A DNA stretch of 64,000 nt from an uncultured Acidobacteriota bacterium (GTDB taxonomy: Bacteria > Acidobacteriota > Thermoanaerobaculia > Multivoradales > JAHEKO01). The notes under the pieces were generated by a model. The model was not told the origin of the DNA and did no database searches. It saw nothing but the letters and a program-made list of their open reading frames with translations. Where the stretch lies: positions 286,592-350,591 of the forward strand of contig CAVQNG010000004.1 of assembly GCA_963713825.1 (NCBI GenBank), written 5' to 3'. The position numbers and the translations under genes were made by a program. Positions 1 through 64,000 of this stretch are shown piece by piece; the stretch's first letter is position 1, and each line of letters begins with the position of its first letter.

Positions 1-474
1 AAACGTTTTCGATCCGTTCAGGATCCAGTCTCCATTCTCCTCGACCGCCGTGGTCTCGAGCGCGAATGCGTCCGAACCCGAGTTCGGTTCCGTGATTCCG
101 GTGGCACCGATCGCAGTGCCCGATGCCAACCGTGGCAGCCACTCGTCCTTTTGCGCGTCACTTCCGAACGCACAGAGCGGGCCGGCACACGACGCGGCAT
201 GCGCGGTGACCGAGAAGACCAGTCCGTTGTCCAGAGCCCCATACCCGGCGCCCTCGAGCACAGCGACAGCGGTCAGCAGATCGTGCCCCGTGCCCTGCCA
301 TTGCTCGGGGATCATGATGCCCTGCAAGCCGAACTCGGCGCACGCATCCCACAGCTCTCGAGAGAACCGGCCGGCGCGATCGCGCTCGATCACTGCGTCG
401 ACCAGGCGACTCGAGGCAAACTCCACGGCGCCGCGGTTTAGCCTCGTTTGGTCATCGGTCCAGTCGAACTCCAC
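1..474 (-). CDS. Acyl-CoA dehydrogenase family protein, L-prolyl-carrier-protein dehydrogenase-like (5' part; runs off the window)
   Basis: Not in the ORF track. Manual translation from GTG 474 (GGAGG RBS upstream) gives [60 protein letters not shown]. TEPxxGSD and NGSKxF are ACAD motifs, and GYGxxDNGL is typical of the PltE/RedW group. Confidence 0.85.
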
Positions 475-646
475 TTGTCCTCCGATCCGAGATTCGGCCT
501 GTGCTCAGACTCTCTGTGCCGGGCCCTTCTGCGTTTCGCCCCTACCGCCGTGCGCCAGGCGCGCTCGATTCCTGCGCAGCCCTGACGCTGTGGGCCCGAA
601 TCGAATTAGGATTATGACACCACTCGTGCGGCATGGCGGGGGTGGC

Positions 647-1453
647 TCAAGGCGGCTTCAATGGCCCTTCGAGGCCTACCGTTCTCGGGGTCCAGTCCCG
701 CAGGCTGATGGTCGCATCCGGCTGAGTCACGGCCAAAGCCGCTGCGAAGCCCGGGGCGACTCTCAAGCGGTGCACGAAGCCCTTCGTCTCTGAGTCGCGG
801 GGGTCCACCCCTACGACCTCGGCGTGGGTGTCATCGGAAACGAGACGGATCTCGAAGCGGCTGAGCGGCACGGACAGACCTCCACCTCGAGCCTTGACCC
901 AGGCTTCTTTGCACGTCCAGTAGTCGAAGAACAGTAGGGATCGGACCTCGGGTAGCGCCGCGGCGATCGCGGCGGCCTCGGCTGGCGTGAAGTACCTCGA
1001 GGCAATCTCGGTGTGGTCCATGTCGTCTCGGATCTTCTCCAGATCGATACCCAATTCCCGGCGCACGGCGACTGCGAGCAGAGCCATCCCATGGGAATGA
1101 CTCGTATTGAAGCCGAGGTCCTCCCATGCCCTCTTGCCGACCAACCGAGGCTTGTCCTGAGGACCGTAATCGAAGCGAAGATTCCGCGGATTCTCCTGCA
1201 GGTAGAGGGCGAGCACGGTGCGGAGCTGTCCCCGACGCACGATGAAGTGCCGACGAAGCTCCTGGAACGAGAATCGCGACGCCCTGTGCAGCTCGTCTTC
1301 ACTCAACAGCGACCTCAGGGAATGCACGACCCCATCGGACACGCTCAGAGAGGCGCGCCAGACGTGCACCTGGGTGTCGGTCAGATCAGGGCTGGAGGAT
1401 TCGCTCAAACTGACCCGAACCTGACAGCGAGGCTTGCTGGAACCCGGACTCAA
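647..1453 (-). CDS. Sfp-type 4'-phosphopantetheinyl transferase (true start may be TTG 1408)
   Basis: FNTSHSHG, LGIDLE and WTCKEAWVKA motifs. Confidence 0.92.
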   Translation of the reverse strand: MSPGSSKPRCQVRVSLSESSSPDLTDTQVHVWRASLSVSDGVVHSLRSLLSEDELHRASRFSFQELRRHFIVRRGQLRTVLALYLQENPRNLRFDYGPQDKPRLVGKRAWEDLGFNTSHSHGMALLAVAVRRELGIDLEKIRDDMDHTEIASRYFTPAEAAAIAAALPEVRSLLFFDYWTCKEAWVKARGGGLSVPLSRFEIRLVSDDTHAEVVGVDPRDSETKGFVHRLRVAPGFAAALAVTQPDATISLRDWTPRTVGLEGPLKPP

Positions 1454-1994
1454 TCAGTACCTGGCGAAGGGTCTCGGCGTCGGAGAGACCCGGGCGTAGG
1501 TAGGTGATTCGCCCTTGGGTGTCGATCACCATCACGGTGGGTAGAGCATAGACCTGCAAGCTCACACCGAGAACTTCTTCGGTGTCGATCGCAACGGGAT
1601 ACGGAAAGGGACTCTTCTCGACGAACTCCCGCACGATGTCGTCGGGCTCACCCAGACTGATGGCCAGAAACTCGACCGACGGGCCCTGAACTTCTTTGTA
1701 GAGCTCCTCGAGAATTTGCGCCTGGAGACGGCACGGACCACACCAGGTGGCCCAGAAGTCGATAAGAACGACCCGGCCAGAATAATCGGCCAGGCGAACC
1801 CTCCCCCCGTCGAGATCGGGTAGATCGAAATCGGGCGCTGGAGGACCACCCTGTTGCTCGGGTGTCTCTCCAGCGCCCGTTTGGAGCGTTTTCCAGACCA
1901 GCACACCGCCAGCGATGAGAAATAGCAGTCCGACAACCAAAAGCACCGCACTCGTCGTAGTACCGCGGGGCTTGGGATGAACCGTCTTCGGCAT
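1386..1994 (-). CDS. TlpA/ResA-family thiol-disulfide oxidoreductase
   Basis: N-terminal TM helix; APDFDLPDLDG, FWATWCGPC and LPT motifs. Confidence 0.9.
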   Translation of the reverse strand: MPKTVHPKPRGTTTSAVLLVVGLLFLIAGGVLVWKTLQTGAGETPEQQGGPPAPDFDLPDLDGGRVRLADYSGRVVLIDFWATWCGPCRLQAQILEELYKEVQGPSVEFLAISLGEPDDIVREFVEKSPFPYPVAIDTEEVLGVSLQVYALPTVMVIDTQGRITYLRPGLSDAETLRQVLIESGFQQASLSGSGQFERILQP

Positions 1995-2056
1995 CGCCCG
2001 AGCTTATGTCAAAGCAGAGTCGCGTGAAAAGCTCGGTGCGGTCGCGGCCCGACCAG

Positions 2057-2689
2057 CTACTTCTTCTTCGCCGGGGCCTTTTTCTTGGCCGGGGCCTTCT
2101 TCGCTGCTGTCTTCTTCTTGGCTGGGGCCTTCCTTGCGGCCTTCTTCGTCGCTCTGGTCGACTTTCTCGCAGACTTCTTCGTCGATCTGGCCGACTTTCT
2201 CGCAGCCTTCTTTGTCGTTCTGGTCGACTTTCTCGCAGCCTTCTTCTTCGCTCTGGTCACCTTCTTGGCGACCTTTTTCTTTGCTCTCGCGACCTTCTTG
2301 GCGACGCGCTTGCGACTGGCGGCCATCTTCTTGGCAGCGGCCTTCTTCTGGGCCGCCGTCATTTTGCTGGCAGCCTTCTTGATCGCCTTCTTGCGCGCTG
2401 CGACCTTCTTCTTGGCCGTGGCCTTCCGCTTGGCGGCGATCTTCTTGGCAGCGGCCCTCTTCTGGGCCGGCGTCATCTTCTTGGCCGGAGCCTTCTTTGC
2501 TGCAGTCTTCTTCTTAGCTGGAGCCTTCTTTGCTGCAGTCTTCTTCTTGGCTGGAGCCTTCTTTGCTGCAGTCTTCTTCTTGGCTGGAGCCTTCTTTGCT
2601 GCAGTCTTCTTCTTGGCTGCAGCCTTCTTCTTGGCCGGAGCCTTCTTTTTCGCCGGCGCCTTCTTCTTCGCCGTACTCTTCGTAGCCAT
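2057..2689 (-). CDS. Histone H1-like Lys/Ala-rich DNA-binding protein
   Basis: 210 aa almost entirely K/A/R/T/P with PAKKK repeats; GGAGG RBS upstream. Confidence 0.85.
   Translation of the reverse strand: MATKSTAKKKAPAKKKAPAKKKAAAKKKTAAKKAPAKKKTAAKKAPAKKKTAAKKAPAKKKTAAKKAPAKKMTPAQKRAAAKKIAAKRKATAKKKVAARKKAIKKAASKMTAAQKKAAAKKMAASRKRVAKKVARAKKKVAKKVTRAKKKAARKSTRTTKKAARKSARSTKKSARKSTRATKKAARKAPAKKKTAAKKAPAKKKAPAKKK
2488..2619. repeat. Four near-perfect 33-bp coding tandem repeats (PAKKKTAAKKA)
   Basis: GAGCCTTCTTTGCTGCAGTCTTCTTCTTGGCTG units start at 2488, 2521, 2554 and 2587. Confidence 0.9.
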
Positions 2690-2954
2690 CGTCTGTTCCT
2701 CCCGCCCCTCCTACCGGGGCAATCGAGCCCTTACGCTCGACACCTAGCAAGGATGCGTGATTGCGCCTTGCCTAAAAGGGGCCGACGCGGCCCCGACGAA
2801 TGTCGAAGAAACGATTCCCTCGACACAGATTCCTGCGAGCCCCACTGGCTCGTATTCGCAACGACCTGCCGACTCGCCGCACGATGCGCGAGACCGAAAG
2901 GTCGCAAATCTGAAACTGTGAGGAGCACTGCAAAGGTTGGGTCGCTAGCCCGGC

Positions 2955-5777
2955 TCAACTACAGCCGCTGGTCGACCCACAGTTGAGGCATTTGTAGCAA
3001 GTCCCGTTGCGTACCATGATCGATCCGCATTCCTGACAACTCGGAGCATCCTGTTGGTAGAGGAAGGTTACCTTACTGTTGCTTTCGTTACCAGTGCCAA
3101 ATGCCACAACGTTCGTATCCGTGTTCGACGCTCCCGAGTCGGTCGTCTCCGTTGGTTCGTCTCTCAACACCACACCAGCTCTCTGCTGTCCCTCACGGCT
3201 GAGGAACTTGGAAGCCAGCCACCGGAAGATGTAGTCCATGATCGACTTGGCGATCGGGATCTCCGGATTGTTGGTGAAGCCGGAAGGCTCGAAGCGCGTG
3301 TGGCTGAACTTGTCGACGAGTGTCTGCAACGGCACGCCGTACTGCAGTGCAATGGAGACCGAAGTCGCCAGGGCATCCATGAGGCCGGAGATCGTCGAGC
3401 CCTCCTTGGCCATGACAAGGAAGATCTCACCCGGCATACCGTGGTCGTAGAGACCGACCGTGATGTAACCCTCGTGACCGTTGACCGAGAACTTGTGCGT
3501 GATGGCTCGTCGCTCGTCGGAGAGCTTGCGGCGGCGAGGCTTGCCCTCGGCGCTTTCGACTTCCTTCGTCTTGGTCTTCGTCTCCGTCTTGCTCGTCGAT
3601 AGTGGCTGACTCTGCTTGCAGCCATCCCTGTAGACGGCGATCGCCTTCAAACCCAGACGCCAGCCTTCCATGTAGGCATCCTGGATCTCTTCTGGCGTTG
3701 ACTCCTCCGGCATATTGATGGTCTTGCTGATGGCGCCAGAAACGAAAGGCTGCACCGCGGCCAACATCTTCAGGTGGCCCATGTGGTGGATCGACCGCGA
3801 GCCCTGCGCCGGCTTGAAGGCACAGTCGAAGACGGCCAGGTGCTCGTCCTTGAGATTCGGTGCACCTTCGATCGTGTCGTGCTCGTCGATGTACTCGACG
3901 ATCCCCTTGATCTCTTCCCGCTCGTAGCCGAGGCGCTTGAGAGCTACCGGCACGGTGTTGTTGACAATCTTGATCATGCCGCCACCGACCAGTCGCTTGT
4001 ACTTGACCAGGGCGATGTCGGGCTCGATGCCCGTCGTGTCGCAGTCCATCATGAAGGCGATGGTGCCGGTCGGCGCGATCACCGAGATCTGACTGTTGCG
4101 CAGACCCTGGCTGTCGCCGAGCGCCACGACCTCGTCCCATACGTCCTTCGCACCTCGCAACAGCTCCAGTGGAACGTGTGCCGCGTCGATGCTCTTGACG
4201 GAGTCCCGATGCTTGCGCATCACCTTCATCATCGGTTCTCTGTTGTCCTCGAAACCGGCGAACGGTCCCTCGACACCCGCAATCCTCGCCGACTGGGCGT
4301 AGGAAGCTCCCGACATCACCGCGCTGATCGCGCCGGCATAGTCGCGGCCCGCGTCGGAATCGTAGGGCAGTCCCCGCGCCATCAACAGCGCGCCGAGGTT
4401 GGCAAAGCCGATCCCCAGAGGACGGTAGTCATGGGAGTTCTTCTCGATCGCCGGGGTGGGATAGCCAGCGTTCTCGACGATGATCTCTTGTGCCGTGATC
4501 ACCACCTCACAGGCGTGCTTGAAGCTCTCGACATCGAAGCGCTCGTTGTCCGCGTTGTAGAACTTGAGCAGGTTCATCGAAGCCAGATTGCAGGCCGTGT
4601 CGTCCAGGAACATGTACTCGCTGCAAGGATTGCTCGAATTGATGCGAGCCGTATTCGGGCAAGTGTGCCACTCGTTGATGGTGGTGTCGAACTGCATGCC
4701 GGGATCGCCACAGACCCAGGTCGACTCCGCCACCATGCGCATCAGGTCCTGCGCTTTGTAGTCGTCGATCGGCCGCCCATCGGTGACCGCCTTGGTGGAC
4801 CATTCTCCGTCATTTTCGACCGCCTCCATGAACTCGTCCGACGCGCGCACAGAGTGGTTGGCATTCTGGTAGAAGACCGAGTCGTAGGCGCCGCCCGGGA
4901 CATTGAAACCGCCGTCATAGCCCGCTTCGATCAGGGCCCAGGCCTTGCGCTCCTCCACCTGCTTGCAGTTGATGAACTCTTCGATGTCCGGATGCTCGAC
5001 GTCGAGGATCACCATCTTCGCGGCCCGCCGGGTCTTGCCACCGCTCTTGATGACACCGGCAAAGGCATCGAAACCCTTCATGAACGAGACCGGACCCGAA
5101 GCGGTACCGCCGCCGGCCAGAGCTTCCTTGGACGATCGCAACGTCGACAGATTGCTGCCGGTGCCGGAACCGAATTTGAAGAGCATGCCCTCGGTCTTCG
5201 CCAAACCGAGAATGGAGGGCATCGTGTCCTTGACCGAGTTGATGAAGCAGGCCGAGCACTGGGGTTGTTCCTCGAGACCGACGTTGAACCAGACCGGAGA
5301 ATTGAAACAGGCGACCTGGTGCAGCAGGATGTGGGTCAGCTCGGCATGGAAGGTCGCGGCATCGTCGTCGGTGGCGAAATAGCCATCCTTACGGCCCCAT
5401 TCGGTCATCGTGTCTGCGACCCGGCCGATGAGCTGACGGACGCTGGTCTCACGGCCCTCGGTTCCCAGCTGGCCCCGGAAGTATTTGCTCACCACGACGT
5501 TCGTGGCAGTCTGGGACCAGGCCTTCGGCACCTCGACATCATTCTGCTCGAAGATCACATCGCCCTTCTCATTGCTGATGCGGGCGTCACGCAGCTCCCA
5601 TTCGACGGCGTCGTACGGATGGACGTCGGGCGTCGTGAACACACGATCGAAATTCAATCCGATCTGCCTCTGGGCGATGACCGCCTCGTCTCCACTGCTC
5701 TTACCGGTCAGCACCGCACCCTGCTCCTCTCCGCCTGTCGATTCCGTACGTACCGTCACTTCAAGCCCCCTGCCCAT
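2955..5777 (-). CDS. nrdJ: Class II (adenosylcobalamin-dependent) ribonucleotide reductase
   Basis: FNSPVWFN, CSACFI, NPCSEY and IAPTGT motifs; C-terminal TSCPD-like domain and Cys-rich Zn ribbon. Confidence 0.95.
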   Translation of the reverse strand: MGRGLEVTVRTESTGGEEQGAVLTGKSSGDEAVIAQRQIGLNFDRVFTTPDVHPYDAVEWELRDARISNEKGDVIFEQNDVEVPKAWSQTATNVVVSKYFRGQLGTEGRETSVRQLIGRVADTMTEWGRKDGYFATDDDAATFHAELTHILLHQVACFNSPVWFNVGLEEQPQCSACFINSVKDTMPSILGLAKTEGMLFKFGSGTGSNLSTLRSSKEALAGGGTASGPVSFMKGFDAFAGVIKSGGKTRRAAKMVILDVEHPDIEEFINCKQVEERKAWALIEAGYDGGFNVPGGAYDSVFYQNANHSVRASDEFMEAVENDGEWSTKAVTDGRPIDDYKAQDLMRMVAESTWVCGDPGMQFDTTINEWHTCPNTARINSSNPCSEYMFLDDTACNLASMNLLKFYNADNERFDVESFKHACEVVITAQEIIVENAGYPTPAIEKNSHDYRPLGIGFANLGALLMARGLPYDSDAGRDYAGAISAVMSGASYAQSARIAGVEGPFAGFEDNREPMMKVMRKHRDSVKSIDAAHVPLELLRGAKDVWDEVVALGDSQGLRNSQISVIAPTGTIAFMMDCDTTGIEPDIALVKYKRLVGGGMIKIVNNTVPVALKRLGYEREEIKGIVEYIDEHDTIEGAPNLKDEHLAVFDCAFKPAQGSRSIHHMGHLKMLAAVQPFVSGAISKTINMPEESTPEEIQDAYMEGWRLGLKAIAVYRDGCKQSQPLSTSKTETKTKTKEVESAEGKPRRRKLSDERRAITHKFSVNGHEGYITVGLYDHGMPGEIFLVMAKEGSTISGLMDALATSVSIALQYGVPLQTLVDKFSHTRFEPSGFTNNPEIPIAKSIMDYIFRWLASKFLSREGQQRAGVVLRDEPTETTDSGASNTDTNVVAFGTGNESNSKVTFLYQQDAPSCQECGSIMVRNGTCYKCLNCGSTSGCS

Positions 5778-6059
5778 GACTCAAGGCGTAATCGATTGAA
5801 TTGAATTTTCCACAGCATGCCCAGGCCACTGCCGGGGCTCTACCCCACAAGAAAGGAGCCTTCGAACGCCAAAACACCCGCTGGTGGCCCCTTTCCAAGC
5901 CCCTCGAAAAGCGCTTTTTGAGTGAGCTTGCCCCCTTCGAAACTCTGGATGTCTCGCCACGACCTGAAGTGCCTTCGACCGGCCGGTCGAACAAGCTTCG
6001 CCCTGGCATTTCTCGAGCCGTTTTTGCGACATCTCAACGATCTCAGGATGTCCTAGCTT

Positions 6060-6107
6060 GCACGAGATCTGGCGGGCTGTCAAGATGAAAACCACTACAT
6101 ATTGTGG
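6060..6107. promoter_or_regulatory. Tandem NrdR boxes upstream of nrdJ
   Basis: CCACTACATATTGTGG (6092-6107) and a weaker GCACGAGATCTGGCGG (6060-6075), 32 bp apart, matching [14 protein letters not shown]. Confidence 0.8.
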
Positions 6108-6233
6108 TCTAGCAGCCTGAAAGTGCCTCGATCGAGCCTCTCACCAACCGAGGGCACAGCTCCGAGGGCAGGGGCCCTGAGCCGCAACCTTTTGCGGCTC
6201 AATCAGATGCACCCAGAAGGGCCCAGGAGAGGC

Positions 6234-7664
6234 CTACCCCTGCGATTCGTCACCAGAATTTTCAAGATTTTCTGTCGCCGGGCCCGGGTCACCGGTGCCG
6301 AGTGGCTCGGCGGCACGAACAGCACGCAATTTCTGCCCGATTTCGCCCGAAACCGCCCCGTCCAGCACCAGAATGGCCTCTCTTTCGCTCGATCTGGCGG
6401 CCCAGCCACCCTCGGGTAGCTGTTCGAGGCTCAAGATCTCCTGCCGTTCTCCATCGGAAAGCGTGATCTCGATGTCGGTATCGCCGGAAGCGACTCGATT
6501 ACCGCCGATCTCGCCAGATCCTCCGACTCGTGCCGCCCTGGCTTCCACCAGCGCATAGAGCAAGTCACTGACTACCGTAAAGGAGATCCTCTCGTCGTCG
6601 CGCACCCAATCCGCACCGGCGCGTTGGAGCGTCAGCTCTCCCTGATCGTCCAGCACTCGAATGGAGTCGATCTGGTGGGTCTCGAATGTCGTCAGAGCCA
6701 GGGAGCGCCACGATTCTGGACCCGAGCTCAGGTACTCCGCGAAAGGAGCCGCAGTCTCGAAGACCTGATCACCGAGACGGGCGAAATGCCTCGTTGCCTC
6801 CGCAGACGTGGGTGCCCCCCACTCCAACTGAAAGACTTCGAAACCGCCCGTTGCGCCGACCTCGACCGTGGCGAACACTGGATCGAGACCCATGTCCGCC
6901 AGCGGGGCTTCCGGATCGTCGATGAACTCGTGCACCCTCAACCCGACGAGCGAACCTAGCAGTTCGCTGACTTTCTCTTCGTCCGCCCGGTCCGCGACAG
7001 GCTCCTCGAGCCAGAACGAATCGCCCTTGCGAACCAGTTGCACCGTCGCTGTTGCGCTCCTCAGGGTGACGCTCTCGATGGCGTCTCGCTCCCCCAGGTA
7101 GAGGTCTTTGCTGCGCCAGTCACCAGCCGGGTGAGACAGACTCTCCCACAGGGCGTTGCTCACGACGAGCGGCTGCCCCTCATCCACCCTGACAATCATC
7201 GTCTCCGAGGCGGGAACTTCACTGCCGACGACCAACTCCTGATCGCCCGTGTCGGTGCTCAGCACCAGGCTCGCCCTCGGCGCGTCCAGCCCGGCCTCGG
7301 CTGATCCCATTCCCTCGAGCTCTCGAGCCGTCTCGAGCGCATCGAGAGCATCCAGCAGCCCGTTGACCAGATCGGCATCGGCGCGGGCCTGCAGAGGCTC
7401 TTCGAGGCGCCATTCGTCTTCGAAAAACCCAAGCGACCCCTCGTCTTCCTCGCTGGCGACATCCGCCGGAACCCGTGTCAACCGGAGGCGTTCGCCCTCC
7501 AGCTCGATCTCGATGGCGTCGATCTCGCCGCGCTCGAAACGGAGGGCCTTCTTGGCCAACTCCCCTCTCTCATCGCTCGAGGGCAGCTGCCGCTCATAGA
7601 ACCAGATGAACGCCAGCAAGGCGACCACAATCGCAAACAGAATCAAGACCGACTTGGGTCGCAT
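6234..7664 (-). CDS. DUF4340 domain protein
   Basis: N-terminal TM helix, repeated WxLxEP..RAD units, and the usual position after a GldG-like gene. Confidence 0.8.
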   Translation of the reverse strand: MRPKSVLILFAIVVALLAFIWFYERQLPSSDERGELAKKALRFERGEIDAIEIELEGERLRLTRVPADVASEEDEGSLGFFEDEWRLEEPLQARADADLVNGLLDALDALETARELEGMGSAEAGLDAPRASLVLSTDTGDQELVVGSEVPASETMIVRVDEGQPLVVSNALWESLSHPAGDWRSKDLYLGERDAIESVTLRSATATVQLVRKGDSFWLEEPVADRADEEKVSELLGSLVGLRVHEFIDDPEAPLADMGLDPVFATVEVGATGGFEVFQLEWGAPTSAEATRHFARLGDQVFETAAPFAEYLSSGPESWRSLALTTFETHQIDSIRVLDDQGELTLQRAGADWVRDDERISFTVVSDLLYALVEARAARVGGSGEIGGNRVASGDTDIEITLSDGERQEILSLEQLPEGGWAARSSEREAILVLDGAVSGEIGQKLRAVRAAEPLGTGDPGPATENLENSGDESQG

Positions 7665-7667
7665 GGG

Positions 7668-9182
7668 CTACCTCCTGCGCCGCAGGTAGACGGTCACACC
7701 GGCCAGGATCACCAACCCGGGCAGCACAATCAGCACCAACCAGGTGAGTCTGGACAGCTGCGAGGCTGTCAGGCTGAGCTTGACGTGCTCGGGCCGCTTG
7801 GGCGGAATCCCGACCAGGGACTCCCGCTCCACCAACCAGTTCAGGGTATTGGCCAGCAGGGTCGCGTTCGGGACGTTCTGGAGCTGGGTATTGGTGGCGA
7901 GATCGGAATCGCCGATGACCACCAACCGCATCTCATTCGAAGGGTCATCCAAAGCGGGCTCTGTGGTCGCCATGTCCTCTCCATCGACCGTAGAGTCTTC
8001 TCTTGCAGCCTCGACTGCAACAGCCAGGGGGACTGGTCCCGCCAGGTCCAAGTCGTCGAAATCCACCTCTTGGAGATTGTCGATACCGGTCTCGCCCCAG
8101 CCCTCGGGGGTGGTGCGCATCAATTCCTGCATGTCGTACCCTTGAACCCCGGGGGCGAGCCCAACCGAGCGCGCCAGAGCGACGACCACCGGCAACTGAG
8201 CCTGATCCAGGCTGCGAACGATCGGGTGATCGCTGTAGGAGGTCACGAAGAGAGTCTCGGCCCCGAAAAATGGCAGCGGGTTCGAAGGATCGACGACGAT
8301 GTCCTCGCCGACCAGCACGCCGAAATCGACCAGCAAGGACTCCAGCCCGGTCTCTACCAGGCCGCCCCCTGCAGCGAGGGTCGGGTCCAGGAGCACCAGC
8401 ATGCGGCCACCCGCTGCGATGTAACTGCTCAACATCGCCAGCTCGGGCTCGAGAAACGTCGAATCAGGGCCGGCGATGATCAACAGATCGGTGCCCGACG
8501 GCACCTGGGATTGGCCGATCGTGGCCCACTCCTCGAGCTCGAAGTTGTCTTTGCCGAGCAGCTCACGGGCCAGCGACATGCCCTCGGGCGAAGCGTCGTC
8601 CAGGCTGAGCTCGCCGTGGCCCGTCGTGAACAGGATCCTGGGTTTCCGACTCTCCATCAGATCGAGCAGTGTGCTGGTGAAGACCTCCTCTCCTTTGAAT
8701 CCAATGAGCTGAGGGCCCTGCCCGTATTGCACGCCCGAATAGTCGTAGTCGGCCAGCTCAGTGCCTTCGACGATCCGGCGGTCGTCACCGGTGTCGAACA
8801 CCACCACATTGAGATGGCTGAGCTCGTACTGGTCCACCAGGGTTTGCGCCTCGAGGAGGTTCTTTTCAGGGTCCACGAAGCGCACCCGAATTCGAGACGA
8901 CCCTGCTTCATAGCGGGCCAACTGCTCGCTGGTGGCGCTGAACAGCTCGTCTCCAGGACTCATGAAGACCACGGCCTCGACGTCGCGGTCGAGATCGGCG
9001 AGGACGTTGCCGGTCTTCTCCGACAGCGAGTAGAGCCGGCTCTGGGTCCAGTCGAACCGTTGGTGGTACTTCCAGCCGAAGTAGTTGAGGATGACGAAAA
9101 GAGCGAGTGCCAGTGCGACACCGGCGCCGAGAAGCGAACCGGAAAGGACTCTTTGCCGCGAGCTTTTATCGAATCTGGCCAT
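7668..9182 (-). CDS. GldG-like ABC transporter auxiliary component
   Basis: RFDWT..YSLS, FTTGHGE, LVVIGDSD and N..LLANTLNWL motifs; N- and C-terminal TM helices. Confidence 0.88.
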   Translation of the reverse strand: MARFDKSSRQRVLSGSLLGAGVALALALFVILNYFGWKYHQRFDWTQSRLYSLSEKTGNVLADLDRDVEAVVFMSPGDELFSATSEQLARYEAGSSRIRVRFVDPEKNLLEAQTLVDQYELSHLNVVVFDTGDDRRIVEGTELADYDYSGVQYGQGPQLIGFKGEEVFTSTLLDLMESRKPRILFTTGHGELSLDDASPEGMSLARELLGKDNFELEEWATIGQSQVPSGTDLLIIAGPDSTFLEPELAMLSSYIAAGGRMLVLLDPTLAAGGGLVETGLESLLVDFGVLVGEDIVVDPSNPLPFFGAETLFVTSYSDHPIVRSLDQAQLPVVVALARSVGLAPGVQGYDMQELMRTTPEGWGETGIDNLQEVDFDDLDLAGPVPLAVAVEAAREDSTVDGEDMATTEPALDDPSNEMRLVVIGDSDLATNTQLQNVPNATLLANTLNWLVERESLVGIPPKRPEHVKLSLTASQLSRLTWLVLIVLPGLVILAGVTVYLRRRR

Positions 9183-9186
9183 CGGT

Positions 9187-9927
9187 CTATCTCCACTTCC
9201 TGGACTCGAGAGCCCGCGCCGACAGAAAGACGAAGAGCACGGTTGCCGAGAGGTAGTACACGAGATGTCGAGTGTCGACGATGCCCTTGCCGAGCTCCGC
9301 CATGTGCTGCCAGAGGTTCAGATAGGAGAGCGCCTCACGGATGGGTGCATCGCTGAACAGATTCTCGAGAAGCCCGAAGGTGAACAGGGGAATGAGCATC
9401 GCGAAAGTCAGGATGGCGGCCACCAGTTGACTCTTCGTCAGAGAGGAGGCGAGGAGCCCGACCGACAAAAACAGGGCTCCAATCCCCAACACGCCGAGGT
9501 ATCCGGCCAGCACTGGACCCCAGTCCACCTCACTGTAGTAGGCCAACAGTGCCGGGTAGGCCAGCGTCGGGAGCCAGAGAAAGCAGTAGAACAGCAGTGC
9601 CGCGAGGTATTTCCCCGTCACCACTTGGCCTTCGGTGACCGGAGCGGTCATCAGCACCTCGATGGTGCCACTGCGGCGCTCCTCGCTCAGCAGGCGCATC
9701 GTCAGCACCGGCGCCACGAAGAGCAGCACCAGCCAGAAGTAGAGCGTCTGCCCGAAGAACAGCTCCAGGGGAGCTCCGAACTGAGCCCGCGGGTCGTTCA
9801 GATAACTGACAATCAACCAGAAGACCAAGCCGTTGACCACGAGCAGCAGCGCCGCCACGATGTAGGCCAGCGGTGAAAAGAAGAAGGCTCTGAGCTCTCG
9901 ACCCATGACGGAGAGGATGCCCTTCAT
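9187..9927 (-). CDS. ABC-2 permease (GldF-like)
   Basis: RELRAFFFSPLAY and TMRLLSEERRSGTIEVLMTAP motifs. Confidence 0.9.
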   Translation of the reverse strand: MKGILSVMGRELRAFFFSPLAYIVAALLLVVNGLVFWLIVSYLNDPRAQFGAPLELFFGQTLYFWLVLLFVAPVLTMRLLSEERRSGTIEVLMTAPVTEGQVVTGKYLAALLFYCFLWLPTLAYPALLAYYSEVDWGPVLAGYLGVLGIGALFLSVGLLASSLTKSQLVAAILTFAMLIPLFTFGLLENLFSDAPIREALSYLNLWQHMAELGKGIVDTRHLVYYLSATVLFVFLSARALESRKWR

Positions 9928-10922
9928 GACGGCACCTCCTCTTGCCCTTGCTTTCGAGCGCCATCGTCAACCTCGACCTGGACGCTGCCGGCGACAGGCT
10001 CCTGGGTCGTGAGGCGCACGAAGATGTCCTCGAGCGAAGCCTGCTCCCGCGCCAGCTCCAACAGCACCCAGCCCCTCTCCTTGGCGGCCTCGAAGACCGC
10101 TTGCCGCGGATCGGCGCCTTTGGTGCATTCGAGCCGGTAGCAGCTGGCATCGCCTGCCAGGACCTCGATGTCGACGACCCCCGGCAGCCTGCCGAGAATC
10201 GCCAGCGCCTCCTCGGGCCCCGCTTTGAGCTCGACTCGGAGAATGGTGTTTCCGACCCAGCTGTCCTGCAGATCCCGGGGCGAGCCCTCGGCGACGATCC
10301 GGCCCCGATCGATGATGATGACCCGATCGCACAGCAGCTCGACCTCCGGCAGGATGTGGCTCGACAGCAGCAGCGTCTGCTTGTGTCCCAACTCCCGGAT
10401 CAACTCCCGAATGGCGATGATCTGCTTGGGGTCGAGACCGACGGTCGGCTCGTCCAGGACCAGAACGCTCGGTTGATGCAGGATGGCGGCCGCCAGGCCC
10501 ACCCGCTGCCGATAGCCCTTGGAGAGGGTTCCGATGATCTGGTTTTCCACCTCTTCGAGAAAGCAGCTCTGCACGGCCTCGGAGATCCTCGACTTCGATT
10601 CGCCCCGACCCAGGCCCTCCAACATCGCCCGGTAGTGCAGGTACTCGGAGACCCGCATCTCCGGGTAGAGAGCGACGTTCTCGGGTAGATATCCCACCTC
10701 GCGCCGTGCCGCCACGGGGTCACTGAACAAATCCCTGCCGCCTACGGTCAGGTGACCGTCGGTCGGCGGCAGAAAGCCGGTGATCATTCGTAGCGTCGTC
10801 GTCTTGCCGGCGCCATTGGGGCCGAGCATGCCGACGATCTCGCCTTCGTCCACGGTGAACGAGATTCCGTCGACGGCGGTGAACTCGCCGTACCGCCGAG
10901 TCAGGTCTTGCGCATCAATCAT
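9924..10922 (-). CDS. ABC transporter ATP-binding protein (GldA-like)
   Basis: GPNGAGKTT, LSKGYRQR and LDEPTVGLDP motifs. Confidence 0.93.
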   Translation of the reverse strand: MIDAQDLTRRYGEFTAVDGISFTVDEGEIVGMLGPNGAGKTTTLRMITGFLPPTDGHLTVGGRDLFSDPVAARREVGYLPENVALYPEMRVSEYLHYRAMLEGLGRGESKSRISEAVQSCFLEEVENQIIGTLSKGYRQRVGLAAAILHQPSVLVLDEPTVGLDPKQIIAIRELIRELGHKQTLLLSSHILPEVELLCDRVIIIDRGRIVAEGSPRDLQDSWVGNTILRVELKAGPEEALAILGRLPGVVDIEVLAGDASCYRLECTKGADPRQAVFEAAKERGWVLLELAREQASLEDIFVRLTTQEPVAGSVQVEVDDGARKQGQEEVPS

Positions 10923-11075
10923 CCTTGACGTTCCCTCCTGCCGATGAGGTTCAATGCCGCGATCGAATGGATCGAAATTGCCAACAGGCCAGGACCGACC
11001 TGTTCTCAGTCGGAGATTTATAGCAAATCACTCTCACCCGGTGAAGGGCCCAGGGGGCAGTGATAGGCTCGTGAC

Positions 11076-11384
11076 GTGGCAACGGACGACAAAACCACCG
11101 GCATGAAGTCGGCCTACGACCTGGCTCTCGAGAGACTCGAGCGACAGGGCATCGACAAGCCCCGGGACGGCAGTTTCACCGCCGAGACAAGAGAGCAGAT
11201 CGCCGAGCTTCGCAACCAGGCCGAGGCCAAGCTCGCCGAGCTCGAAATCCTCTTTCGCGACAGTCTCGTGAAGATCGGAGACCCTGCAGACAGGGCCAAG
11301 GCCGAAGAGGAGTATGCGGCAGAACGGAGGCGCGTCGAAGCCCGGCGGGACAGGGACATCGAGCGGCTTCGCTCACAAGCTTGA
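11076..11384 (+). CDS. Small coiled-coil hypothetical protein
   Basis: MKSAYDLALERL N-terminus, charged helical composition, fills the intergenic gap. Confidence 0.7.
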   Translation: MATDDKTTGMKSAYDLALERLERQGIDKPRDGSFTAETREQIAELRNQAEAKLAELEILFRDSLVKIGDPADRAKAEEEYAAERRRVEARRDRDIERLRSQA

Positions 11385-11397
11385 GTCCCACTTCCTT

Positions 11398-13029
11398 CTA
11401 GTTCTGGGGAAACATCTCCAGAAAAGACCGCGTCGCGTCGCTACTGCCGCAGACGTAGATGACATCCTCGGCCGCGAAGCTGAAATCCGGCCCGAACTCC
11501 ATAACCAGCGCTTCGCCCCGCTCGACCGCCACGACCGAGCAGCCCGTCTTTTGACGGATGTCCAGCTGTGTCGGATGCTTGCCGACCAGTCCCCCGGTTC
11601 CGACTTTCAGCACCTTGAGCTGCGGATCGACAGAGACGGCTTCTTCGCCCAGCAGACGTCGGGCCAGGATCTGACCCGAAACCTGGCCGATCGAAAGAGA
11701 GAAATCGGCCCCCGCCCGATGGATGCGCTCCACGTTCTCGGCCCGGTTGACGCGCGCGATGACCGGCACATGGGGTGCCAGGTCCTTGACGATGACCGTC
11801 GCGAACATGGTCGCGCTGTCGGTGTCGACGGCCAGAATCACGGCCTTGGCAGAACCGACCCCTGCCTGCTCGAGGATCCTCGAATCGAGCACGTCGCCGA
11901 CGACGTTCACACCCTCCCTCTTCTCCCGATCGATGACGACGACTTCTTCGCCGACGTCGGTCAGCAGCTCGACCACCTTGCCACCGACCTCGCCGAAACC
12001 GGCCACGACGACCGGGCCATGACGGCGCAGCGGCTTGGCCTCGTCGCACAGCTCCTCGAACTTCTGAATGCTCGTTGGGCTCCCGACCAGAACCAGAATG
12101 CCATCGGGCTCCAACCGCATATCCGCCGTCGGCGGGGCCACCAGGCGGCCACCGACCCACTGTCCAATGACAGAGATGCCGGTCCGCTGTCCGAGACCGG
12201 CTTCGGCGAGCGTCTGCCCAGCCAGGCTGCTGTTCTTCGGGATTCTCACCTCGCTGACCTTCAGCCTGGGGCCCACCTGCTGCGCATCCGCGAGGGTGGG
12301 GCTGACTCGCTGACTGGCGCGAGCCGCCAGAGCGGCGCCCAGGACGTGACGAGGGGTGTAGGTCGCAGTGGCACCCGCCAGCATGATCGGTTTGCGATGG
12401 AAAGGATCCTCGACGAGTGCCAGCGCTTCGCCTTCGAAGCCCGACTGACGGGCAGCCAGAATCACCGCTGCATCCTCGTCGTCCGTGCTGTTGGCGATCA
12501 GGGTCCTCGCCTTCTCGAGGCAGACCCGACTCAAGACGCCATCATCCAGGCTTCCTGACACGACCTTATGCCCCTCCCCTATGAGACGTCGAGCCGTGCT
12601 CTCGTCGTCCTCGATGATGACGGTCGAAATCGAGGCTCGCTCCAGCTGATCGATCAGCGTCGACACTGCTGGGCCGAACCGGTAGATCACGACGTGATCA
12701 CTTTCGTTCGGCGCCTCCTTGGGTAGCCGGACCTCGAACCGCTCCTCCAGATAGGGAATGAGATAGACCGGGAAGATCATGAAGATCAGGAAGACGCCCA
12801 GGAACTGCAGTAAGACCACGAACAGGACCATGACCGGGCTCGTCCAGGTCTCGTCGGCGCCATATCCCGTCGTCGAGAGCGTCTCCGCAACGAACTCGAG
12901 ACTCCGCCAGAAGCCCCGCGTCTCTCCCTCGAGCCGACTCATCCCCACCATGTAGATGAGTGAGCACACCACCAGTAGCAGGATGAGAGATCCCATCAGT
13001 GCGAGGAGGCGCTTCTGGGAGCGGAGCAT
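11398..13029 (-). CDS. Potassium channel family protein with tandem TrkA-N/TrkA-C (RCK) domains
   Basis: TLSTTGYG selectivity filter, GFGEVG Rossmann motif, two RCK modules. Confidence 0.9.
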   Translation of the reverse strand: MLRSQKRLLALMGSLILLLVVCSLIYMVGMSRLEGETRGFWRSLEFVAETLSTTGYGADETWTSPVMVLFVVLLQFLGVFLIFMIFPVYLIPYLEERFEVRLPKEAPNESDHVVIYRFGPAVSTLIDQLERASISTVIIEDDESTARRLIGEGHKVVSGSLDDGVLSRVCLEKARTLIANSTDDEDAAVILAARQSGFEGEALALVEDPFHRKPIMLAGATATYTPRHVLGAALAARASQRVSPTLADAQQVGPRLKVSEVRIPKNSSLAGQTLAEAGLGQRTGISVIGQWVGGRLVAPPTADMRLEPDGILVLVGSPTSIQKFEELCDEAKPLRRHGPVVVAGFGEVGGKVVELLTDVGEEVVVIDREKREGVNVVGDVLDSRILEQAGVGSAKAVILAVDTDSATMFATVIVKDLAPHVPVIARVNRAENVERIHRAGADFSLSIGQVSGQILARRLLGEEAVSVDPQLKVLKVGTGGLVGKHPTQLDIRQKTGCSVVAVERGEALVMEFGPDFSFAAEDVIYVCGSSDATRSFLEMFPQN

Positions 13030-13077
13030 GGGCAGATTGTAACTGTTTCGCCCGCCGCCGAACGGCAGCGGGCTCGA

Positions 13078-13227
13078 GGGCGTAGGGGCGTAGGGGCCTA
13101 AGGGCCCAGGCAGTGAGGGATGAGGTGGCCGGCGTTCCTTCGGCCGGTCTTTGAGGGCTTGGGGCTTGGGAAATGTAGGGGCGGGGCTTGCCCCCGCCCG
13201 CGGGAGGGCGCAAGGCCCTCCCCTACA
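13078..13227. repeat. Composite intergenic repeat: 8-mer array, family C unit and GTAG-type REP doublet (13174-13227)
   Basis: GGGCGTAGGGGCGTAGGGG array followed by TGTAGGGGCGGGGCTTGCCCCCGCCCGCGGGAGGGCGCAAGGCCCTCCCCTACA. Confidence 0.75.
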
Positions 13228-13262
13228 TCGGATTGACGAGGCCTGGAACAGGGCGTTCTATT

Positions 13263-14009
13263 TCAGGATTCTCGGTCCCCATCGCCGTACCAGTACTCAC
13301 GGACCTTGTCGTCGATTGTCTCTGGGGGCCGAAACAGGCCGGGGACGAGACCGAAGATCATCGTGAAGTAATGCCAGTCACCATAGCGGTCGAACTTGCG
13401 CATCGAGCCGAGAGCCTTGGCGGAACGGACCCGGGCCAACCTTTGGCCCCGCTGACGCCCGACTCGCCTGAGGTCGACCAGCAGCTGGACATCCTCCCCG
13501 AAGTAGCGCCGCTCGTCGTAACCGCCGATGGCACGGAAGTCGGCCGACGAGCAAAAGACCACCCCTGTGTCCATTTTCAGGACCCACACCCAGGGCACCA
13601 TTACAGCGTAGGTTGCGGCGATTCCCAGCGACCACCTCTCCAAGCGCACTCCGGTGGCGCCAGCCACCACCTTTCCGGTGGCCAAACTGTCTTCGATGGC
13701 GTTGAACGTCTCGGGGTGGATCCTCATATCGGCATCCACGAAGGCCAGTAAGTCGCCATTCGCGACCGCCGCGCCGCCATTCCTGACCGCAGCGATTCGG
13801 CGCTCGGCGACCGCTTCAACAACACACCCCCGTTGCCTGGCAATTTGCGCGGTAGCGTCGGTGGAATCGTTGTCCGCCACGATCACCTCGATCGAGTCAA
13901 CTCCTCCACGGTAGGCGGCCCGAGCTGCTTCGACCGTTTCGAGCAGACGTGGCAGGTACCCTGCCTCGTTGTAGGCGGGGATGACCAGCGAAAATCGTGG
14001 CTCTCGCAC
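13263..14009 (-). CDS. Glycosyltransferase family 2
   Basis: SLVIPAYNE, VADNDSTD, RNGGA and FVDAD motifs; GTG start at 14009 preferred. Confidence 0.9.
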   Translation of the reverse strand: MREPRFSLVIPAYNEAGYLPRLLETVEAARAAYRGGVDSIEVIVADNDSTDATAQIARQRGCVVEAVAERRIAAVRNGGAAVANGDLLAFVDADMRIHPETFNAIEDSLATGKVVAGATGVRLERWSLGIAATYAVMVPWVWVLKMDTGVVFCSSADFRAIGGYDERRYFGEDVQLLVDLRRVGRQRGQRLARVRSAKALGSMRKFDRYGDWHYFTMIFGLVPGLFRPPETIDDKVREYWYGDGDRES

Positions 14010-14067
14010 TCCACCATGGTAGTCCAAGCGATGAAGGCTTGGCGTCGAGTCAAGCTAGACTCTGGGC

Positions 14068-14442
14068 ATGGCTGTGCGGTTGGACAAGTGGCTGCAGGTG
14101 GCGCGGGTGTTCAAGACCCGGACCCAGGCGACGCGCGCCTGCAACCTGGGGCGAGTCCGAGTCAATGGGCAGGTGGTCAAACCGCACCGTAATCTGGCGC
14201 TGGATGACGAGGTGGAGATCGAGATTCGGGACTGGACTCGAGTCCTCGTGGTCAAAGAGCTACGCGACCGCCCCTTGCCGAAGGCCGAAGCACCGAGGGT
14301 CTTCGAGGATCTGAGTCCGCCCAAGCCAACTCTCGATCCTATTCAGCGAATTCTGCGCGGCAGGCCGGTGCAGCGCGAAAAGGGTGCCGGCCGTCCAACC
14401 AAGCGCGACCGCCGGGACATCGACCGCTGGCGATCCGGTTAG
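14068..14442 (+). CDS. hslR: S4-domain RNA-binding protein (Hsp15-like)
   Basis: RLDKWL..ARVFKTR and GRPTKRDRR motifs. Confidence 0.85.
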   Translation: MAVRLDKWLQVARVFKTRTQATRACNLGRVRVNGQVVKPHRNLALDDEVEIEIRDWTRVLVVKELRDRPLPKAEAPRVFEDLSPPKPTLDPIQRILRGRPVQREKGAGRPTKRDRRDIDRWRSG

Positions 14443-14742
14443 CCTTCGTTCGCACGGCTATCTGCTCTTGAGCAAGTCCGGGATCCGGGCGGCGGGTACT
14501 GTTGAAATCCGGCTCGATACCGAGCACCTCTACTCGTTTGTATCCCAGCTCGAACGACCAGGTCTTGTCGACAGTCTGACCAAGGCAATCTCCCCGAAGG
14601 CGCAGCGCCAGTTGACGGCCCTCGTGATGCGGGACACTCTCAGGCGTTGCATCCCAATCTGACTGGCTCAAAGAACGAGCGCTTTGCTGTCTCTCCGTTT
14701 CTGGCGTCAACCATTGGCAGAACAACTTCTACTGCGGCCCGC

Positions 14743-15249
14743 TTACTTGACTTCACGCTGTGGTAGTACCCATTCCGGTCTCAGGTAGTGGCAGGTGTAG
14801 CCGGTGGGATAACGCTCGAGATAGTCCTGATGCTCGGGCTCGGCCTCCCAGAAATCGCCGACAGGCTCGAGCTCTGTTACCACTTTACCCGGCCATAGGC
14901 CCGAGGCTTCTACATCGGCAATGGTGTCGAGGGCGACTTGTCTTTGCGCCTCGTCGACATAGTAGATCGCCGACCGATAGGACAGTCCCGAGTCATTGCC
15001 CTGCCGGTTGACGGTTGTAGGGTCGTGGATCTGGAAGAAGAACTCCAGAATGCGGCGATACGAAATCCTCTCCGGGTCGAACAGAATCTCGATTCCCTCG
15101 GCATGCGTGCCGTGGTTGCGGTAGGTGGCGTTGGGGACATCGCCGCCGGTGTAGCCCACTCGGGTGGCCTCGATCCCCGGCAATTCTCGAATCAGATCTT
15201 GCATGCCCCAGAAGCAGCCGCCCGCCAGAACAGCGCGTTCCTGTGCCAT
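14743..15249 (-). CDS. msrA: Peptide-methionine (S)-S-oxide reductase
   Basis: GGCFWG and AEPEHQDY motifs. Confidence 0.95.
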
Positions 15250-15695
15250 TAGTTGTCCTCCACTTGATCCAGGTACTCGCCATAGCCCTCTGCTTGCATG
15301 TCATCGCGATGGATGAATCGCAGGGAGGCAGAATTGATGCAGTAGCGTAAACCACCGCGATCGCTGGGGCCGTCCGGAAAGACGTGCCCCAGGTGGCTGT
15401 CGCCGTGCACCGAGCGGACTTCGGTTCGCACCATGCCATGGCTGCGGTCCTTGAGCTCGTTGACATGAGCCGGCTCGATCGGTTTGGCAAAACTCGGCCA
15501 GCCGCAACCCGATTCGAACTTGTCTGACGACGCGAACAGGGGTTCGCCCGACACGACATCGACATAGATGCCCGGCTCGAAATTGGCAAGATACTCGCCG
15601 GTGCCTGGTTGCTCGGTGCCGCTCTGCTGGGTCACACGGAACTGTTCCGAAGTCAGGGCGGCTATGGCGCCAGCGGATTTCTTGTAGGTGGTCAT
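15249..15695 (-). CDS. msrB: Peptide-methionine (R)-S-oxide reductase
   Basis: [18 protein letters not shown] and RYCINSA motifs. Confidence 0.95.
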
Positions 15696-15814
15696 TCAAT
15701 TCTCCTCGATAGGCCGCTGTTGGGCATTGTCGAGTTGCACGCCCGCGATTCAAGTGTAGCTCGATATCTCGCTATGCCTGCAAAGCACTCAGCTTCGTGC
15801 CGAGGCTGGTCCCT

Positions 15815-15892
15815 GGGTTCGTCGTGGGGACCCCCAGGGGGTTCTTGCAGCGGCAGGGAGGATAGCCCCCTGGGGGGTCCCGCGACGGACCC
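15815..15892 (+). repeat. Family A 78-bp long-hairpin element, copy 1
   Basis: GGGTTCGTCGTGGGGACCCCCAGGGGG-TTCTTGCAGCGGCAGGGAGGATAG-CCCCCTGGGGGGTCCCGCGACGGACCC; homologs at 38432 and 52285. Confidence 0.85.
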
Positions 15893-15906
15893 TCACCCGT
15901 CTGAGG

Positions 15907-16980
15907 TCAGAACAGCTCCAGCTGTGACACCTCTCCGTTTACGAGGTTTCCGGCACCGAGGCCCAGGAGCCGAACGCTGCGCTGGCCGGCCTCGGTCTTT
16001 CGCAAGAGCCGGTAGGCCCAGGTCGCCATCACCTGTACGTCTGACGTCGGGCTTGGCAAGGTGTGCGATCGCGTCAAAGTCGTGAAGTCGCCGTACCGAA
16101 CCTTGATCGTCACGGTCTGGGCAGACAGCTCGCGTTTCTTCAGTCCGCGGCTCACCCGCTCGGCCATGCGTTCGAGCTCCTGGTCCATTGCCTCGAGACG
16201 CTGCAGGTCCTTGGCGTAGGTTCTCTCGCAGCTGAGGCTCTTGCGTTCCCGGTGGGTTCGGACCGGACGCTCGTCGATGCCTCTCGCGCAGTTGTAGAGC
16301 CAACCACCGTGCTTGCCGAAGAGAGCCTTCAGCCGATCCCTGGAAACCGCCCGCAGCTCGGCAATCGTCTCGATCCCCTTGTCTCTGAGCCGCTTCTCGG
16401 AAGCCGGTCCCACGCCTGGCAGGGTCCTCACTGACAGAACATCCAAAAACGCCTGAACACGAGGCGGCTTGACCACCGTCAGGCCATCGGGCTTGTCGAA
16501 ATCGGAGGCGATCTTGGCCACCAGACGGTTCGGGCCAACGCCGACGCTGACAGTCAATCCCCGCTCTTGTCTGATTCGGCGTTTGATCTCTTGTGCCACC
16601 GCGGTGGCGCTACCCCAGGGCTCCAGCTGTTCGGTTACGTCGAGGTAGGCCTCGTCGATGGAGACCTTCTGAACAATCGGTGTGAAGTCGCGAAAGATCT
16701 CGACGATGTAGTCGGACTCCTCCCGGTACCGATTGAAGTCCGGCCGAATGAAGACGGCCTGCGGGCAGAGTCGGACGGCGCGAGCAGCTGGGAGAGCGGA
16801 GCGGATCCCGAATCGGCGCGCTTCGTAGCTCGCAGCGGCCACCACTCCTCTACCCTCGGGGTTGCCTCCGATGACGACCGGCTTGCCAGCGAGAGAGGGG
16901 TCGTCCCGCATGTGCACCGCCGCATAGAAGCAGTCCATGTCGCAGTGCAGGATCCGGCGAATCACATTGACTTCTGACAT
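15907..16980 (-). CDS. dinB: DNA polymerase IV
   Basis: HCDMDCFYAAV, SYEARRFG, SIDEAYLD and KPDG motifs. Confidence 0.95.
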   Translation of the reverse strand: MSEVNVIRRILHCDMDCFYAAVHMRDDPSLAGKPVVIGGNPEGRGVVAAASYEARRFGIRSALPAARAVRLCPQAVFIRPDFNRYREESDYIVEIFRDFTPIVQKVSIDEAYLDVTEQLEPWGSATAVAQEIKRRIRQERGLTVSVGVGPNRLVAKIASDFDKPDGLTVVKPPRVQAFLDVLSVRTLPGVGPASEKRLRDKGIETIAELRAVSRDRLKALFGKHGGWLYNCARGIDERPVRTHRERKSLSCERTYAKDLQRLEAMDQELERMAERVSRGLKKRELSAQTVTIKVRYGDFTTLTRSHTLPSPTSDVQVMATWAYRLLRKTEAGQRSVRLLGLGAGNLVNGEVSQLELF

Positions 16981-16994
16981 CTTCGAGACCGTGC

Positions 16995-18392
16995 TCAGTC
17001 GGCTTCGCCTCCGGTCTGCGCCCGGGCATCGAGGATGCGCTGCAACTCGTCCGACGGCAGCACCTGCTTCTCGATACAGAGATCTCGCACAGTTCGGCCG
17101 GTGGCGAAGGCCTCCTTGGCGATCTCTGCCGCCTGGTCGTAGCCGATCGCCGGTGCCAGGGCCGTGACCATGGCCAGAGACTCCTCCACCAGGGCCTCAC
17201 ACCGTTGGGCGTTGGCCTGCAGCCCGCTGATGCACCGGTCGGCCAGCAGTCGAGAGCTATTGGCGAGGATCTCCACCGATTGCAGGAGGTTGTAGGCGAT
17301 GACGGGCATCATCACGTTGAGCTCGAAGTTACCCGACATCCCTCCGGCGCTGATCGTCACGTCATTTCCCAGGACCTGAGCCGCAACCATCAGGACGGAC
17401 TCTGGAATCACCGGGTTCACCTTGCCAGGCATGATCGAGCTGCCGGGTTGGAGGCTGGGCAGAGTGATCTCACCGATGCCGCATCTGGGGCCAGAGCCGA
17501 GCCACCGAATGTCATTGGCAATCTTGGTCAGCGAGACGGCAATTGTCTTCAGCGCTCCGGAGCACTCCACGGCAGCATCTTTGGCCGCCATGGCCTCGAA
17601 CTTGTTCGGCGCCGGCACAAAGGGATGCCCGGTGCGAGCGGCGAGGCGGTCGATCACCCTAGCCGCAAACTCGGGATGGGCGTTCAGGCCGGTACCCACA
17701 GCCGTTCCGCCGAGTGCCAGCTCCGCCAGACGGGGTTGGACAGCCGCGAGGCGAGCAATACCGTTGTCAATCTGCTTCGCGTAGCCCGAGAACTCCTGGC
17801 CCAAACGAATCGGCACTGCATCCTGGAGGTGGGTTCTACCGATCTTGACGATAGTGTCGAACTCGTGCGCCTTGCGGTCCAGAGCCTCTTCCAGGTGCCT
17901 CAGGGCCGGGATCAGAGCCTCGGTCACTGCACCATAGGCCGCGACATGGATGGCGGTCGGGATCACATCGTTCGAGGATTGGCCGGCATTGACGTCGTCG
18001 TTGGGGTGCACCGGCGATTTGCTGCCCATCACTCCACCGAGAATCTCGATGGCCCGGTTCGCGATGACCTCGTTCGCGTTCATGTTCGTCGAGGTCCCCG
18101 AGCCCGTCTGGAAGATGTCCAAGGGGAAGTGCTCGTCGAGACGACCCTCGGCCACCTCGTCGGCGGCCTGGCCGATCGGGGCAGCCAGGACGGTGTCGAT
18201 CGCCCCCAACTCGGCGTTGACGGCCGCTGCTGCGCTCTTGATCATCCCCAGCGCACCGATGAAGCGCCGCGGGAATCGGAGACCGCTGACAGGAAAGTTC
18301 TCCAACGCCCTCTGGGTCTGGGCTCCGTAGTAGGCCGTGGCGGGCACCTGAACCTCGCCCAGGCTGTCTCGTTCCGTCCGAGTATCAATCAT
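16995..18392 (-). CDS. fumC: Class II fumarate hydratase
   Basis: [20 protein letters not shown] and [11 protein letters not shown] motifs. Confidence 0.93.
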
Positions 18393-18631
18393 TGCGGCGC
18401 TCCTTGAATTCCGATTCGAGGAGCCATTCTCTCAGAATCCGGAGCGCCTTTGGGTTGAGGCGCCCGGTCCTACCTCCCGGGCGTTCTTTGAGGGCCTGGG
18501 GGTCGAGCCGGCCGATCGAACCAGGGATCTCCCCCGTCTGCGGCCTCACCCGACCATGCCCCTCCGACGAGGGAGACCCATGGCCCGATCTACCACCTTC
18601 GAGACACAGCAATCATCGGATTGCTGACTCA

Positions 18632-18946
18632 CCCCCTACGCCCTTAAGCTCCTAGGCCCTACTACCCTCACCGGTGCCGGAGGTTCGTTCGGGTGGTTCG
18701 ACAGCGGGTGCCGAGTCGAGCGCAGCGCAAGGTCTATCGCAGGGCACAACAGATGATGAGCGATGGCCAGACAAGGTGGCGGCCCCCCTGAATGCAGGGG
18801 AGGAGCTTGCCCCCTCCCGCGGGAGCCCGCAAGGGGCTCCCCTACAATGCCGACGCCGTCCCCCTGCGGACCACTCGGACGGACCTCTACAAGGCAAGCA
18901 GATTCGACAGAACCACCAACGGCCGGCAGGGGCACCGGCCGCTTCA
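18632..18946 (+). repeat. Composite: 8-mer array, family B element (18679-18888) with nested REP doublet (18793-18846), and family D hairpin (18920-18946)
   Basis: GAGGTTCGTTCGGGTGGTTCG ... CGGACCACTCGGACGGACCTC ends; homologous to 30716, 38198, 40397 and 52025. Confidence 0.85.
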
Positions 18947-18951
18947 TGGCC

Positions 18952-22158
<3,207 letters not shown>

Positions 22159-22195
22159 GGCGGCTGGAAGTCTAGCAGTGACGTGCAGTTGGCCA

Positions 22196-22211
22196 CTACC
22201 CGCAGGGGTGG
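22196..22211. promoter_or_regulatory. Candidate response-regulator site CTACCC-GCAG-GGGTGG
   Basis: Member of a palindrome family repeated upstream of the island's operons. Confidence 0.55.
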
Positions 22212-22495
22212 TGCTTGTTCCTGCCCGCACCACCCGTACATAGGGCCTCCTAGCCACCTCATCGGTGATCCACAACTACCCAGATGGCAGTGGCGCCCAA
22301 GCGCGTCTGGAGCCATGCTTAGTCCAACGAATGCCGGGTTTGGGCCGGCCTTGAACAAATAGGGAGTCCGAGGAGAAGTCAACAGTGAGTTCTCCAATTG
22401 TTCAGCATCTCCCGGGGTTCATTCGTCGGAAGGTTTCGCAGCACAACGGGTCAACCTTCGAAGCACGGCCGAAGACAACGGACAGGATCAGAGCC

Positions 22496-22717
22496 TTGGC
22501 AGCCGAATTCAGAAACGAAGCCAATTGGGATCGGATTCTGCGCGTCCTACTCGGTGTGGGCATGCTTCTGCTGGGCTGGTTCGCCATGGGAGAGGGGATC
22601 TTCGGAGCCGCCTTTCGCATCTTCGGCTTCGTGCCTCTGGTAACCGGCCTGCTGGGCTGGTGCCCGTTCTACACGCTGCTGGGTTTCGGGACCAAGAAGC
22701 AGACTCGCAACGTCTGA
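22496..22717 (+). CDS. DUF2892 (YgaP-like) small membrane protein
   Basis: N...DRILR..LG and GLLGWCPFY.LLG motifs; TTG start at 22496 preferred. Confidence 0.85.
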   Translation: MAAEFRNEANWDRILRVLLGVGMLLLGWFAMGEGIFGAAFRIFGFVPLVTGLLGWCPFYTLLGFGTKKQTRNV

Positions 22718-22848
22718 GTCGTCGTCTGCGGTTCCACCCCACCGCCCAAGCCTCAACCGATCGAATAGAATCACAGGCGCCCAAGGAGGCCGAGGGTGAA
22801 TTTCCGCCTGCCTCCTCTCTGGGGGCTTGCTGACCGGGATCACTCTTC

Positions 22849-24225
22849 TTGCCGCCACCAACTTCAGACCAAAACGGCTCTGTGGCCCTGATCAGGCTCA
22901 AATGGGCCTTTCTGATCACGCTACTGGTCCTCTTCGTTTTCGTCGAGTTCGCGCGCTATAACCTGAGGTCGTACCTGGACACCTGGTCGGGGCGACTGAT
23001 GATGGACCTCGTCATCCTGGTGGGTGGGGTCTTCTTCTTCGGCGTCGTCTTCAATCTAGTCTCACGACTGCAGATGCGCCTCGAGCGTCAGAACCGTGAG
23101 CTGCTGGCTCTGCACTGGGCGGCATTGGACATCTACGGAGAAGTTTCTCTCGGCACGGTGCTGCAGAAAGTTGTCGACCAGGCGCGTCAATTGCTGGAAG
23201 CCCGCTACGGAGCCATTGCCGTCTATGACGACAAAGGCCTGCTGAAAGAGTTCATGACTTCAGGAATGTCGGAGGAAAACAAGGAGGCCATCGGTACCCT
23301 TCCCGAGGGTCGCGGGCTCCTGGGAGTCGTCTTGCGACAAGGCCAACGGATTCGTCTTCCCGACGTCGAACGGGATCCGCGCTCTGTCGGCTTCCCGCCG
23401 AACCACCCTGAGATGCACTCGCTGCTGGCGATCCCGATCGTCTGCAAAGGGCCATTTCGTGGCAACCTCTACGTCTCCGAGAAGATCACGGCCCTCGAGT
23501 TCGCACCCGAGGACGAAGAGACCCTGGTGCGCTTCGCCACCGCCGCCGCCATTGCGATCGACAATGCACACCTCAATCAGCGGCTGCGAACCCTGGCAGT
23601 GGCCGAAGAGCGCGTTCGGATCGCCAGGGAGATCCACGACGGCATGGCTCAGATCCTGGCCTACGTCAACACCAAAGCTCAGGCAGTCAAGGCATACCTG
23701 GACAAGGACAAGCCGGAACAAGCCTCGGCCCAACTCGAACAGCTGGCGTCGGCTGCCAGGGAGGTCTACACCGATGCTCGAGAAGGCATCATGGCCCTGC
23801 GCACGAGGGTGGGCCCCGATCAACCCCTGAGCGAAGCTCTCCAGCACTACATAGAACGGTGGGAGCTGCAGAGTGGCATCGCCGGCTCGCTGGAGATCGA
23901 GGGTGAGATCCAAGTCTCGACGACCGTAGAGCTGCAGCTTCTGAGAATTCTCCAAGAGGCTCTCTCCAACACACGCAAGCACTCCGGGGCGACCCAGGTC
24001 GAGGTGAGAATCCACCAGGAGCAGGACCGACTGATCGCGTCAGTGGAAGACGATGGCACGGGGTTCGACCCTTCGAATCGTCCACGGGAGGCCTTCCCCC
24101 GCTTCGGCCTGGCGATCATGCGCGAGCGCGCCGAGAGCATCGGTGGCTCCCTCGACCTGGAGACCTCGCCCGGTAGTGGGACTCGCGTTAAGATAGAGGT
24201 ACCGTTCGCATCCACCAGTTTCTAG
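22849..24225 (+). CDS. Membrane GAF-domain sensor histidine kinase (HisKA_3, DosS/DevS-like)
   Basis: Two TM helices, GAF with SVGFPPNHP, EERVRIAREIHD H-box, EALSN..KH, DDGTGF and FGLAIMRER. Confidence 0.9.
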   Translation: MPPPTSDQNGSVALIRLKWAFLITLLVLFVFVEFARYNLRSYLDTWSGRLMMDLVILVGGVFFFGVVFNLVSRLQMRLERQNRELLALHWAALDIYGEVSLGTVLQKVVDQARQLLEARYGAIAVYDDKGLLKEFMTSGMSEENKEAIGTLPEGRGLLGVVLRQGQRIRLPDVERDPRSVGFPPNHPEMHSLLAIPIVCKGPFRGNLYVSEKITALEFAPEDEETLVRFATAAAIAIDNAHLNQRLRTLAVAEERVRIAREIHDGMAQILAYVNTKAQAVKAYLDKDKPEQASAQLEQLASAAREVYTDAREGIMALRTRVGPDQPLSEALQHYIERWELQSGIAGSLEIEGEIQVSTTVELQLLRILQEALSNTRKHSGATQVEVRIHQEQDRLIASVEDDGTGFDPSNRPREAFPRFGLAIMRERAESIGGSLDLETSPGSGTRVKIEVPFASTSF

Positions 24226-24237
24226 AGGTAAACGCTC

Positions 24238-24897
24238 ATGAGAATACTCATCGCCGACGACCACGCCCTGTTTCGAGACAGCCTTCGCAGCCTCCTCGAA
24301 TCCCAGGACATCGAGGTGGTCGCAGAAGCCAAGAACGGCCAGGAGGCCGTCGATCTGTCGTGGGAGTGCAAGCCCGACGTCGTGCTCATGGACTTGACGA
24401 TGCCCGAGATGGATGGACTCGAGGCGACCAAGCGGATCGCCTCGGAGCTTCCCGACGTCAAAGTCGTCATCCTGACGGCGTCGGACGAGGACAGCAACCT
24501 CTTCGAGGCCATCAAGTCCGGTGCCAAAGGTTATCTTCTGAAGGACCTCGAGTCCGAGCAATTCTTCAGCCTGCTGGAGGGTGTCGAGCGCGGCGAGCCG
24601 GCATTGACTCCGAGCGTGGCCCGCAAGTTACTGGACGAGTTCGCGCGCCCCAAGAAGCCGACCAAAGAAGAGTACGATCCGGATGCTCTCACCGACCGCG
24701 AACGGGAGGTCCTGGAGTTGATGGTCCAGGGCACGACCTCGAATCGGCGACTGGCCAAGCACCTCGGAGTGAGCGAGAACACCGTGAAGTTCCACGTGCG
24801 AAACATCCTCGACAAGCTCCACCTGCACAACCGAGCGCAGGTGGTCGCCTATGCGCTGCGCACACGCTTGGTGGATTCTCCGCCCGACGCGGAGTGA
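24238..24897 (+). CDS. NarL/LuxR-family response regulator
   Basis: ADDH..DVVLMDLTMP receiver domain and LTDREREVL..SENTVKFH HTH. Confidence 0.93.
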   Translation: MRILIADDHALFRDSLRSLLESQDIEVVAEAKNGQEAVDLSWECKPDVVLMDLTMPEMDGLEATKRIASELPDVKVVILTASDEDSNLFEAIKSGAKGYLLKDLESEQFFSLLEGVERGEPALTPSVARKLLDEFARPKKPTKEEYDPDALTDREREVLELMVQGTTSNRRLAKHLGVSENTVKFHVRNILDKLHLHNRAQVVAYALRTRLVDSPPDAE

Positions 24898-24931
24898 ACC
24901 TCATCCCAGGGCCTGAAAGGAGGGCCGCCCC

Positions 24932-25855
24932 ATGATGCGGATCCGTCGCATCCTCTACCCCACCGACTTCTCAGCCACCGCCACACAGGCATTGAAGCAC
25001 GCCCTGTTTCTGGCGGAGCAGTTCGAGGCGGAGCTGCACATGCTCCACGCCATCATTCTTCACGAGAGCGACCCGAGGGATCCGGATCGACACTTCCCGG
25101 AGCCGTCCGAGATTCTCAACCAGCTCTTCGAGATCGCCGATTCCGAGATGGCAGAGATCGTTCGCAAGAACGAGGCCAAGACGTTCAGCCTCGTCGAGGC
25201 GAAGGTCAGGGGCTATTCGGCGGGCGAGGTGATTCTGCGGTATACGGATGAGCACGACATCGACCTGGTCGTCATGGGTACCCATGGCCGGCGGGGTCCG
25301 GCGCGACTGTTTCTCGGCAGCGTGGCCGAGGAGGTCGTGCGTCACGCCCCCTGCCCCGTGCTCACCTTGCGCGAGGAGAAGGCTCCACAAGCGATCGAGG
25401 CCGTGGAAAAGATCCTCGTCCCCGTGGACTTCTCTCCCTACTCCCAAGAGGCCCTGTCGTACGGTAAGGAAGTGGCCGCCCTCTACGGCGCGGGACTACA
25501 GGTTCTGCACACGATCGAAGAGCCGGCTTACCCGTACTTCTACACACCTGGGGGCACCTACTCCCCCGTCGAGCAACTCGAAGCCCTGCGCGAGAAAGCC
25601 GAAGAGGCCCTGGACAAGATGCTGTCGGAGACTCCGGGACCCGAGGTACCCGCCGAGCGATTCGTCGCCACGGGACGACCGGCAAGCGAAATCGCCCGGT
25701 TCGCCGAGGAGCGCGGCTCCGACATGGTGGTGATCGCTACCCACGGCCTGACCGGACTGGAGCGCCTGCTGGTGGGCAGCACCGCGGAGCAGGTCGTGCG
25801 GCTCGCACACTGCCCGGTGTTTACGGTCAAGAGCTTTGGAAAGAGTCTGATATAG
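24932..25855 (+). CDS. Tandem-domain universal stress protein
   Basis: Two ILxPxDFS...GTHG..LGS units. Confidence 0.92.
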   Translation: MMRIRRILYPTDFSATATQALKHALFLAEQFEAELHMLHAIILHESDPRDPDRHFPEPSEILNQLFEIADSEMAEIVRKNEAKTFSLVEAKVRGYSAGEVILRYTDEHDIDLVVMGTHGRRGPARLFLGSVAEEVVRHAPCPVLTLREEKAPQAIEAVEKILVPVDFSPYSQEALSYGKEVAALYGAGLQVLHTIEEPAYPYFYTPGGTYSPVEQLEALREKAEEALDKMLSETPGPEVPAERFVATGRPASEIARFAEERGSDMVVIATHGLTGLERLLVGSTAEQVVRLAHCPVFTVKSFGKSLI

Positions 25856-25856
25856 A

Positions 25857-26024
25857 GGGTGTAGGGGCTCAGGGGCGTAAGGTAGTAGCGTCCTGGGTAA
25901 CAGAAGGGCTTCCTTATTCAGGCGGAATCTGACTGACTGCCCAAAGACAGGCCGGAGGTACAACGGGCTCCTCAACCCCCAAGCCCTCAAAGATCGGTCG
26001 AAGGTATGCCGGCCGCCTCAACCC
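25857..26024. repeat. 8-mer array plus two family C units
   Basis: GGCCGGAGGTACAACGGGCTCCTCAACCC and CGAAGGTATGCCGGCCGCCTCAACCC. Confidence 0.7.
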
Positions 26025-26045
26025 GCTCTGTTTGGCCCACCAGGG

Positions 26046-26450
26046 TTAAACAGTGCTCGCGACCGCTTGAACGGCTCGCTGTAGGGCCTCCCCGACGTCT
26101 TCCGCGACCTCGGCGAGGCCTTCGGCCTGCAAGACCCCCAGGGCGACACCTGGGTTCATGGCTCGCACCACCGTGCGTCCATCTTCGACCGACACCGTCA
26201 CGTTGCATGGCAACAGCACTCCGACCTCGGGTGCGGTGGCCAAGGCCTTGTAGGCCGACGGCGCATGGCAGGCCCCCAGGATGACGTAGGGAGTGCGGTC
26301 GACGTCCAGCTTCTTCTTCAGAGTGGCCTGAATGTCGATCTCGGTCAGAACTCCGAAGCCCTCGGAGGCCAAGGCCTCCTTGCATCGCGCCACCGCTTCT
26401 TCGTAGCTCAGATCCGTGATGATGGAAAAGGCGACCTGATCCGTGTCCAT
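26046..26450 (-). CDS. DUF302 domain protein
   Basis: GFGVLTEID..TLKKKL, ILGAC and LLPCNV motifs. Confidence 0.9.
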   Translation of the reverse strand: MDTDQVAFSIITDLSYEEAVARCKEALASEGFGVLTEIDIQATLKKKLDVDRTPYVILGACHAPSAYKALATAPEVGVLLPCNVTVSVEDGRTVVRAMNPGVALGVLQAEGLAEVAEDVGEALQRAVQAVASTV

Positions 26451-26482
26451 TCGAATTCCCCCAATTTCCAGTCGGTCTCTTT

Positions 26483-26989
26483 CTAGTCGGTCTCGGCCAG
26501 CAATGCGAGCATGTCCGATGTGCTGACAATCCCGACGACTTTCCCGTCGCGCACCACCAGTAGACGGTGCAGATGCGAATCCATCATGCTCTGAGCCACG
26601 GTCATGATGGGTGCCTCGGCTTCAACAGCGAAGACAGAAGGCGTCATGATCTCGCGGACCGTCAACTCATCGTCCTCCAGATGGAGCGTCTCCAGCTCAT
26701 CGGCGCTGAGCTTGCCCTCCCAGCCGCGCGTATAGAAATGCGCTTCCCGGTCGTGACCATTCATCAAACGATCGCCACCGGATGAAGCCGCGCGAACGAT
26801 ATCGGTTACGGAAACGACACCGATCAGGGCACCGTGCTCGTCCTCAACGGGTGCCCCCGAGATCTCCTGGTCGGTCAGAAAGCTGGCCAACTCCCTGACC
26901 GTCATCTCGTTGGTCACCGTGATGACTTCCGGATTCATGATGTCCTGAGCAGTGAGTGATTTCGGCATTCCGTCGCTCCTCTGATTCAC
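26483..26989 (-). CDS. CBS domain protein
   Basis: Two CBS repeats (ISGAPV..GVVSVTD; HRLLVV..GIVSTSD). Confidence 0.9.
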   Translation of the reverse strand: MNQRSDGMPKSLTAQDIMNPEVITVTNEMTVRELASFLTDQEISGAPVEDEHGALIGVVSVTDIVRAASSGGDRLMNGHDREAHFYTRGWEGKLSADELETLHLEDDELTVREIMTPSVFAVEAEAPIMTVAQSMMDSHLHRLLVVRDGKVVGIVSTSDMLALLAETD

Positions 26990-27100
26990 CCTCTACCTTA
27001 CTCCCAAAACAGCTCCATTTCGAGGCCAATCGAGCACTAACGCGACGCGTCAGGAGTCGGATAGACTAAGTTGTCCTTGATTTGATTTCTCCGGCCGTTG

Positions 27101-27116
27101 CCCCTTGAACGGGTGG
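27101..27116. promoter_or_regulatory. Candidate regulator site CCCCTT-GAAC-GGGTGG
   Basis: Degenerate member of the palindrome family, in the divergent CBS/Rieske intergenic region. Confidence 0.4.
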
Positions 27117-27144
27117 CCTTCCGGAGCCTACGCGAGAGGGATCC

Positions 27145-27615
27145 ATGACCGATACAACTCCTTCCGGTACTTCGCGCCGACGGTTCCTGAACTGGTTCCT
27201 CGGCACGGCAGCGGGCGCCCTGGCCGTCGCTGTCCTCTATCCGGTTCTCCGCTTCGTCAGCCCGCCCGAGGTTCCCGAGGCGAGCACAAATCAGGTGGAG
27301 GCCGGCCCGACCAACGACCCAGAGCTCCTCGAGAAGGGATTCAAGATCGTGCGGTTCGGCGCCGACCCGGTCATCCTGGTGCGGCTTTCGGACACGGAGT
27401 TCCGCGCCTTTGCGGGTACCTGTACCCACCTCGATTGCATCGTCGAGTTCCAGAAGGACAAGCAGCGCATCTGGTGCAACTGTCACAACGGCGACTACAA
27501 CCTGCAGGGGCAAGTCGTCGCCGGCCCGCCACCCAAACCGTTGGAGCCCTTCAAGGTGGACCTGGTCGCCAAGGGCTCGGGTCAACCGAAAACCATCGTC
27601 GTCTCGCGAGCCTGA
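27145..27615 (+). CDS. Rieske [2Fe-2S] subunit 1
   Basis: Tat signal SRRRFL; CTHLDC and CNCHNG boxes; GPPPKPL. Confidence 0.93.
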   Translation: MTDTTPSGTSRRRFLNWFLGTAAGALAVAVLYPVLRFVSPPEVPEASTNQVEAGPTNDPELLEKGFKIVRFGADPVILVRLSDTEFRAFAGTCTHLDCIVEFQKDKQRIWCNCHNGDYNLQGQVVAGPPPKPLEPFKVDLVAKGSGQPKTIVVSRA

Positions 27616-27618
27616 GCC

Positions 27619-28809
27619 ATGAAAGACATCGCCCGCACCGTCCGATCCTGGTTCGACGACCGCTTGCCGGTGACCGAGGTCCAGGACTTCGCCACCCACA
27701 AGACCGTTCCGACCCACCGCTACTCGGTGTTCTACTACCTGGGTGGCATGACGATGTTCTTCTTCGTCATCCAGATCGTGACCGGCATCATGCTGATGCT
27801 CTACTACCGACCGTCGGCCGACGGTGCATTCGAGTCGGTCGAGTTCATCATGACCGTGGTGCCATTCGGCTGGCTGATCCGCTCGATCCACTCGTGGTCG
27901 GCCAATCTGATGGTCTTCTTCGCCTTCGTCCATCTGGCCACCGTCTACTTCACCAAGTCGTACCGCAACCCTCGCGAAATGACCTGGGTCACCGGCTGCC
28001 TGCTGCTCTTCCTGGCCATGGCCTTCGGTTTCTCGGGGTACCTGCTGCCCTGGAATCAGCTGGCTTTCTTTGCCACCAAAGTCGGCACCGACATCGCCGG
28101 CGCTGTGCCGTTCATCGGCGAGTGGACGCTGCGCTTTCTGCGCGGTGGTGATCGGGTCACAGGAGGAACCCTCTCCCGATTCTTCGGCTGGCACGTGGCG
28201 ATTCTGCCGGCCATTACCACCGTGCTGCTCGGGATTCACCTGCTTCTGGTCCAGGTACAGGGAATGAGCGTGCCCCCCAAGCAACAGGACGAAGCGGCCG
28301 GCAAACGCCCCATGAAGTTCTTCCCCGATTTCGCCATGCGCGATCTCTGGGGTTGGATCCTGGCACTTGGGGTTCTGGCCGCGATCGCCGCACTGTTTCC
28401 CTGGGAGCTGGGAGACAAGGCCGACCCCTTCGCACCCGCCTACAAGGACATCCGGCCCGAGTGGTACTTCATGTTCATGTTCGAGACCCTCAAGTTGGTT
28501 CCCGGAGGGGAGATCGCGGGCATCGAGTACGAAGCGATTCCGATTCTCCTGTTCAGCCTCGGCGGCCTACTCATGATGCTCGTGCCGTTCCTGGACAGAA
28601 AGGTCAATCTGACGGGACGAAGCCCCGTCTTCACCTACATCGGAATCCTCGCCCTGATCTACATTGTGGGCATGACAGCTTGGGGCTACCGATCGCTGGC
28701 GCCCCTGTTCATTGTCATCGGCACCGTCGTGCTGATGCTCCTGCTAGGCCTGGCGACGAGACATGACGCGGGACCGGCCGAGGGGCGGACGGAAGGGAGG
28801 GAGTCATGA
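27619..28809 (+). CDS. Cytochrome b (unsplit) of Rieske/cytb complex 1
   Basis: All four heme-ligand His present (SIH..VH, WH..IH); GYLLPW and PEWY motifs. Confidence 0.94.
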
Positions 28810-30533
28810 AGCGATCGACTCTTCTGACGCTGGGCTTCGGCCTGTTGTTGGTTTCGGTGACGCCCGTTCTCGCTCAGACCACGACCTCATGCGAAACCTG
28901 CCACGCCGACGGCGACCTTTTCGACGCGGCGAGCATCCAGAAAATGGAGGGCTTCAGCGGTGGGGTGCACGCTGCCTCGGGTCTCTCCTGCCACGACTGT
29001 CATGGCGGCAATCCCGATCCGGCGGTCGCCGACGACATGATGGCGGCGATGGACGAGGGCTACAGTGACAACCCCTACGTAGGAGTGCCTGAAAGAGGCG
29101 CGGTCCCGGGCTTCTGTGGTAGCTGTCACTCAGATCCCACCTACATGAAGCGTTTCAAGCCCGATGCCAGGATCGACCAGGAACGCGAGTACTGGACTTC
29201 CCGTCACGGCATAGCCCTACAGGAGGGCGACATCAACGTCGCCACCTGCATCGACTGTCACGGCGTGCACGGCATCCTCGCTGCCGGCAACCCCGAATCC
29301 ATGGTCTTCCCGACGCAAGTTGCCGAAACCTGTCGGAATTGCCATGGCGATGCGGCACGAATGACCGGCTACGAGTTGCCCAACGGACAGCCGCTGCCGA
29401 TCGACCAGTACGCTCGGTGGAGACAAAGCGTTCATGCCGAAAACCTTCTGGTCAAAGAGGATCTCTCGGCCCCAACCTGCAACGACTGCCACGGCAACCA
29501 CGGCGCAGCCCCACCGGGCCTCGACTCGGTGACCTTCGTCTGCGGTCAGTGCCATGGCCGCGAGGCCGAGATGTTTCGCGCTAGCCCGAAGCTCGTCGCT
29601 TTCGAGATGCACAACGAGTTCATGGCCGAGGCTGGCCCCGCTGGCTGCGCAGGCTGCCACGAAGATCCGGAGCCGCAAGCCTCGGTAACGATGACCAGTC
29701 TGGGCGAGTGCTCCGCTTGTCACGGCAACCACGGCATCGTGCGGCCCTCGGTGGGCATGCTCTCACCGCCTCCGCCCACTCCCTGTCAGTTCTGCCACGG
29801 CGACAACGAGAGAGTGGCGGGGCATCTCCAGGAGCCGGAGGCCATTCGTCAGAGTCACATCGAGACCCGGGATGCGCTGATGGCCGAAGCTGAGGCGCAG
29901 GGACTCGAGGGCGAAGCGCTGTTCAATTGGTTGGTCGATCAGGCGCTGACCCTGCCCAATCACACGATTGCGACCTCGGAAGAGGGTGACCTGGTTCTTC
30001 GTCTGGAGTTCGAGCGGCTGTTCAACAAGTTTCGCCTGGGCAAGACGACCTTTACCTACGAAGACCCGGTGACTGGCGAACCGACCGAAGGGCATGTGAT
30101 CCGCTGCGACACCTGCCACGCCACCGAGCCGCTCCTGGCGGACGAACCGAAGGGCATCCAGGTCTCGGGCGCGATCCAAAATCGGATGCGGGAGCTGACG
30201 TCACTGACGGCAGGCGCCGAGAGGGTCCTGCTGCGGGCCCGAAGAGGCGGCGTCGAAACACGCCACGCACTCTCCGAGATCGATCAGGCGGTCGACGCAC
30301 AGATCGGCCTCGAAGTCCTGGTGCACGGATTCTCCGTCGACGAGGACAGTGAGTTCATGGAGACGCACGCAACGGGCATGGAGCACGCGAATGCCGCTTT
30401 TGCCGCCGGTATCGAAGCCTTGGACGAGATGGCATTTCGGCGCAAGGGAATGCTGGTCTCCCTGGCCGTGATCGTGCTGGTACTGATCGGCCTGGCCTTC
30501 AAGATCCGACAGATCTCAGCCCGGGCAGACTAG
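28806..30533 (+). CDS. Membrane-anchored multiheme cytochrome c (11 CXXCH)
   Basis: Signal peptide, 11 CXXCH counted, C-terminal TM helix; ATGA overlap with cytochrome b. Confidence 0.92.
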
Positions 30534-30544
30534 CGTCTGCCTGG

Positions 30545-31006
30545 GCTTCGAGGCTTGAACCGTCCGTCGTACCTCCGGCCGGCCTTTGGGGGCTTGAGGG
30601 TTGAGGAGTCCGTCGTCCCTCCGGCCTACCTTTGAGGCAGTAGGGCCCCCTCCCTCCCACGCGTATACGCCTCTGAACCCCTACGCCCCTAAGCCCCTAT
30701 GCCTCTAGCGGTGCCAGAGGTTCGTTCGGGTGGTTCGACAGGGGGCGCCGAGTCGAGCGCGGCGCAAGGTACATCAAAGGGCACAACAGATGAGGCGCGA
30801 TGACGAGACGAGGTGGCGGCCCGACCGTCAAAGTCCGAATAGCCGCCACCGTCCCCTTGCGGACCACCCGGACGGACCTCTATGAGATATCGGTCCGTTG
30901 CTCAAGGCCAAGGGCCCAAGCCCCAAGGGTTGACCGCGACGAAGCGCGGACAATTCAACCCCAAGCCCTCAAAGACCGGCTGGAGGTACGACAGCCACCT
31001 CAACCC
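30545..31006. repeat. Composite: family C units, 8-mer array, family B element (30716-30881) and a further family C unit
   Basis: CCCCTACG CCCCTAAG CCCCTATG array, then AGAGGTTCGTTCGGGTGGTTCG...CGGACCACCCGGACGGACCTCT. Confidence 0.85.
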
Positions 31007-32464
31007 TCATTGCGGCTTCTTCGCAACCGCGATGAGGCCCAGGCTCGGCCAGGGGAGGAAGCGATCCATGCGGCGGAGGATCGGCACCATCAGATCGAAG
31101 ATCTTGAGCTGGACCCGGCTGAAGGAGCGACGGCGCAGGACCTTGCCGTTGAACCACCACGCGGGCGCGGAGATCCGGTTGAAAGGCTGGGTCTTCTCCA
31201 CGTGGAGGCCAACAATCTCGAGCTCGGCCTGCAGGCTCTCGGCCGAGTATCGGCAGCGGTGCCCAAGTGCCTCGTCGAGACTCGAGTAGAGGCCCGGACC
31301 GACTGGCACATACAGCACCAACTTGCCGCCTGGCTGCAGGGCTCTGCTCATGCGTTGCAGGGCCGCTACCGGATCCTCGACGTGCTCCAGCACATTGAGG
31401 CAGATCACCGTGTCGAACTGGTCGGCGACCGCCTCGAAGCCATCGTCCTTCTCGAGGTCCAGAAGCGCGACGTCCAGATAGGGCTTGCCGACACTCTGAT
31501 TCTCGAGGTAGGTCAGGTAGGCGGGATTGATGTCGCTGGCGAGATACCGATCCCGCGGCACCAGCAGTGAGGTCAGGTTCCCGATGCCGGCGCCGATCTC
31601 CAAGACTCTCGAGCCCAGCATGGGGCGCACGGCATCGGCCATCCAGCCGTTGAACCGCTGGGCCCTTTCCAGGGCGTGCAGAATCATGCCGCCATACTCG
31701 TCCTGTTTGTAGAGGTCGTCCACCATCCAGAAATGGCCGATGGCCCCCAGCGCCTTGAAGCCATCCTTCCAACCGATCTTCTTGCCTTCCTGGTAGGTCC
31801 TGCCGCTATAGCTGATGGGGACTTCGAAAATGCGGCAATTGCGCTTGGCGAACTTGGCGGTGAGCTCGATCTCCAAACGAAAATCGTCGGAGCGGATCGG
31901 GATCGATTGCAGGAGAGGACCGCGCACCATCTTGTAACAGGTCTCGACGTCCGTGAGGTTCAGGTCGGTGGCCCAATTGCTCATGAAGGTGATCAAGCGG
32001 TTACCCAGGGTGTGCCTGAAGTAGAGGACACGCCGACGGTCGCCGCTCAAGAACCGCGAACCGTAGACGACGTCGGCACCGTCCTCGAGGAACGGCGCCA
32101 CCAGCTTCGCCAGGTCCTGTGGGTCGTATTCGAGATCGGCATCCTGAAAGACGATCAGATCGCCCGTCGCGGCCTCGATTCCGGTGCGTACGGCGGCACC
32201 CTTGCCCTGGTTCACGTCGTGATGCAGGACCCGAACCCGTTCTGGATGCTCGACAGCGACGGCATCGACGATCGCTGCGCTGCCGTCCGTCGAGGCGTCG
32301 TCGACGACGATGACCTCCAACTCGCGGATGCCAGGGATCGCCACCGCAAGCAGTCGCCCCAGCATCTCGCGCACGAGATAGCGCTCGTTGAACACGGGAA
32401 CGATGGCGCTCAAGCGCAGCCCACCGTTTCTCTCAACCGATTTCGTGGCCGTCTCCATGCTCAT
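31007..32464 (-). CDS. Bifunctional GT2 (DPM-synthase-like) / class I SAM methyltransferase
   Basis: IVPVFNE, NQGKGAA and QDADLEYDP in the N-half; VLEIGAGIG and NVLEH in the C-half. Confidence 0.9.
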   Translation of the reverse strand: MSMETATKSVERNGGLRLSAIVPVFNERYLVREMLGRLLAVAIPGIRELEVIVVDDASTDGSAAIVDAVAVEHPERVRVLHHDVNQGKGAAVRTGIEAATGDLIVFQDADLEYDPQDLAKLVAPFLEDGADVVYGSRFLSGDRRRVLYFRHTLGNRLITFMSNWATDLNLTDVETCYKMVRGPLLQSIPIRSDDFRLEIELTAKFAKRNCRIFEVPISYSGRTYQEGKKIGWKDGFKALGAIGHFWMVDDLYKQDEYGGMILHALERAQRFNGWMADAVRPMLGSRVLEIGAGIGNLTSLLVPRDRYLASDINPAYLTYLENQSVGKPYLDVALLDLEKDDGFEAVADQFDTVICLNVLEHVEDPVAALQRMSRALQPGGKLVLYVPVGPGLYSSLDEALGHRCRYSAESLQAELEIVGLHVEKTQPFNRISAPAWWFNGKVLRRRSFSRVQLKIFDLMVPILRRMDRFLPWPSLGLIAVAKKPQ

Positions 32465-32476
32465 CCATTCCTCACA

Positions 32477-34609
32477 CTACTGCGTCGCGTTCAAATGCGC
32501 CGCGACGGCGCCGCGATCGACCCGGGCCAGAATCCAGCTGCCCCCTTTCGACTCGAGCTCGATCACAAACAGCCCCGGATGCTCCTGGACCCAGACGTGC
32601 TCGATGGTCTTCGGACCCAGGGCGGCGACATACTCGACCTCGCGGTCCAGGAGGCGCTGCAACCAGGCCTGCCGATCCGCCAGCGCTGCGACATTCTCCG
32701 GGTCCTCGTAGCTGACCAGCCCCCCATCGGTCGTGATCGGAAGATAGAGGACCTCGCGCTGCAACCGTGAGCCTAACAACGGAGAGCGAAACCAGTTATG
32801 GCCGATACCACCCCCGAAGCCAGCCGTGGCGGCGACGGTACCGGCTCCCTTTTCATCCAGCTCCTTCCAGAGAGGCCAACCACGGATGTAATTGTTGTGA
32901 TGAAAGTCGTCCAGCTCCCAGTTGGCAAACAGCCGGTAGCAATCGTAGCGGGTCACCTCACGAACCGCCGAGGCCAGGATGAGAGCGACCGTCACCATCA
33001 GCGTGGTCAGCGTGGCCGTCAACCATCGCCCGCTGGGCCGCCGATGTAGATGCCGGCGATACAGGTAACACAGCCCGAACACGAGAAGCAGGACAATCAG
33101 CCAGATTCGCAAGGTCGAGCCAGGAACCGGCGCCGGCCATTTGCGAGGCGCATAGGCGAAGAGCTCGATCACAAGCAGGGGTAGCACTACCCAGCGCACG
33201 GCGCGCTTGCCTGCGAAACCTGCGAGAGCAAACAGAGCCACGAAGCCAGGCACCCAGAATCGGCCCAGAACATTGAGCCATTGGTCCAGCAGCAGGACCC
33301 CTTTGCCGACCAGGGCAGGAGCCGCCACGGAGACCGCTGTCACCAGCGCCCAGATCAGGAAGACACGACTGCCGACGGCCTTCGAGCGGCGCCAGCCGCC
33401 GACCACACCCAGGATCAGAAAGCCGAGGCCCAACCAACCGACATTCAGAAACGGATCAACATCCCGCACGTTGATCAGCAGGGCCTTCAGGGCTTCAATC
33501 AGCGCCGGGCCCAGCTCCTTCGATGGCGCATTGGAGAGCAGGTTCTCGAGAGCCTGGTTATAAGGCAAAGACTCCAGGACACGAAACGGATAGAACGGGG
33601 AACCCCGGTGGACAACATTGAAGATCCAGTTCGGCAGCACCACCGCCGAGCCGGCGAGAAAGGCCCCGAGCAGGGCCGGCCCGCGCCGCCGCCAAGCCCA
33701 CCACAGGCTCAGCAAGGCACCGGCAGCAGCGACCGGCAGGAAAGTGAGCTTGATGGCGACGCCCAGGCCACAGCTCGCGCCAAGAACAAGAGATGACGCG
33801 GCTGAATCACCGCCCCGCTCCATCTCGACGACGCACAGAGCCGCAATCAGCGCCATGAGAAGAACGCCATTGTCCACGTAGGCCGTATTGAGCTGAGTGA
33901 GCTGGCTCGGCAAAGTGGCGATGCCCAAGGCCACCACCAGAGCACCGACAGGCTCCTGCCCGAGCGCTCGAGTGAGAGCGAATGACGCCACCAGAATCGC
34001 CAGCCAGATGCCGATGGCCACGACTGGAACCAGGACGTCACCGGTCTGCCAGATCAGGGCCCAGGCCCATAGGGAATCACCGGCCCAGGGGAAGAACTCG
34101 TAGTAGGTCCACGCATCGGGCGCCGGCTCCAGCCCCACGCCGCCCGTCTGCACCCATCGCCCGGCCCGGAACAGGTGGTAGGTGAAATCGTCCCAGCCAA
34201 AGGTCGGTGTCGCCAGAATCCGCGCCAGCCGAACCGAGAGATGGAGGGCCACGACGCCGACGGCGGCGGCGGCCAGGGGCTCCTTCCTCAAAGCGGTCCC
34301 GAGCTCTCTAAGCGCGCTCCTCGACTGCTCACCCACTCGCCGTAGCGTCGCCGAGACTCTTGTCCGGAGCCGCATCAGAACCAGCGCAGGACAGACCAAG
34401 CAGACCAGTACAACAACCGGCAATCGAAACGCGCCGAGGAGCCCCAGGATCTGAAACGTCAGGAACGCGAGCCAGAGAAATGCACAGATGGCGGCCGTGA
34501 CCTGGACCCTGAGAGGGCGGTCCTGAAGAGGCTCGGAAACAAGGACCAGGACGCCGAGCGCACAAGCCGAGAAGGTCGCAACAGCAGCCAGGAATCCAAG
34601 GAACAACAT
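32477..34609 (-). CDS. Polytopic membrane protein, probable GT-C glycosyltransferase
   Basis: Many TM helices; GWDDFTYHL luminal motif, YVD and GSPFYP; operonic with GT2. Confidence 0.65.
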   Translation of the reverse strand: MLFLGFLAAVATFSACALGVLVLVSEPLQDRPLRVQVTAAICAFLWLAFLTFQILGLLGAFRLPVVVLVCLVCPALVLMRLRTRVSATLRRVGEQSRSALRELGTALRKEPLAAAAVGVVALHLSVRLARILATPTFGWDDFTYHLFRAGRWVQTGGVGLEPAPDAWTYYEFFPWAGDSLWAWALIWQTGDVLVPVVAIGIWLAILVASFALTRALGQEPVGALVVALGIATLPSQLTQLNTAYVDNGVLLMALIAALCVVEMERGGDSAASSLVLGASCGLGVAIKLTFLPVAAAGALLSLWWAWRRRGPALLGAFLAGSAVVLPNWIFNVVHRGSPFYPFRVLESLPYNQALENLLSNAPSKELGPALIEALKALLINVRDVDPFLNVGWLGLGFLILGVVGGWRRSKAVGSRVFLIWALVTAVSVAAPALVGKGVLLLDQWLNVLGRFWVPGFVALFALAGFAGKRAVRWVVLPLLVIELFAYAPRKWPAPVPGSTLRIWLIVLLLVFGLCYLYRRHLHRRPSGRWLTATLTTLMVTVALILASAVREVTRYDCYRLFANWELDDFHHNNYIRGWPLWKELDEKGAGTVAATAGFGGGIGHNWFRSPLLGSRLQREVLYLPITTDGGLVSYEDPENVAALADRQAWLQRLLDREVEYVAALGPKTIEHVWVQEHPGLFVIELESKGGSWILARVDRGAVAAHLNATQ

Positions 34610-34717
34610 GAGATCTAGGTGGTTCGCTGCAGGCCCGCCGTTTCAAAGTACACGTCTCGGTCGGCTCAGACTATACCCAAAAGCAGACGGCGGGCCCTAC
34701 TCCCTCTCCCCGAGGGG

Positions 34718-34880
34718 TTGAAGCGGCCGCCGCCCCTGGCGGCCGTTCCTTGAGCAGTGAGGTTGAGGCGATCGGAAGGACCTTCCGATCGTCCTTTGAG
34801 CAATGCCCTACCCCCCATTCCTCACTCCTCACTTCCCACTGCGCCACCGCTTCACTGCTCCTTTGCTCCACTGCTCTCCC
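34718..34880. repeat. Family D hairpin (34718-34745) plus a degenerate 7/8-mer tandem array
   Basis: TTGAAGCGGCCGCCGCCCCTGGCGGCCG; CTCACTC CTCACTT CCCACTG ... GCTCCTTT GCTCCACT GCTCTCCC. Confidence 0.65.
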
Positions 34881-34885
34881 CCTTC

Positions 34886-35006
34886 CTACCTCATGGGGTG
34901 GCCCAGCTACTGTCCCTTTGGAGAAATGGACCTACCCTTCTGGTTGTGGCACAGAGAGCCGCTGGAAGCCATGCTTCCGGTTGCAGACCGGTACCCAGGG
35001 GGGTAA
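34886..35006. promoter_or_regulatory. Cluster of candidate regulator sites upstream of the 21-heme gene
   Basis: CTACCT-CATG-GGGTGG (34886), CTACCC-TTCT-GGTTGT (34932), GTACCC-AGGG-GGGTAA (34991). Confidence 0.6.
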
Positions 35007-35108
35007 CCCAAATCTCGAACTGGTCAAGGCACTACGTCCCCCTGGCTCGATCGAAACGAAACGCTTCGCAGGAGAACCTCCATGTGTAGTTCAACCCGCT
35101 CTCAAACC

Positions 35109-38054
35109 ATGCAGAGAATCCTCTTCCTGGCGGTGGGCCTGGCGTTGGTCGCGTTGCTGGCTCCGGCCCATGCCCAGGAATCCGAGGACTGCCTGGGATG
35201 CCACTCGGACACCGATCTGACCGGCTCCCATAACGGCGAAGAGATCTCTGTCTTCGTAGACGAGTCGGCCTACGGCACCTCGGTGCATGGAGACATGACG
35301 TGCGTCGACTGCCATGCCGACCTGGCCGGCGACGGCTTTCATGACGACGAGATCGAGCCCGAACCGGTGGACTGCGGCATGTGCCACGACGGTCCGGTCT
35401 CCGAGATGGAGAAAGGCCGCCATGGCCGGCTGCGGGCTACGGACAGCCAGTGGGCGCCCGACTGTGGCGACTGCCACGGCAAGCACGACATCGGCCTCGT
35501 CGCCGAGAAGGTTCCGAACTGCGCCAACTGTCATCGGCGCCAGGCAAACGAACAGCAACGCAGCCTGCACGGGCAGGCAGCGGCACGAGGCGATGAGTTC
35601 GCACCGCTGTGTGGCGACTGCCACGGCAGCCACAACATTCTGCCTTCGTCCGACGAAACCTCGCCCATTGCTGTCGTCAACATCCCAATGCTCTGCGGCA
35701 AGTGCCACCAGGAGGGCACGGAAGTGACGCAGACCCATGAGATCCACCAGGATCGGATCCTCGAGCACTACTCCATGAGTATCCACGGTGAGGGCCTCTT
35801 TCAACAGGGCCTGACGGTGACCGCGGTCTGCACCTCCTGCCACACGGCGCACGACATCCTGCCCCACACCGACCCGGCTTCGAGCATTCACCGGGACAAT
35901 ATCGCCAGCACCTGCACCCAATGCCATGGGCAGATCGAGAGAGTTCACCAGAAGGTCATCGAAGGCCGCTTGTGGGAGGAGGAGCCTCACAAGATCCCGG
36001 CCTGCGTCGACTGCCACTCGCCACACAAGATCCGGCGCGTCTTCTACGACGCAGGCATGGCCAATGAGGACTGTCTGACGTGTCACCGCAACCCTGACCT
36101 GACCATGGAGCGTAACGGCGAGACGATCTCGCTGGCGGTGGATGGAGACCGATTCAATACCACCGCGCATGCCACGGTTGCCTGCGCCCAGTGCCACACC
36201 GACGTGACCACCTCCCTCGAGCGGGCCTGCGAAACGATCGAGAACAACGTCGACTGCAGCATCTGCCACGCCGAGCCGGTGGCCGACTACGAGCTCGGAA
36301 TGCACGGCACTCTCCACGCCGAGGACGATCCCGACGCCCCCTACTGCCTGGACTGCCATGGCAAGCACGACATCCAGTTGATGACCGTTCCCACGTCACC
36401 GACGTTTCCCAGCAACGTGCCCGCCCTCTGCGCCCAGTGCCACCGGGAAGGCGGCCAGGCCGAAGTGCGGATCGAGACCGATCTCGACAACATTGTCGAC
36501 AGCTATGTGGACAGCATCCACGGCAAGGGCCTGCTCGAGAGCGGTCTCCTGGTCACGGCGACCTGCAGCGACTGTCACAGCGCCCATCGTGAGCTGCCAC
36601 CCGACGACGAGCGCTCGACCATCCACCACGACCAAGTTGCCGACACCTGCGCTCAGTGCCACCACGGCATCGTCGAGACCTTCAGGACGAGCATTCACTG
36701 GCCTCAGGAGGATGGCGAAGAGTTGGAGGAAGGACGCGAGCGCCCGACCTGCATCTCCTGCCATACCGCCCACACCATCTCGCGCCACGATCTGAATGAC
36801 TTCCGTTTCACCATGATGGATCAGTGCGGCAAGTGCCACGAGGAAGAGGCCCACACCTTCTTCGACACCTTCCACGGCAAGGTCTCTAACCTCGGATCGG
36901 CCGGCGCTGCCAAGTGCTACGACTGCCATGGCACCCACAACATTTTGCCGACTTCGAATCCCTCTTCGGCCTTGGGTCGCGACAACGTCGTAGCGACCTG
37001 CGGCGAGTGTCACGAAGGCTCCCACCGGCGCTTCGCGGGTTACCTGACGCACGCCACGCACCACGATCCAGATCGCTACCCTTGGCTCTTCTGGTCGTTC
37101 TGGTTCATGACCATCTTGCTGGTCGGCACCCTGACCTTCGCCATGCTCCACACCCTGGCCTGGCTGGTCCGGCTGTATCTGTCTCGCGACGAGTGGAGGG
37201 CCCACAAAGCCCTGGCCGAAACCGATCACAAGCCACTGTTCCGACGCTTCACGCGCTTCAACCGACATCTGCACTTCACCATGCTGATCAGCTTCTTCAT
37301 CCTGTCGTTGACGGGCATGGCACTGAAGTTCTCCTATATGGGCTGGGCACAGGGCTTCGCCCGCTTGCTGGGTGGATTCGGCGTCACCGGCGCGCTGCAC
37401 CGCATGGGTGCGGTGATCCTCTTTGTCGTCTTCTTCTTGCACCTCTGGTACGTGCTTCACAACAAGAAGACCAAGGACATGACCTGGAAAGACGTCCTCA
37501 TGGGACCGACGACGATTCTGTTCACGACCCGGGACGCCAAGGAATTCGTCCAGTCCATCAAGTGGTTCTTCGGCATCGGCCCGAGGCCGCAGTACGGCCG
37601 CTACACCTACTGGGAGAAGTTCGACTACTTCGCAGTGCTCTGGGGAATCATGATCATCGGCGGCACCGGTTTGCTGCTCTGGTTCCCCGAGTTCTTCACA
37701 CGAATCCTGCCGGGCTGGTCGGTGAACGTCGCTACGATCATCCATAGTGACGAAGCCCTCCTGGCGACCGGCTTCATCTTCACGATCCACTTCTTCAACA
37801 CCCACTTCCGGCCGGACAAGTTCCCAATGGACCCGGTGATCTTCACGGGCCGCATGACAGTCGAAGAGCTCGAGTACGACAAGCCGGGCGAGTACGAACG
37901 GCTCAAGGCCTCGGGTGAGCTGGAAGAGCACATCGTGGAGCCCATCCCCTCCTACCTGGAGAAACCGGTCAAGGTCTTCGGCTTCACCGCCCTGTTCATC
38001 GGCCTGACGCTGATCTTCTTGATCATCTACACCATGCTCTTCGGTTACAGGTAG
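35109..38054 (+). CDS. 21-heme cytochrome c fused to an FdnI/HydC-type cytochrome b domain (CbcL-like quinol oxidoreductase)
   Basis: Signal peptide from MQRILF, 21 CXXCH counted, C-terminal RHLH..LTG..LHR..YWEKFDY..IHSDEA..IHFFNTH membrane domain. Confidence 0.92.
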   Translation: MQRILFLAVGLALVALLAPAHAQESEDCLGCHSDTDLTGSHNGEEISVFVDESAYGTSVHGDMTCVDCHADLAGDGFHDDEIEPEPVDCGMCHDGPVSEMEKGRHGRLRATDSQWAPDCGDCHGKHDIGLVAEKVPNCANCHRRQANEQQRSLHGQAAARGDEFAPLCGDCHGSHNILPSSDETSPIAVVNIPMLCGKCHQEGTEVTQTHEIHQDRILEHYSMSIHGEGLFQQGLTVTAVCTSCHTAHDILPHTDPASSIHRDNIASTCTQCHGQIERVHQKVIEGRLWEEEPHKIPACVDCHSPHKIRRVFYDAGMANEDCLTCHRNPDLTMERNGETISLAVDGDRFNTTAHATVACAQCHTDVTTSLERACETIENNVDCSICHAEPVADYELGMHGTLHAEDDPDAPYCLDCHGKHDIQLMTVPTSPTFPSNVPALCAQCHREGGQAEVRIETDLDNIVDSYVDSIHGKGLLESGLLVTATCSDCHSAHRELPPDDERSTIHHDQVADTCAQCHHGIVETFRTSIHWPQEDGEELEEGRERPTCISCHTAHTISRHDLNDFRFTMMDQCGKCHEEEAHTFFDTFHGKVSNLGSAGAAKCYDCHGTHNILPTSNPSSALGRDNVVATCGECHEGSHRRFAGYLTHATHHDPDRYPWLFWSFWFMTILLVGTLTFAMLHTLAWLVRLYLSRDEWRAHKALAETDHKPLFRRFTRFNRHLHFTMLISFFILSLTGMALKFSYMGWAQGFARLLGGFGVTGALHRMGAVILFVVFFLHLWYVLHNKKTKDMTWKDVLMGPTTILFTTRDAKEFVQSIKWFFGIGPRPQYGRYTYWEKFDYFAVLWGIMIIGGTGLLLWFPEFFTRILPGWSVNVATIIHSDEALLATGFIFTIHFFNTHFRPDKFPMDPVIFTGRMTVEELEYDKPGEYERLKASGELEEHIVEPIPSYLEKPVKVFGFTALFIGLTLIFLIIYTMLFGYR

Positions 38055-38079
38055 TACCCGAAGAAGCTCCTTTCTGTGG

Positions 38080-38113
38080 AACGGCCGGCCTTCGGGCCGG
38101 CTGTTCTGTTTTT
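38080..38113 (+). terminator. Rho-independent terminator
   Basis: AACGGCCGGCC-TTCG-GGCCGGCTGTT hairpin followed by CTGTTTTT. Confidence 0.8.
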
Positions 38114-38197
38114 GGGTTGAGGCAACCGGTGCGCTGCACCGGCTGATCTGTGGGGCTTGGGGGCGTAAGGGGCCTGGGCAGGGAACCGACATTTCGT

Positions 38198-38409
38198 AGA
38201 GGCCCGTCCGGGTGGCCCGCAGGGGGACGGCGTCGGCTACTCAGACTGCGACGGGCAGGCCGCCACCTTGTCACGTCATCGCGCCTCATCTCTGGTGTTC
38301 TATGACGCCCCTTGCGCTGCGCTCGACGTGGCACCCCCTGACGATCCACCCGAACAAACCTCTGGCACTGCTGATGGCAATAGGGGCATAAGGGCCTAGT
38401 GCTTAGGGG
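38198..38409 (-). repeat. Family B element (38198-38363, inverted) plus 8-mer array
   Basis: Reverse-complement homolog of 30716-30881. Confidence 0.85.
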
Positions 38410-38431
38410 ACTCTTGACCAAGCGGCATCCA

Positions 38432-38509
38432 GGGTTCGGCGTGGGGACCTCCATGGGGGTTCTTGCAGCGGATGGGAGGATAGCCCCCTGGGGGCCCCAC
38501 GTCGGGCCC
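38432..38509 (+). repeat. Family A hairpin, copy 2
   Basis: GGGTTCGGCGTGGGGACCTCCATGGGGG...CCCCCTGGGGGCCCCACGTCGGGCCC. Confidence 0.85.
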
Positions 38510-38607
38510 CGTACGACGACCTGTCAGGTATCACTCAGCGGACCACCCAGGCGGGCCTCCACACGACGACCGGTTCATCTGAATACGCCAACGGCCGGCA
38601 GGGGCGC

Positions 38608-38834
38608 CGGCCGCTTCAAAACCTCGCACCTGTCGTTGGACGCTCCCGGCCAGCAGTGCCAGCCCACCCTCCAAAAAGCACCATTTAGCACCCGAAATGG
38701 ACAGCGCAGCGGCCACAGTGACAAAAGCTCCCGAACCACCAACGATCCAAGAGCCCAGGACCCAGGTCCCAAGCCTCATAGATCGGCCGGAGGTACGACG
38801 GCTGACTCAACCCTCAATGGCAGTCCGGGCAGAC
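38608..38834. repeat. Left copy of a long direct repeat (other copy 40498-40771), including a duplicate of the last 7 codons of the 18-heme gene
   Basis: Near-identical block CGGCCGCTTCAAAACCTCGCACC...TCAATGGCAGTCCG(G/A)GCAGAC. Confidence 0.9.
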
Positions 38835-38853
38835 GCGATCGACTGAATCATCG

Positions 38854-39765
38854 TCAGTTACACCTCAATTGCACAGAGGTGACCGTGTCGTTTCCGATGC
38901 GGCTGCCGCGCAGGTCGCGCACGCCGCCCGAAATCTCGATGTAGCTACCCTGGAAATCCTCGTGCTGATACAGCCGTGCACGACACCCGGGCGAGACCCT
39001 GGCCGAGCTCGCCTGATCGTTGCCGATACTCGATCCCTGGAGAGAGCTGACGTTCTTAGAGATCAGTTCGCTGCGACCTTGATAGTCGACGTCGCGATAG
39101 AGCGTCACTCCCCGGCGGTTGTTGTCCTCCCAGCCCCAGGAGTTGTCATGTCCGTCGATCATGAACTCCGCGCGGCAGTTGTTGGACACCCAGATGCCGT
39201 TGCGGTCATAGCCCCAGGTTCGGTTGTAGTTGCAGGGGTTGCCGCTCAACTGGCGGTGCAGCTCGACATGCTGCGCCCAGCCGACGTTGCAATACTGGTA
39301 CTGCCCATTGTGAGACTGACAGGTCACCAGGCGGCCGTTCTGACCCTGGCTATAGCCCTGACTTTGGGCGCTGTCGTGCGAGTCGTCCTGATTCGCGACG
39401 ATCGCCGCAACCACCCCGGCCGCCAACAGGCCGCCGATGATGGCGCCGGCCTTGTCTCCACCCTTCTTCTGCTGAGTCGGCTGCTTGGTCGAGCTGTCGA
39501 GGTCGCGAGCTTCCGAGCCGACGGTGAACTCGGCGCTGCAGCCGTTGGAAACCCAGATGCCCTTACTGTCGTAACCCCAGGTGTCGCCGCGCCAGCAGCC
39601 GGCGTGGCTGAGCTGATGATCGAGCTCGACGCCGCCAGACGTGTCGACTGGGCAGTAGTGATGATCATGGCCGTAGGATTCACAGGTCACTTTGAATTGG
39701 GCCCGGGCTCCAGCTGTCGGCAGAAGCAGCAAGGCCGCGGTCAGCATCGTAAGTGCGCTTCTCAT
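38854..39765 (-). CDS. Secreted protein with two DUF3011 repeats and a beta/gamma-crystallin domain
   Basis: Signal peptide from MRSALT (39765); two TCES/TCQS..C..QLS..C..TWGYD..GIWVSNxC.AEF units; LYRDVDYQG..NDQASSARV..LYQHEDFQG. Confidence 0.85.
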   Translation of the reverse strand: MRSALTMLTAALLLLPTAGARAQFKVTCESYGHDHHYCPVDTSGGVELDHQLSHAGCWRGDTWGYDSKGIWVSNGCSAEFTVGSEARDLDSSTKQPTQQKKGGDKAGAIIGGLLAAGVVAAIVANQDDSHDSAQSQGYSQGQNGRLVTCQSHNGQYQYCNVGWAQHVELHRQLSGNPCNYNRTWGYDRNGIWVSNNCRAEFMIDGHDNSWGWEDNNRRGVTLYRDVDYQGRSELISKNVSSLQGSSIGNDQASSARVSPGCRARLYQHEDFQGSYIEISGGVRDLRGSRIGNDTVTSVQLRCN

Positions 39766-40181
39766 CGGTCTTCCTCCTCGTGACCAGCCTCGACCAGCTC
39801 CTGCTTGGTGATGTGGCCGTCGGCGTCGCTGTCGACCGACTCGAATAGCACGCCTATGTGTGCCATGAACTCCCGGTCGGACAGGATCTCGTCGCGGTCG
39901 CTGTCGGCGAGCTCGTGATGCGGCGCGACCAGCACCTCGGAGAACTCCTCGGCCTGCAGGACGCCGTCGCCATTCGCATCGAACTCGAAGAAGACCTTCG
40001 TCATACGATTGCGAAACTCCTCCATACTGAGCTTGCCGTCGGCATTTCGATCGGCCGACTCGAAGTCCGAAACCGGCACTGCTTCCCCCGCGGGGGCTGT
40101 GGCGACTTCGACCTCCTCGGCCATCAAATGCGAGCCGATTGCGGTGCTGGCGAAAACGAGGACCCACAACGACGTTCTCAC
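39762..40181 (-). CDS. Secreted EF-hand protein
   Basis: Four EF loops: DRNADGKLSMEE, DANGDGVLQAEE, DSDRDEILSDRE, DSDADGHITKQE. Confidence 0.88.
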   Translation of the reverse strand: MRTSLWVLVFASTAIGSHLMAEEVEVATAPAGEAVPVSDFESADRNADGKLSMEEFRNRMTKVFFEFDANGDGVLQAEEFSEVLVAPHHELADSDRDEILSDREFMAHIGVLFESVDSDADGHITKQELVEAGHEEEDR

Positions 40182-40364
40182 ATCAAACCTCCTCTGAACT
40201 TTTGACCATCAGCTCGATGCATGACGATTGAGCTGCCGATTCTACTTCAAGAGTCGACCTCGACAAGTGCGGTTTGGCCCCACGGGTCGATAGGGCGTGG
40301 CACTCGATCCCGCGCTCCCGGAGGGCACCGGCCGCTTCAAGAATCAGGAGCGTTACTTCTCTAA

Positions 40365-40771
40365 ACCCCTACGCCCCTATGCCCCTCTCGGTGCCGAGAG
40401 GTTCGTTCGGGTGGTTCGACAGGGGGCGCCGAGTCGAGCGCGGCGCAAGGTCCTCGATAGGGCACCGGAGTTGGGGCGCGACGACGAGACGAGGTGGCGG
40501 CCGCTTCAAAACCTCGCACCTGTCGTTGGACGCTCCCGGCCAGCAGTGCCAGCCCACCCTCCAAAAAGCACCATTTAGCACCCAAAATGGACAGCGCAGC
40601 GGCCAAAGTGACAAACGCTCCCGAACCACCAACGATCCAAGAGCCCAGGACCCAGGTCCCAAGCCCTCATAGATCGGCCGGAGGTACGACGGGCGCCTCA
40701 ACCCCCAAGCCCCCAAAGGTCAGCCGAAGGTACGACGGCTGACTCAACCCTCAATGGCAGTCCGAGCAGAC
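40365..40771. repeat. 8-mer array, truncated family B (40397-40502) and right copy of the long direct repeat (40498-40771)
   Basis: B element ends at GCGGCC, fused to GCTTCAAAACC; two family C units precede the cytochrome stop. Confidence 0.85.
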
Positions 40772-42445
40772 CTCCAGGTCTGGCGAGGACTGCAAGGCTG
40801 GAGGCTCGCCGTGGCAATCGGTGCAACCGATCTCCAGGTCGCCAACGTGGAAGGCGTGCTCGAAGTCACCCAGGTCCGTGCTGAAGGCCCTCTCCATTAC
40901 GCCGCCGTGACAGGCCGTGCAGTCGCTTGCGGGATCGCTGTGATGGCAGCTGTTGCAGGACGAGGACTGGATCTTCAGCGAACCCATTCCCTGGCTGTCT
41001 CGCTCTTCGTGCGTGGAGTGGCATTGCTGGCAATCGAGTCCCTGTCCCACGACATGCGGCTTGTGGGCGAAGCCTCTTCCGAAGATGCTCACCTGCAGGG
41101 TTTCGACGCCGGCATGGCACTGCAGGCAATCCGAAGCGTAGGGAGCCGTCGGCCAGGGGGTCCCCAGCTTGGAATAGCCCTCTTCTTCGCGTGCCTGGTT
41201 GATCTGTGCGTGAGCCGTTTCGAGCACAGCTACGCTGTAAGGCACGTTGTGAATTCCCTTGCCGCGCTCCACCAGCTCCAGGTTGGCCGTGGCGTCTACG
41301 AAGGCAGCCGGAGGTTCGGAACCGAGAAGTCTTGCTGTGCTGTCGAACTGCTGGCGCACACCCGAGGTTCTTTCGGCCACAGTGGTCTGCCAGTTCTTGT
41401 AGACCTGGCGATACTTCGGCCCGTGACAGCTCATACACGAGACCTCGCCAGCCAGCGCGGTCTCCCCATCGCCGTGATTCACGTGGCAGCCTTCGCAACG
41501 CACACCGGCCAGATACATGACGTCGGGCCGCGGGTCGACATCCTTGCCCCCGAGGCCTGCGTACAAGTCCCGCTGGGGCGAGTGGCCGCCGCCATGGCAA
41601 GAGGCGCATTCGCTCTTGGCGGCTTCGAGGTGACGCGGGGTCACGTGCTCGATCTCCAGGTGGCAGTGAGTGCACTCCACCTTGTGCTCGGTGACGTGAG
41701 TCCGATGCAGCAGGTCTCCTGAGTCGTACTCGGCCAAGCGCTTCTCATCGTTGTGACACGTCAGGCAGCGCTCTCGAGGTACGCCTCCCGCGTCTGGACT
41801 CGGAGGGGTATGGCAGGTAAGACAATCCATTCCGAAGCGCGACACGTCGCCATGATCGAAGTCCAGGCCGCCCGCAGTGAGCACTCGATCCGGCACCCGG
41901 TGGCACAACGTACACCGCGCTGTACCCTCACCGGCCGGTTGACCTTTGAAGTGGCACAGCGTGCAGGTCGTCCCGGTGACCGTCATATGGGAGCCCTGGA
42001 CGATCTGGGAGTGGCAGGAGGTGCACTTGAGTTTCTTTCCCCGCCGCAGCTCGCTCAGGTGGGGACCGTGGTCGAAGAGCACCTCTCCGAAGATCTCCGT
42101 CCCGGCCAGCAACCGTCGATCATGGCACTCGAGACATGCGATGTCGTCCACTTCCGCCCAGGGATTGGTGCCATAAGTACCAGTGAAGTACCGTGCCACC
42201 ATGGCCATCGCTTCGTACTTCTTGCGCAATTCCTGGGTGATTCCCGGCGAGATGTGACAGTCGACGCAGTTGATGCCGGCGTGGGTCGACTCGCTCCAGG
42301 ACTGGTAGTAAGGCGACATGACGTGGCAGCTCCCACAGAAGCCTGGCGTGGAGCTCATGTGCATCGCCCCATAGGTGGCGATGATGCCGACACCCACCAC
42401 CAGAGCGATGGCGTAGCCGGCCACGGTGAAACGACCGAGCTTCAT
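40751..42445 (-). CDS. 18-heme cytochrome c with an N-terminal NrfH/NapC-like domain
   Basis: Start MKLGRF (ATGA overlap), one TM helix, [22 protein letters not shown]; 18 CXXCH counted. Confidence 0.9.
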   Translation of the reverse strand: MKLGRFTVAGYAIALVVGVGIIATYGAMHMSSTPGFCGSCHVMSPYYQSWSESTHAGINCVDCHISPGITQELRKKYEAMAMVARYFTGTYGTNPWAEVDDIACLECHDRRLLAGTEIFGEVLFDHGPHLSELRRGKKLKCTSCHSQIVQGSHMTVTGTTCTLCHFKGQPAGEGTARCTLCHRVPDRVLTAGGLDFDHGDVSRFGMDCLTCHTPPSPDAGGVPRERCLTCHNDEKRLAEYDSGDLLHRTHVTEHKVECTHCHLEIEHVTPRHLEAAKSECASCHGGGHSPQRDLYAGLGGKDVDPRPDVMYLAGVRCEGCHVNHGDGETALAGEVSCMSCHGPKYRQVYKNWQTTVAERTSGVRQQFDSTARLLGSEPPAAFVDATANLELVERGKGIHNVPYSVAVLETAHAQINQAREEEGYSKLGTPWPTAPYASDCLQCHAGVETLQVSIFGRGFAHKPHVVGQGLDCQQCHSTHEERDSQGMGSLKIQSSSCNSCHHSDPASDCTACHGGVMERAFSTDLGDFEHAFHVGDLEIGCTDCHGEPPALQSSPDLEVCSDCH

Positions 42446-43656
42446 GGAGTACCCGCCTCTTTCTGGAGCTTCTTCTTCACAATGACGAGAATGGCGATCG
42501 TCAAGATCAAATAGAACCAAAAGAGCGCCAGCCCGACGTGGGCTACCGTCTTGTCCAGCTTGGAATAGAGCTCATGCTCGACTTCCTCGGCAATCGACTG
42601 GGCCCGCCGGGTCAACTGCTCCACAGGCTCCCGGGAGACGGTATGCACCATGGGCAGGGCCTCGGTGACATAGGTCTTGGCCTCCTCCACCCGGCTCAGT
42701 GCATCTTCGACCTCCAGGGCTGCCCGGTCGGCCTCGGCAACCTGCTCCTCTGCTTCGGCAACAGACTCGTTGGCGGACTCCACCAACGCATGGATCTTGT
42801 GACCCAGAACCGCCTGGTCGCTGTCTTCGCCGTGACACTCGGCGCAAAGCGACTGCACCCTCTCGATGCCGAACTGGCGAATGGCATGGTTGGAATGACA
42901 AGACGCACACTCGGGAATGCCAGCCTCTATCATGCCGGCGTAGTGAGGCCCGGCCAAGAAAGCTCGACGAGTCTGTTCGTGACAGGCACCGCAGATCTTG
43001 TCCACATCGCCGACTCCCGGAGGTGTGGCGCCGTGGACGCCGTGACAGCTCGTGCAGTTGGGAGCGGCCGATGAGCCTTCCTCGATCAGCAGCCGGCCAT
43101 GAATGCTGGACCTGTACTCGGTTACGACGTTGGGGTCGAGACCGAACTCGGACATCAAGGCCTCATCATCGTGACACTGAGCGCAGGTAGCCGGTATGTT
43201 CCTCGTGTTCGAAGAGCTCGAGGGGTCCCGCGGCCGGAGGATGTCGTGCACCCCGTGACAGTCGGTGCAAACCGCGGCCCGGGTCTCTCCCTCAGCGAGC
43301 GCTTTGCCGTGCTGTGAAGTCAGGTAGATCGCGTATTGATCGACGGGCAAGTTGTAGGGCCGCATCCGTTCGAGGTCCGAGTGACAATCGGCGCACATCT
43401 CGGGAATCTCGCGCCTGTTGGCCAGGCTTCGGAACTCTCCTGCATGCGCCCCCGCCACGTCCCGCATGGCCGGATTTCCGCCATGACAGTCACTGCAGCT
43501 CACACCCTCCACCGCATGAATGCTCTCCGCAAAGCTGACGCGCGTCTCCGGGTGGCAAGTGCCGCAGGTCTCCTGAGCCGACAAGGGTCCCGACGCCAGC
43601 GCCAGCAACCCACACATCAGCCCGGCGAACAGTAGTGCTTTTCTTGCCTGTCTCAT
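42442..43656 (-). CDS. Membrane-anchored 9-heme cytochrome c (paralog of 28806-30533)
   Basis: Start MRQARK (ATGA overlap), signal peptide, 9 CXXCH, C-terminal TM helix; shared LPxDQY..S.H and HGAxPPG segments. Confidence 0.9.
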   Translation of the reverse strand: MRQARKALLFAGLMCGLLALASGPLSAQETCGTCHPETRVSFAESIHAVEGVSCSDCHGGNPAMRDVAGAHAGEFRSLANRREIPEMCADCHSDLERMRPYNLPVDQYAIYLTSQHGKALAEGETRAAVCTDCHGVHDILRPRDPSSSSNTRNIPATCAQCHDDEALMSEFGLDPNVVTEYRSSIHGRLLIEEGSSAAPNCTSCHGVHGATPPGVGDVDKICGACHEQTRRAFLAGPHYAGMIEAGIPECASCHSNHAIRQFGIERVQSLCAECHGEDSDQAVLGHKIHALVESANESVAEAEEQVAEADRAALEVEDALSRVEEAKTYVTEALPMVHTVSREPVEQLTRRAQSIAEEVEHELYSKLDKTVAHVGLALFWFYLILTIAILVIVKKKLQKEAGTP

Positions 43657-44777
43657 GCGACCCTCGCACCGTAGAACGTCAGAGAAATCCAGACTGCGAG
43701 CAGCGCCGCCACGATCAGCAGCGTCACCACGCGGCTTCGCGCCCCGTCTCGGAATCCAGGGATGAAAGGCAACAGCACGAAGGCCGTGAACGCCAGAAAG
43801 AGGATGGTGCCGCCAACCCAGATCGGCAGGAACCCCGAGGTGAGCTCGAGAAATCCAAACGGCGCCAGCAGATACCAGGGTGGCCCGACACCCGGCACCG
43901 TCAGATAGGGATCGGCCGGATCGCCCAGTGGCACGGGCACCAGCACCGCAAGGCTGACGAGAATCCCCAGTAGGACCGTAAACAGAATGGCCTGGTTCAG
44001 CAGGTGGGTCCGAATCACCGGCCCACCACTTTTCGGTGCAGCCTGCGTTCCCGCCTCGGTCTGTCCGAGTCTGCGCACCCCCGAGAAATGGAGATAAATG
44101 AGGGTAATGGCGGCGAACGGCAGCAGCGCCACGTGGAGCAGATAGAAGCGAATCAGCGTCAGCTCGGTGATCACCGTCTCTCCACCCCCGAGAACAAAGA
44201 GCATCGCCGAGCCATAGATGGGAATGCTGCCCACGAGCTCGAGAGCCCTGACGGAAGACCAGTAGGCTGTGCCGGTCATGGGTAGTGCCTTGCCCGTCAA
44301 GTCGGAGTGGAAGCAGACCAGCAGCAGGAGCACTCCGAAGACCCACATGAGCTCTCGCGGCTTGCGATAGACGCCCCGCAACAGGAAGCGCACCACCCTG
44401 ACAATCAGGACGGCGATGAGAAGCTGCGCCCCCCAGAAGTGAATCTGGTGCACGAACCAGCCGAAATTCACATCCCGCAGAATGGTGGCGATGCTGGCCC
44501 TGGCAGTCTGTGGCGTCGGCAAGTAGTAAAAGGCCAGCAGTGAGCCGGTGACAATCTCGATCAGGAGCAGTACGACGGCCAGAAGCCCCAACACCCTCGG
44601 CCACTGGTCGTAGGACGGCATCGGTTGTTGCTTGGCTTCGGCAATCGCGGCACGGATGTTCTTGCGGCTGTCGAGCTCTGCGTGGAAGACGCCGTAGCTC
44701 GTCAGCAAAGAGAAGATCTCTGTCAGGTTCAAGCGGCGAGAGAACCAATCCAGGACGCCAGACTTTTCCTCTTTCAT
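43653..44777 (-). CDS. Divergent cytochrome b of Rieske/cytb complex 2
   Basis: Cytochrome b fold (YYLPT, GWFV..IHFW, YRKPRELMW, RFYLLH..LH), but the second helix-B His is Arg and PEWY is PPWY. Confidence 0.9.
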   Translation of the reverse strand: MKEEKSGVLDWFSRRLNLTEIFSLLTSYGVFHAELDSRKNIRAAIAEAKQQPMPSYDQWPRVLGLLAVVLLLIEIVTGSLLAFYYLPTPQTARASIATILRDVNFGWFVHQIHFWGAQLLIAVLIVRVVRFLLRGVYRKPRELMWVFGVLLLLVCFHSDLTGKALPMTGTAYWSSVRALELVGSIPIYGSAMLFVLGGGETVITELTLIRFYLLHVALLPFAAITLIYLHFSGVRRLGQTEAGTQAAPKSGGPVIRTHLLNQAILFTVLLGILVSLAVLVPVPLGDPADPYLTVPGVGPPWYLLAPFGFLELTSGFLPIWVGGTILFLAFTAFVLLPFIPGFRDGARSRVVTLLIVAALLAVWISLTFYGARVA

Positions 44778-44792
44778 TGTCCAGGTCCTCCT

Positions 44793-45260
44793 CTAGGAGA
44801 CGTGAAGATGGATCTCGCCGAGACGGGTCTCGACACGGTAGCGGCGCAAAGATTGCGGCGGTGGGCCTTTGAGGACATTGCCATTCAGGTCGAACGCCCC
44901 TTCATGACACGGGCAGTCGAGCGACCGCTGCTTGGGGTCCCAGTCGAGCACACAGTGCATGTGGGTGCAGACGCCGGCCAGGGCCACGAGATTCTCCTCG
45001 TCGGGCCGAACGACCCAGATCGGCTCCCGGCCCCTTTGGACCAGCCTCGCCTGTCCGACGGGCAGGTCCTCCAGAGGCCCCACCTTGATGACGCGCTCTG
45101 CGATGCTGCTCTTCGAGTGCGGGGGCTTGAGGAAAGAAGTGATGACCCAGAGGAACCCCACGCCCCACAGGGAGAGAAAGCCCCCGGTCAGCCACTGCAG
45201 AAACTTGCGCCTTCCCGGCGTCAAATCCACAAGGTCATTGTTGGTCGATTCCTCAGCCAT
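44793..45260 (-). CDS. Rieske [2Fe-2S] subunit 2
   Basis: Tat signal GRRKFL; CTHMHC and CPCHEG boxes; GPPP. Confidence 0.93.
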   Translation of the reverse strand: MAEESTNNDLVDLTPGRRKFLQWLTGGFLSLWGVGFLWVITSFLKPPHSKSSIAERVIKVGPLEDLPVGQARLVQRGREPIWVVRPDEENLVALAGVCTHMHCVLDWDPKQRSLDCPCHEGAFDLNGNVLKGPPPQSLRRYRVETRLGEIHLHVS

Positions 45261-45352
45261 GGATCAATCCTCCTCCCCGGTCGGTCCGGTGCCCCGAGAA
45301 GACTACAGCACCATGGCCCTCGAAGGGCTGTCCTTTGGGTGGGTATTCTGAG

Positions 45353-45368
45353 CTATCCCATCGGGTAG
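45353..45368. promoter_or_regulatory. Candidate regulator site CTATCC-CATC-GGGTAG
   Basis: Near-perfect member of the palindrome family about 95 bp upstream of Rieske 2; weaker partner 22 bp away at 45331. Confidence 0.6.
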
Positions 45369-45404
45369 GGCAGCCGGCAGGCCTGCCGGCTGACTCACAA
45401 GCTC

Positions 45405-45462
45405 AGGCCCCAGGACCCAAGCCCCAGAGACCAGCCGAAGGTACGCCCGGCTGCCTCAACCC
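45405..45462. repeat. Family C unit abutting a stop codon
   Basis: CAGGCCCCAGGACCCAAGCCCCAGAGACCAGCCGAAGGTACGCCCGGCTGCCTCAACCC. Confidence 0.7.
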
Positions 45463-45463
45463 T

Positions 45464-47365
45464 CTACGACGGATGCGCCGGAGCACGGTGGTCCTTGTCG
45501 TCAGGATCTTCCTTCTGGGGCTTGCGCTCGAGGTATCTCGCCGGCGAGGACTTTCCAGTGATGAGCGCTGGATCCACCGGATAGACCATCGGGTCGAAGA
45601 TCACCGCGTAGAAATGCCAGACGATGATGGCCAGGGTGGCCAGGATCGCCTCATAGAAATGGACCGCGGTCGAAACGTCGATAGCCCAGGACGGCAGCCA
45701 CCGCAGCGAGATGTTCTCGAACCAGAGAATGAAGCCGCTCGCCACCATGACCACAGTTCCCCAGATCAGAGCCAGGTACTCCATCTTCTCCGGGTAGCTC
45801 AGCCACTCGGCCTGTGGCGGGTGCTTGCGCTTGCCAGCGAAGTACTCGAGGCGGCCCTTGAGGTCCGTGAGATCGTCGCGGTTCGGGATCATTCCCATCA
45901 TCAGGCGTCGGGCTCGACGATCCACTATCAAGTGAAGGACGTGGATCACCGACGCCAGAATCATCACCACGGCGGCGATACGATGCACCAGGCCTCGAGC
46001 CTGGCAAAGCGCATCCAGGAAGGGAACCGGACAAGCCCACCATGCCTCCGGGTACTTCAGAGCGAATCCGCTGTGGGCCAGCACGATGAAGCTCACCAGC
46101 AGCATGCCGTGGGTGATCCGAAAAGCGACCGACATGCGCTCGACCTCTTCGACTTCGGAAGCCGAGGGCCGCGGCACGGGATGCTGGATCTTGCGGATGA
46201 GATCGATGCCGTTGTGGAGCAGCATTCCACCGATCGTCAGCCAGATGAGCCACAGGTAGACAATGCGCACCCAGTAGACGGCCGTGTGCTCCGGCTCGTC
46301 CGGCAGCACATGGACCGCGCCAATCGCGAACCGCTCGCCCGCTCCCGGATGGCACTGGCCGCAAGTCTCATCCAGATTGCCAGGATTGGTATGGGACTTC
46401 TCGTCCGTCGAGGGCAGGATGTCGTGGACGCCATGGCAGGAAGCGCAGTTGGCCACCACGACACTTCCAGAGCGGGACGCCAATCCGTGGTAGCTGTCCT
46501 CGTAGGCCGGGACCTTGTCGTCTTCCATGCCGAACTTGTCGGACAGTGCCAAGTCGCCATGACAGCGCCCACAGGTCATCTTCGGCAGGTTGGACGGAAA
46601 AACGGTGGAGTCACGACGCCCGGGCTCGATAATACGGTGCTCGCCGTGGCAGTCGGTGCAGGTTGGAGCATCCTTCAGGCCGTGCGCCACAGCCCGGCCA
46701 TGGACGCTCTCGTTGAACACGGCCGTCACCGAGCCATGGCATTTGCCACAGGTCTGCGGCAGGTTGTCGGCGTGGACCTTCGACTCTTCCTTGGCTGCCG
46801 GTTGGATGTCGTGGGTCCCATGACATTCGCAGCAGGTGGCCGCCTTTACGCCGCGCTGAAGCGCTCTCGAATGAACGCTTTCGCTGTAGGCCTCGATCGG
46901 TAGTACCAGGCGGATACCGAGATCTTTTGCCAGATCGGGGTCGGAGTGACACGCGGCGCAGGTATCGGCGATGCAGATGGGATTGGTCAACGACGCGGGA
47001 TCTTCTTGCGGAAGAAGCTCGTGAATCGATCCGTGGCAGACGGTGCAGCCGTTGTCCGGAAAGCGACCGACGGCCGCCATCCTGCCATGAACACTCAGGT
47101 TGTGAGCTCCCACTTCATCTTCATGGCAGCCGGTGCAGTCGGATTTCGTGCCGACGTCCGGGTGATCTTCCGAGTCAGCACCGACGTGGCAGTCGAGGCA
47201 CTCCGCGAAGCCGTGCACGGACTCGGCGAATGCATCGACGTCGGTCTCGTGACAGTCGAGACAGATCGGCGCCTCGGCGCCCGTCGCCGGAAATGGCAAG
47301 GCAAGAAAGGCCGCAACCAAGCATGCGGCAGCGACCAGACTGAGTCGAAGAACCTTGGATTCCAA
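45464..47365 (-). CDS. 11-heme cytochrome c fused to an FdnI-type cytochrome b domain (CbcL-like)
   Basis: Probable TTG start at 47365, signal peptide, 11 CXXCH, and RITH..HR..YPEKMEY..HFYEA..WHFY membrane domain. Confidence 0.9.
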   Translation of the reverse strand: MESKVLRLSLVAAACLVAAFLALPFPATGAEAPICLDCHETDVDAFAESVHGFAECLDCHVGADSEDHPDVGTKSDCTGCHEDEVGAHNLSVHGRMAAVGRFPDNGCTVCHGSIHELLPQEDPASLTNPICIADTCAACHSDPDLAKDLGIRLVLPIEAYSESVHSRALQRGVKAATCCECHGTHDIQPAAKEESKVHADNLPQTCGKCHGSVTAVFNESVHGRAVAHGLKDAPTCTDCHGEHRIIEPGRRDSTVFPSNLPKMTCGRCHGDLALSDKFGMEDDKVPAYEDSYHGLASRSGSVVVANCASCHGVHDILPSTDEKSHTNPGNLDETCGQCHPGAGERFAIGAVHVLPDEPEHTAVYWVRIVYLWLIWLTIGGMLLHNGIDLIRKIQHPVPRPSASEVEEVERMSVAFRITHGMLLVSFIVLAHSGFALKYPEAWWACPVPFLDALCQARGLVHRIAAVVMILASVIHVLHLIVDRRARRLMMGMIPNRDDLTDLKGRLEYFAGKRKHPPQAEWLSYPEKMEYLALIWGTVVMVASGFILWFENISLRWLPSWAIDVSTAVHFYEAILATLAIIVWHFYAVIFDPMVYPVDPALITGKSSPARYLERKPQKEDPDDKDHRAPAHPS

Positions 47366-47508
47366 GACATACCCCCCAGTAGCAGCACTGAATTCTCGGA
47401 GTACCCTCGATTCATGATGCCAGGATCGATCTCCGAACCCCGATCCTCGAGCCCTTTTATACGCGGGTTCCCGGCGTTCTCCCATATCTTTTGGGGCGGA
47501 CCCCACGC

Positions 47509-47524
47509 CTATCCAATAAGGTGG
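47509..47524. promoter_or_regulatory. Candidate regulator site CTATCC-AATA-AGGTGG
   Basis: Palindrome family member; half-site CTATCC 22 bp further on (47531) and a weak site at 47484. Confidence 0.55.
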
Positions 47525-47603
47525 GTCGATCTATCCCTCGCCAAACAAAATGCGGAGCGAGCCACCGGCCCGCTCCGCGAGGATTCACCCGTTCCAGTGC
47601 TCG

Positions 47604-48722
47604 CTAGGCGGCGTCTTGACCCGCCGCACGGCTTTCGAACACCTCCTTCACCATGTAGTACACGGTGTATAGGCCCGCCACCAGCAGCACGGCGAACAGA
47701 ACGAAGTTGCCCCACTGGGGTGCCGTCTCCAGACGGAACTGCGAGGTCACCGGCTCGAGATAGATCGCCCGGATCTGATGCCGGGTGATGGACATCACGG
47801 CGATCGTCACGATCATGCCGATCAGGGTGCCGTTGACGGTCGAGAACTTCTCCACCGGGTTCGACACCTTGGCCAACATCACCAGGAGTCCGAGAGCAAA
47901 GGCGATGCCGACCGTGAAGGGCAACATCGTCGCCATTCCACCCCGCATGAAGCCCAGCAGCACCGGCCGCGGCAGCACCATGACCAGCAGGAACCCGTCG
48001 GCGATCTGAAGGAGCGTCGTCCACAGCGCCCACTTCCAGCCGTAGCGCGCGATCTTCGTGTTGAGCTCGACCTCGATGCCCTTGCCAGCCTGTCGTGCCG
48101 CCCACCACGCCACCACAACGCCGCTGAAGCCGAGGCCCGCCAAGACGAAGTGGAACAGGCGCGGCCAGAACGCGGCATCGCCCAGAATCGCCATCGGGTT
48201 ATCGGCCAGGGCACCCCACTGGTCGGGCTGCGAGTGAATGAGGTTCACTGCCACATGCACCATCGCGATCAAAAAGAACATGATGGCGGAGATCCACAGC
48301 CAGGCGGTGCCACCCGAACCTTTCGTCGGCGTCCCCTTGAACTTGTAGAGATAGGCCGCGTAGTAGCCGACCATCAGGAACACCAGCGACATCAACCACG
48401 TCCACGCAATCATGATCGTGGCGGTGTAGAAGTACTGTTGATAGAGAACTTGCACGAACAACAACGGCGCGATGCCCGTCGTAATCGTCAGTGAGATGCC
48501 GAAAGTGTTGATGCCCATCAGCCGCATCGCCATCACGGCCCTGAAGTCGTCCGCCTTGCCACCCGAGAACAATTGACCCAGCGCCGCCAGGATGGTGCCG
48601 CCCAGGGTCAGGTTCATGAACAGCATGTGCAGGAAGAAGGTGAACACCAGGAGGACGTGGAACAGCCACGTCGGTCCTGGAATTGGAAAAGCGTCCAATG
48701 CAGGAATCAGCTCGTTACCCAT
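47604..48722 (-). CDS. CydA-paralogous membrane subunit (partner of the bd-like oxidase)
   Basis: About 9 TM helices, FLHMLFMN..GG, GIAPLLF and RLFHF motifs; translationally coupled to the upstream gene. Confidence 0.7.
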   Translation of the reverse strand: MGNELIPALDAFPIPGPTWLFHVLLVFTFFLHMLFMNLTLGGTILAALGQLFSGGKADDFRAVMAMRLMGINTFGISLTITTGIAPLLFVQVLYQQYFYTATIMIAWTWLMSLVFLMVGYYAAYLYKFKGTPTKGSGGTAWLWISAIMFFLIAMVHVAVNLIHSQPDQWGALADNPMAILGDAAFWPRLFHFVLAGLGFSGVVVAWWAARQAGKGIEVELNTKIARYGWKWALWTTLLQIADGFLLVMVLPRPVLLGFMRGGMATMLPFTVGIAFALGLLVMLAKVSNPVEKFSTVNGTLIGMIVTIAVMSITRHQIRAIYLEPVTSQFRLETAPQWGNFVLFAVLLVAGLYTVYYMVKEVFESRAAGQDAA

Positions 48723-50083
48723 CAGACACCTCCTTTGGCCGCCGCTTCACCTTCTGGCGTCGTCAACGAGGCGATGAAGTCCACCAGCGCCTCCATCTCT
48801 TCTTCCGTGCCCACGAAGGGTGGCATGAACGGGTAGTTCAGGTCCCCCATGGCCACGGCCTCACCCGGTTCCAGAGCGGTGAACATCTCGCCCTGGTCGT
48901 ACAGCGCATACAGAATGCTGTACGTCATGTCCGGATCCTCGGGAGCCAACTCCCGGATGGAGAGATAGCCGTCGATCGTGTGACAGCTACGGCACTGGGC
49001 GTCGAAGACCTGGCGCCCCATCTCCACCGAGTCGGTAGCCGGCACCCTGGCCGCCCACCGCGCCTTGGAGAGCATCCCTTTCTCGTTCAGCTCCCCGACC
49101 TCCTTCACGAGAACCCCGTTCGAGAACATGTAGTCGTGGATGATGAACGGCTTGCGAGTCCCCTCCCGAAGACGCTCGTAGGTGCCGAAGAACGAGAAGG
49201 CCGCGATCGTGATCAACAACAGGGGAATGACCTTGGCCATCTTCGGCATGAGAAGCAGGAAGATGATGGACAGCACCAGGAATACGGCAACCGACCACAT
49301 CACCTCGTGGCGGGTCATCGCCAACCCGTCGAGCAGCGCTCCCTTGCCGAGGAAGAGGCTCTGCACGGTGTCGGGAAGGGCCGCTTCCCACCACCGATAG
49401 CCGGCGTAGGAGATCAGCGCTCCCACCACGGCCCACTTGCCCAGGTACCGGTTCAACTTCAGCCGGGCCCCGTCCGCCGCCTTCCTCGCCGGCCACACCA
49501 TGAAGGCCACCGCCATCAAAATGACGATGCCGGTGCGCAGCACCAGGCTCGGGAAATAGGTCGGGTTGAAGAAGCCATCCCAAAAGGCGCCGGTCTGGAG
49601 CCACTTTCCAGGAGTCAGCATAAAGGTCACGATGCCGTTGATGATCACCAACGAGAGATACGCCGCGATGAAGTAGATCCAGATCACCATCACGTGAGCC
49701 CGCTTCGAGATCTTGTTCCACGTCGCGAAGTAGACCAACGCGGCCACGATCTCTACGATGAAGAACACCCACTCGATCGCCCATCCCCAAACGAAGTTGC
49801 GGATCAATGCGGAGATCGCCGCCGGCGAAATAAGGCCCGCCACCACCCAGATCCCGACGCCGGAAATGGCACCGAACACCGTCGAGAACAGAATGAGTAC
49901 CAGCGACGAGCGCTTGGCCAGGTTCCGCATCTCCGGGTCATTGCGCTTGACGGACAGGGTCTCGGTGACTGCGATCACCAGACCGCCACCGATAGCGAAG
50001 TGCGACACGATGACGTGAGTGATGGCGACAATGCCCATCAGGACACCGCCGCCCATGGCAATATCCCAGATCGGATAATCCAT
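48722..50083 (-). CDS. Cytochrome bd subunit I-like protein with C-terminal heme c
   Basis: THV..SHFAIGGG, WAIEWVFFIVE, GFFNPT and REGTRKPFII motifs; CRSCH followed by a MPPF axial-Met region. Confidence 0.82.
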   Translation of the reverse strand: MDYPIWDIAMGGGVLMGIVAITHVIVSHFAIGGGLVIAVTETLSVKRNDPEMRNLAKRSSLVLILFSTVFGAISGVGIWVVAGLISPAAISALIRNFVWGWAIEWVFFIVEIVAALVYFATWNKISKRAHVMVIWIYFIAAYLSLVIINGIVTFMLTPGKWLQTGAFWDGFFNPTYFPSLVLRTGIVILMAVAFMVWPARKAADGARLKLNRYLGKWAVVGALISYAGYRWWEAALPDTVQSLFLGKGALLDGLAMTRHEVMWSVAVFLVLSIIFLLLMPKMAKVIPLLLITIAAFSFFGTYERLREGTRKPFIIHDYMFSNGVLVKEVGELNEKGMLSKARWAARVPATDSVEMGRQVFDAQCRSCHTIDGYLSIRELAPEDPDMTYSILYALYDQGEMFTALEPGEAVAMGDLNYPFMPPFVGTEEEMEALVDFIASLTTPEGEAAAKGGV

Positions 50084-50206
50084 CCTGTCTCCTTTCTTCT
50101 CAGGTCCAACGAGGTTGCCAACAACGGTCGGCGAGCTCGCCTCGGGTTGGCGCGTACCCTAGCGCTCTGCCGCATCTAGACTATCGTTTTCGCGCATCCG
50201 GGCCCA

Positions 50207-50222
50207 CCACCTGAATGGGTAG
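50207..50222. promoter_or_regulatory. Candidate regulator site CCACCT-GAAT-GGGTAG
   Basis: Centre of the divergent promoter between the bd-like operon and c554. Confidence 0.6.
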
Positions 50223-50308
50223 GTTCGGGCGTCGTCAATTCGATATGATGGGAATGCCGCGCCGCGGAACTCTACCGGGCAATCGTCCTGGACAAAGGAG
50301 ATGGACTC

Positions 50309-50875
50309 ATGAAGAAGGCTGTTGTCCTGATGCTGCTGGTCGTCCCCGTTCTCTTGCTGGCCACCGCCGCCAACGCCGAGCACGCCTACATCGGCACCAA
50401 AAACTGCAAGAAGTGCCATATCAAACAGTGGAAGTCCTGGTCCGAGACCAAGATGGCCAACGCCTTCGAGACCTTGAAGCCGGGTGTCGCCGCCGAGCGC
50501 AAGGCCGAGCTCGGCCTCGACGCCGACAAGGACTACACCACCGATGCGGAGTGTGTCCGCTGCCATGTGACGGGCTACGGTAAAGAGGGCGGTTTCAGCA
50601 GCATCGAAGACACGCCCGATCTGATTGGCGTCGGGTGCGAGATGTGCCATGGAGCCGGAGGGGGCTACACCCAAGATGGCTACATGACATTGAAGAACAA
50701 GGAGTACAAACGAACAGACCTCATCGGTGTCGGTCTTGTCCATCCCGTCGACGAGGCGGTCTGCACCCAGTGCCACAACGAACAGGTGCCGATACCTGAC
50801 TACACGTTCGACTACGAGGCGATGAAGGCCCAGGGCCTGCACGAGAATGCGCCTTTGAAGTACAACCATGATTGA
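50309..50875 (+). CDS. Tetraheme cytochrome c554-family protein
   Basis: Signal peptide; YIG..CKKCH, CVRCHVTG, GVGCEMCHG and CTQCH; AGGAG RBS. Confidence 0.9.
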   Translation: MKKAVVLMLLVVPVLLLATAANAEHAYIGTKNCKKCHIKQWKSWSETKMANAFETLKPGVAAERKAELGLDADKDYTTDAECVRCHVTGYGKEGGFSSIEDTPDLIGVGCEMCHGAGGGYTQDGYMTLKNKEYKRTDLIGVGLVHPVDEAVCTQCHNEQVPIPDYTFDYEAMKAQGLHENAPLKYNHD

Positions 50876-51023
50876 AGCGGCCGGCGCCCCTGCCGGCCGG
50901 GACCTGGGGCTTGGGTCCTGGGTCCTGATGACGCCGCATGGACTGCTGGGAATGGTTGATTGAAATGTAGGGGAGGGGCGCTTGACCCCTCCCGTGGGTG
51001 GCAAAACGACGAAAGGCAGCTCG

Positions 51024-51500
51024 ATGGATCAAGAAGAACGAGATCTCCTGAAGCACCTCCTCACCGAGCAGCGGATCGCCAGCCTCGCGGTGCTGGTGGA
51101 GGGCAAGCCCTTCGCCAGCATGGTGCCTTTCGCACTGACGGAGGACGGCTCCGCTGCCCTGATTCACGCCTCGGCCATGGCCCGCCACTCGGCCGGCCTC
51201 GAGGCCGACGCCCCATTCGCGCTCCTGATCCACGAGCACGACTCCATGGCCGACAAGAATCCCGCCCAGCTCGGCCGCATCACTCTCGAAGGAATCGTCT
51301 ATCCCTTGTCTCGCGAAGAGCCCGCCTACGCCGCTGGGCAGCACGCCTACCTCGAGAAGTTCCCCAAGAGCCAGATCACCTTCCAGCTCGCGGACTTCAC
51401 CCTTTACGAGCTGCGCATCGACACGGCCCGGATGGTTGCCGGCTTCGCGAAGACGTTCGATCTCGTGCCGCGGGATTTCGCCGGTCTCGAGAGCGACTAA
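51024..51500 (+). CDS. Pyridoxamine-5'-phosphate oxidase-like split-barrel protein (HugZ/HutZ-like)
   Basis: PFASMVPFA, S.MARHS, RITLEG, Y..KFP..LADF and VAGFA motifs. Confidence 0.8.
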   Translation: MDQEERDLLKHLLTEQRIASLAVLVEGKPFASMVPFALTEDGSAALIHASAMARHSAGLEADAPFALLIHEHDSMADKNPAQLGRITLEGIVYPLSREEPAYAAGQHAYLEKFPKSQITFQLADFTLYELRIDTARMVAGFAKTFDLVPRDFAGLESD

Positions 51501-51524
51501 AGATACCGATTGAGAGGCCCTGCC

Positions 51525-51944
51525 ATGTTCACCAAGATCCTCGCTCCGGTAGACCTGACCGAGTCCAACCGCGCCGCCATCGAAGTGGCCTCGCAGCTCG
51601 CCGCCCCTGACGACGGCAGCGTGACGCTGCTCCACGTGATCGAGCCAATCGCCGATGCCGAGTTCGAGGACATGAAGGACTTCTACCAGCGCCTCGAGGA
51701 GAAGGCCCGTAAAGCCATGGTCGATCTGGCGGCACCGCTGACGGTGACCGGCAAGACGGTGGACCAGCAGATCACCTACGGGAACCGGGCCCGCGAGATC
51801 GTCTCCTATGCCGACGAGCACGGCACGGACCTGATCGTCCTCGCCTCCCGCCAGTTGGACCCCGAACAACCCGAAAAGACCTGGACCTCCATCAGCCACC
51901 AGGTCGCCGTCCTCGCCCGCTGCCCTGTCCTATTGGTCAAGTGA
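51525..51944 (+). CDS. Universal stress protein
   Basis: KILAPVDL, DLIVLAS and CPVLLVK motifs. Confidence 0.9.
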   Translation: MFTKILAPVDLTESNRAAIEVASQLAAPDDGSVTLLHVIEPIADAEFEDMKDFYQRLEEKARKAMVDLAAPLTVTGKTVDQQITYGNRAREIVSYADEHGTDLIVLASRQLDPEQPEKTWTSISHQVAVLARCPVLLVK

Positions 51945-51960
51945 TCGCGCTACAGTGAGT

Positions 51961-52244
51961 TTGAAGCGGCCGGCGCCCCTGCCGGCCGATATCTCTCCAT
52001 TTGACTTCAAATCGTCCTCGATGTGGAGGTCCGTCCGGGTGGCCCGTAGGGGGACGGCGTCGGCTACTCAGACTGCTACGGGCGGGCCGCCACCTTGTCT
52101 CGTCGTCGCGCCTCATCTCTTGTGCTCTGCAATGGCCCTTGCGCTGCGCTCGACTCGGCACCCCCTTCGAACCACCCGAACGAACCTCTGGCGCCGGTAA
52201 CGGCACTAGGGGCTTAGAGGCATAGGGGCGTGAGGGCTTAGGGG
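51961..52244. repeat. Family D hairpin (51961-51988), inverted family B (52025-52189) and 8-mer array
   Basis: Reverse-complement homology to 30716-30881; TAGGGGCT TAGAGGCA TAGGGGCG TGAGGGCT TAGGGG array. Confidence 0.85.
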
Positions 52245-52284
52245 ACAGAAAGCTCGGAGGTACAGAAGTGTAAGACCGCGCTCA

Positions 52285-52362
52285 GGGTTCGGCGTGGGGA
52301 CCTCCATGGGGGTTCTTGCAGCGGCAGGGAGGATAGCCCCCTGGGGGCCCCACGGCGGACCC
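52285..52362 (+). repeat. Family A hairpin, copy 3
   Basis: GGGTTCGGCGTGGGGACCTCCATGGGGG...CCCCCTGGGGGCCCCACGGCGGACCC. Confidence 0.85.
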
Positions 52363-52377
52363 AGATCGAATTCGGTT

Positions 52378-53919
52378 CTAAGGAGCTTCTTGGAGAGCTT
52401 GAAACACTTCTAGTGCAACCGACCCATCGGGATATCGCACGGTGTGTCCATAACCACCAGCAGGCCTCTCCCCGGGCGCGGTGATGAAGGCGCAGGTTGG
52501 GTGGGTCGACAGGGCTGCTTCGATCGGCCCGACGTGGAGGTCACCCACGTCGTAGGTTTCGATCTCGATATCCGGTGCCTCGTTCCTGGGCGAGGCGCGG
52601 TACACCTCCGGGTCGACTCGGGCGTAGAAGAGATAGAAGAGGTGTGGCGCCATGAGCTCGTTGCTCATCACCAGACAGGGTGAGGACGAGTCGCCAGCCA
52701 CGCTGAGCGCCTCCTCGAAGCCATACTTCCAGGCCGGGGCTCCATACGCCCGATAGCTGCCGAAGTACGCCGTCACCCAGAGGCCGGCCGACACGAGGAG
52801 CGCCACTGAGAACACCCCCACCACCACCTGTCGCACCCTCGGCTTGGGCGTCTGCTGGTAGAGCGCTCCGAGACCGACTGCCGATATGAGGGCAAAAACC
52901 GGAGCCCCAATCAGCGATCGCAAGGCATGGTGGGGCTCGACTGCAACGGCAGCAGCCAGCGGATAAGCCAGGAGCCAGGCCAGCAAGACCCAGTGCGACC
53001 GCTTTCTCTCGCTCGCCATGGCTGTGAAGCCCAGTAGTAGTGTCAGCATCTCCATGCGGTGCAGCTGTCCGAAGCCCTCCAAGCTGTGCCTCAGGAGGTC
53101 GTCACCTTCGAAGAAGAGGAAGGCCGGGTCGAAATAGGAGAGGTAGTTGAGGAAACCCTGACCCCAGGTCTCCACCCGCACCGATGCGGCGCGCTCCAGG
53201 CCCGAAGACGAGATCCAGAACGGCAGCAGCACAAGCAGGATCGCACCAAAGATCAGGGCGAATCCGACCGCATACCGTCGCCGTCGCATGAGCTCGCGCC
53301 AGAAGAAGAGACACAAAGCCCCGACCAGAATCGGCACGAAGACCCTTCCCGCTGAATAGGAATACGAGGCGAGCCCGAACAGCAGTCCGCTCAGCAGTAG
53401 GCGCCGAGGCCTGTCACCGATGCCCCGCTGGAATGCCTGCAGGCCCAGACAGACAAGGAGCGGCAGCAGAATGGTGCGGAAGCCGGCCCGGCTGAACTGC
53501 AGATGCCAGGGACTCAAGGTCAGCAGCCATGCAGCAGACCAGGCCGCCACCCGACCGAACCAGACACTCGTAACCCGCTGCAGACTCCATACCGTCAGCA
53601 TGCCGGCGAGGGCCGCGGGTAGTCGTACGGCGAAGGCTGTCAGCCCGAAGAGTGCCAGGCTCGGTACCGTCAAGAAACGGTAGAGGGACTCGTTTGTGTC
53701 TCCCAGGGACTGCGAGAAGAGAGGCAGGAACTCGCCCGAAGGGCCACGCCCTGTTTCGAGAAGGCAATAGGAGAAATACCCATTAGCCGCCTCGTCGGTC
53801 CAGAACCCGTTCGGGTCGTCCTGCAGCCCCCAGACGCGCAAGCCGAAAGCGACGCCGAGCAACAGCAGCCACGAAACCCAACTGCGAATCCGCGTGCCGC
53901 CAACTTCAGAAGTGGCCAT
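52378..53919 (-). CDS. ArnT/PMT-like (GT39/GT83) membrane glycosyltransferase
   Basis: DEAANGY, FAVRLP, SPWHLQFSR and YSY..R motifs; ATG 53919 preferred. Confidence 0.85.
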   Translation of the reverse strand: MATSEVGGTRIRSWVSWLLLLGVAFGLRVWGLQDDPNGFWTDEAANGYFSYCLLETGRGPSGEFLPLFSQSLGDTNESLYRFLTVPSLALFGLTAFAVRLPAALAGMLTVWSLQRVTSVWFGRVAAWSAAWLLTLSPWHLQFSRAGFRTILLPLLVCLGLQAFQRGIGDRPRRLLLSGLLFGLASYSYSAGRVFVPILVGALCLFFWRELMRRRRYAVGFALIFGAILLVLLPFWISSSGLERAASVRVETWGQGFLNYLSYFDPAFLFFEGDDLLRHSLEGFGQLHRMEMLTLLLGFTAMASERKRSHWVLLAWLLAYPLAAAVAVEPHHALRSLIGAPVFALISAVGLGALYQQTPKPRVRQVVVGVFSVALLVSAGLWVTAYFGSYRAYGAPAWKYGFEEALSVAGDSSSPCLVMSNELMAPHLFYLFYARVDPEVYRASPRNEAPDIEIETYDVGDLHVGPIEAALSTHPTCAFITAPGERPAGGYGHTVRYPDGSVALEVFQALQEAP

Positions 53920-53985
53920 TCCAGGCGACCCTAACAGAGCCACCCCGAATGGTGGCAACCAAGCCCGCACCCATGCAGAAAGCGC

Positions 53986-55443
53986 CTAGTCCGGCTGCTC
54001 CACTTCGTAGTAGCCACGCCCCTCTTCGACTTGTTGCTGCCGCCACTCCGGTAACTCGTCCACCTTCGAGGGCCATGACTGGATGCCGTTGACCAGTTCG
54101 TCCGCTCTGACCTCGAACGTCTTCCAAACGCTCCGTCCTGTCAGGTCGAAGACCCGATACTGCACTCTCGGGACCGGCTCGAAGAGAAAGTCCACCACCC
54201 CGACGCTGCTGCCTTGAAAATAGACCGGTCGAATGCGGGTCGGCCGACGTTCCAGCCAGCTGTCAGGAGTGTCTTGCGCTAGCGGCGAGCTCACCAGATC
54301 GTAGAAATCGTAGCCGCCCTTGTCCGACCACGGAATCACGTTCAACTCGGCGACATGAGTATCGCCGGACAGCAGAACGACACCGCTGATCTCGTTGTCT
54401 CGAATGAAGTCGAAGATCTTGTTTCGCTCGTCGACGAAAGCGGCCCAGGAGTCTCCCGTGTCACCTTTGGCCTGGCTCCAACCACCACCGGAAACCAGGA
54501 CTTTGAAGACTGCTGTGCTCGAACCGAGCTCCTCTTGGAGCCACTCCAGCTGTCGGGCGCCAAGCATGGTCTTGTCGGGACCCTGAGGCGCCACATCGGG
54601 GTCGCGATAGTAACGGTCATCCAGCATGAAGAAATCGACCTGGCCATAGCTGTAACGAAAGAAGACTCCAGGTGTATCGGGCAGTCCGTAGGAGGGGTTG
54701 GCCCAGTACTGCTTGAAGATTGCCAGGGCCTCCTCCTTGATCGGATTTCGGCTGTCCTGGTTGTTCATTCCGAAATCATGATCGTCCCAGACTGCGAGAT
54801 GGGAGACGGAGCGGAGAACGGGCTGCAGACCGGCCACATCCCGTTGCCTCCTGTACTCCTCCTGCAGGACGTGAGGGTTGACCGAGTCGCCGTAGATGTT
54901 GTCTCCGATCCACAGGAACAAGTCCGGGTCAAGCTCGTAGACTCTGGGCCAGATCGGCTGAACTCGATCCTCTCCAAAGCGCGGACAGGATCCGAAGGCG
55001 ACACGAAAGTCGTGTCCCGTACCGGGTGAGGGTGCCGTCTTGGTCCTGAACGGCGGGAACTTCTCAAGGTAGCGATCCTGCTCCCCATTGACCAACACTC
55101 GATAGAAGTACTCCGTGTCCGGATCGAGACCGTCGACGGAAATGACGACGGTGTAGTCGTCCGCTGCCTCGGCCAAGACCGGCTCGGTCTTCTGGACCGC
55201 CCTCAGATCGAACGTGGCCCCCCACTCTACCGAGGCGAGGTACTCACCGCTCATTCGAGCCCATATCTGGAAGCCGTCATCGGACACGGTTCCCACCATC
55301 GGACCCTGCAGAAACCTTGGATAGCCCTCGAACGTGACTTCCGCCGCCTCGATCCGCGGTAACAACGGGGTCCCAATCAGCAAGAAGGTCACCAGCGTCG
55401 ACAAAAGTAGGACAGACTTCTGAATCAAGATTCTCCGTTTCAT
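53986..55443 (-). CDS. phoD: Alkaline phosphatase D family protein
   Basis: AFGSC, GDNIYGD, WDDHD and LSGDTH motifs. Confidence 0.9.
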   Translation of the reverse strand: MKRRILIQKSVLLLSTLVTFLLIGTPLLPRIEAAEVTFEGYPRFLQGPMVGTVSDDGFQIWARMSGEYLASVEWGATFDLRAVQKTEPVLAEAADDYTVVISVDGLDPDTEYFYRVLVNGEQDRYLEKFPPFRTKTAPSPGTGHDFRVAFGSCPRFGEDRVQPIWPRVYELDPDLFLWIGDNIYGDSVNPHVLQEEYRRQRDVAGLQPVLRSVSHLAVWDDHDFGMNNQDSRNPIKEEALAIFKQYWANPSYGLPDTPGVFFRYSYGQVDFFMLDDRYYRDPDVAPQGPDKTMLGARQLEWLQEELGSSTAVFKVLVSGGGWSQAKGDTGDSWAAFVDERNKIFDFIRDNEISGVVLLSGDTHVAELNVIPWSDKGGYDFYDLVSSPLAQDTPDSWLERRPTRIRPVYFQGSSVGVVDFLFEPVPRVQYRVFDLTGRSVWKTFEVRADELVNGIQSWPSKVDELPEWRQQQVEEGRGYYEVEQPD

Positions 55444-55482
55444 GTCATCTCCTCCCTGAACTCCTGAACCACTCTGAGGCCT

Positions 55483-57542
55483 TCAAAAAACCCATGAGAA
55501 TTTTGTGAAAAGGGTGTCTCCCTGGTCCGATGCGGTACCGAGCTCCGAGGTTCCGCGCTGGTAGGCAACCTGCAGGGAGCCGAACGGGGGGCGGAATCGC
55601 CATACCGCGAGGGCCTGGACATTCTCCTTGTCGATCGCCGAGTTCGTCTGCGCAAAGAGCGAGATGAACAGATTGTTCGTAAAGTAGTAATTCGTTCGAA
55701 CGACGTGAATCCAGGTGCTCTCCTGTTCCGGGTCCGGATCGAGCGAGAGCCAGGTCGCCTCATACGACACATTCCACGCACTCGACAGATCGAGCCTTGC
55801 CCGCAGATTAGCCAGGGCGAGGTCGCTGTCGAAGTTCTTACCACTACCAATCTCGAGAAAGACCGATTTCCCGGTCCGATTGTCGTACCCGACTTCCAGG
55901 CTTGTCAGCGAGTTCTCAAACTCCTTCTCGAAGAGCTCGAACCCGTCATCGTAGGAGAGCTCGATCTGCCAACCGTTCGTAAAGACGAGCTCGACGTCGG
56001 CCTCCACCTCCCAGCTCCTCAGAACGCCCTCCTGGCTCTGGTAGCGGTTGTAGTTGACCTTGCCCTCCAGCTTCTCCACCGATTTTTCTTGAAACCAAAT
56101 GGTGTGCGAGACATTCGAGTCGAATTCCTTGCGGTCGTCGTCGCGCAGAAATCCAACGGCATTGACGTTGTCCAACAGACCCGCATCCAGGTGCGTGTAC
56201 CTGATATGAAAATGCGAGTTGGCCGTGTCGTAGGCTGGCCGTAGAAACCAACCGATCGTGCCGTCATTCGTCGGGCCGTGGGAACGGAGGAACTGGCCGG
56301 TCATGCCGATCTTCTCGGTGAAGAAAAGGGTCATGTCCGCCCCGACCGAGCCAACGTTGTCTCCCGCCACGCTGCGGCTGGCAGCGAGAAACCCGATCGT
56401 AGAGGGTCCGAAAACCCCGCGCTGAGCCCGCAATACTCCGTAGTCGGCTTCGACGCTGTCCGTCGCGACGTCCAGGTCTTCCTCCGGATGCAGCTCCGCC
56501 CGGCTGACGAGGGTGGCAACATCGAACCCACCCAGTTTGCCTACGAGCTTGCCTCCCCAGGCGATATCACCGATGCGCCGGGTGTAGAACTGGCGCAGCC
56601 GCTGGTCGTACATCTCCAGCCCTTCGAGGAAGAACGGTCTCTTCTCGGGCACGAAGAGCTCGAAGCGAGTCAGATTGATCTCTTCAACATCGGCCTCGAT
56701 CAATGCGAAGTCCGGATTGATCGTGGCGTCGGCACTGAGATCACTGGTGATCCGGAGCCGGATATCACCACCCACCTTGGTCTCGACCTCGCCGCCAGAC
56801 TCGGCTGCGACAAGCCCGTACGGGATGAGCGCAAATCTCTTCAACCCTTGTGGCCGAACGTCGAGGCCGGACAGGGTTCCAAAGCTCGATACTCGCCATT
56901 CAGACTCTCCTGGTCCCGACCACACCGAGGTCTCGAGACGTCGCGGTACGAAGCGGAAGAAATTGAGACCCCAACTCACATCGTCACCGCTCTTGAACCT
57001 GAGCATCTGCAGGGGAATAGAGAATTCCGCGGTCCAGCCGTCGGCCGAGCGAGTCGAAGCCGACTCCCAGGCCGCATCCCACTTCTCGTCGATCGTTCTG
57101 CCATTGTCCGCCACCTTGCCGTCGGCTTGGACACCGAGCAGATTGGTGGCGAAGTAATAGGCCGTCCGCCTGTTGCGGTAGGTGTCGAGAAGGACCACGA
57201 CGGCGTCGTCCTTGTCGAGCTCTCCATCCCGGGAGGTGATTGCAGCGGCGAGCCTATCGGGATCAGGGTCAAACATCGGAAGGCAACGTAGAGAGCCTCC
57301 GCCGTGTACCCGACCAGAACAACCGTTCGAAATGGCGAGGCCTCGCCAAACTCGGGAACGAATTGCACAAACCCTTGAGCGACAGCTGCAGTGGCCCAGA
57401 CCTCTTCATCGAGAACACCATCGATGGTGGGCTTTTCGGCCAGGATGATCGCTTCGATCGTCAGGTCTGCGGCAGCAATGACCGACGGCACCGACAACGC
57501 CAACCCAACCAATAGCGCGCCGTGCTTGAGCCATGCCCGCAT
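55483..57542 (-). CDS. CBM9-like/DUF5916 outer-membrane protein (one frameshift near 57272)
   Basis: PTIDGVLDE..W, GWTAEFSIP and NPDF..IEAD..NLTRFELFVPEKRPFFLEG motifs, C-terminal Phe; the two ORFs join if one T is added in TGT TT(T) GAC. Confidence 0.8.
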
Positions 57543-57546
57543 GCAC

Positions 57547-58850
57547 TCACTCCCTGTATCCCTGAGGCAAGTATTCGGGCAGCTTGGCGTCGGCGAAGAT
57601 CGGCTCGAGCCGGGCAAAGCGCTGCAGTCCCTCCACCAGCGGGATGCTGGGCCAGTCGTCGCCGATCAGCGGGCGGCGTAGCGCACGAAGTCGTCGGTGA
57701 CGTCGGTGCGCGATGGCGCGATCCAGTCCGCGGGGAAGCGACCGCTCCGAGTTGGCGACCAGCTTCCAGCGGCACCTTGTCGTAGCGCACGCTGTAGATG
57801 CGGCCGGGCTCGCGCAGGATGGTGGCCATGTAACCCGAGCCCTCCTCGCCGCGATCACGGACCGCCTTCTGCCCGACCTTGTACGCCTCTTCCAGGTCGA
57901 CCGTGGAGGCATAGATCATGTTGTGCGCGCTGGTCGGTGCCGGGCACGTTGCCCCGCGCCGAGCCGCGCGCCGCCAGGCCCGACCTCGTTGAGATAGTTG
58001 ACCACGATCTGCTCCACGGTCGTCTCGCTGGCGCAGAACATCGGTGTGGCCGAACGAGTCCTTGCGCTCGCCGATGTCGCCCACGTCAAAGCCCTCGCTG
58101 ACCACGACCAACGGCCCGCCCGCGCTCGCGAGCATGATCGTTGACCGCGTCGGCCAGTTCCTCCAGCGTCGAGGCCCGACTCTCGCATAAAGATCAGCAG
58201 CGGCATCTCGCGGTCGGGGTCGGCCAGGCGCGCGGCGGCGGGGATGAAGCCGATCTTGCGCCCCATCGCCTGCATCACCAGCACCGGGTCGGCCGGGCAG
58301 GAGCCGCGCGTTCTCCTCGTTGGCGTTCTGGACGTTCAGCGCCCAGTAGCGCGCCACGCTGCCGTAGCCGGGCGTGTGGTCGATCAGCTTGAACTCGCTG
58401 TCGCCCACATCGTTGTCGATCGTCTTGGGCACGCCGGTCGCCGACCAGGTCCAGACCCTGCTCTCGGCGGCCAGCTGGGCGACCTTGTGGGCGGTGTCCA
58501 TCGAGTCGTTGCCGCCGTTGTAGAAAAAGTAGCCGACGTCGTGGGCCTTGAACACCTCGATCACGCGCTCGAAATCCTCCTGCTGATGCGCCTTGCAGCT
58601 TGTAGCGGCAGGTGCCGATGGCGCCGGCAGCCGGCGTGGTGCGCAGCAGGGCGATCTCCTCCGCGGTCTGGGCGGACAGGTCGAGCAGTTCCTCTCTGCA
58701 GCACGCCCTCGATGCCGTGCCAGCCGGCATAGACCGTGCCGAAATGCGTCGGGCATCGCCGGCAGGCCTCGACGACGCCGCGCAGCGAGCTGTTGATCAC
58801 CGGCGACGGCCCGCCCGACTGGGCGACGACGACGTTCTTTGGTTTGGCAT
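57547..58850 (-). CDS. pfp: PPi-dependent phosphofructokinase family protein (multiple frameshifts)
   Basis: Fragments [30 protein letters not shown] and MGRKIGF in different frames. Confidence 0.8.
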
Positions 58851-58885
58851 CACTCCTTGCGCTACCTCCGTCATAGGAGCCGCTG

Positions 58886-60342
58886 CTAGGCGTTGTACGT
58901 GCTCGACGTCACGTCGCCACCGTGCCGGTCCAGTTGGTGTGGAAGAACTCGCCGCGCGGCCTGTCCACCGCTCGTAGGTGTGCGCGCCGAAGTAGTCGCG
59001 CTGGGCCTGGAGCAGGTTGGCGGGCAGCCGCTCGCGCCGGTAGCCATCGTAGAAGGCCAGCGCGCTGGACATCGCCGGCACCGGGATGCCCAGCTCGACC
59101 GCCTTGGCGACCACGCGCCGCCAGGCTGCCTGCGCCGCTTCGACCTGCGTCCTTGAAGTAGTCATCCAGCAGCAGGTTGCTCAGGTTCGGGTTCTTGTCA
59201 AAGGCTTCCTTGATCTTGCCCAGGAAGACGGAGCGGATGATGCAGCCGCCGCGCCACATCAGGGCGATGCCGCCATAGTTCAGATTCCAGCCGTACTCCT
59301 CCGCCGCTGCCCGCATCAGCATGTAGCCCTGCGTGTAGGAGATGATCTTGGAAGCGTACAGTGCTTCGTGCAGATCGTTGATCAGAGACGCTGCCTTGTC
59401 GCCGCTCAAACGGCTTGGATCGGGACCGCTCAGCACCTTGAAGCCGCCACGCGTTCTTCCTTAAAGCGCCGAGAGGCAGCGCGCAAACACGGCTTCGGCG
59501 ATCAGGGTCAGCGGGATGCCCATGTCCAGCGCCGAGATGGCCGTCCACTTGCCGGTGCCCTTTTGCCCGGCGTGTCGAGGATCTGATCCACCACGTACTC
59601 GCCGTCCTCGTCCTGATAGCCCAGGATGTCGCGCGTGATCTCGATCAGGTACGAGTCCAGCTTGCCCTCGTTCCACTCGGCAAAGACCTCGTGCATCTCT
59701 TCGTTGCTCATGCCCAGGGCGTTCTTCATCAGATAGTAGGCCTCGCAGATGAGCTGCATGTCGCCGTACTCGATGCCATTGTGGACCATCTTGACAAAGT
59801 GGCCGGCGCCGTTCTCGCCCAACCCAGTCGCAGCACGGCGTGCCGTCCTCGACCTTGGCGGCGATGGCCTGGAAGATCGGCTTGACGTGCGGCCAGGCTT
59901 CCGGCGAGCCGCCGGGCATGATCGACGGGCCGTGGCGCGCGCCCTCTTCGCCGCCGGAGACGCCGGTGCCGATGTAGAGCAGCCCCTTGGACTCGACGTA
60001 TTCGGCTGCGGCGGATCGTGTCGTGATAGTTCGAGTTGCCGCCGTCGATGATGATGTCGCCCTCTTCCAGGTGCGGGATCAGCTGCTCGATGAAATCGTC
60101 GACCGGCTGCCCGGCCTTGACCAGCAGCATCACCCGGCGCGGTCGCTTGAGACGCTGACCAGTTCTTCGATCGAGTGCGTGCCGATGATCTCGTGCCCTT
60201 GGCGTTGCCCTTGATAAAGTCGTCCACGCGTGGACACGGTGCGGTTGTAGACGGCCACGTTGAAGCCGTGGTCATCCATATTCAGTACCAGATTCTGGCC
60301 CATCACGGCCAGACCAATCAGACCAATGTCTGCCTTTTTCAC
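58886..60342 (-). CDS. gnd: NADP-dependent 6-phosphogluconate dehydrogenase (multiple frameshifts)
   Basis: Fragments [38 protein letters not shown] and [13 protein letters not shown]. Confidence 0.9.
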
Positions 60343-60431
60343 CCATCAGACCTCTCCTTCGATTGCGCGTTGAAGTTCCATGGTCCTTCACGATTCGCCC
60401 TTGGCACGATACAACATCTCGCCGGCTCGCC

Positions 60432-61629
60432 TCACCAGCAGAATACCTTCACTCTCGCGGCCGGCCCACTCCTCGGGATCGACTGTCGCGGGTCGAGGTA
60501 GCCCAAACCGATCCTCTCGCAGCGCTCACGGGAATGCCGGTCGCCAGCGTCACCCGGATACGCGGTCGCTCGACGCCGTTCTCGAACGTACCAGCCCCAC
60601 GCAGATGAGTGGAGTGAGCCAGCACGCCCCAGGGATGGTCTTGAAACCGATCCCACTGCTTCACAAAATAGTCGCGAACGTGATAGCCGATCTCGTCGAG
60701 GACTTGCCATGAGTGTAGCTGACTTCGGTCGATGTGGGGGGCGTAGATCACGACCTCGCCGCCATCGGCGATGGCGGGCTCCAGCTTGTACATCCCTTTG
60801 GCCGCGGTCCAGATATCGTCATACAGCTCCGGCATCACCGAAAGTACTCGCTTGAATGGCTTTCGACGTGGACTGATGTCGAGCTGGGCTGAAAGTTCGC
60901 CGCGGCCCGCCAGGCCTCCTCCATTGAGCCGACATAAAAGCCATGCAGTGACTCGCCGTGCATGACAAGGGCAACAAGTCGGGCGTGGAAATGAACGAGG
61001 CCGCACGGTCGATCATCCGACGCACCGGTGTATCCGCCACGCCGATGATCGCTTGGCTGGTAATCAGCGCGCCCACCAGTGGGTCAGTTGATCATTTCCG
61101 GACCAGCCACACCGGGAAGAAAATACTTGTTCCCCCCGGAAAATCCAACCACCTCATGGGGGAACACCGGACCGCATACCAAAATCTGATCGTAGGGATA
61201 CTCACCATCCCGATCGCCCAAGTGATTGAATCGCACCGGAACCTCCACCGACAGCTGCCTTCGCTCAGCGCCTCCACTTCTGGCGCCGAGATGACTCCAG
61301 CGTGACAAATGTCTCGGCCTAGTCCCACCGGTGGTTGAAGACCCGTGATGCCCCGGCCCATTCGTCCTGACAGGCAGCCAACCAGATTGCCCAGCCGCGT
61401 CGTCCATCGGCGGATGGGTGCCCAGGGCCACCAGGAAGTCCAGGGCGGCCCTGCTCCACAGGGCATCGTGAAAGAGGCGGAACAAAAGCGGCATCGGCGC
61501 AGTGCGGGTGCTATCGGGGATGATAACCAGCACCGCTTGCCGGCCAGATCGAGTGCTCCACAGCCTTGTCGATGACTTGGTGACTTCCGCCTCGCTCAAC
61601 CAGTGCTGGCGCTGACCGCTTAGAAGCAT
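60432..61629 (-). CDS. LarA (nickel-pincer racemase/epimerase) family protein (multiple frameshifts)
   Basis: IPDSTRT, ALGTH, PHEVVGFSGGNKY, WTAAKG..K and ADGGEVV motifs. Confidence 0.8.
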
Positions 61630-61633
61630 GCTC

Positions 61634-62525
61634 TCATCCTTTCCACGGGGGCACTTCCGGCAGCAGCCCCTCGAACTCGGCGATAAGAGCCGCCTCGTAT
61701 TCTCCCGCGTATTCGCCGGCCAGGAACCTGTGCATCGCCTCCTCGTGAAACGCTGCCAGGAATCCTCCTCGTGGCCAGGATTGATGGGGTAGAAGAGCGC
61801 ACGTTGGCGCGGCCGCCCTCATGTCGCCGGCGCATCGCCGATCATCAGGATATGGTCGGAAGCATACTTGCCCTTGGCGGCCAGCTCCAGGTGGAGGGCC
61901 TTCTTGCCCATCTCCTGACCGGCGATGACTCGCACGTAGCGGGCAATGTCGTGCTCCTTCCATTCCCGCTCAGTGCCTCCACGGCGTGGCCGAGACGACG
62001 ATCATGTCGGCCTTGTCATCAAGGAAATCCAGGCTCTCCCGCACCAGGGAAAAGGAGGCACACCGTGAACCATGTCCGCAACGGTGCGATTGACGCCGGT
62101 CGTCCAGGCCCAAGCAGTATCCAGTTCCGGGTCCGGGTGTTCGGCCATATAGGCCTTCAGCCCGTCGTTGCTCTTGGGGAACCCCTCGGCGGCGATGAAT
62201 TCGCGGATGCGAGGGGCTCGGGGCGGCTCCACGCCACGGGCCTGCACTTCGGCACGCTCCCGCAGCAGGTCAAAGACCATCACCAGGGCCGGCCAACGAT
62301 TGATGCCACGCCACTTGGAATACAGATTGACAAACTCCGCCGCCTCACGGGCGTATTTGGAGACCGGTTGGAGCCCCCAGTGCTTGATGATGTTGGGAAT
62401 GAAGCACTCCTTGTGCTTGATCTCCATCGTGTCAAAGGCGCAGCCGTCGGAGTCGATGCCGACAAAGAACTCCTGTCTCGGCTCCAGCTCGGCCAGGGGG
62501 CGAGCTGCTTTGGGTAGTCTGGCAC
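61634..62525 (-). CDS. HAD-family hydrolase (multiple frameshifts)
   Basis: FFVGIDSDGCAFDTMEIKHKECF motif I and downstream fragments. Confidence 0.7.
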
Positions 62526-62551
62526 TTCTTCATTGATCTCACGACTGCCGC

Positions 62552-63375
62552 TCACACACCACTAAAGGCACAGAAACCCCCATCTACCGGCACAACCACA
62601 CCCGTTACAAAAGCCGATGCAGGAGAGAGCAACCAGAGCACTGTGCCCAGCAGGTCCTCCGGGTCGCCAAACGTCCCATCGGCGTGTGCTCGATGATGGT
62701 GCGCCCACGGGGGTCAGGTCCCCGCTCTCCTCATCCGTCAGCAGAAAACGATTCTGCTCGGTCAGGAAAAAACCAGGCGCAACCGCGTTGACGCGGATGT
62801 TCGGCGAATACTCCTGTGCCATATGCACCGCCAGCCACTGGGTAAAGTTGCTCACCGCCGCTTTGGCGGCGGAATAGGCCGGAATCCGGGTCAGCGGCCG
62901 AAAAGCGTTCATCGAAGAGACGTTCAGGATACCCCTTCTCCCGCTCCACCATCCCCCGGCCAAACACCTGGCTCGGCAGAATCGCCCAAGCAGGTTGAGG
63001 TCGACGACGAATCGCAGCGCTTCCTGCAGGAATATCGAAAAACGGCTGATCGGCGCTAGTGGTGGCGCGGGGTTGTTACCCCTGCGGCGTTGATCAGCAT
63101 GTCCACGGGGCCGAACTCGGCCGGAGGTCTCCTCGGCCTTGACAACGTCTCGGGCTTGAGCACATCGCCGTAGACGAGATCGAGCATCCAGGCCGACATC
63201 CCAGGCGTCCATCAGGCGGTCGGCCAGAGCCGGGTCTCGGTCCAGGATGGCGACATTGGCGCCGCAACCCACCAACATACAGGCCAACTCGCCACCCAGA
63301 ATGCCCGCGCCTCCGGTGATAACCACCGTACGACCTGTAAAGTCGTACCACTGGGTCACCGATTTGAGGGTCCAT
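62552..63375 (-). CDS. SDR oxidoreductase, D-mannonate/fructuronate oxidoreductase-like (frameshifted)
   Basis: TGGAGILG, SSMNAFRPLTRIPAYSAAK and RVNAVAPGFFLTEQNRFLL motifs. Confidence 0.8.
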
Positions 63376-63397
63376 AGCTCGATCCTCCTAGCACCCT

Positions 63398-64000
63398 CTA
63401 GCCGGCGAACGGCTCCAGATGTCGAACAAAGTGCGTCTGGAGATGGCCGTAGTGGGCCTCTTCGTGCTGGCTCAACGTGCTCTTCAGTTGCGCCCCGAAT
63501 TGATCCAGCACCGAACCGAAGGTCACATGCAGCACCTGTCGCGCATCGAATTCATCGAGGAGACCGGGCAACTCCATATCGTCCAAGGCCTCTGGTGCGG
63601 CGCTTCTCGAATCGCGCCGACACATGGTAGGTGGCTCGGTCTTCTTCGTACCTTTCTCGGGCGTAGGTCAAGATGTCGCGAAAAAGGCCAGGGTCGACCT
63701 CGGCGATGGTTCGCAAGGCTTCCAGATAGCTGGTGCCGGCAGTCTTCAGGTGAACCAGGGGACCCCTGGAGAGCAGCGACCCTCCACCGGTCAATTTTGC
63801 TGCGATTCTGTAGACGCCGAACTTGTCGGATCCCGAATGAAGGCTGAGCTTGTACGGCCCCAGCTGTCTCGCCAGGGCCGCGTGCTGGGAGAACTCTCGG
63901 GAGAACTCGTCCAGATCACCGATATAGTCCACTCCTTTTTCAAACCGACCGACAAATCGAGGTGCCAGGCTCACCCAATCGACACCGAGTCTGTTCAACT
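63398..64000 (-). CDS. uxaE: Tagaturonate/fructuronate epimerase (3' part, frameshifted)
   Basis: SLAPRFVGRFEKGVDYIGD, YKLSLHSGSDKF, HLKTAGTSYLEALR and RQVLHVTFGSVL motifs. Confidence 0.88.

Follow-up and report, generated by a model that had tools for sequence, protein, structure and literature searches.

Rieske/cytochrome b complexes have been dissected by engineering: asymmetric bc1 dimers and knock-outs of heme bH were constructed to probe the roles of the dimer and of the bL-bL bridge, loss of the equivalent bH His blocked electron transfer from bL to bH, and symmetrically inactivated complexes were unable to sustain growth (PMC4152375). Multiheme cytochromes were proposed earlier as acceptors of Rieske proteins (Dibrova 2013, as cited in PMC5317091). 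Geobacter CbcL combines a multiheme cytochrome c with an FdnI-type b domain (bioRxiv 10.1101/2022.08.31.506072). Among the bd-type oxygen reductases, the OR-C1a/b family is described as a pair of adjacent CydA paralogs with about eight helices per subunit, of which the 'a' subunit carries a C-terminal CXXCH motif and two channel Glu, both missing from the 'b' subunit; cytochrome c as the donor of OR-C enzymes was deduced there from sequence, with no enzyme assay (bioRxiv 10.1101/2021.01.16.426971). Here we describe a locus containing genes related to these systems, together with a cytochrome b, designated B2, whose heme bH ligand and quinol oxidation site are altered.

Results

Gene content of the island

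The window, i.e. the whole analysed stretch of 64,000 nucleotides, contains an island of redox genes at positions 27145-50875 (Table 1). Six-frame translation revealed 79 CXXCH motifs in this island as compared to 3 across the remaining 40,269 bases. An earlier note on this DNA had counted 75 motifs, and a recount over seven ORFs gave the same number (11+21+18+9+11+1+4 = 75); as also claimed, CXXCK does not occur in these ORFs. All twelve redox genes proved to be real. A Pfam search supported most assignments of that note: a pair each of Rieske proteins, long cytochromes b and multiheme/cytochrome b561 (FdnI-like) fusions, the last with 21 and 11 CXXCH, a NapC/NirT domain at the N-terminus of the 18-heme protein considered NrfH-like, CydA and cytochrome c domains on 48722-50083, and the tetraheme c554. 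Start codons at 43656 for C9 and 42445 for N18, each an ATG overlapping the upstream stop codon, are the probable ones.

Table 1. Features of the island. Modules: A, R1-B1-C11; B, R2-B2-C9-N18; C, L21 and L11; D, ORa and ORb.
Feature	Position	Strand	Assignment	Remarks
R1	27145..27615	+	Rieske [2Fe-2S] protein, twin-arginine-type anchor	G-Y signature, ~200 mV class of Kao and Hunte
B1	27619..28809	+	Canonical long cytochrome b	Four heme His, PEWY, Qo Tyr
C11	28806..30533	+	11-heme cytochrome c, C-terminal anchor	Cytochrome c1 position
Non-respiratory block	31007..34609	-	Both genes below	
Glycosyltransferase/methyltransferase	31007-32464	-	Non-respiratory	
710-aa membrane protein	32477-34609	-	Non-respiratory	No family match
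L21	35082..38054	+	21-heme/FdnI-type cytochrome b fusion	CbcL-like architecture
Lectin-like and EF-hand genes	38854..40181	-	Non-respiratory	Missing at that spot in G033 and G034
N18	40751..42445	-	18-heme protein, NapC/NrfH-like N-terminal domain	First motif CXXCH-x-M
C9	42442..43656	-	9-heme cytochrome c, C-terminal anchor	
B2	43653..44777	-	Non-canonical cytochrome b	His113/His215 kept, Arg127, PPWY for PEWY
R2	44793..45260	-	Rieske protein	G-F signature, ~150 mV class
L11	45464..47365	-	11-heme/FdnI-type cytochrome b fusion, CbcL-like	Start codon uncertain
Hairpin	47552..47578	-	Terminator-like, 12 bp stem, between OR pair and L11	Consensus match only
ORb	47604..48722	-	CydA-fold partner subunit	OR-C1b-like
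ORa	48722..50083	-	CydA-like subunit, C-terminal monoheme cytochrome c	OR-C1a-like
c554	50309..50875	+	c554-type tetraheme cytochrome, divergent from ORa	Candidate shuttle

The twelve redox genes occupy 15,816 of the 23,731 bases, and about one third of the island is non-redox, with genes for a glycosyltransferase, a 710-aa membrane protein, a lectin-like protein and an EF-hand protein interspersed. As the first two of these lie on the opposite strand between R1-B1-C11 and L21, the plus-strand set previously taken as one unit does not form a single operon here, and orientation alone gives at least five transcription units in the island. Neither FNR-like sites of note nor an excess of sigma-70 promoters were found in the island. 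Four metatranscriptome runs contained 6-9% of the sampled words, and one run filled 30 of 30 bins of 27100-47099 including the non-respiratory genes, to which DNA carry-over or relatives may have contributed; metatranscriptome contigs cannot rank the genes by level.

L21 and L11 resemble CbcL in their domain architecture, having 21 and 11 hemes, respectively, whereas the Geobacter protein carries nine.

Module A carries the residues of a Q-cycle complex

Module A combines four heme-b His and a PEWY-type Qo motif with a c-type acceptor, and the Rieske protein adjoining B1 has both cluster motifs. C11 is fused to B1 in two genomes (G100 and G125). Traits of the b6f type are found in neither cytochrome b of the island, as both are long and, at the column of the CxGG Cys for heme ci, B1 carries Tyr and B2 carries Val. 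Comparison of B1 with its counterpart in the same-genus genome G033 gave a dN/dS of 0.077.

B2 is altered at the heme bH ligand and the Qo site

Columns of B2 were matched to the His, Tyr and Ile residues of b6 by alignment with solved b6 chains, and residues were counted in the best 120 of 269 B2 homologs. The bL His pair was present in all 120 sequences. The helix-B ligand position of heme bH, residue 127, was Arg in 119 and Gln in 1, and bis-His ligation of bH is not found in B2. The PEWY Glu and the Qo Tyr of helix C each occurred in 0 of these 120, the latter being replaced by Arg (111) or Lys (7), and a normally hydrophobic position in helix cd1 was Arg in 120/120. B2 of the window carries Lys163 at the Tyr position, Arg177 in helix cd1 and an N-terminal insert of 23 residues. 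The PPWY motif is also found in bc1 complexes of Acidithiobacillus and does not by itself abolish the Qo site (PMC4122944). A loss of the bH-packing Gly from B2 was considered as well and dropped, as the first Gly/Ser is retained.

The B2 model adopts a cytochrome b fold (Foldseek TM 0.66-0.75) and a dN/dS of 0.052 against G033 indicates purifying selection; B2 shares the fold and the Rieske partner of Rieske/cytochrome b complexes. Because it has lost the bH ligand as well as the Qo Glu and Tyr, B1 and B2 are not equivalent, and the 'twin' complexes of the earlier note cannot be upheld. Judged from these residues, B2 alone is probably unable to run the standard proton-pumping cycle.

One could imagine that B2 retains bH on His230 with Arg as distal residue, either as a high-spin site for small ligands or as a transmembrane relay of shifted potential. 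In favour of this, the best 120 of the 269 homologs keep the remaining ligand His230 (116/120), the first helix-A Gly/Ser at position 64 (119/120), Arg130 (109/120) and Arg235 (120/120), and as the replacement at position 127 is almost always Arg, selection for Arg is implied. However, only 51 of these 120 sequences retain the helix-C Gly beside bH, and Arg may simply occupy a vacant pocket. Of 48 rows of the wider B2 clade, 8 have Asn, Gln, Ser, Thr or Gly instead of His230, and all rows covering the bL pair show His there, which is the pattern expected if bH is gone. A five-coordinate bH appears improbable.

Module B is a conserved unit usually accompanied by B1

The genes of module B were found intact and in the same order in 15 of 16 loci of the family and 13 of 14 other loci of the phylum, and both loci without the complete unit sit at contig ends. 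C9 and N18 are fused to a 27-heme protein in genomes G138 and G050. N18 matched NrfH (2j7a) over 78 residues (E 1e-6) with no clean placement of the Lys/Asp pair; its aligned orthologs share an invariant KK-[YF]-EA segment followed by Met, the register of which against NrfH is ambiguous.

B1 and B2 form separate clades (100/100 each) and a constraint joining them gave a p-AU of 0.042, only just under 0.05; the idea of B2 as a recent duplicate of B1 was dropped on these grounds. Three f18 genomes encode B2-lineage proteins with all four His, one of which nests within the Arg clade. A change of the Qo site preceding the loss of bH, as these proteins might suggest, is not claimed because the trees are unrooted and two of the four-His rows form very long branches. 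A charge match between the Rieske tips and the Arg of B2 was likewise unsupported: the acidic residue of R1 is not constant among genomes having B2 and also occurs where B2 is missing.

B1-type genes were present in 16 of 17 B2-bearing genomes of the phylum sample versus 103 of 401 genomes overall, and accompanied B2 in 17 of 18 genomes of the family; modules A and B share one co-directional run in 7 genomes. This co-occurrence and the shared runs fit a natural B1/B2 heterodimer at least as well as a stand-alone module B. In such a dimer B1 would hold the sole working Qo and Qi sites, and B2 would add a second bL across the two-fold axis and dock a second Rieske protein and the C9/N18 wire, so that low-potential electrons could also enter or leave via the bL-bL bridge. 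The sole heme kept in B2 would be bL, the one located at the dimer axis, and engineered asymmetric bc1 dimers do function through the bL-bL bridge (PMC4152375). However, kin genomes are not independent and a shared lifestyle could account for the association. A four-His sister form of the unit occurs in Gemmatimonadota (name taken from source records) mostly without a nearby B1-type gene: such a gene was seen in 5 of 80 loci and, among the 18 loci spanning at least 15 kb, in 2, with flanks of at most 8 kb, many of them truncated. The 23-residue insert of B2 is shared with this lineage and has no counterpart in B1. Furthermore, 13 kb and opposite strands separate the two modules in the window, and B2 is the sole cytochrome b found in genome G185 (98% complete, 310 contigs). 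The heterodimer is the main rival of the reading presented below, and we regard it as rather unlikely.

The island is a composite of separately inherited modules

Close relatives are Thermoanaerobaculia MAGs. Synteny of the whole set, proposed in the earlier note as a check, was found in the same-genus genomes G033 and G034, which retain the entire arrangement, and a flanking kinase/regulator-USP-DUF302-CBS block accompanies the island in several genera. In other relatives the modules occur separately: module A is found without module B in genus g6, which has the same island minus R2-B2-C9-N18, and in other genomes; module B was naturally lost in G015 and G016; and OR-C1a gave no match in 11 of the 17 B2-bearing genomes of the phylum sample. 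One integrated island is consequently not supported, and the locus is a composite of modules which were inherited separately and reshuffled among relatives. The original proposal comprised a pair of equivalent Q-cycle complexes plus a pair of CbcL-like oxidases, co-regulated and delivering electrons to a bd-like oxidase or an outside acceptor. The complete arrangement in the two same-genus genomes and the flanking block agree with it; the residue losses of B2, the number of transcription units, the loss of module B in G015 and G016 and the B2-bearing genomes with no OR-C1a match argue against it and make it very unlikely. What stands is that several quinol-to-periplasm routes adjoin here and that an O2 sink is plausible.

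Module D and other possible acceptors

The proposed CydA/CydA'-like pair with one CXXCH was confirmed for ORa by Pfam and for ORb by structure comparison: ORb had no match in Pfam or NCBIfam, and the top 10 Foldseek matches of its model were all cytochrome bd chains. PDB sequence searches with the OR subunits returned no CydA match. His23, Glu104 and Glu111 of ORa are invariant across 9 aligned sequences, as are His32 and His191 of ORb across 55, and His23 aligns with His32 in a weak match (probability 4%). Both His residues may correspond to His19 of the E. coli protein, and Glu104 and Glu111 to its Glu99 and Glu107. As in OR-C1, a CydA homolog with a C-terminal heme c motif stands beside a second CydA paralog, each with about eight helices; the second has no CXXCH and would lack the channel Glu. 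Judged by gene features and published description, the pair fits the OR-C1a/b family, with one heme c in ORa as compared to up to 8 reported for OR-C1 (Murali, Gennis, Hemp). Other Acidobacteriota contain ORb-Rieske-cytochrome b-ORa operons with a B1-type cytochrome b (4 of 4 fetched loci). Since OR subunits flank a B1-type Rieske/cytochrome b there, O2 could plausibly take up the electrons of module A, and the bd-like pair is a plausible O2 sink. These operons also point to a concrete electron donor for OR-C bd oxidases.

The view that the electron acceptor is unexplained was overstated, as two A-type heme-copper oxidases and five molybdoenzyme-family matches are encoded elsewhere in the genome. 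The suggested genome-wide search for porin-cytochrome conduits yielded a decaheme/partner pair of the GSU2203/GSU2204 family, and for MtrB (PF11854) there was only a match below threshold. The genome also carries genes of the futalosine route to menaquinone; dsrA and nosZ gave no match above cut-off in this genome (96% complete). With 240 CXXCH motifs in 27 ORFs having at least three each, and similar clusters in relatives, the heme count of the island is less special than it appeared.

Discussion

We favour, with somewhat less than even confidence, the reading that a Q-cycle branch leading to OR-C1 exists beside a B2 branch which operates on the periplasmic side only and runs no Q-cycle. The four modules would draw on the menaquinol pool and feed the periplasm at differing energy yields. 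Module A would act as an ordinary Q-cycle complex with a multiheme acceptor, and its electrons would most likely pass via c554 to the OR-C1-type bd oxygen reductase of module D. Two CbcL-like quinol oxidases would make up module C. Module B may represent a self-contained complex in which B2 probably binds heme bL alone and has a remodelled Qo pocket. Probably lacking bH and having an altered Qo site, B2 would therefore, as we propose, carry out neither transmembrane electron transfer nor a Q-cycle, and could act for R2, C9 and N18 both as a scaffold and as a redox relay. Menaquinol might be turned over by N18 at a putative NrfH-like site, or else in the altered pocket of B2, and the module would provide a lower-yield route towards low-potential acceptors.

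More tentatively, one can speculate that B2 represents an undescribed class of one-heme cytochromes b, in which a Q-cycle complex has become an electron splitter or entry port on the periplasmic side. The same caution applies to the two forms this could take together with the class itself, an asymmetric dimer with B1 connected by bL-bL transfer or a stand-alone complex. In the stand-alone form, high- and low-potential electrons would run down two separate multiheme wires.

Among known systems, bc1 and b6f complexes with a long cytochrome b share the four His, PEWY and the Qo Tyr with B1, whereas B2 differs from them by its His-Arg-His-His pattern and the missing PEWY Glu. Parts 1 and 2 of the three-part Fig. 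S1 of PMC5600118 contain no His-Arg-His-His row. The cyanobacterial subfamily K (Dibrova 2017, PMC5600118) replaces the same helix-2 His as B2; its members are short, carry Gln, Glu, Asn, Asp or Phe at this position and lack the bH-accommodating Gly, whereas B2 is long, carries Arg, retains the Gly/Ser and is accompanied by a Rieske protein and two multiheme cytochromes. N18 resembles NrfH, NapC and CymA in its N-terminal anchor, NapC/NirT domain, first CXXCH-x-M motif and match to NrfH, but differs in having 18 hemes and a Rieske/cytochrome b partner instead of NrfA or NapAB. Among the texts it covered, our literature search returned no description of the R2-B2-C9-N18 module, and none of a cytochrome b with the His-to-Arg change; Dibrova 2013, ten Brink 2013 and Murali 2021 may bear on both. 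The B2 lineage would widen the known chemistry of the Rieske/cytochrome b family, and, in comparison with the engineered bH knock-outs, a natural lineage that is widespread, under purifying selection and fixed for the loss of the bH ligand would offer a natural test of the roles of the dimer and of the bL-bL bridge.

Composition of the island

Manual counting had given the earlier note a total of 75 CXXCH motifs, which our analysis reproduced: seven ORFs of the island carry 11, 21, 18, 9, 11, 1 and 4 motifs, none of them contains CXXCK, and the proposed gene identities agree with the domain calls. A six-frame count gave 79 motifs within the island versus 3 across the other 40,269 bases of the window. 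The twelve redox genes occupy 67% of the island; the remainder is made up of interspersed repeats and of genes for a glycosyltransferase, a membrane protein of no assigned family, and lectin-like and EF-hand proteins. G+C content is flat (~0.62) and thus gives no hint that the DNA was recently acquired from elsewhere. The nearest B2 relatives in the genome collection carry the titles Thermoanaerobaculia or Acidobacteriota. The 75-heme total is a by-product of clustering.

Features of the island, the window and the remaining genome (window positions unless a contig is named; G000, the window's own genome)
Feature	Position	Strand
Island	27145-50875	
R1, Rieske protein		+
B1, long cytochrome b		+
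C11, anchored 11-heme cytochrome c		+
L21, 21-heme FdnI-type cytochrome b fusion (CbcL-like)		+
ORa, CydA-like		-
ORb, partner of ORa		-
L11, 11-heme CbcL-like fusion		-
R2, Rieske protein		-
B2, long cytochrome b		-
C9, anchored 9-heme cytochrome c		-
N18, 18-heme protein, NapC/NrfH-like N-terminus		-
c554, tetraheme cytochrome		+
Sensor kinase, LuxR-type regulator, USP, DUF302, CBS genes	22849-26989	
B12-dependent ribonucleotide reductase, Lys/Ala-rich histone-like ORF	2057-5777	
Interspersed intergenic repeats at module borders	30550-31027, 38170-38834, 40361-40771, 45401-45437, 50872-50928, 51960-52369	
Repeat element, 88 genome-wide BLAST matches >=50 nt	38196-38339	
Repeat element, 8 genome-wide BLAST matches >=50 nt	38603-38775	
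GSU2203/GSU2204-family decaheme and partner region	G000:C5:505146-507842, C5:518604-532442	
Second respiratory cluster: two A-type oxidase subunits I, ACIII-like genes	G000:C25:72795-107174	
Four further octaheme proteins, at least one HAO/HDH-like	G000:C3:103390, C3:1694264, C3:1777642, C5:179439	

A terminator-like hairpin lies between ORb and L11; it is a weak call, because the scan gave 16 such sites versus 10.9 expected. The kinase/LuxR block likely regulates the island; it adjoins R1-B1 across several genera, in G033, G034, G007, G009 (without DUF302 and USP), G015 and G016.

B2 differs from B1 at heme and quinol sites

The two Rieske/cytochrome b complexes had been described as twins, a view that the residues contradict. 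In B1, the four heme His, PEWY and the Qo Tyr are all present, and the heme ci Cys is absent. B2 lacks the PEWY Glu and the Qo Tyr, and Arg127 stands in the place of its helix-B ligand to heme bH (column set by alignment to solved b6 chains). Among the best 120 of 269 B2 homologs, 119 have Arg and one has Gln at position 127, the bL pair is His in all 120, the PEWY Glu column holds Pro (117) or Ala (3), the Qo Tyr column Arg (111) or Lys (7) and never Tyr, and position 177 is Arg throughout (Ile in b6, Val in B1). His230, the second bH ligand, is present in 116 of these 120; we consider it improbable that B2 holds a five-coordinate bH.

The B2 clade of a 230-sequence FastTree tree (support 1.0; 48 rows, two being the window's own protein) shows Arg in 46 rows, one gap and one His at position 127, and the second bH ligand is replaced in eight. 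Three genomes of family f18 encode B2-lineage proteins with all four His, yet with Arg177 and no PEWY; these proteins and the retained His230 count against a clean story. AlphaFold models B2 with confidence (pLDDT 88.6) as a cytochrome b fold. Compared with same-genus G033, dN/dS is 0.052 for B2 and 0.077 for B1; B2 is therefore not decaying.

Distribution and origin of the modules

A synteny search for the full set found the whole arrangement kept in same-genus G033 and G034 and its parts rearranged beyond the genus; the island is a composite. Its fixed unit, R2-B2-C9-N18, is intact in 15/16 family loci and 13/14 other phylum loci, both exceptions being contig ends. R1-B1-C11 is the commoner module, with B1-like matches in 103 of 401 phylum genomes versus 17 for B2, and stands alone in many genomes; G015 and G016 have the same island, including its regulators, L21, L11, ORa/b and c554, yet lack R2-B2-C9-N18. 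B1 and its multiheme protein are fused in G100 and G125. ORa adjoins the B2 operon in G000, G032, G033, G034 and G042; in the phylum sample it was detected in 6 of 17 genomes with B2 versus 89/401 overall. A related unit, N17-Rieske-B-C9, whose cytochrome b is of B1 type, occurred at 7 of 20 fetched loci.

At loci L141 (G138) and L142 (G050), C9 and N18 are joined as a single 27-heme protein. It is encoded downstream of a B2-lineage cytochrome b that has four His and no PEWY, in a single run with R1-B1. Frameshifts in B1/C11 (L121, G016), N18 (L013, G034) and ORb (L115, G009) are probably assembly errors.

A 23-residue insert at the N-terminus is common to B2 and a sister lineage labelled Gemmatimonadota by its sources. 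The 80 metagenome loci of the sister lineage (L161-L240; many contigs short) include a Rieske gene in 78, C9-like in 69, N18-like in 51 and a B1-type gene in 5; the module reads Rieske-cytochrome b-9-heme-21-heme NapC-like, often with CbcL-like genes next. All 80 cytochromes b have four His, 79 the Tyr and none PEWY, which is replaced by an S[TS]W-type motif; Glu predominates at cd1 position 177. Three well-supported groups separate B1, B2 and the sister lineage, and constraining B1 and B2 together gave p-AU 0.042 (31 chosen rows). Because the insert is shared, the sister loci are four-His without PEWY and the groups are separate, Rieske-cytochrome b-9-heme-NapC/multiheme represents an old unit whose Qo motif departs from the standard; a bH ligand has been lost as well in the B2 branch.

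Proposed function of B2

From the residues, gene order, distribution and selection observed for B2 and its module, we infer a one-heme, periplasm-side subunit. It is established that a monomer without bH cannot pass electrons to Qi, and that symmetrically inactivated dimers fail and cross-inactivated ones work (PMC4152375). Pairing of B2 with B1 is supported by the co-occurrence of a B1-type gene with B2 in 16/17 genomes of the phylum sample and 17/18 of the family, and by seven operons that hold both modules in a single run; we consider it rather unlikely. Tentatively, we prefer that B2 functions inside its own R2-B2-C9-N18 complex, where quinol would be turned over by the NrfH-like domain of N18 or by a remodelled pocket, giving a low-yield route without a Q-cycle. 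The Rieske signatures are G-Y in R1 and G-F in R2, which mark the ~200 mV and ~150 mV classes (PMC4122944); both classes suit menaquinol.

The bd-like pair and its electron donor

ORa combines a CydA-like subunit with a monoheme domain at its C-terminus, and ORb has a bd fold, the arrangement described as OR-C1a/OR-C1b, for which electron supply from cytochrome c was inferred (bioRxiv 10.1101/2021.01.16.426971). An ORa-like match adjoins a B1-like match in six phylum genomes; the four fetched (L250-L253; G200, G389, G404, G370) have the operon ORb-Rieske-cytochrome b-ORa, in which the cytochrome b is canonical and a separate cytochrome c is absent. These operons are candidates for a bc-bd supercomplex with the OR-C1a heme c in the cytochrome c1 role. 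Since ORa/b flank a canonical cytochrome b at these four loci, and c554 adjoins ORa/b in family members and R1-B1 in distant genomes, R1-B1-C11 to c554 to OR-C1 is the best-supported route, as judged by gene context only.

Respiratory genes elsewhere in the genome

The 96%-complete genome has two subunits I of A-type heme-copper oxidases, five matches to molybdoenzyme families and menaquinone genes of the futalosine route; dsrA and nosZ were not found in it. The maturation genes sought genome-wide are present as CcmF/CcsA-family members. For porin-cytochrome conduits, a GSU2203/GSU2204-family pair scored above cut-off, near 16-, 26- and 6-heme proteins and large exported proteins, and this region is a candidate outer-membrane conduit. 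The 16- and 26-heme proteins, the ACIII-like genes and a third Rieske/cytochrome b were recognised from ORF sequence; the last is split, accompanied by an 8-motif cytochrome c, and lies in the second respiratory cluster.

Comparison with known systems

For marine Thermoanaerobaculia, earlier work reports multiheme/beta-barrel clusters together with flexible respiration; the portion of that source considered (bioRxiv 10.1101/2020.10.01.322446) does not mention Rieske proteins. Each island module belongs to a known kind. No description of a His-Arg-His-His cytochrome b or of its four-gene unit was found in the literature searched, nor does such a protein appear in the first two of the three parts of the tree figure of Dibrova 2017 (PMC5600118). 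The nearest precedent of B2 is the cyanobacterial subfamily K of cytochromes b.
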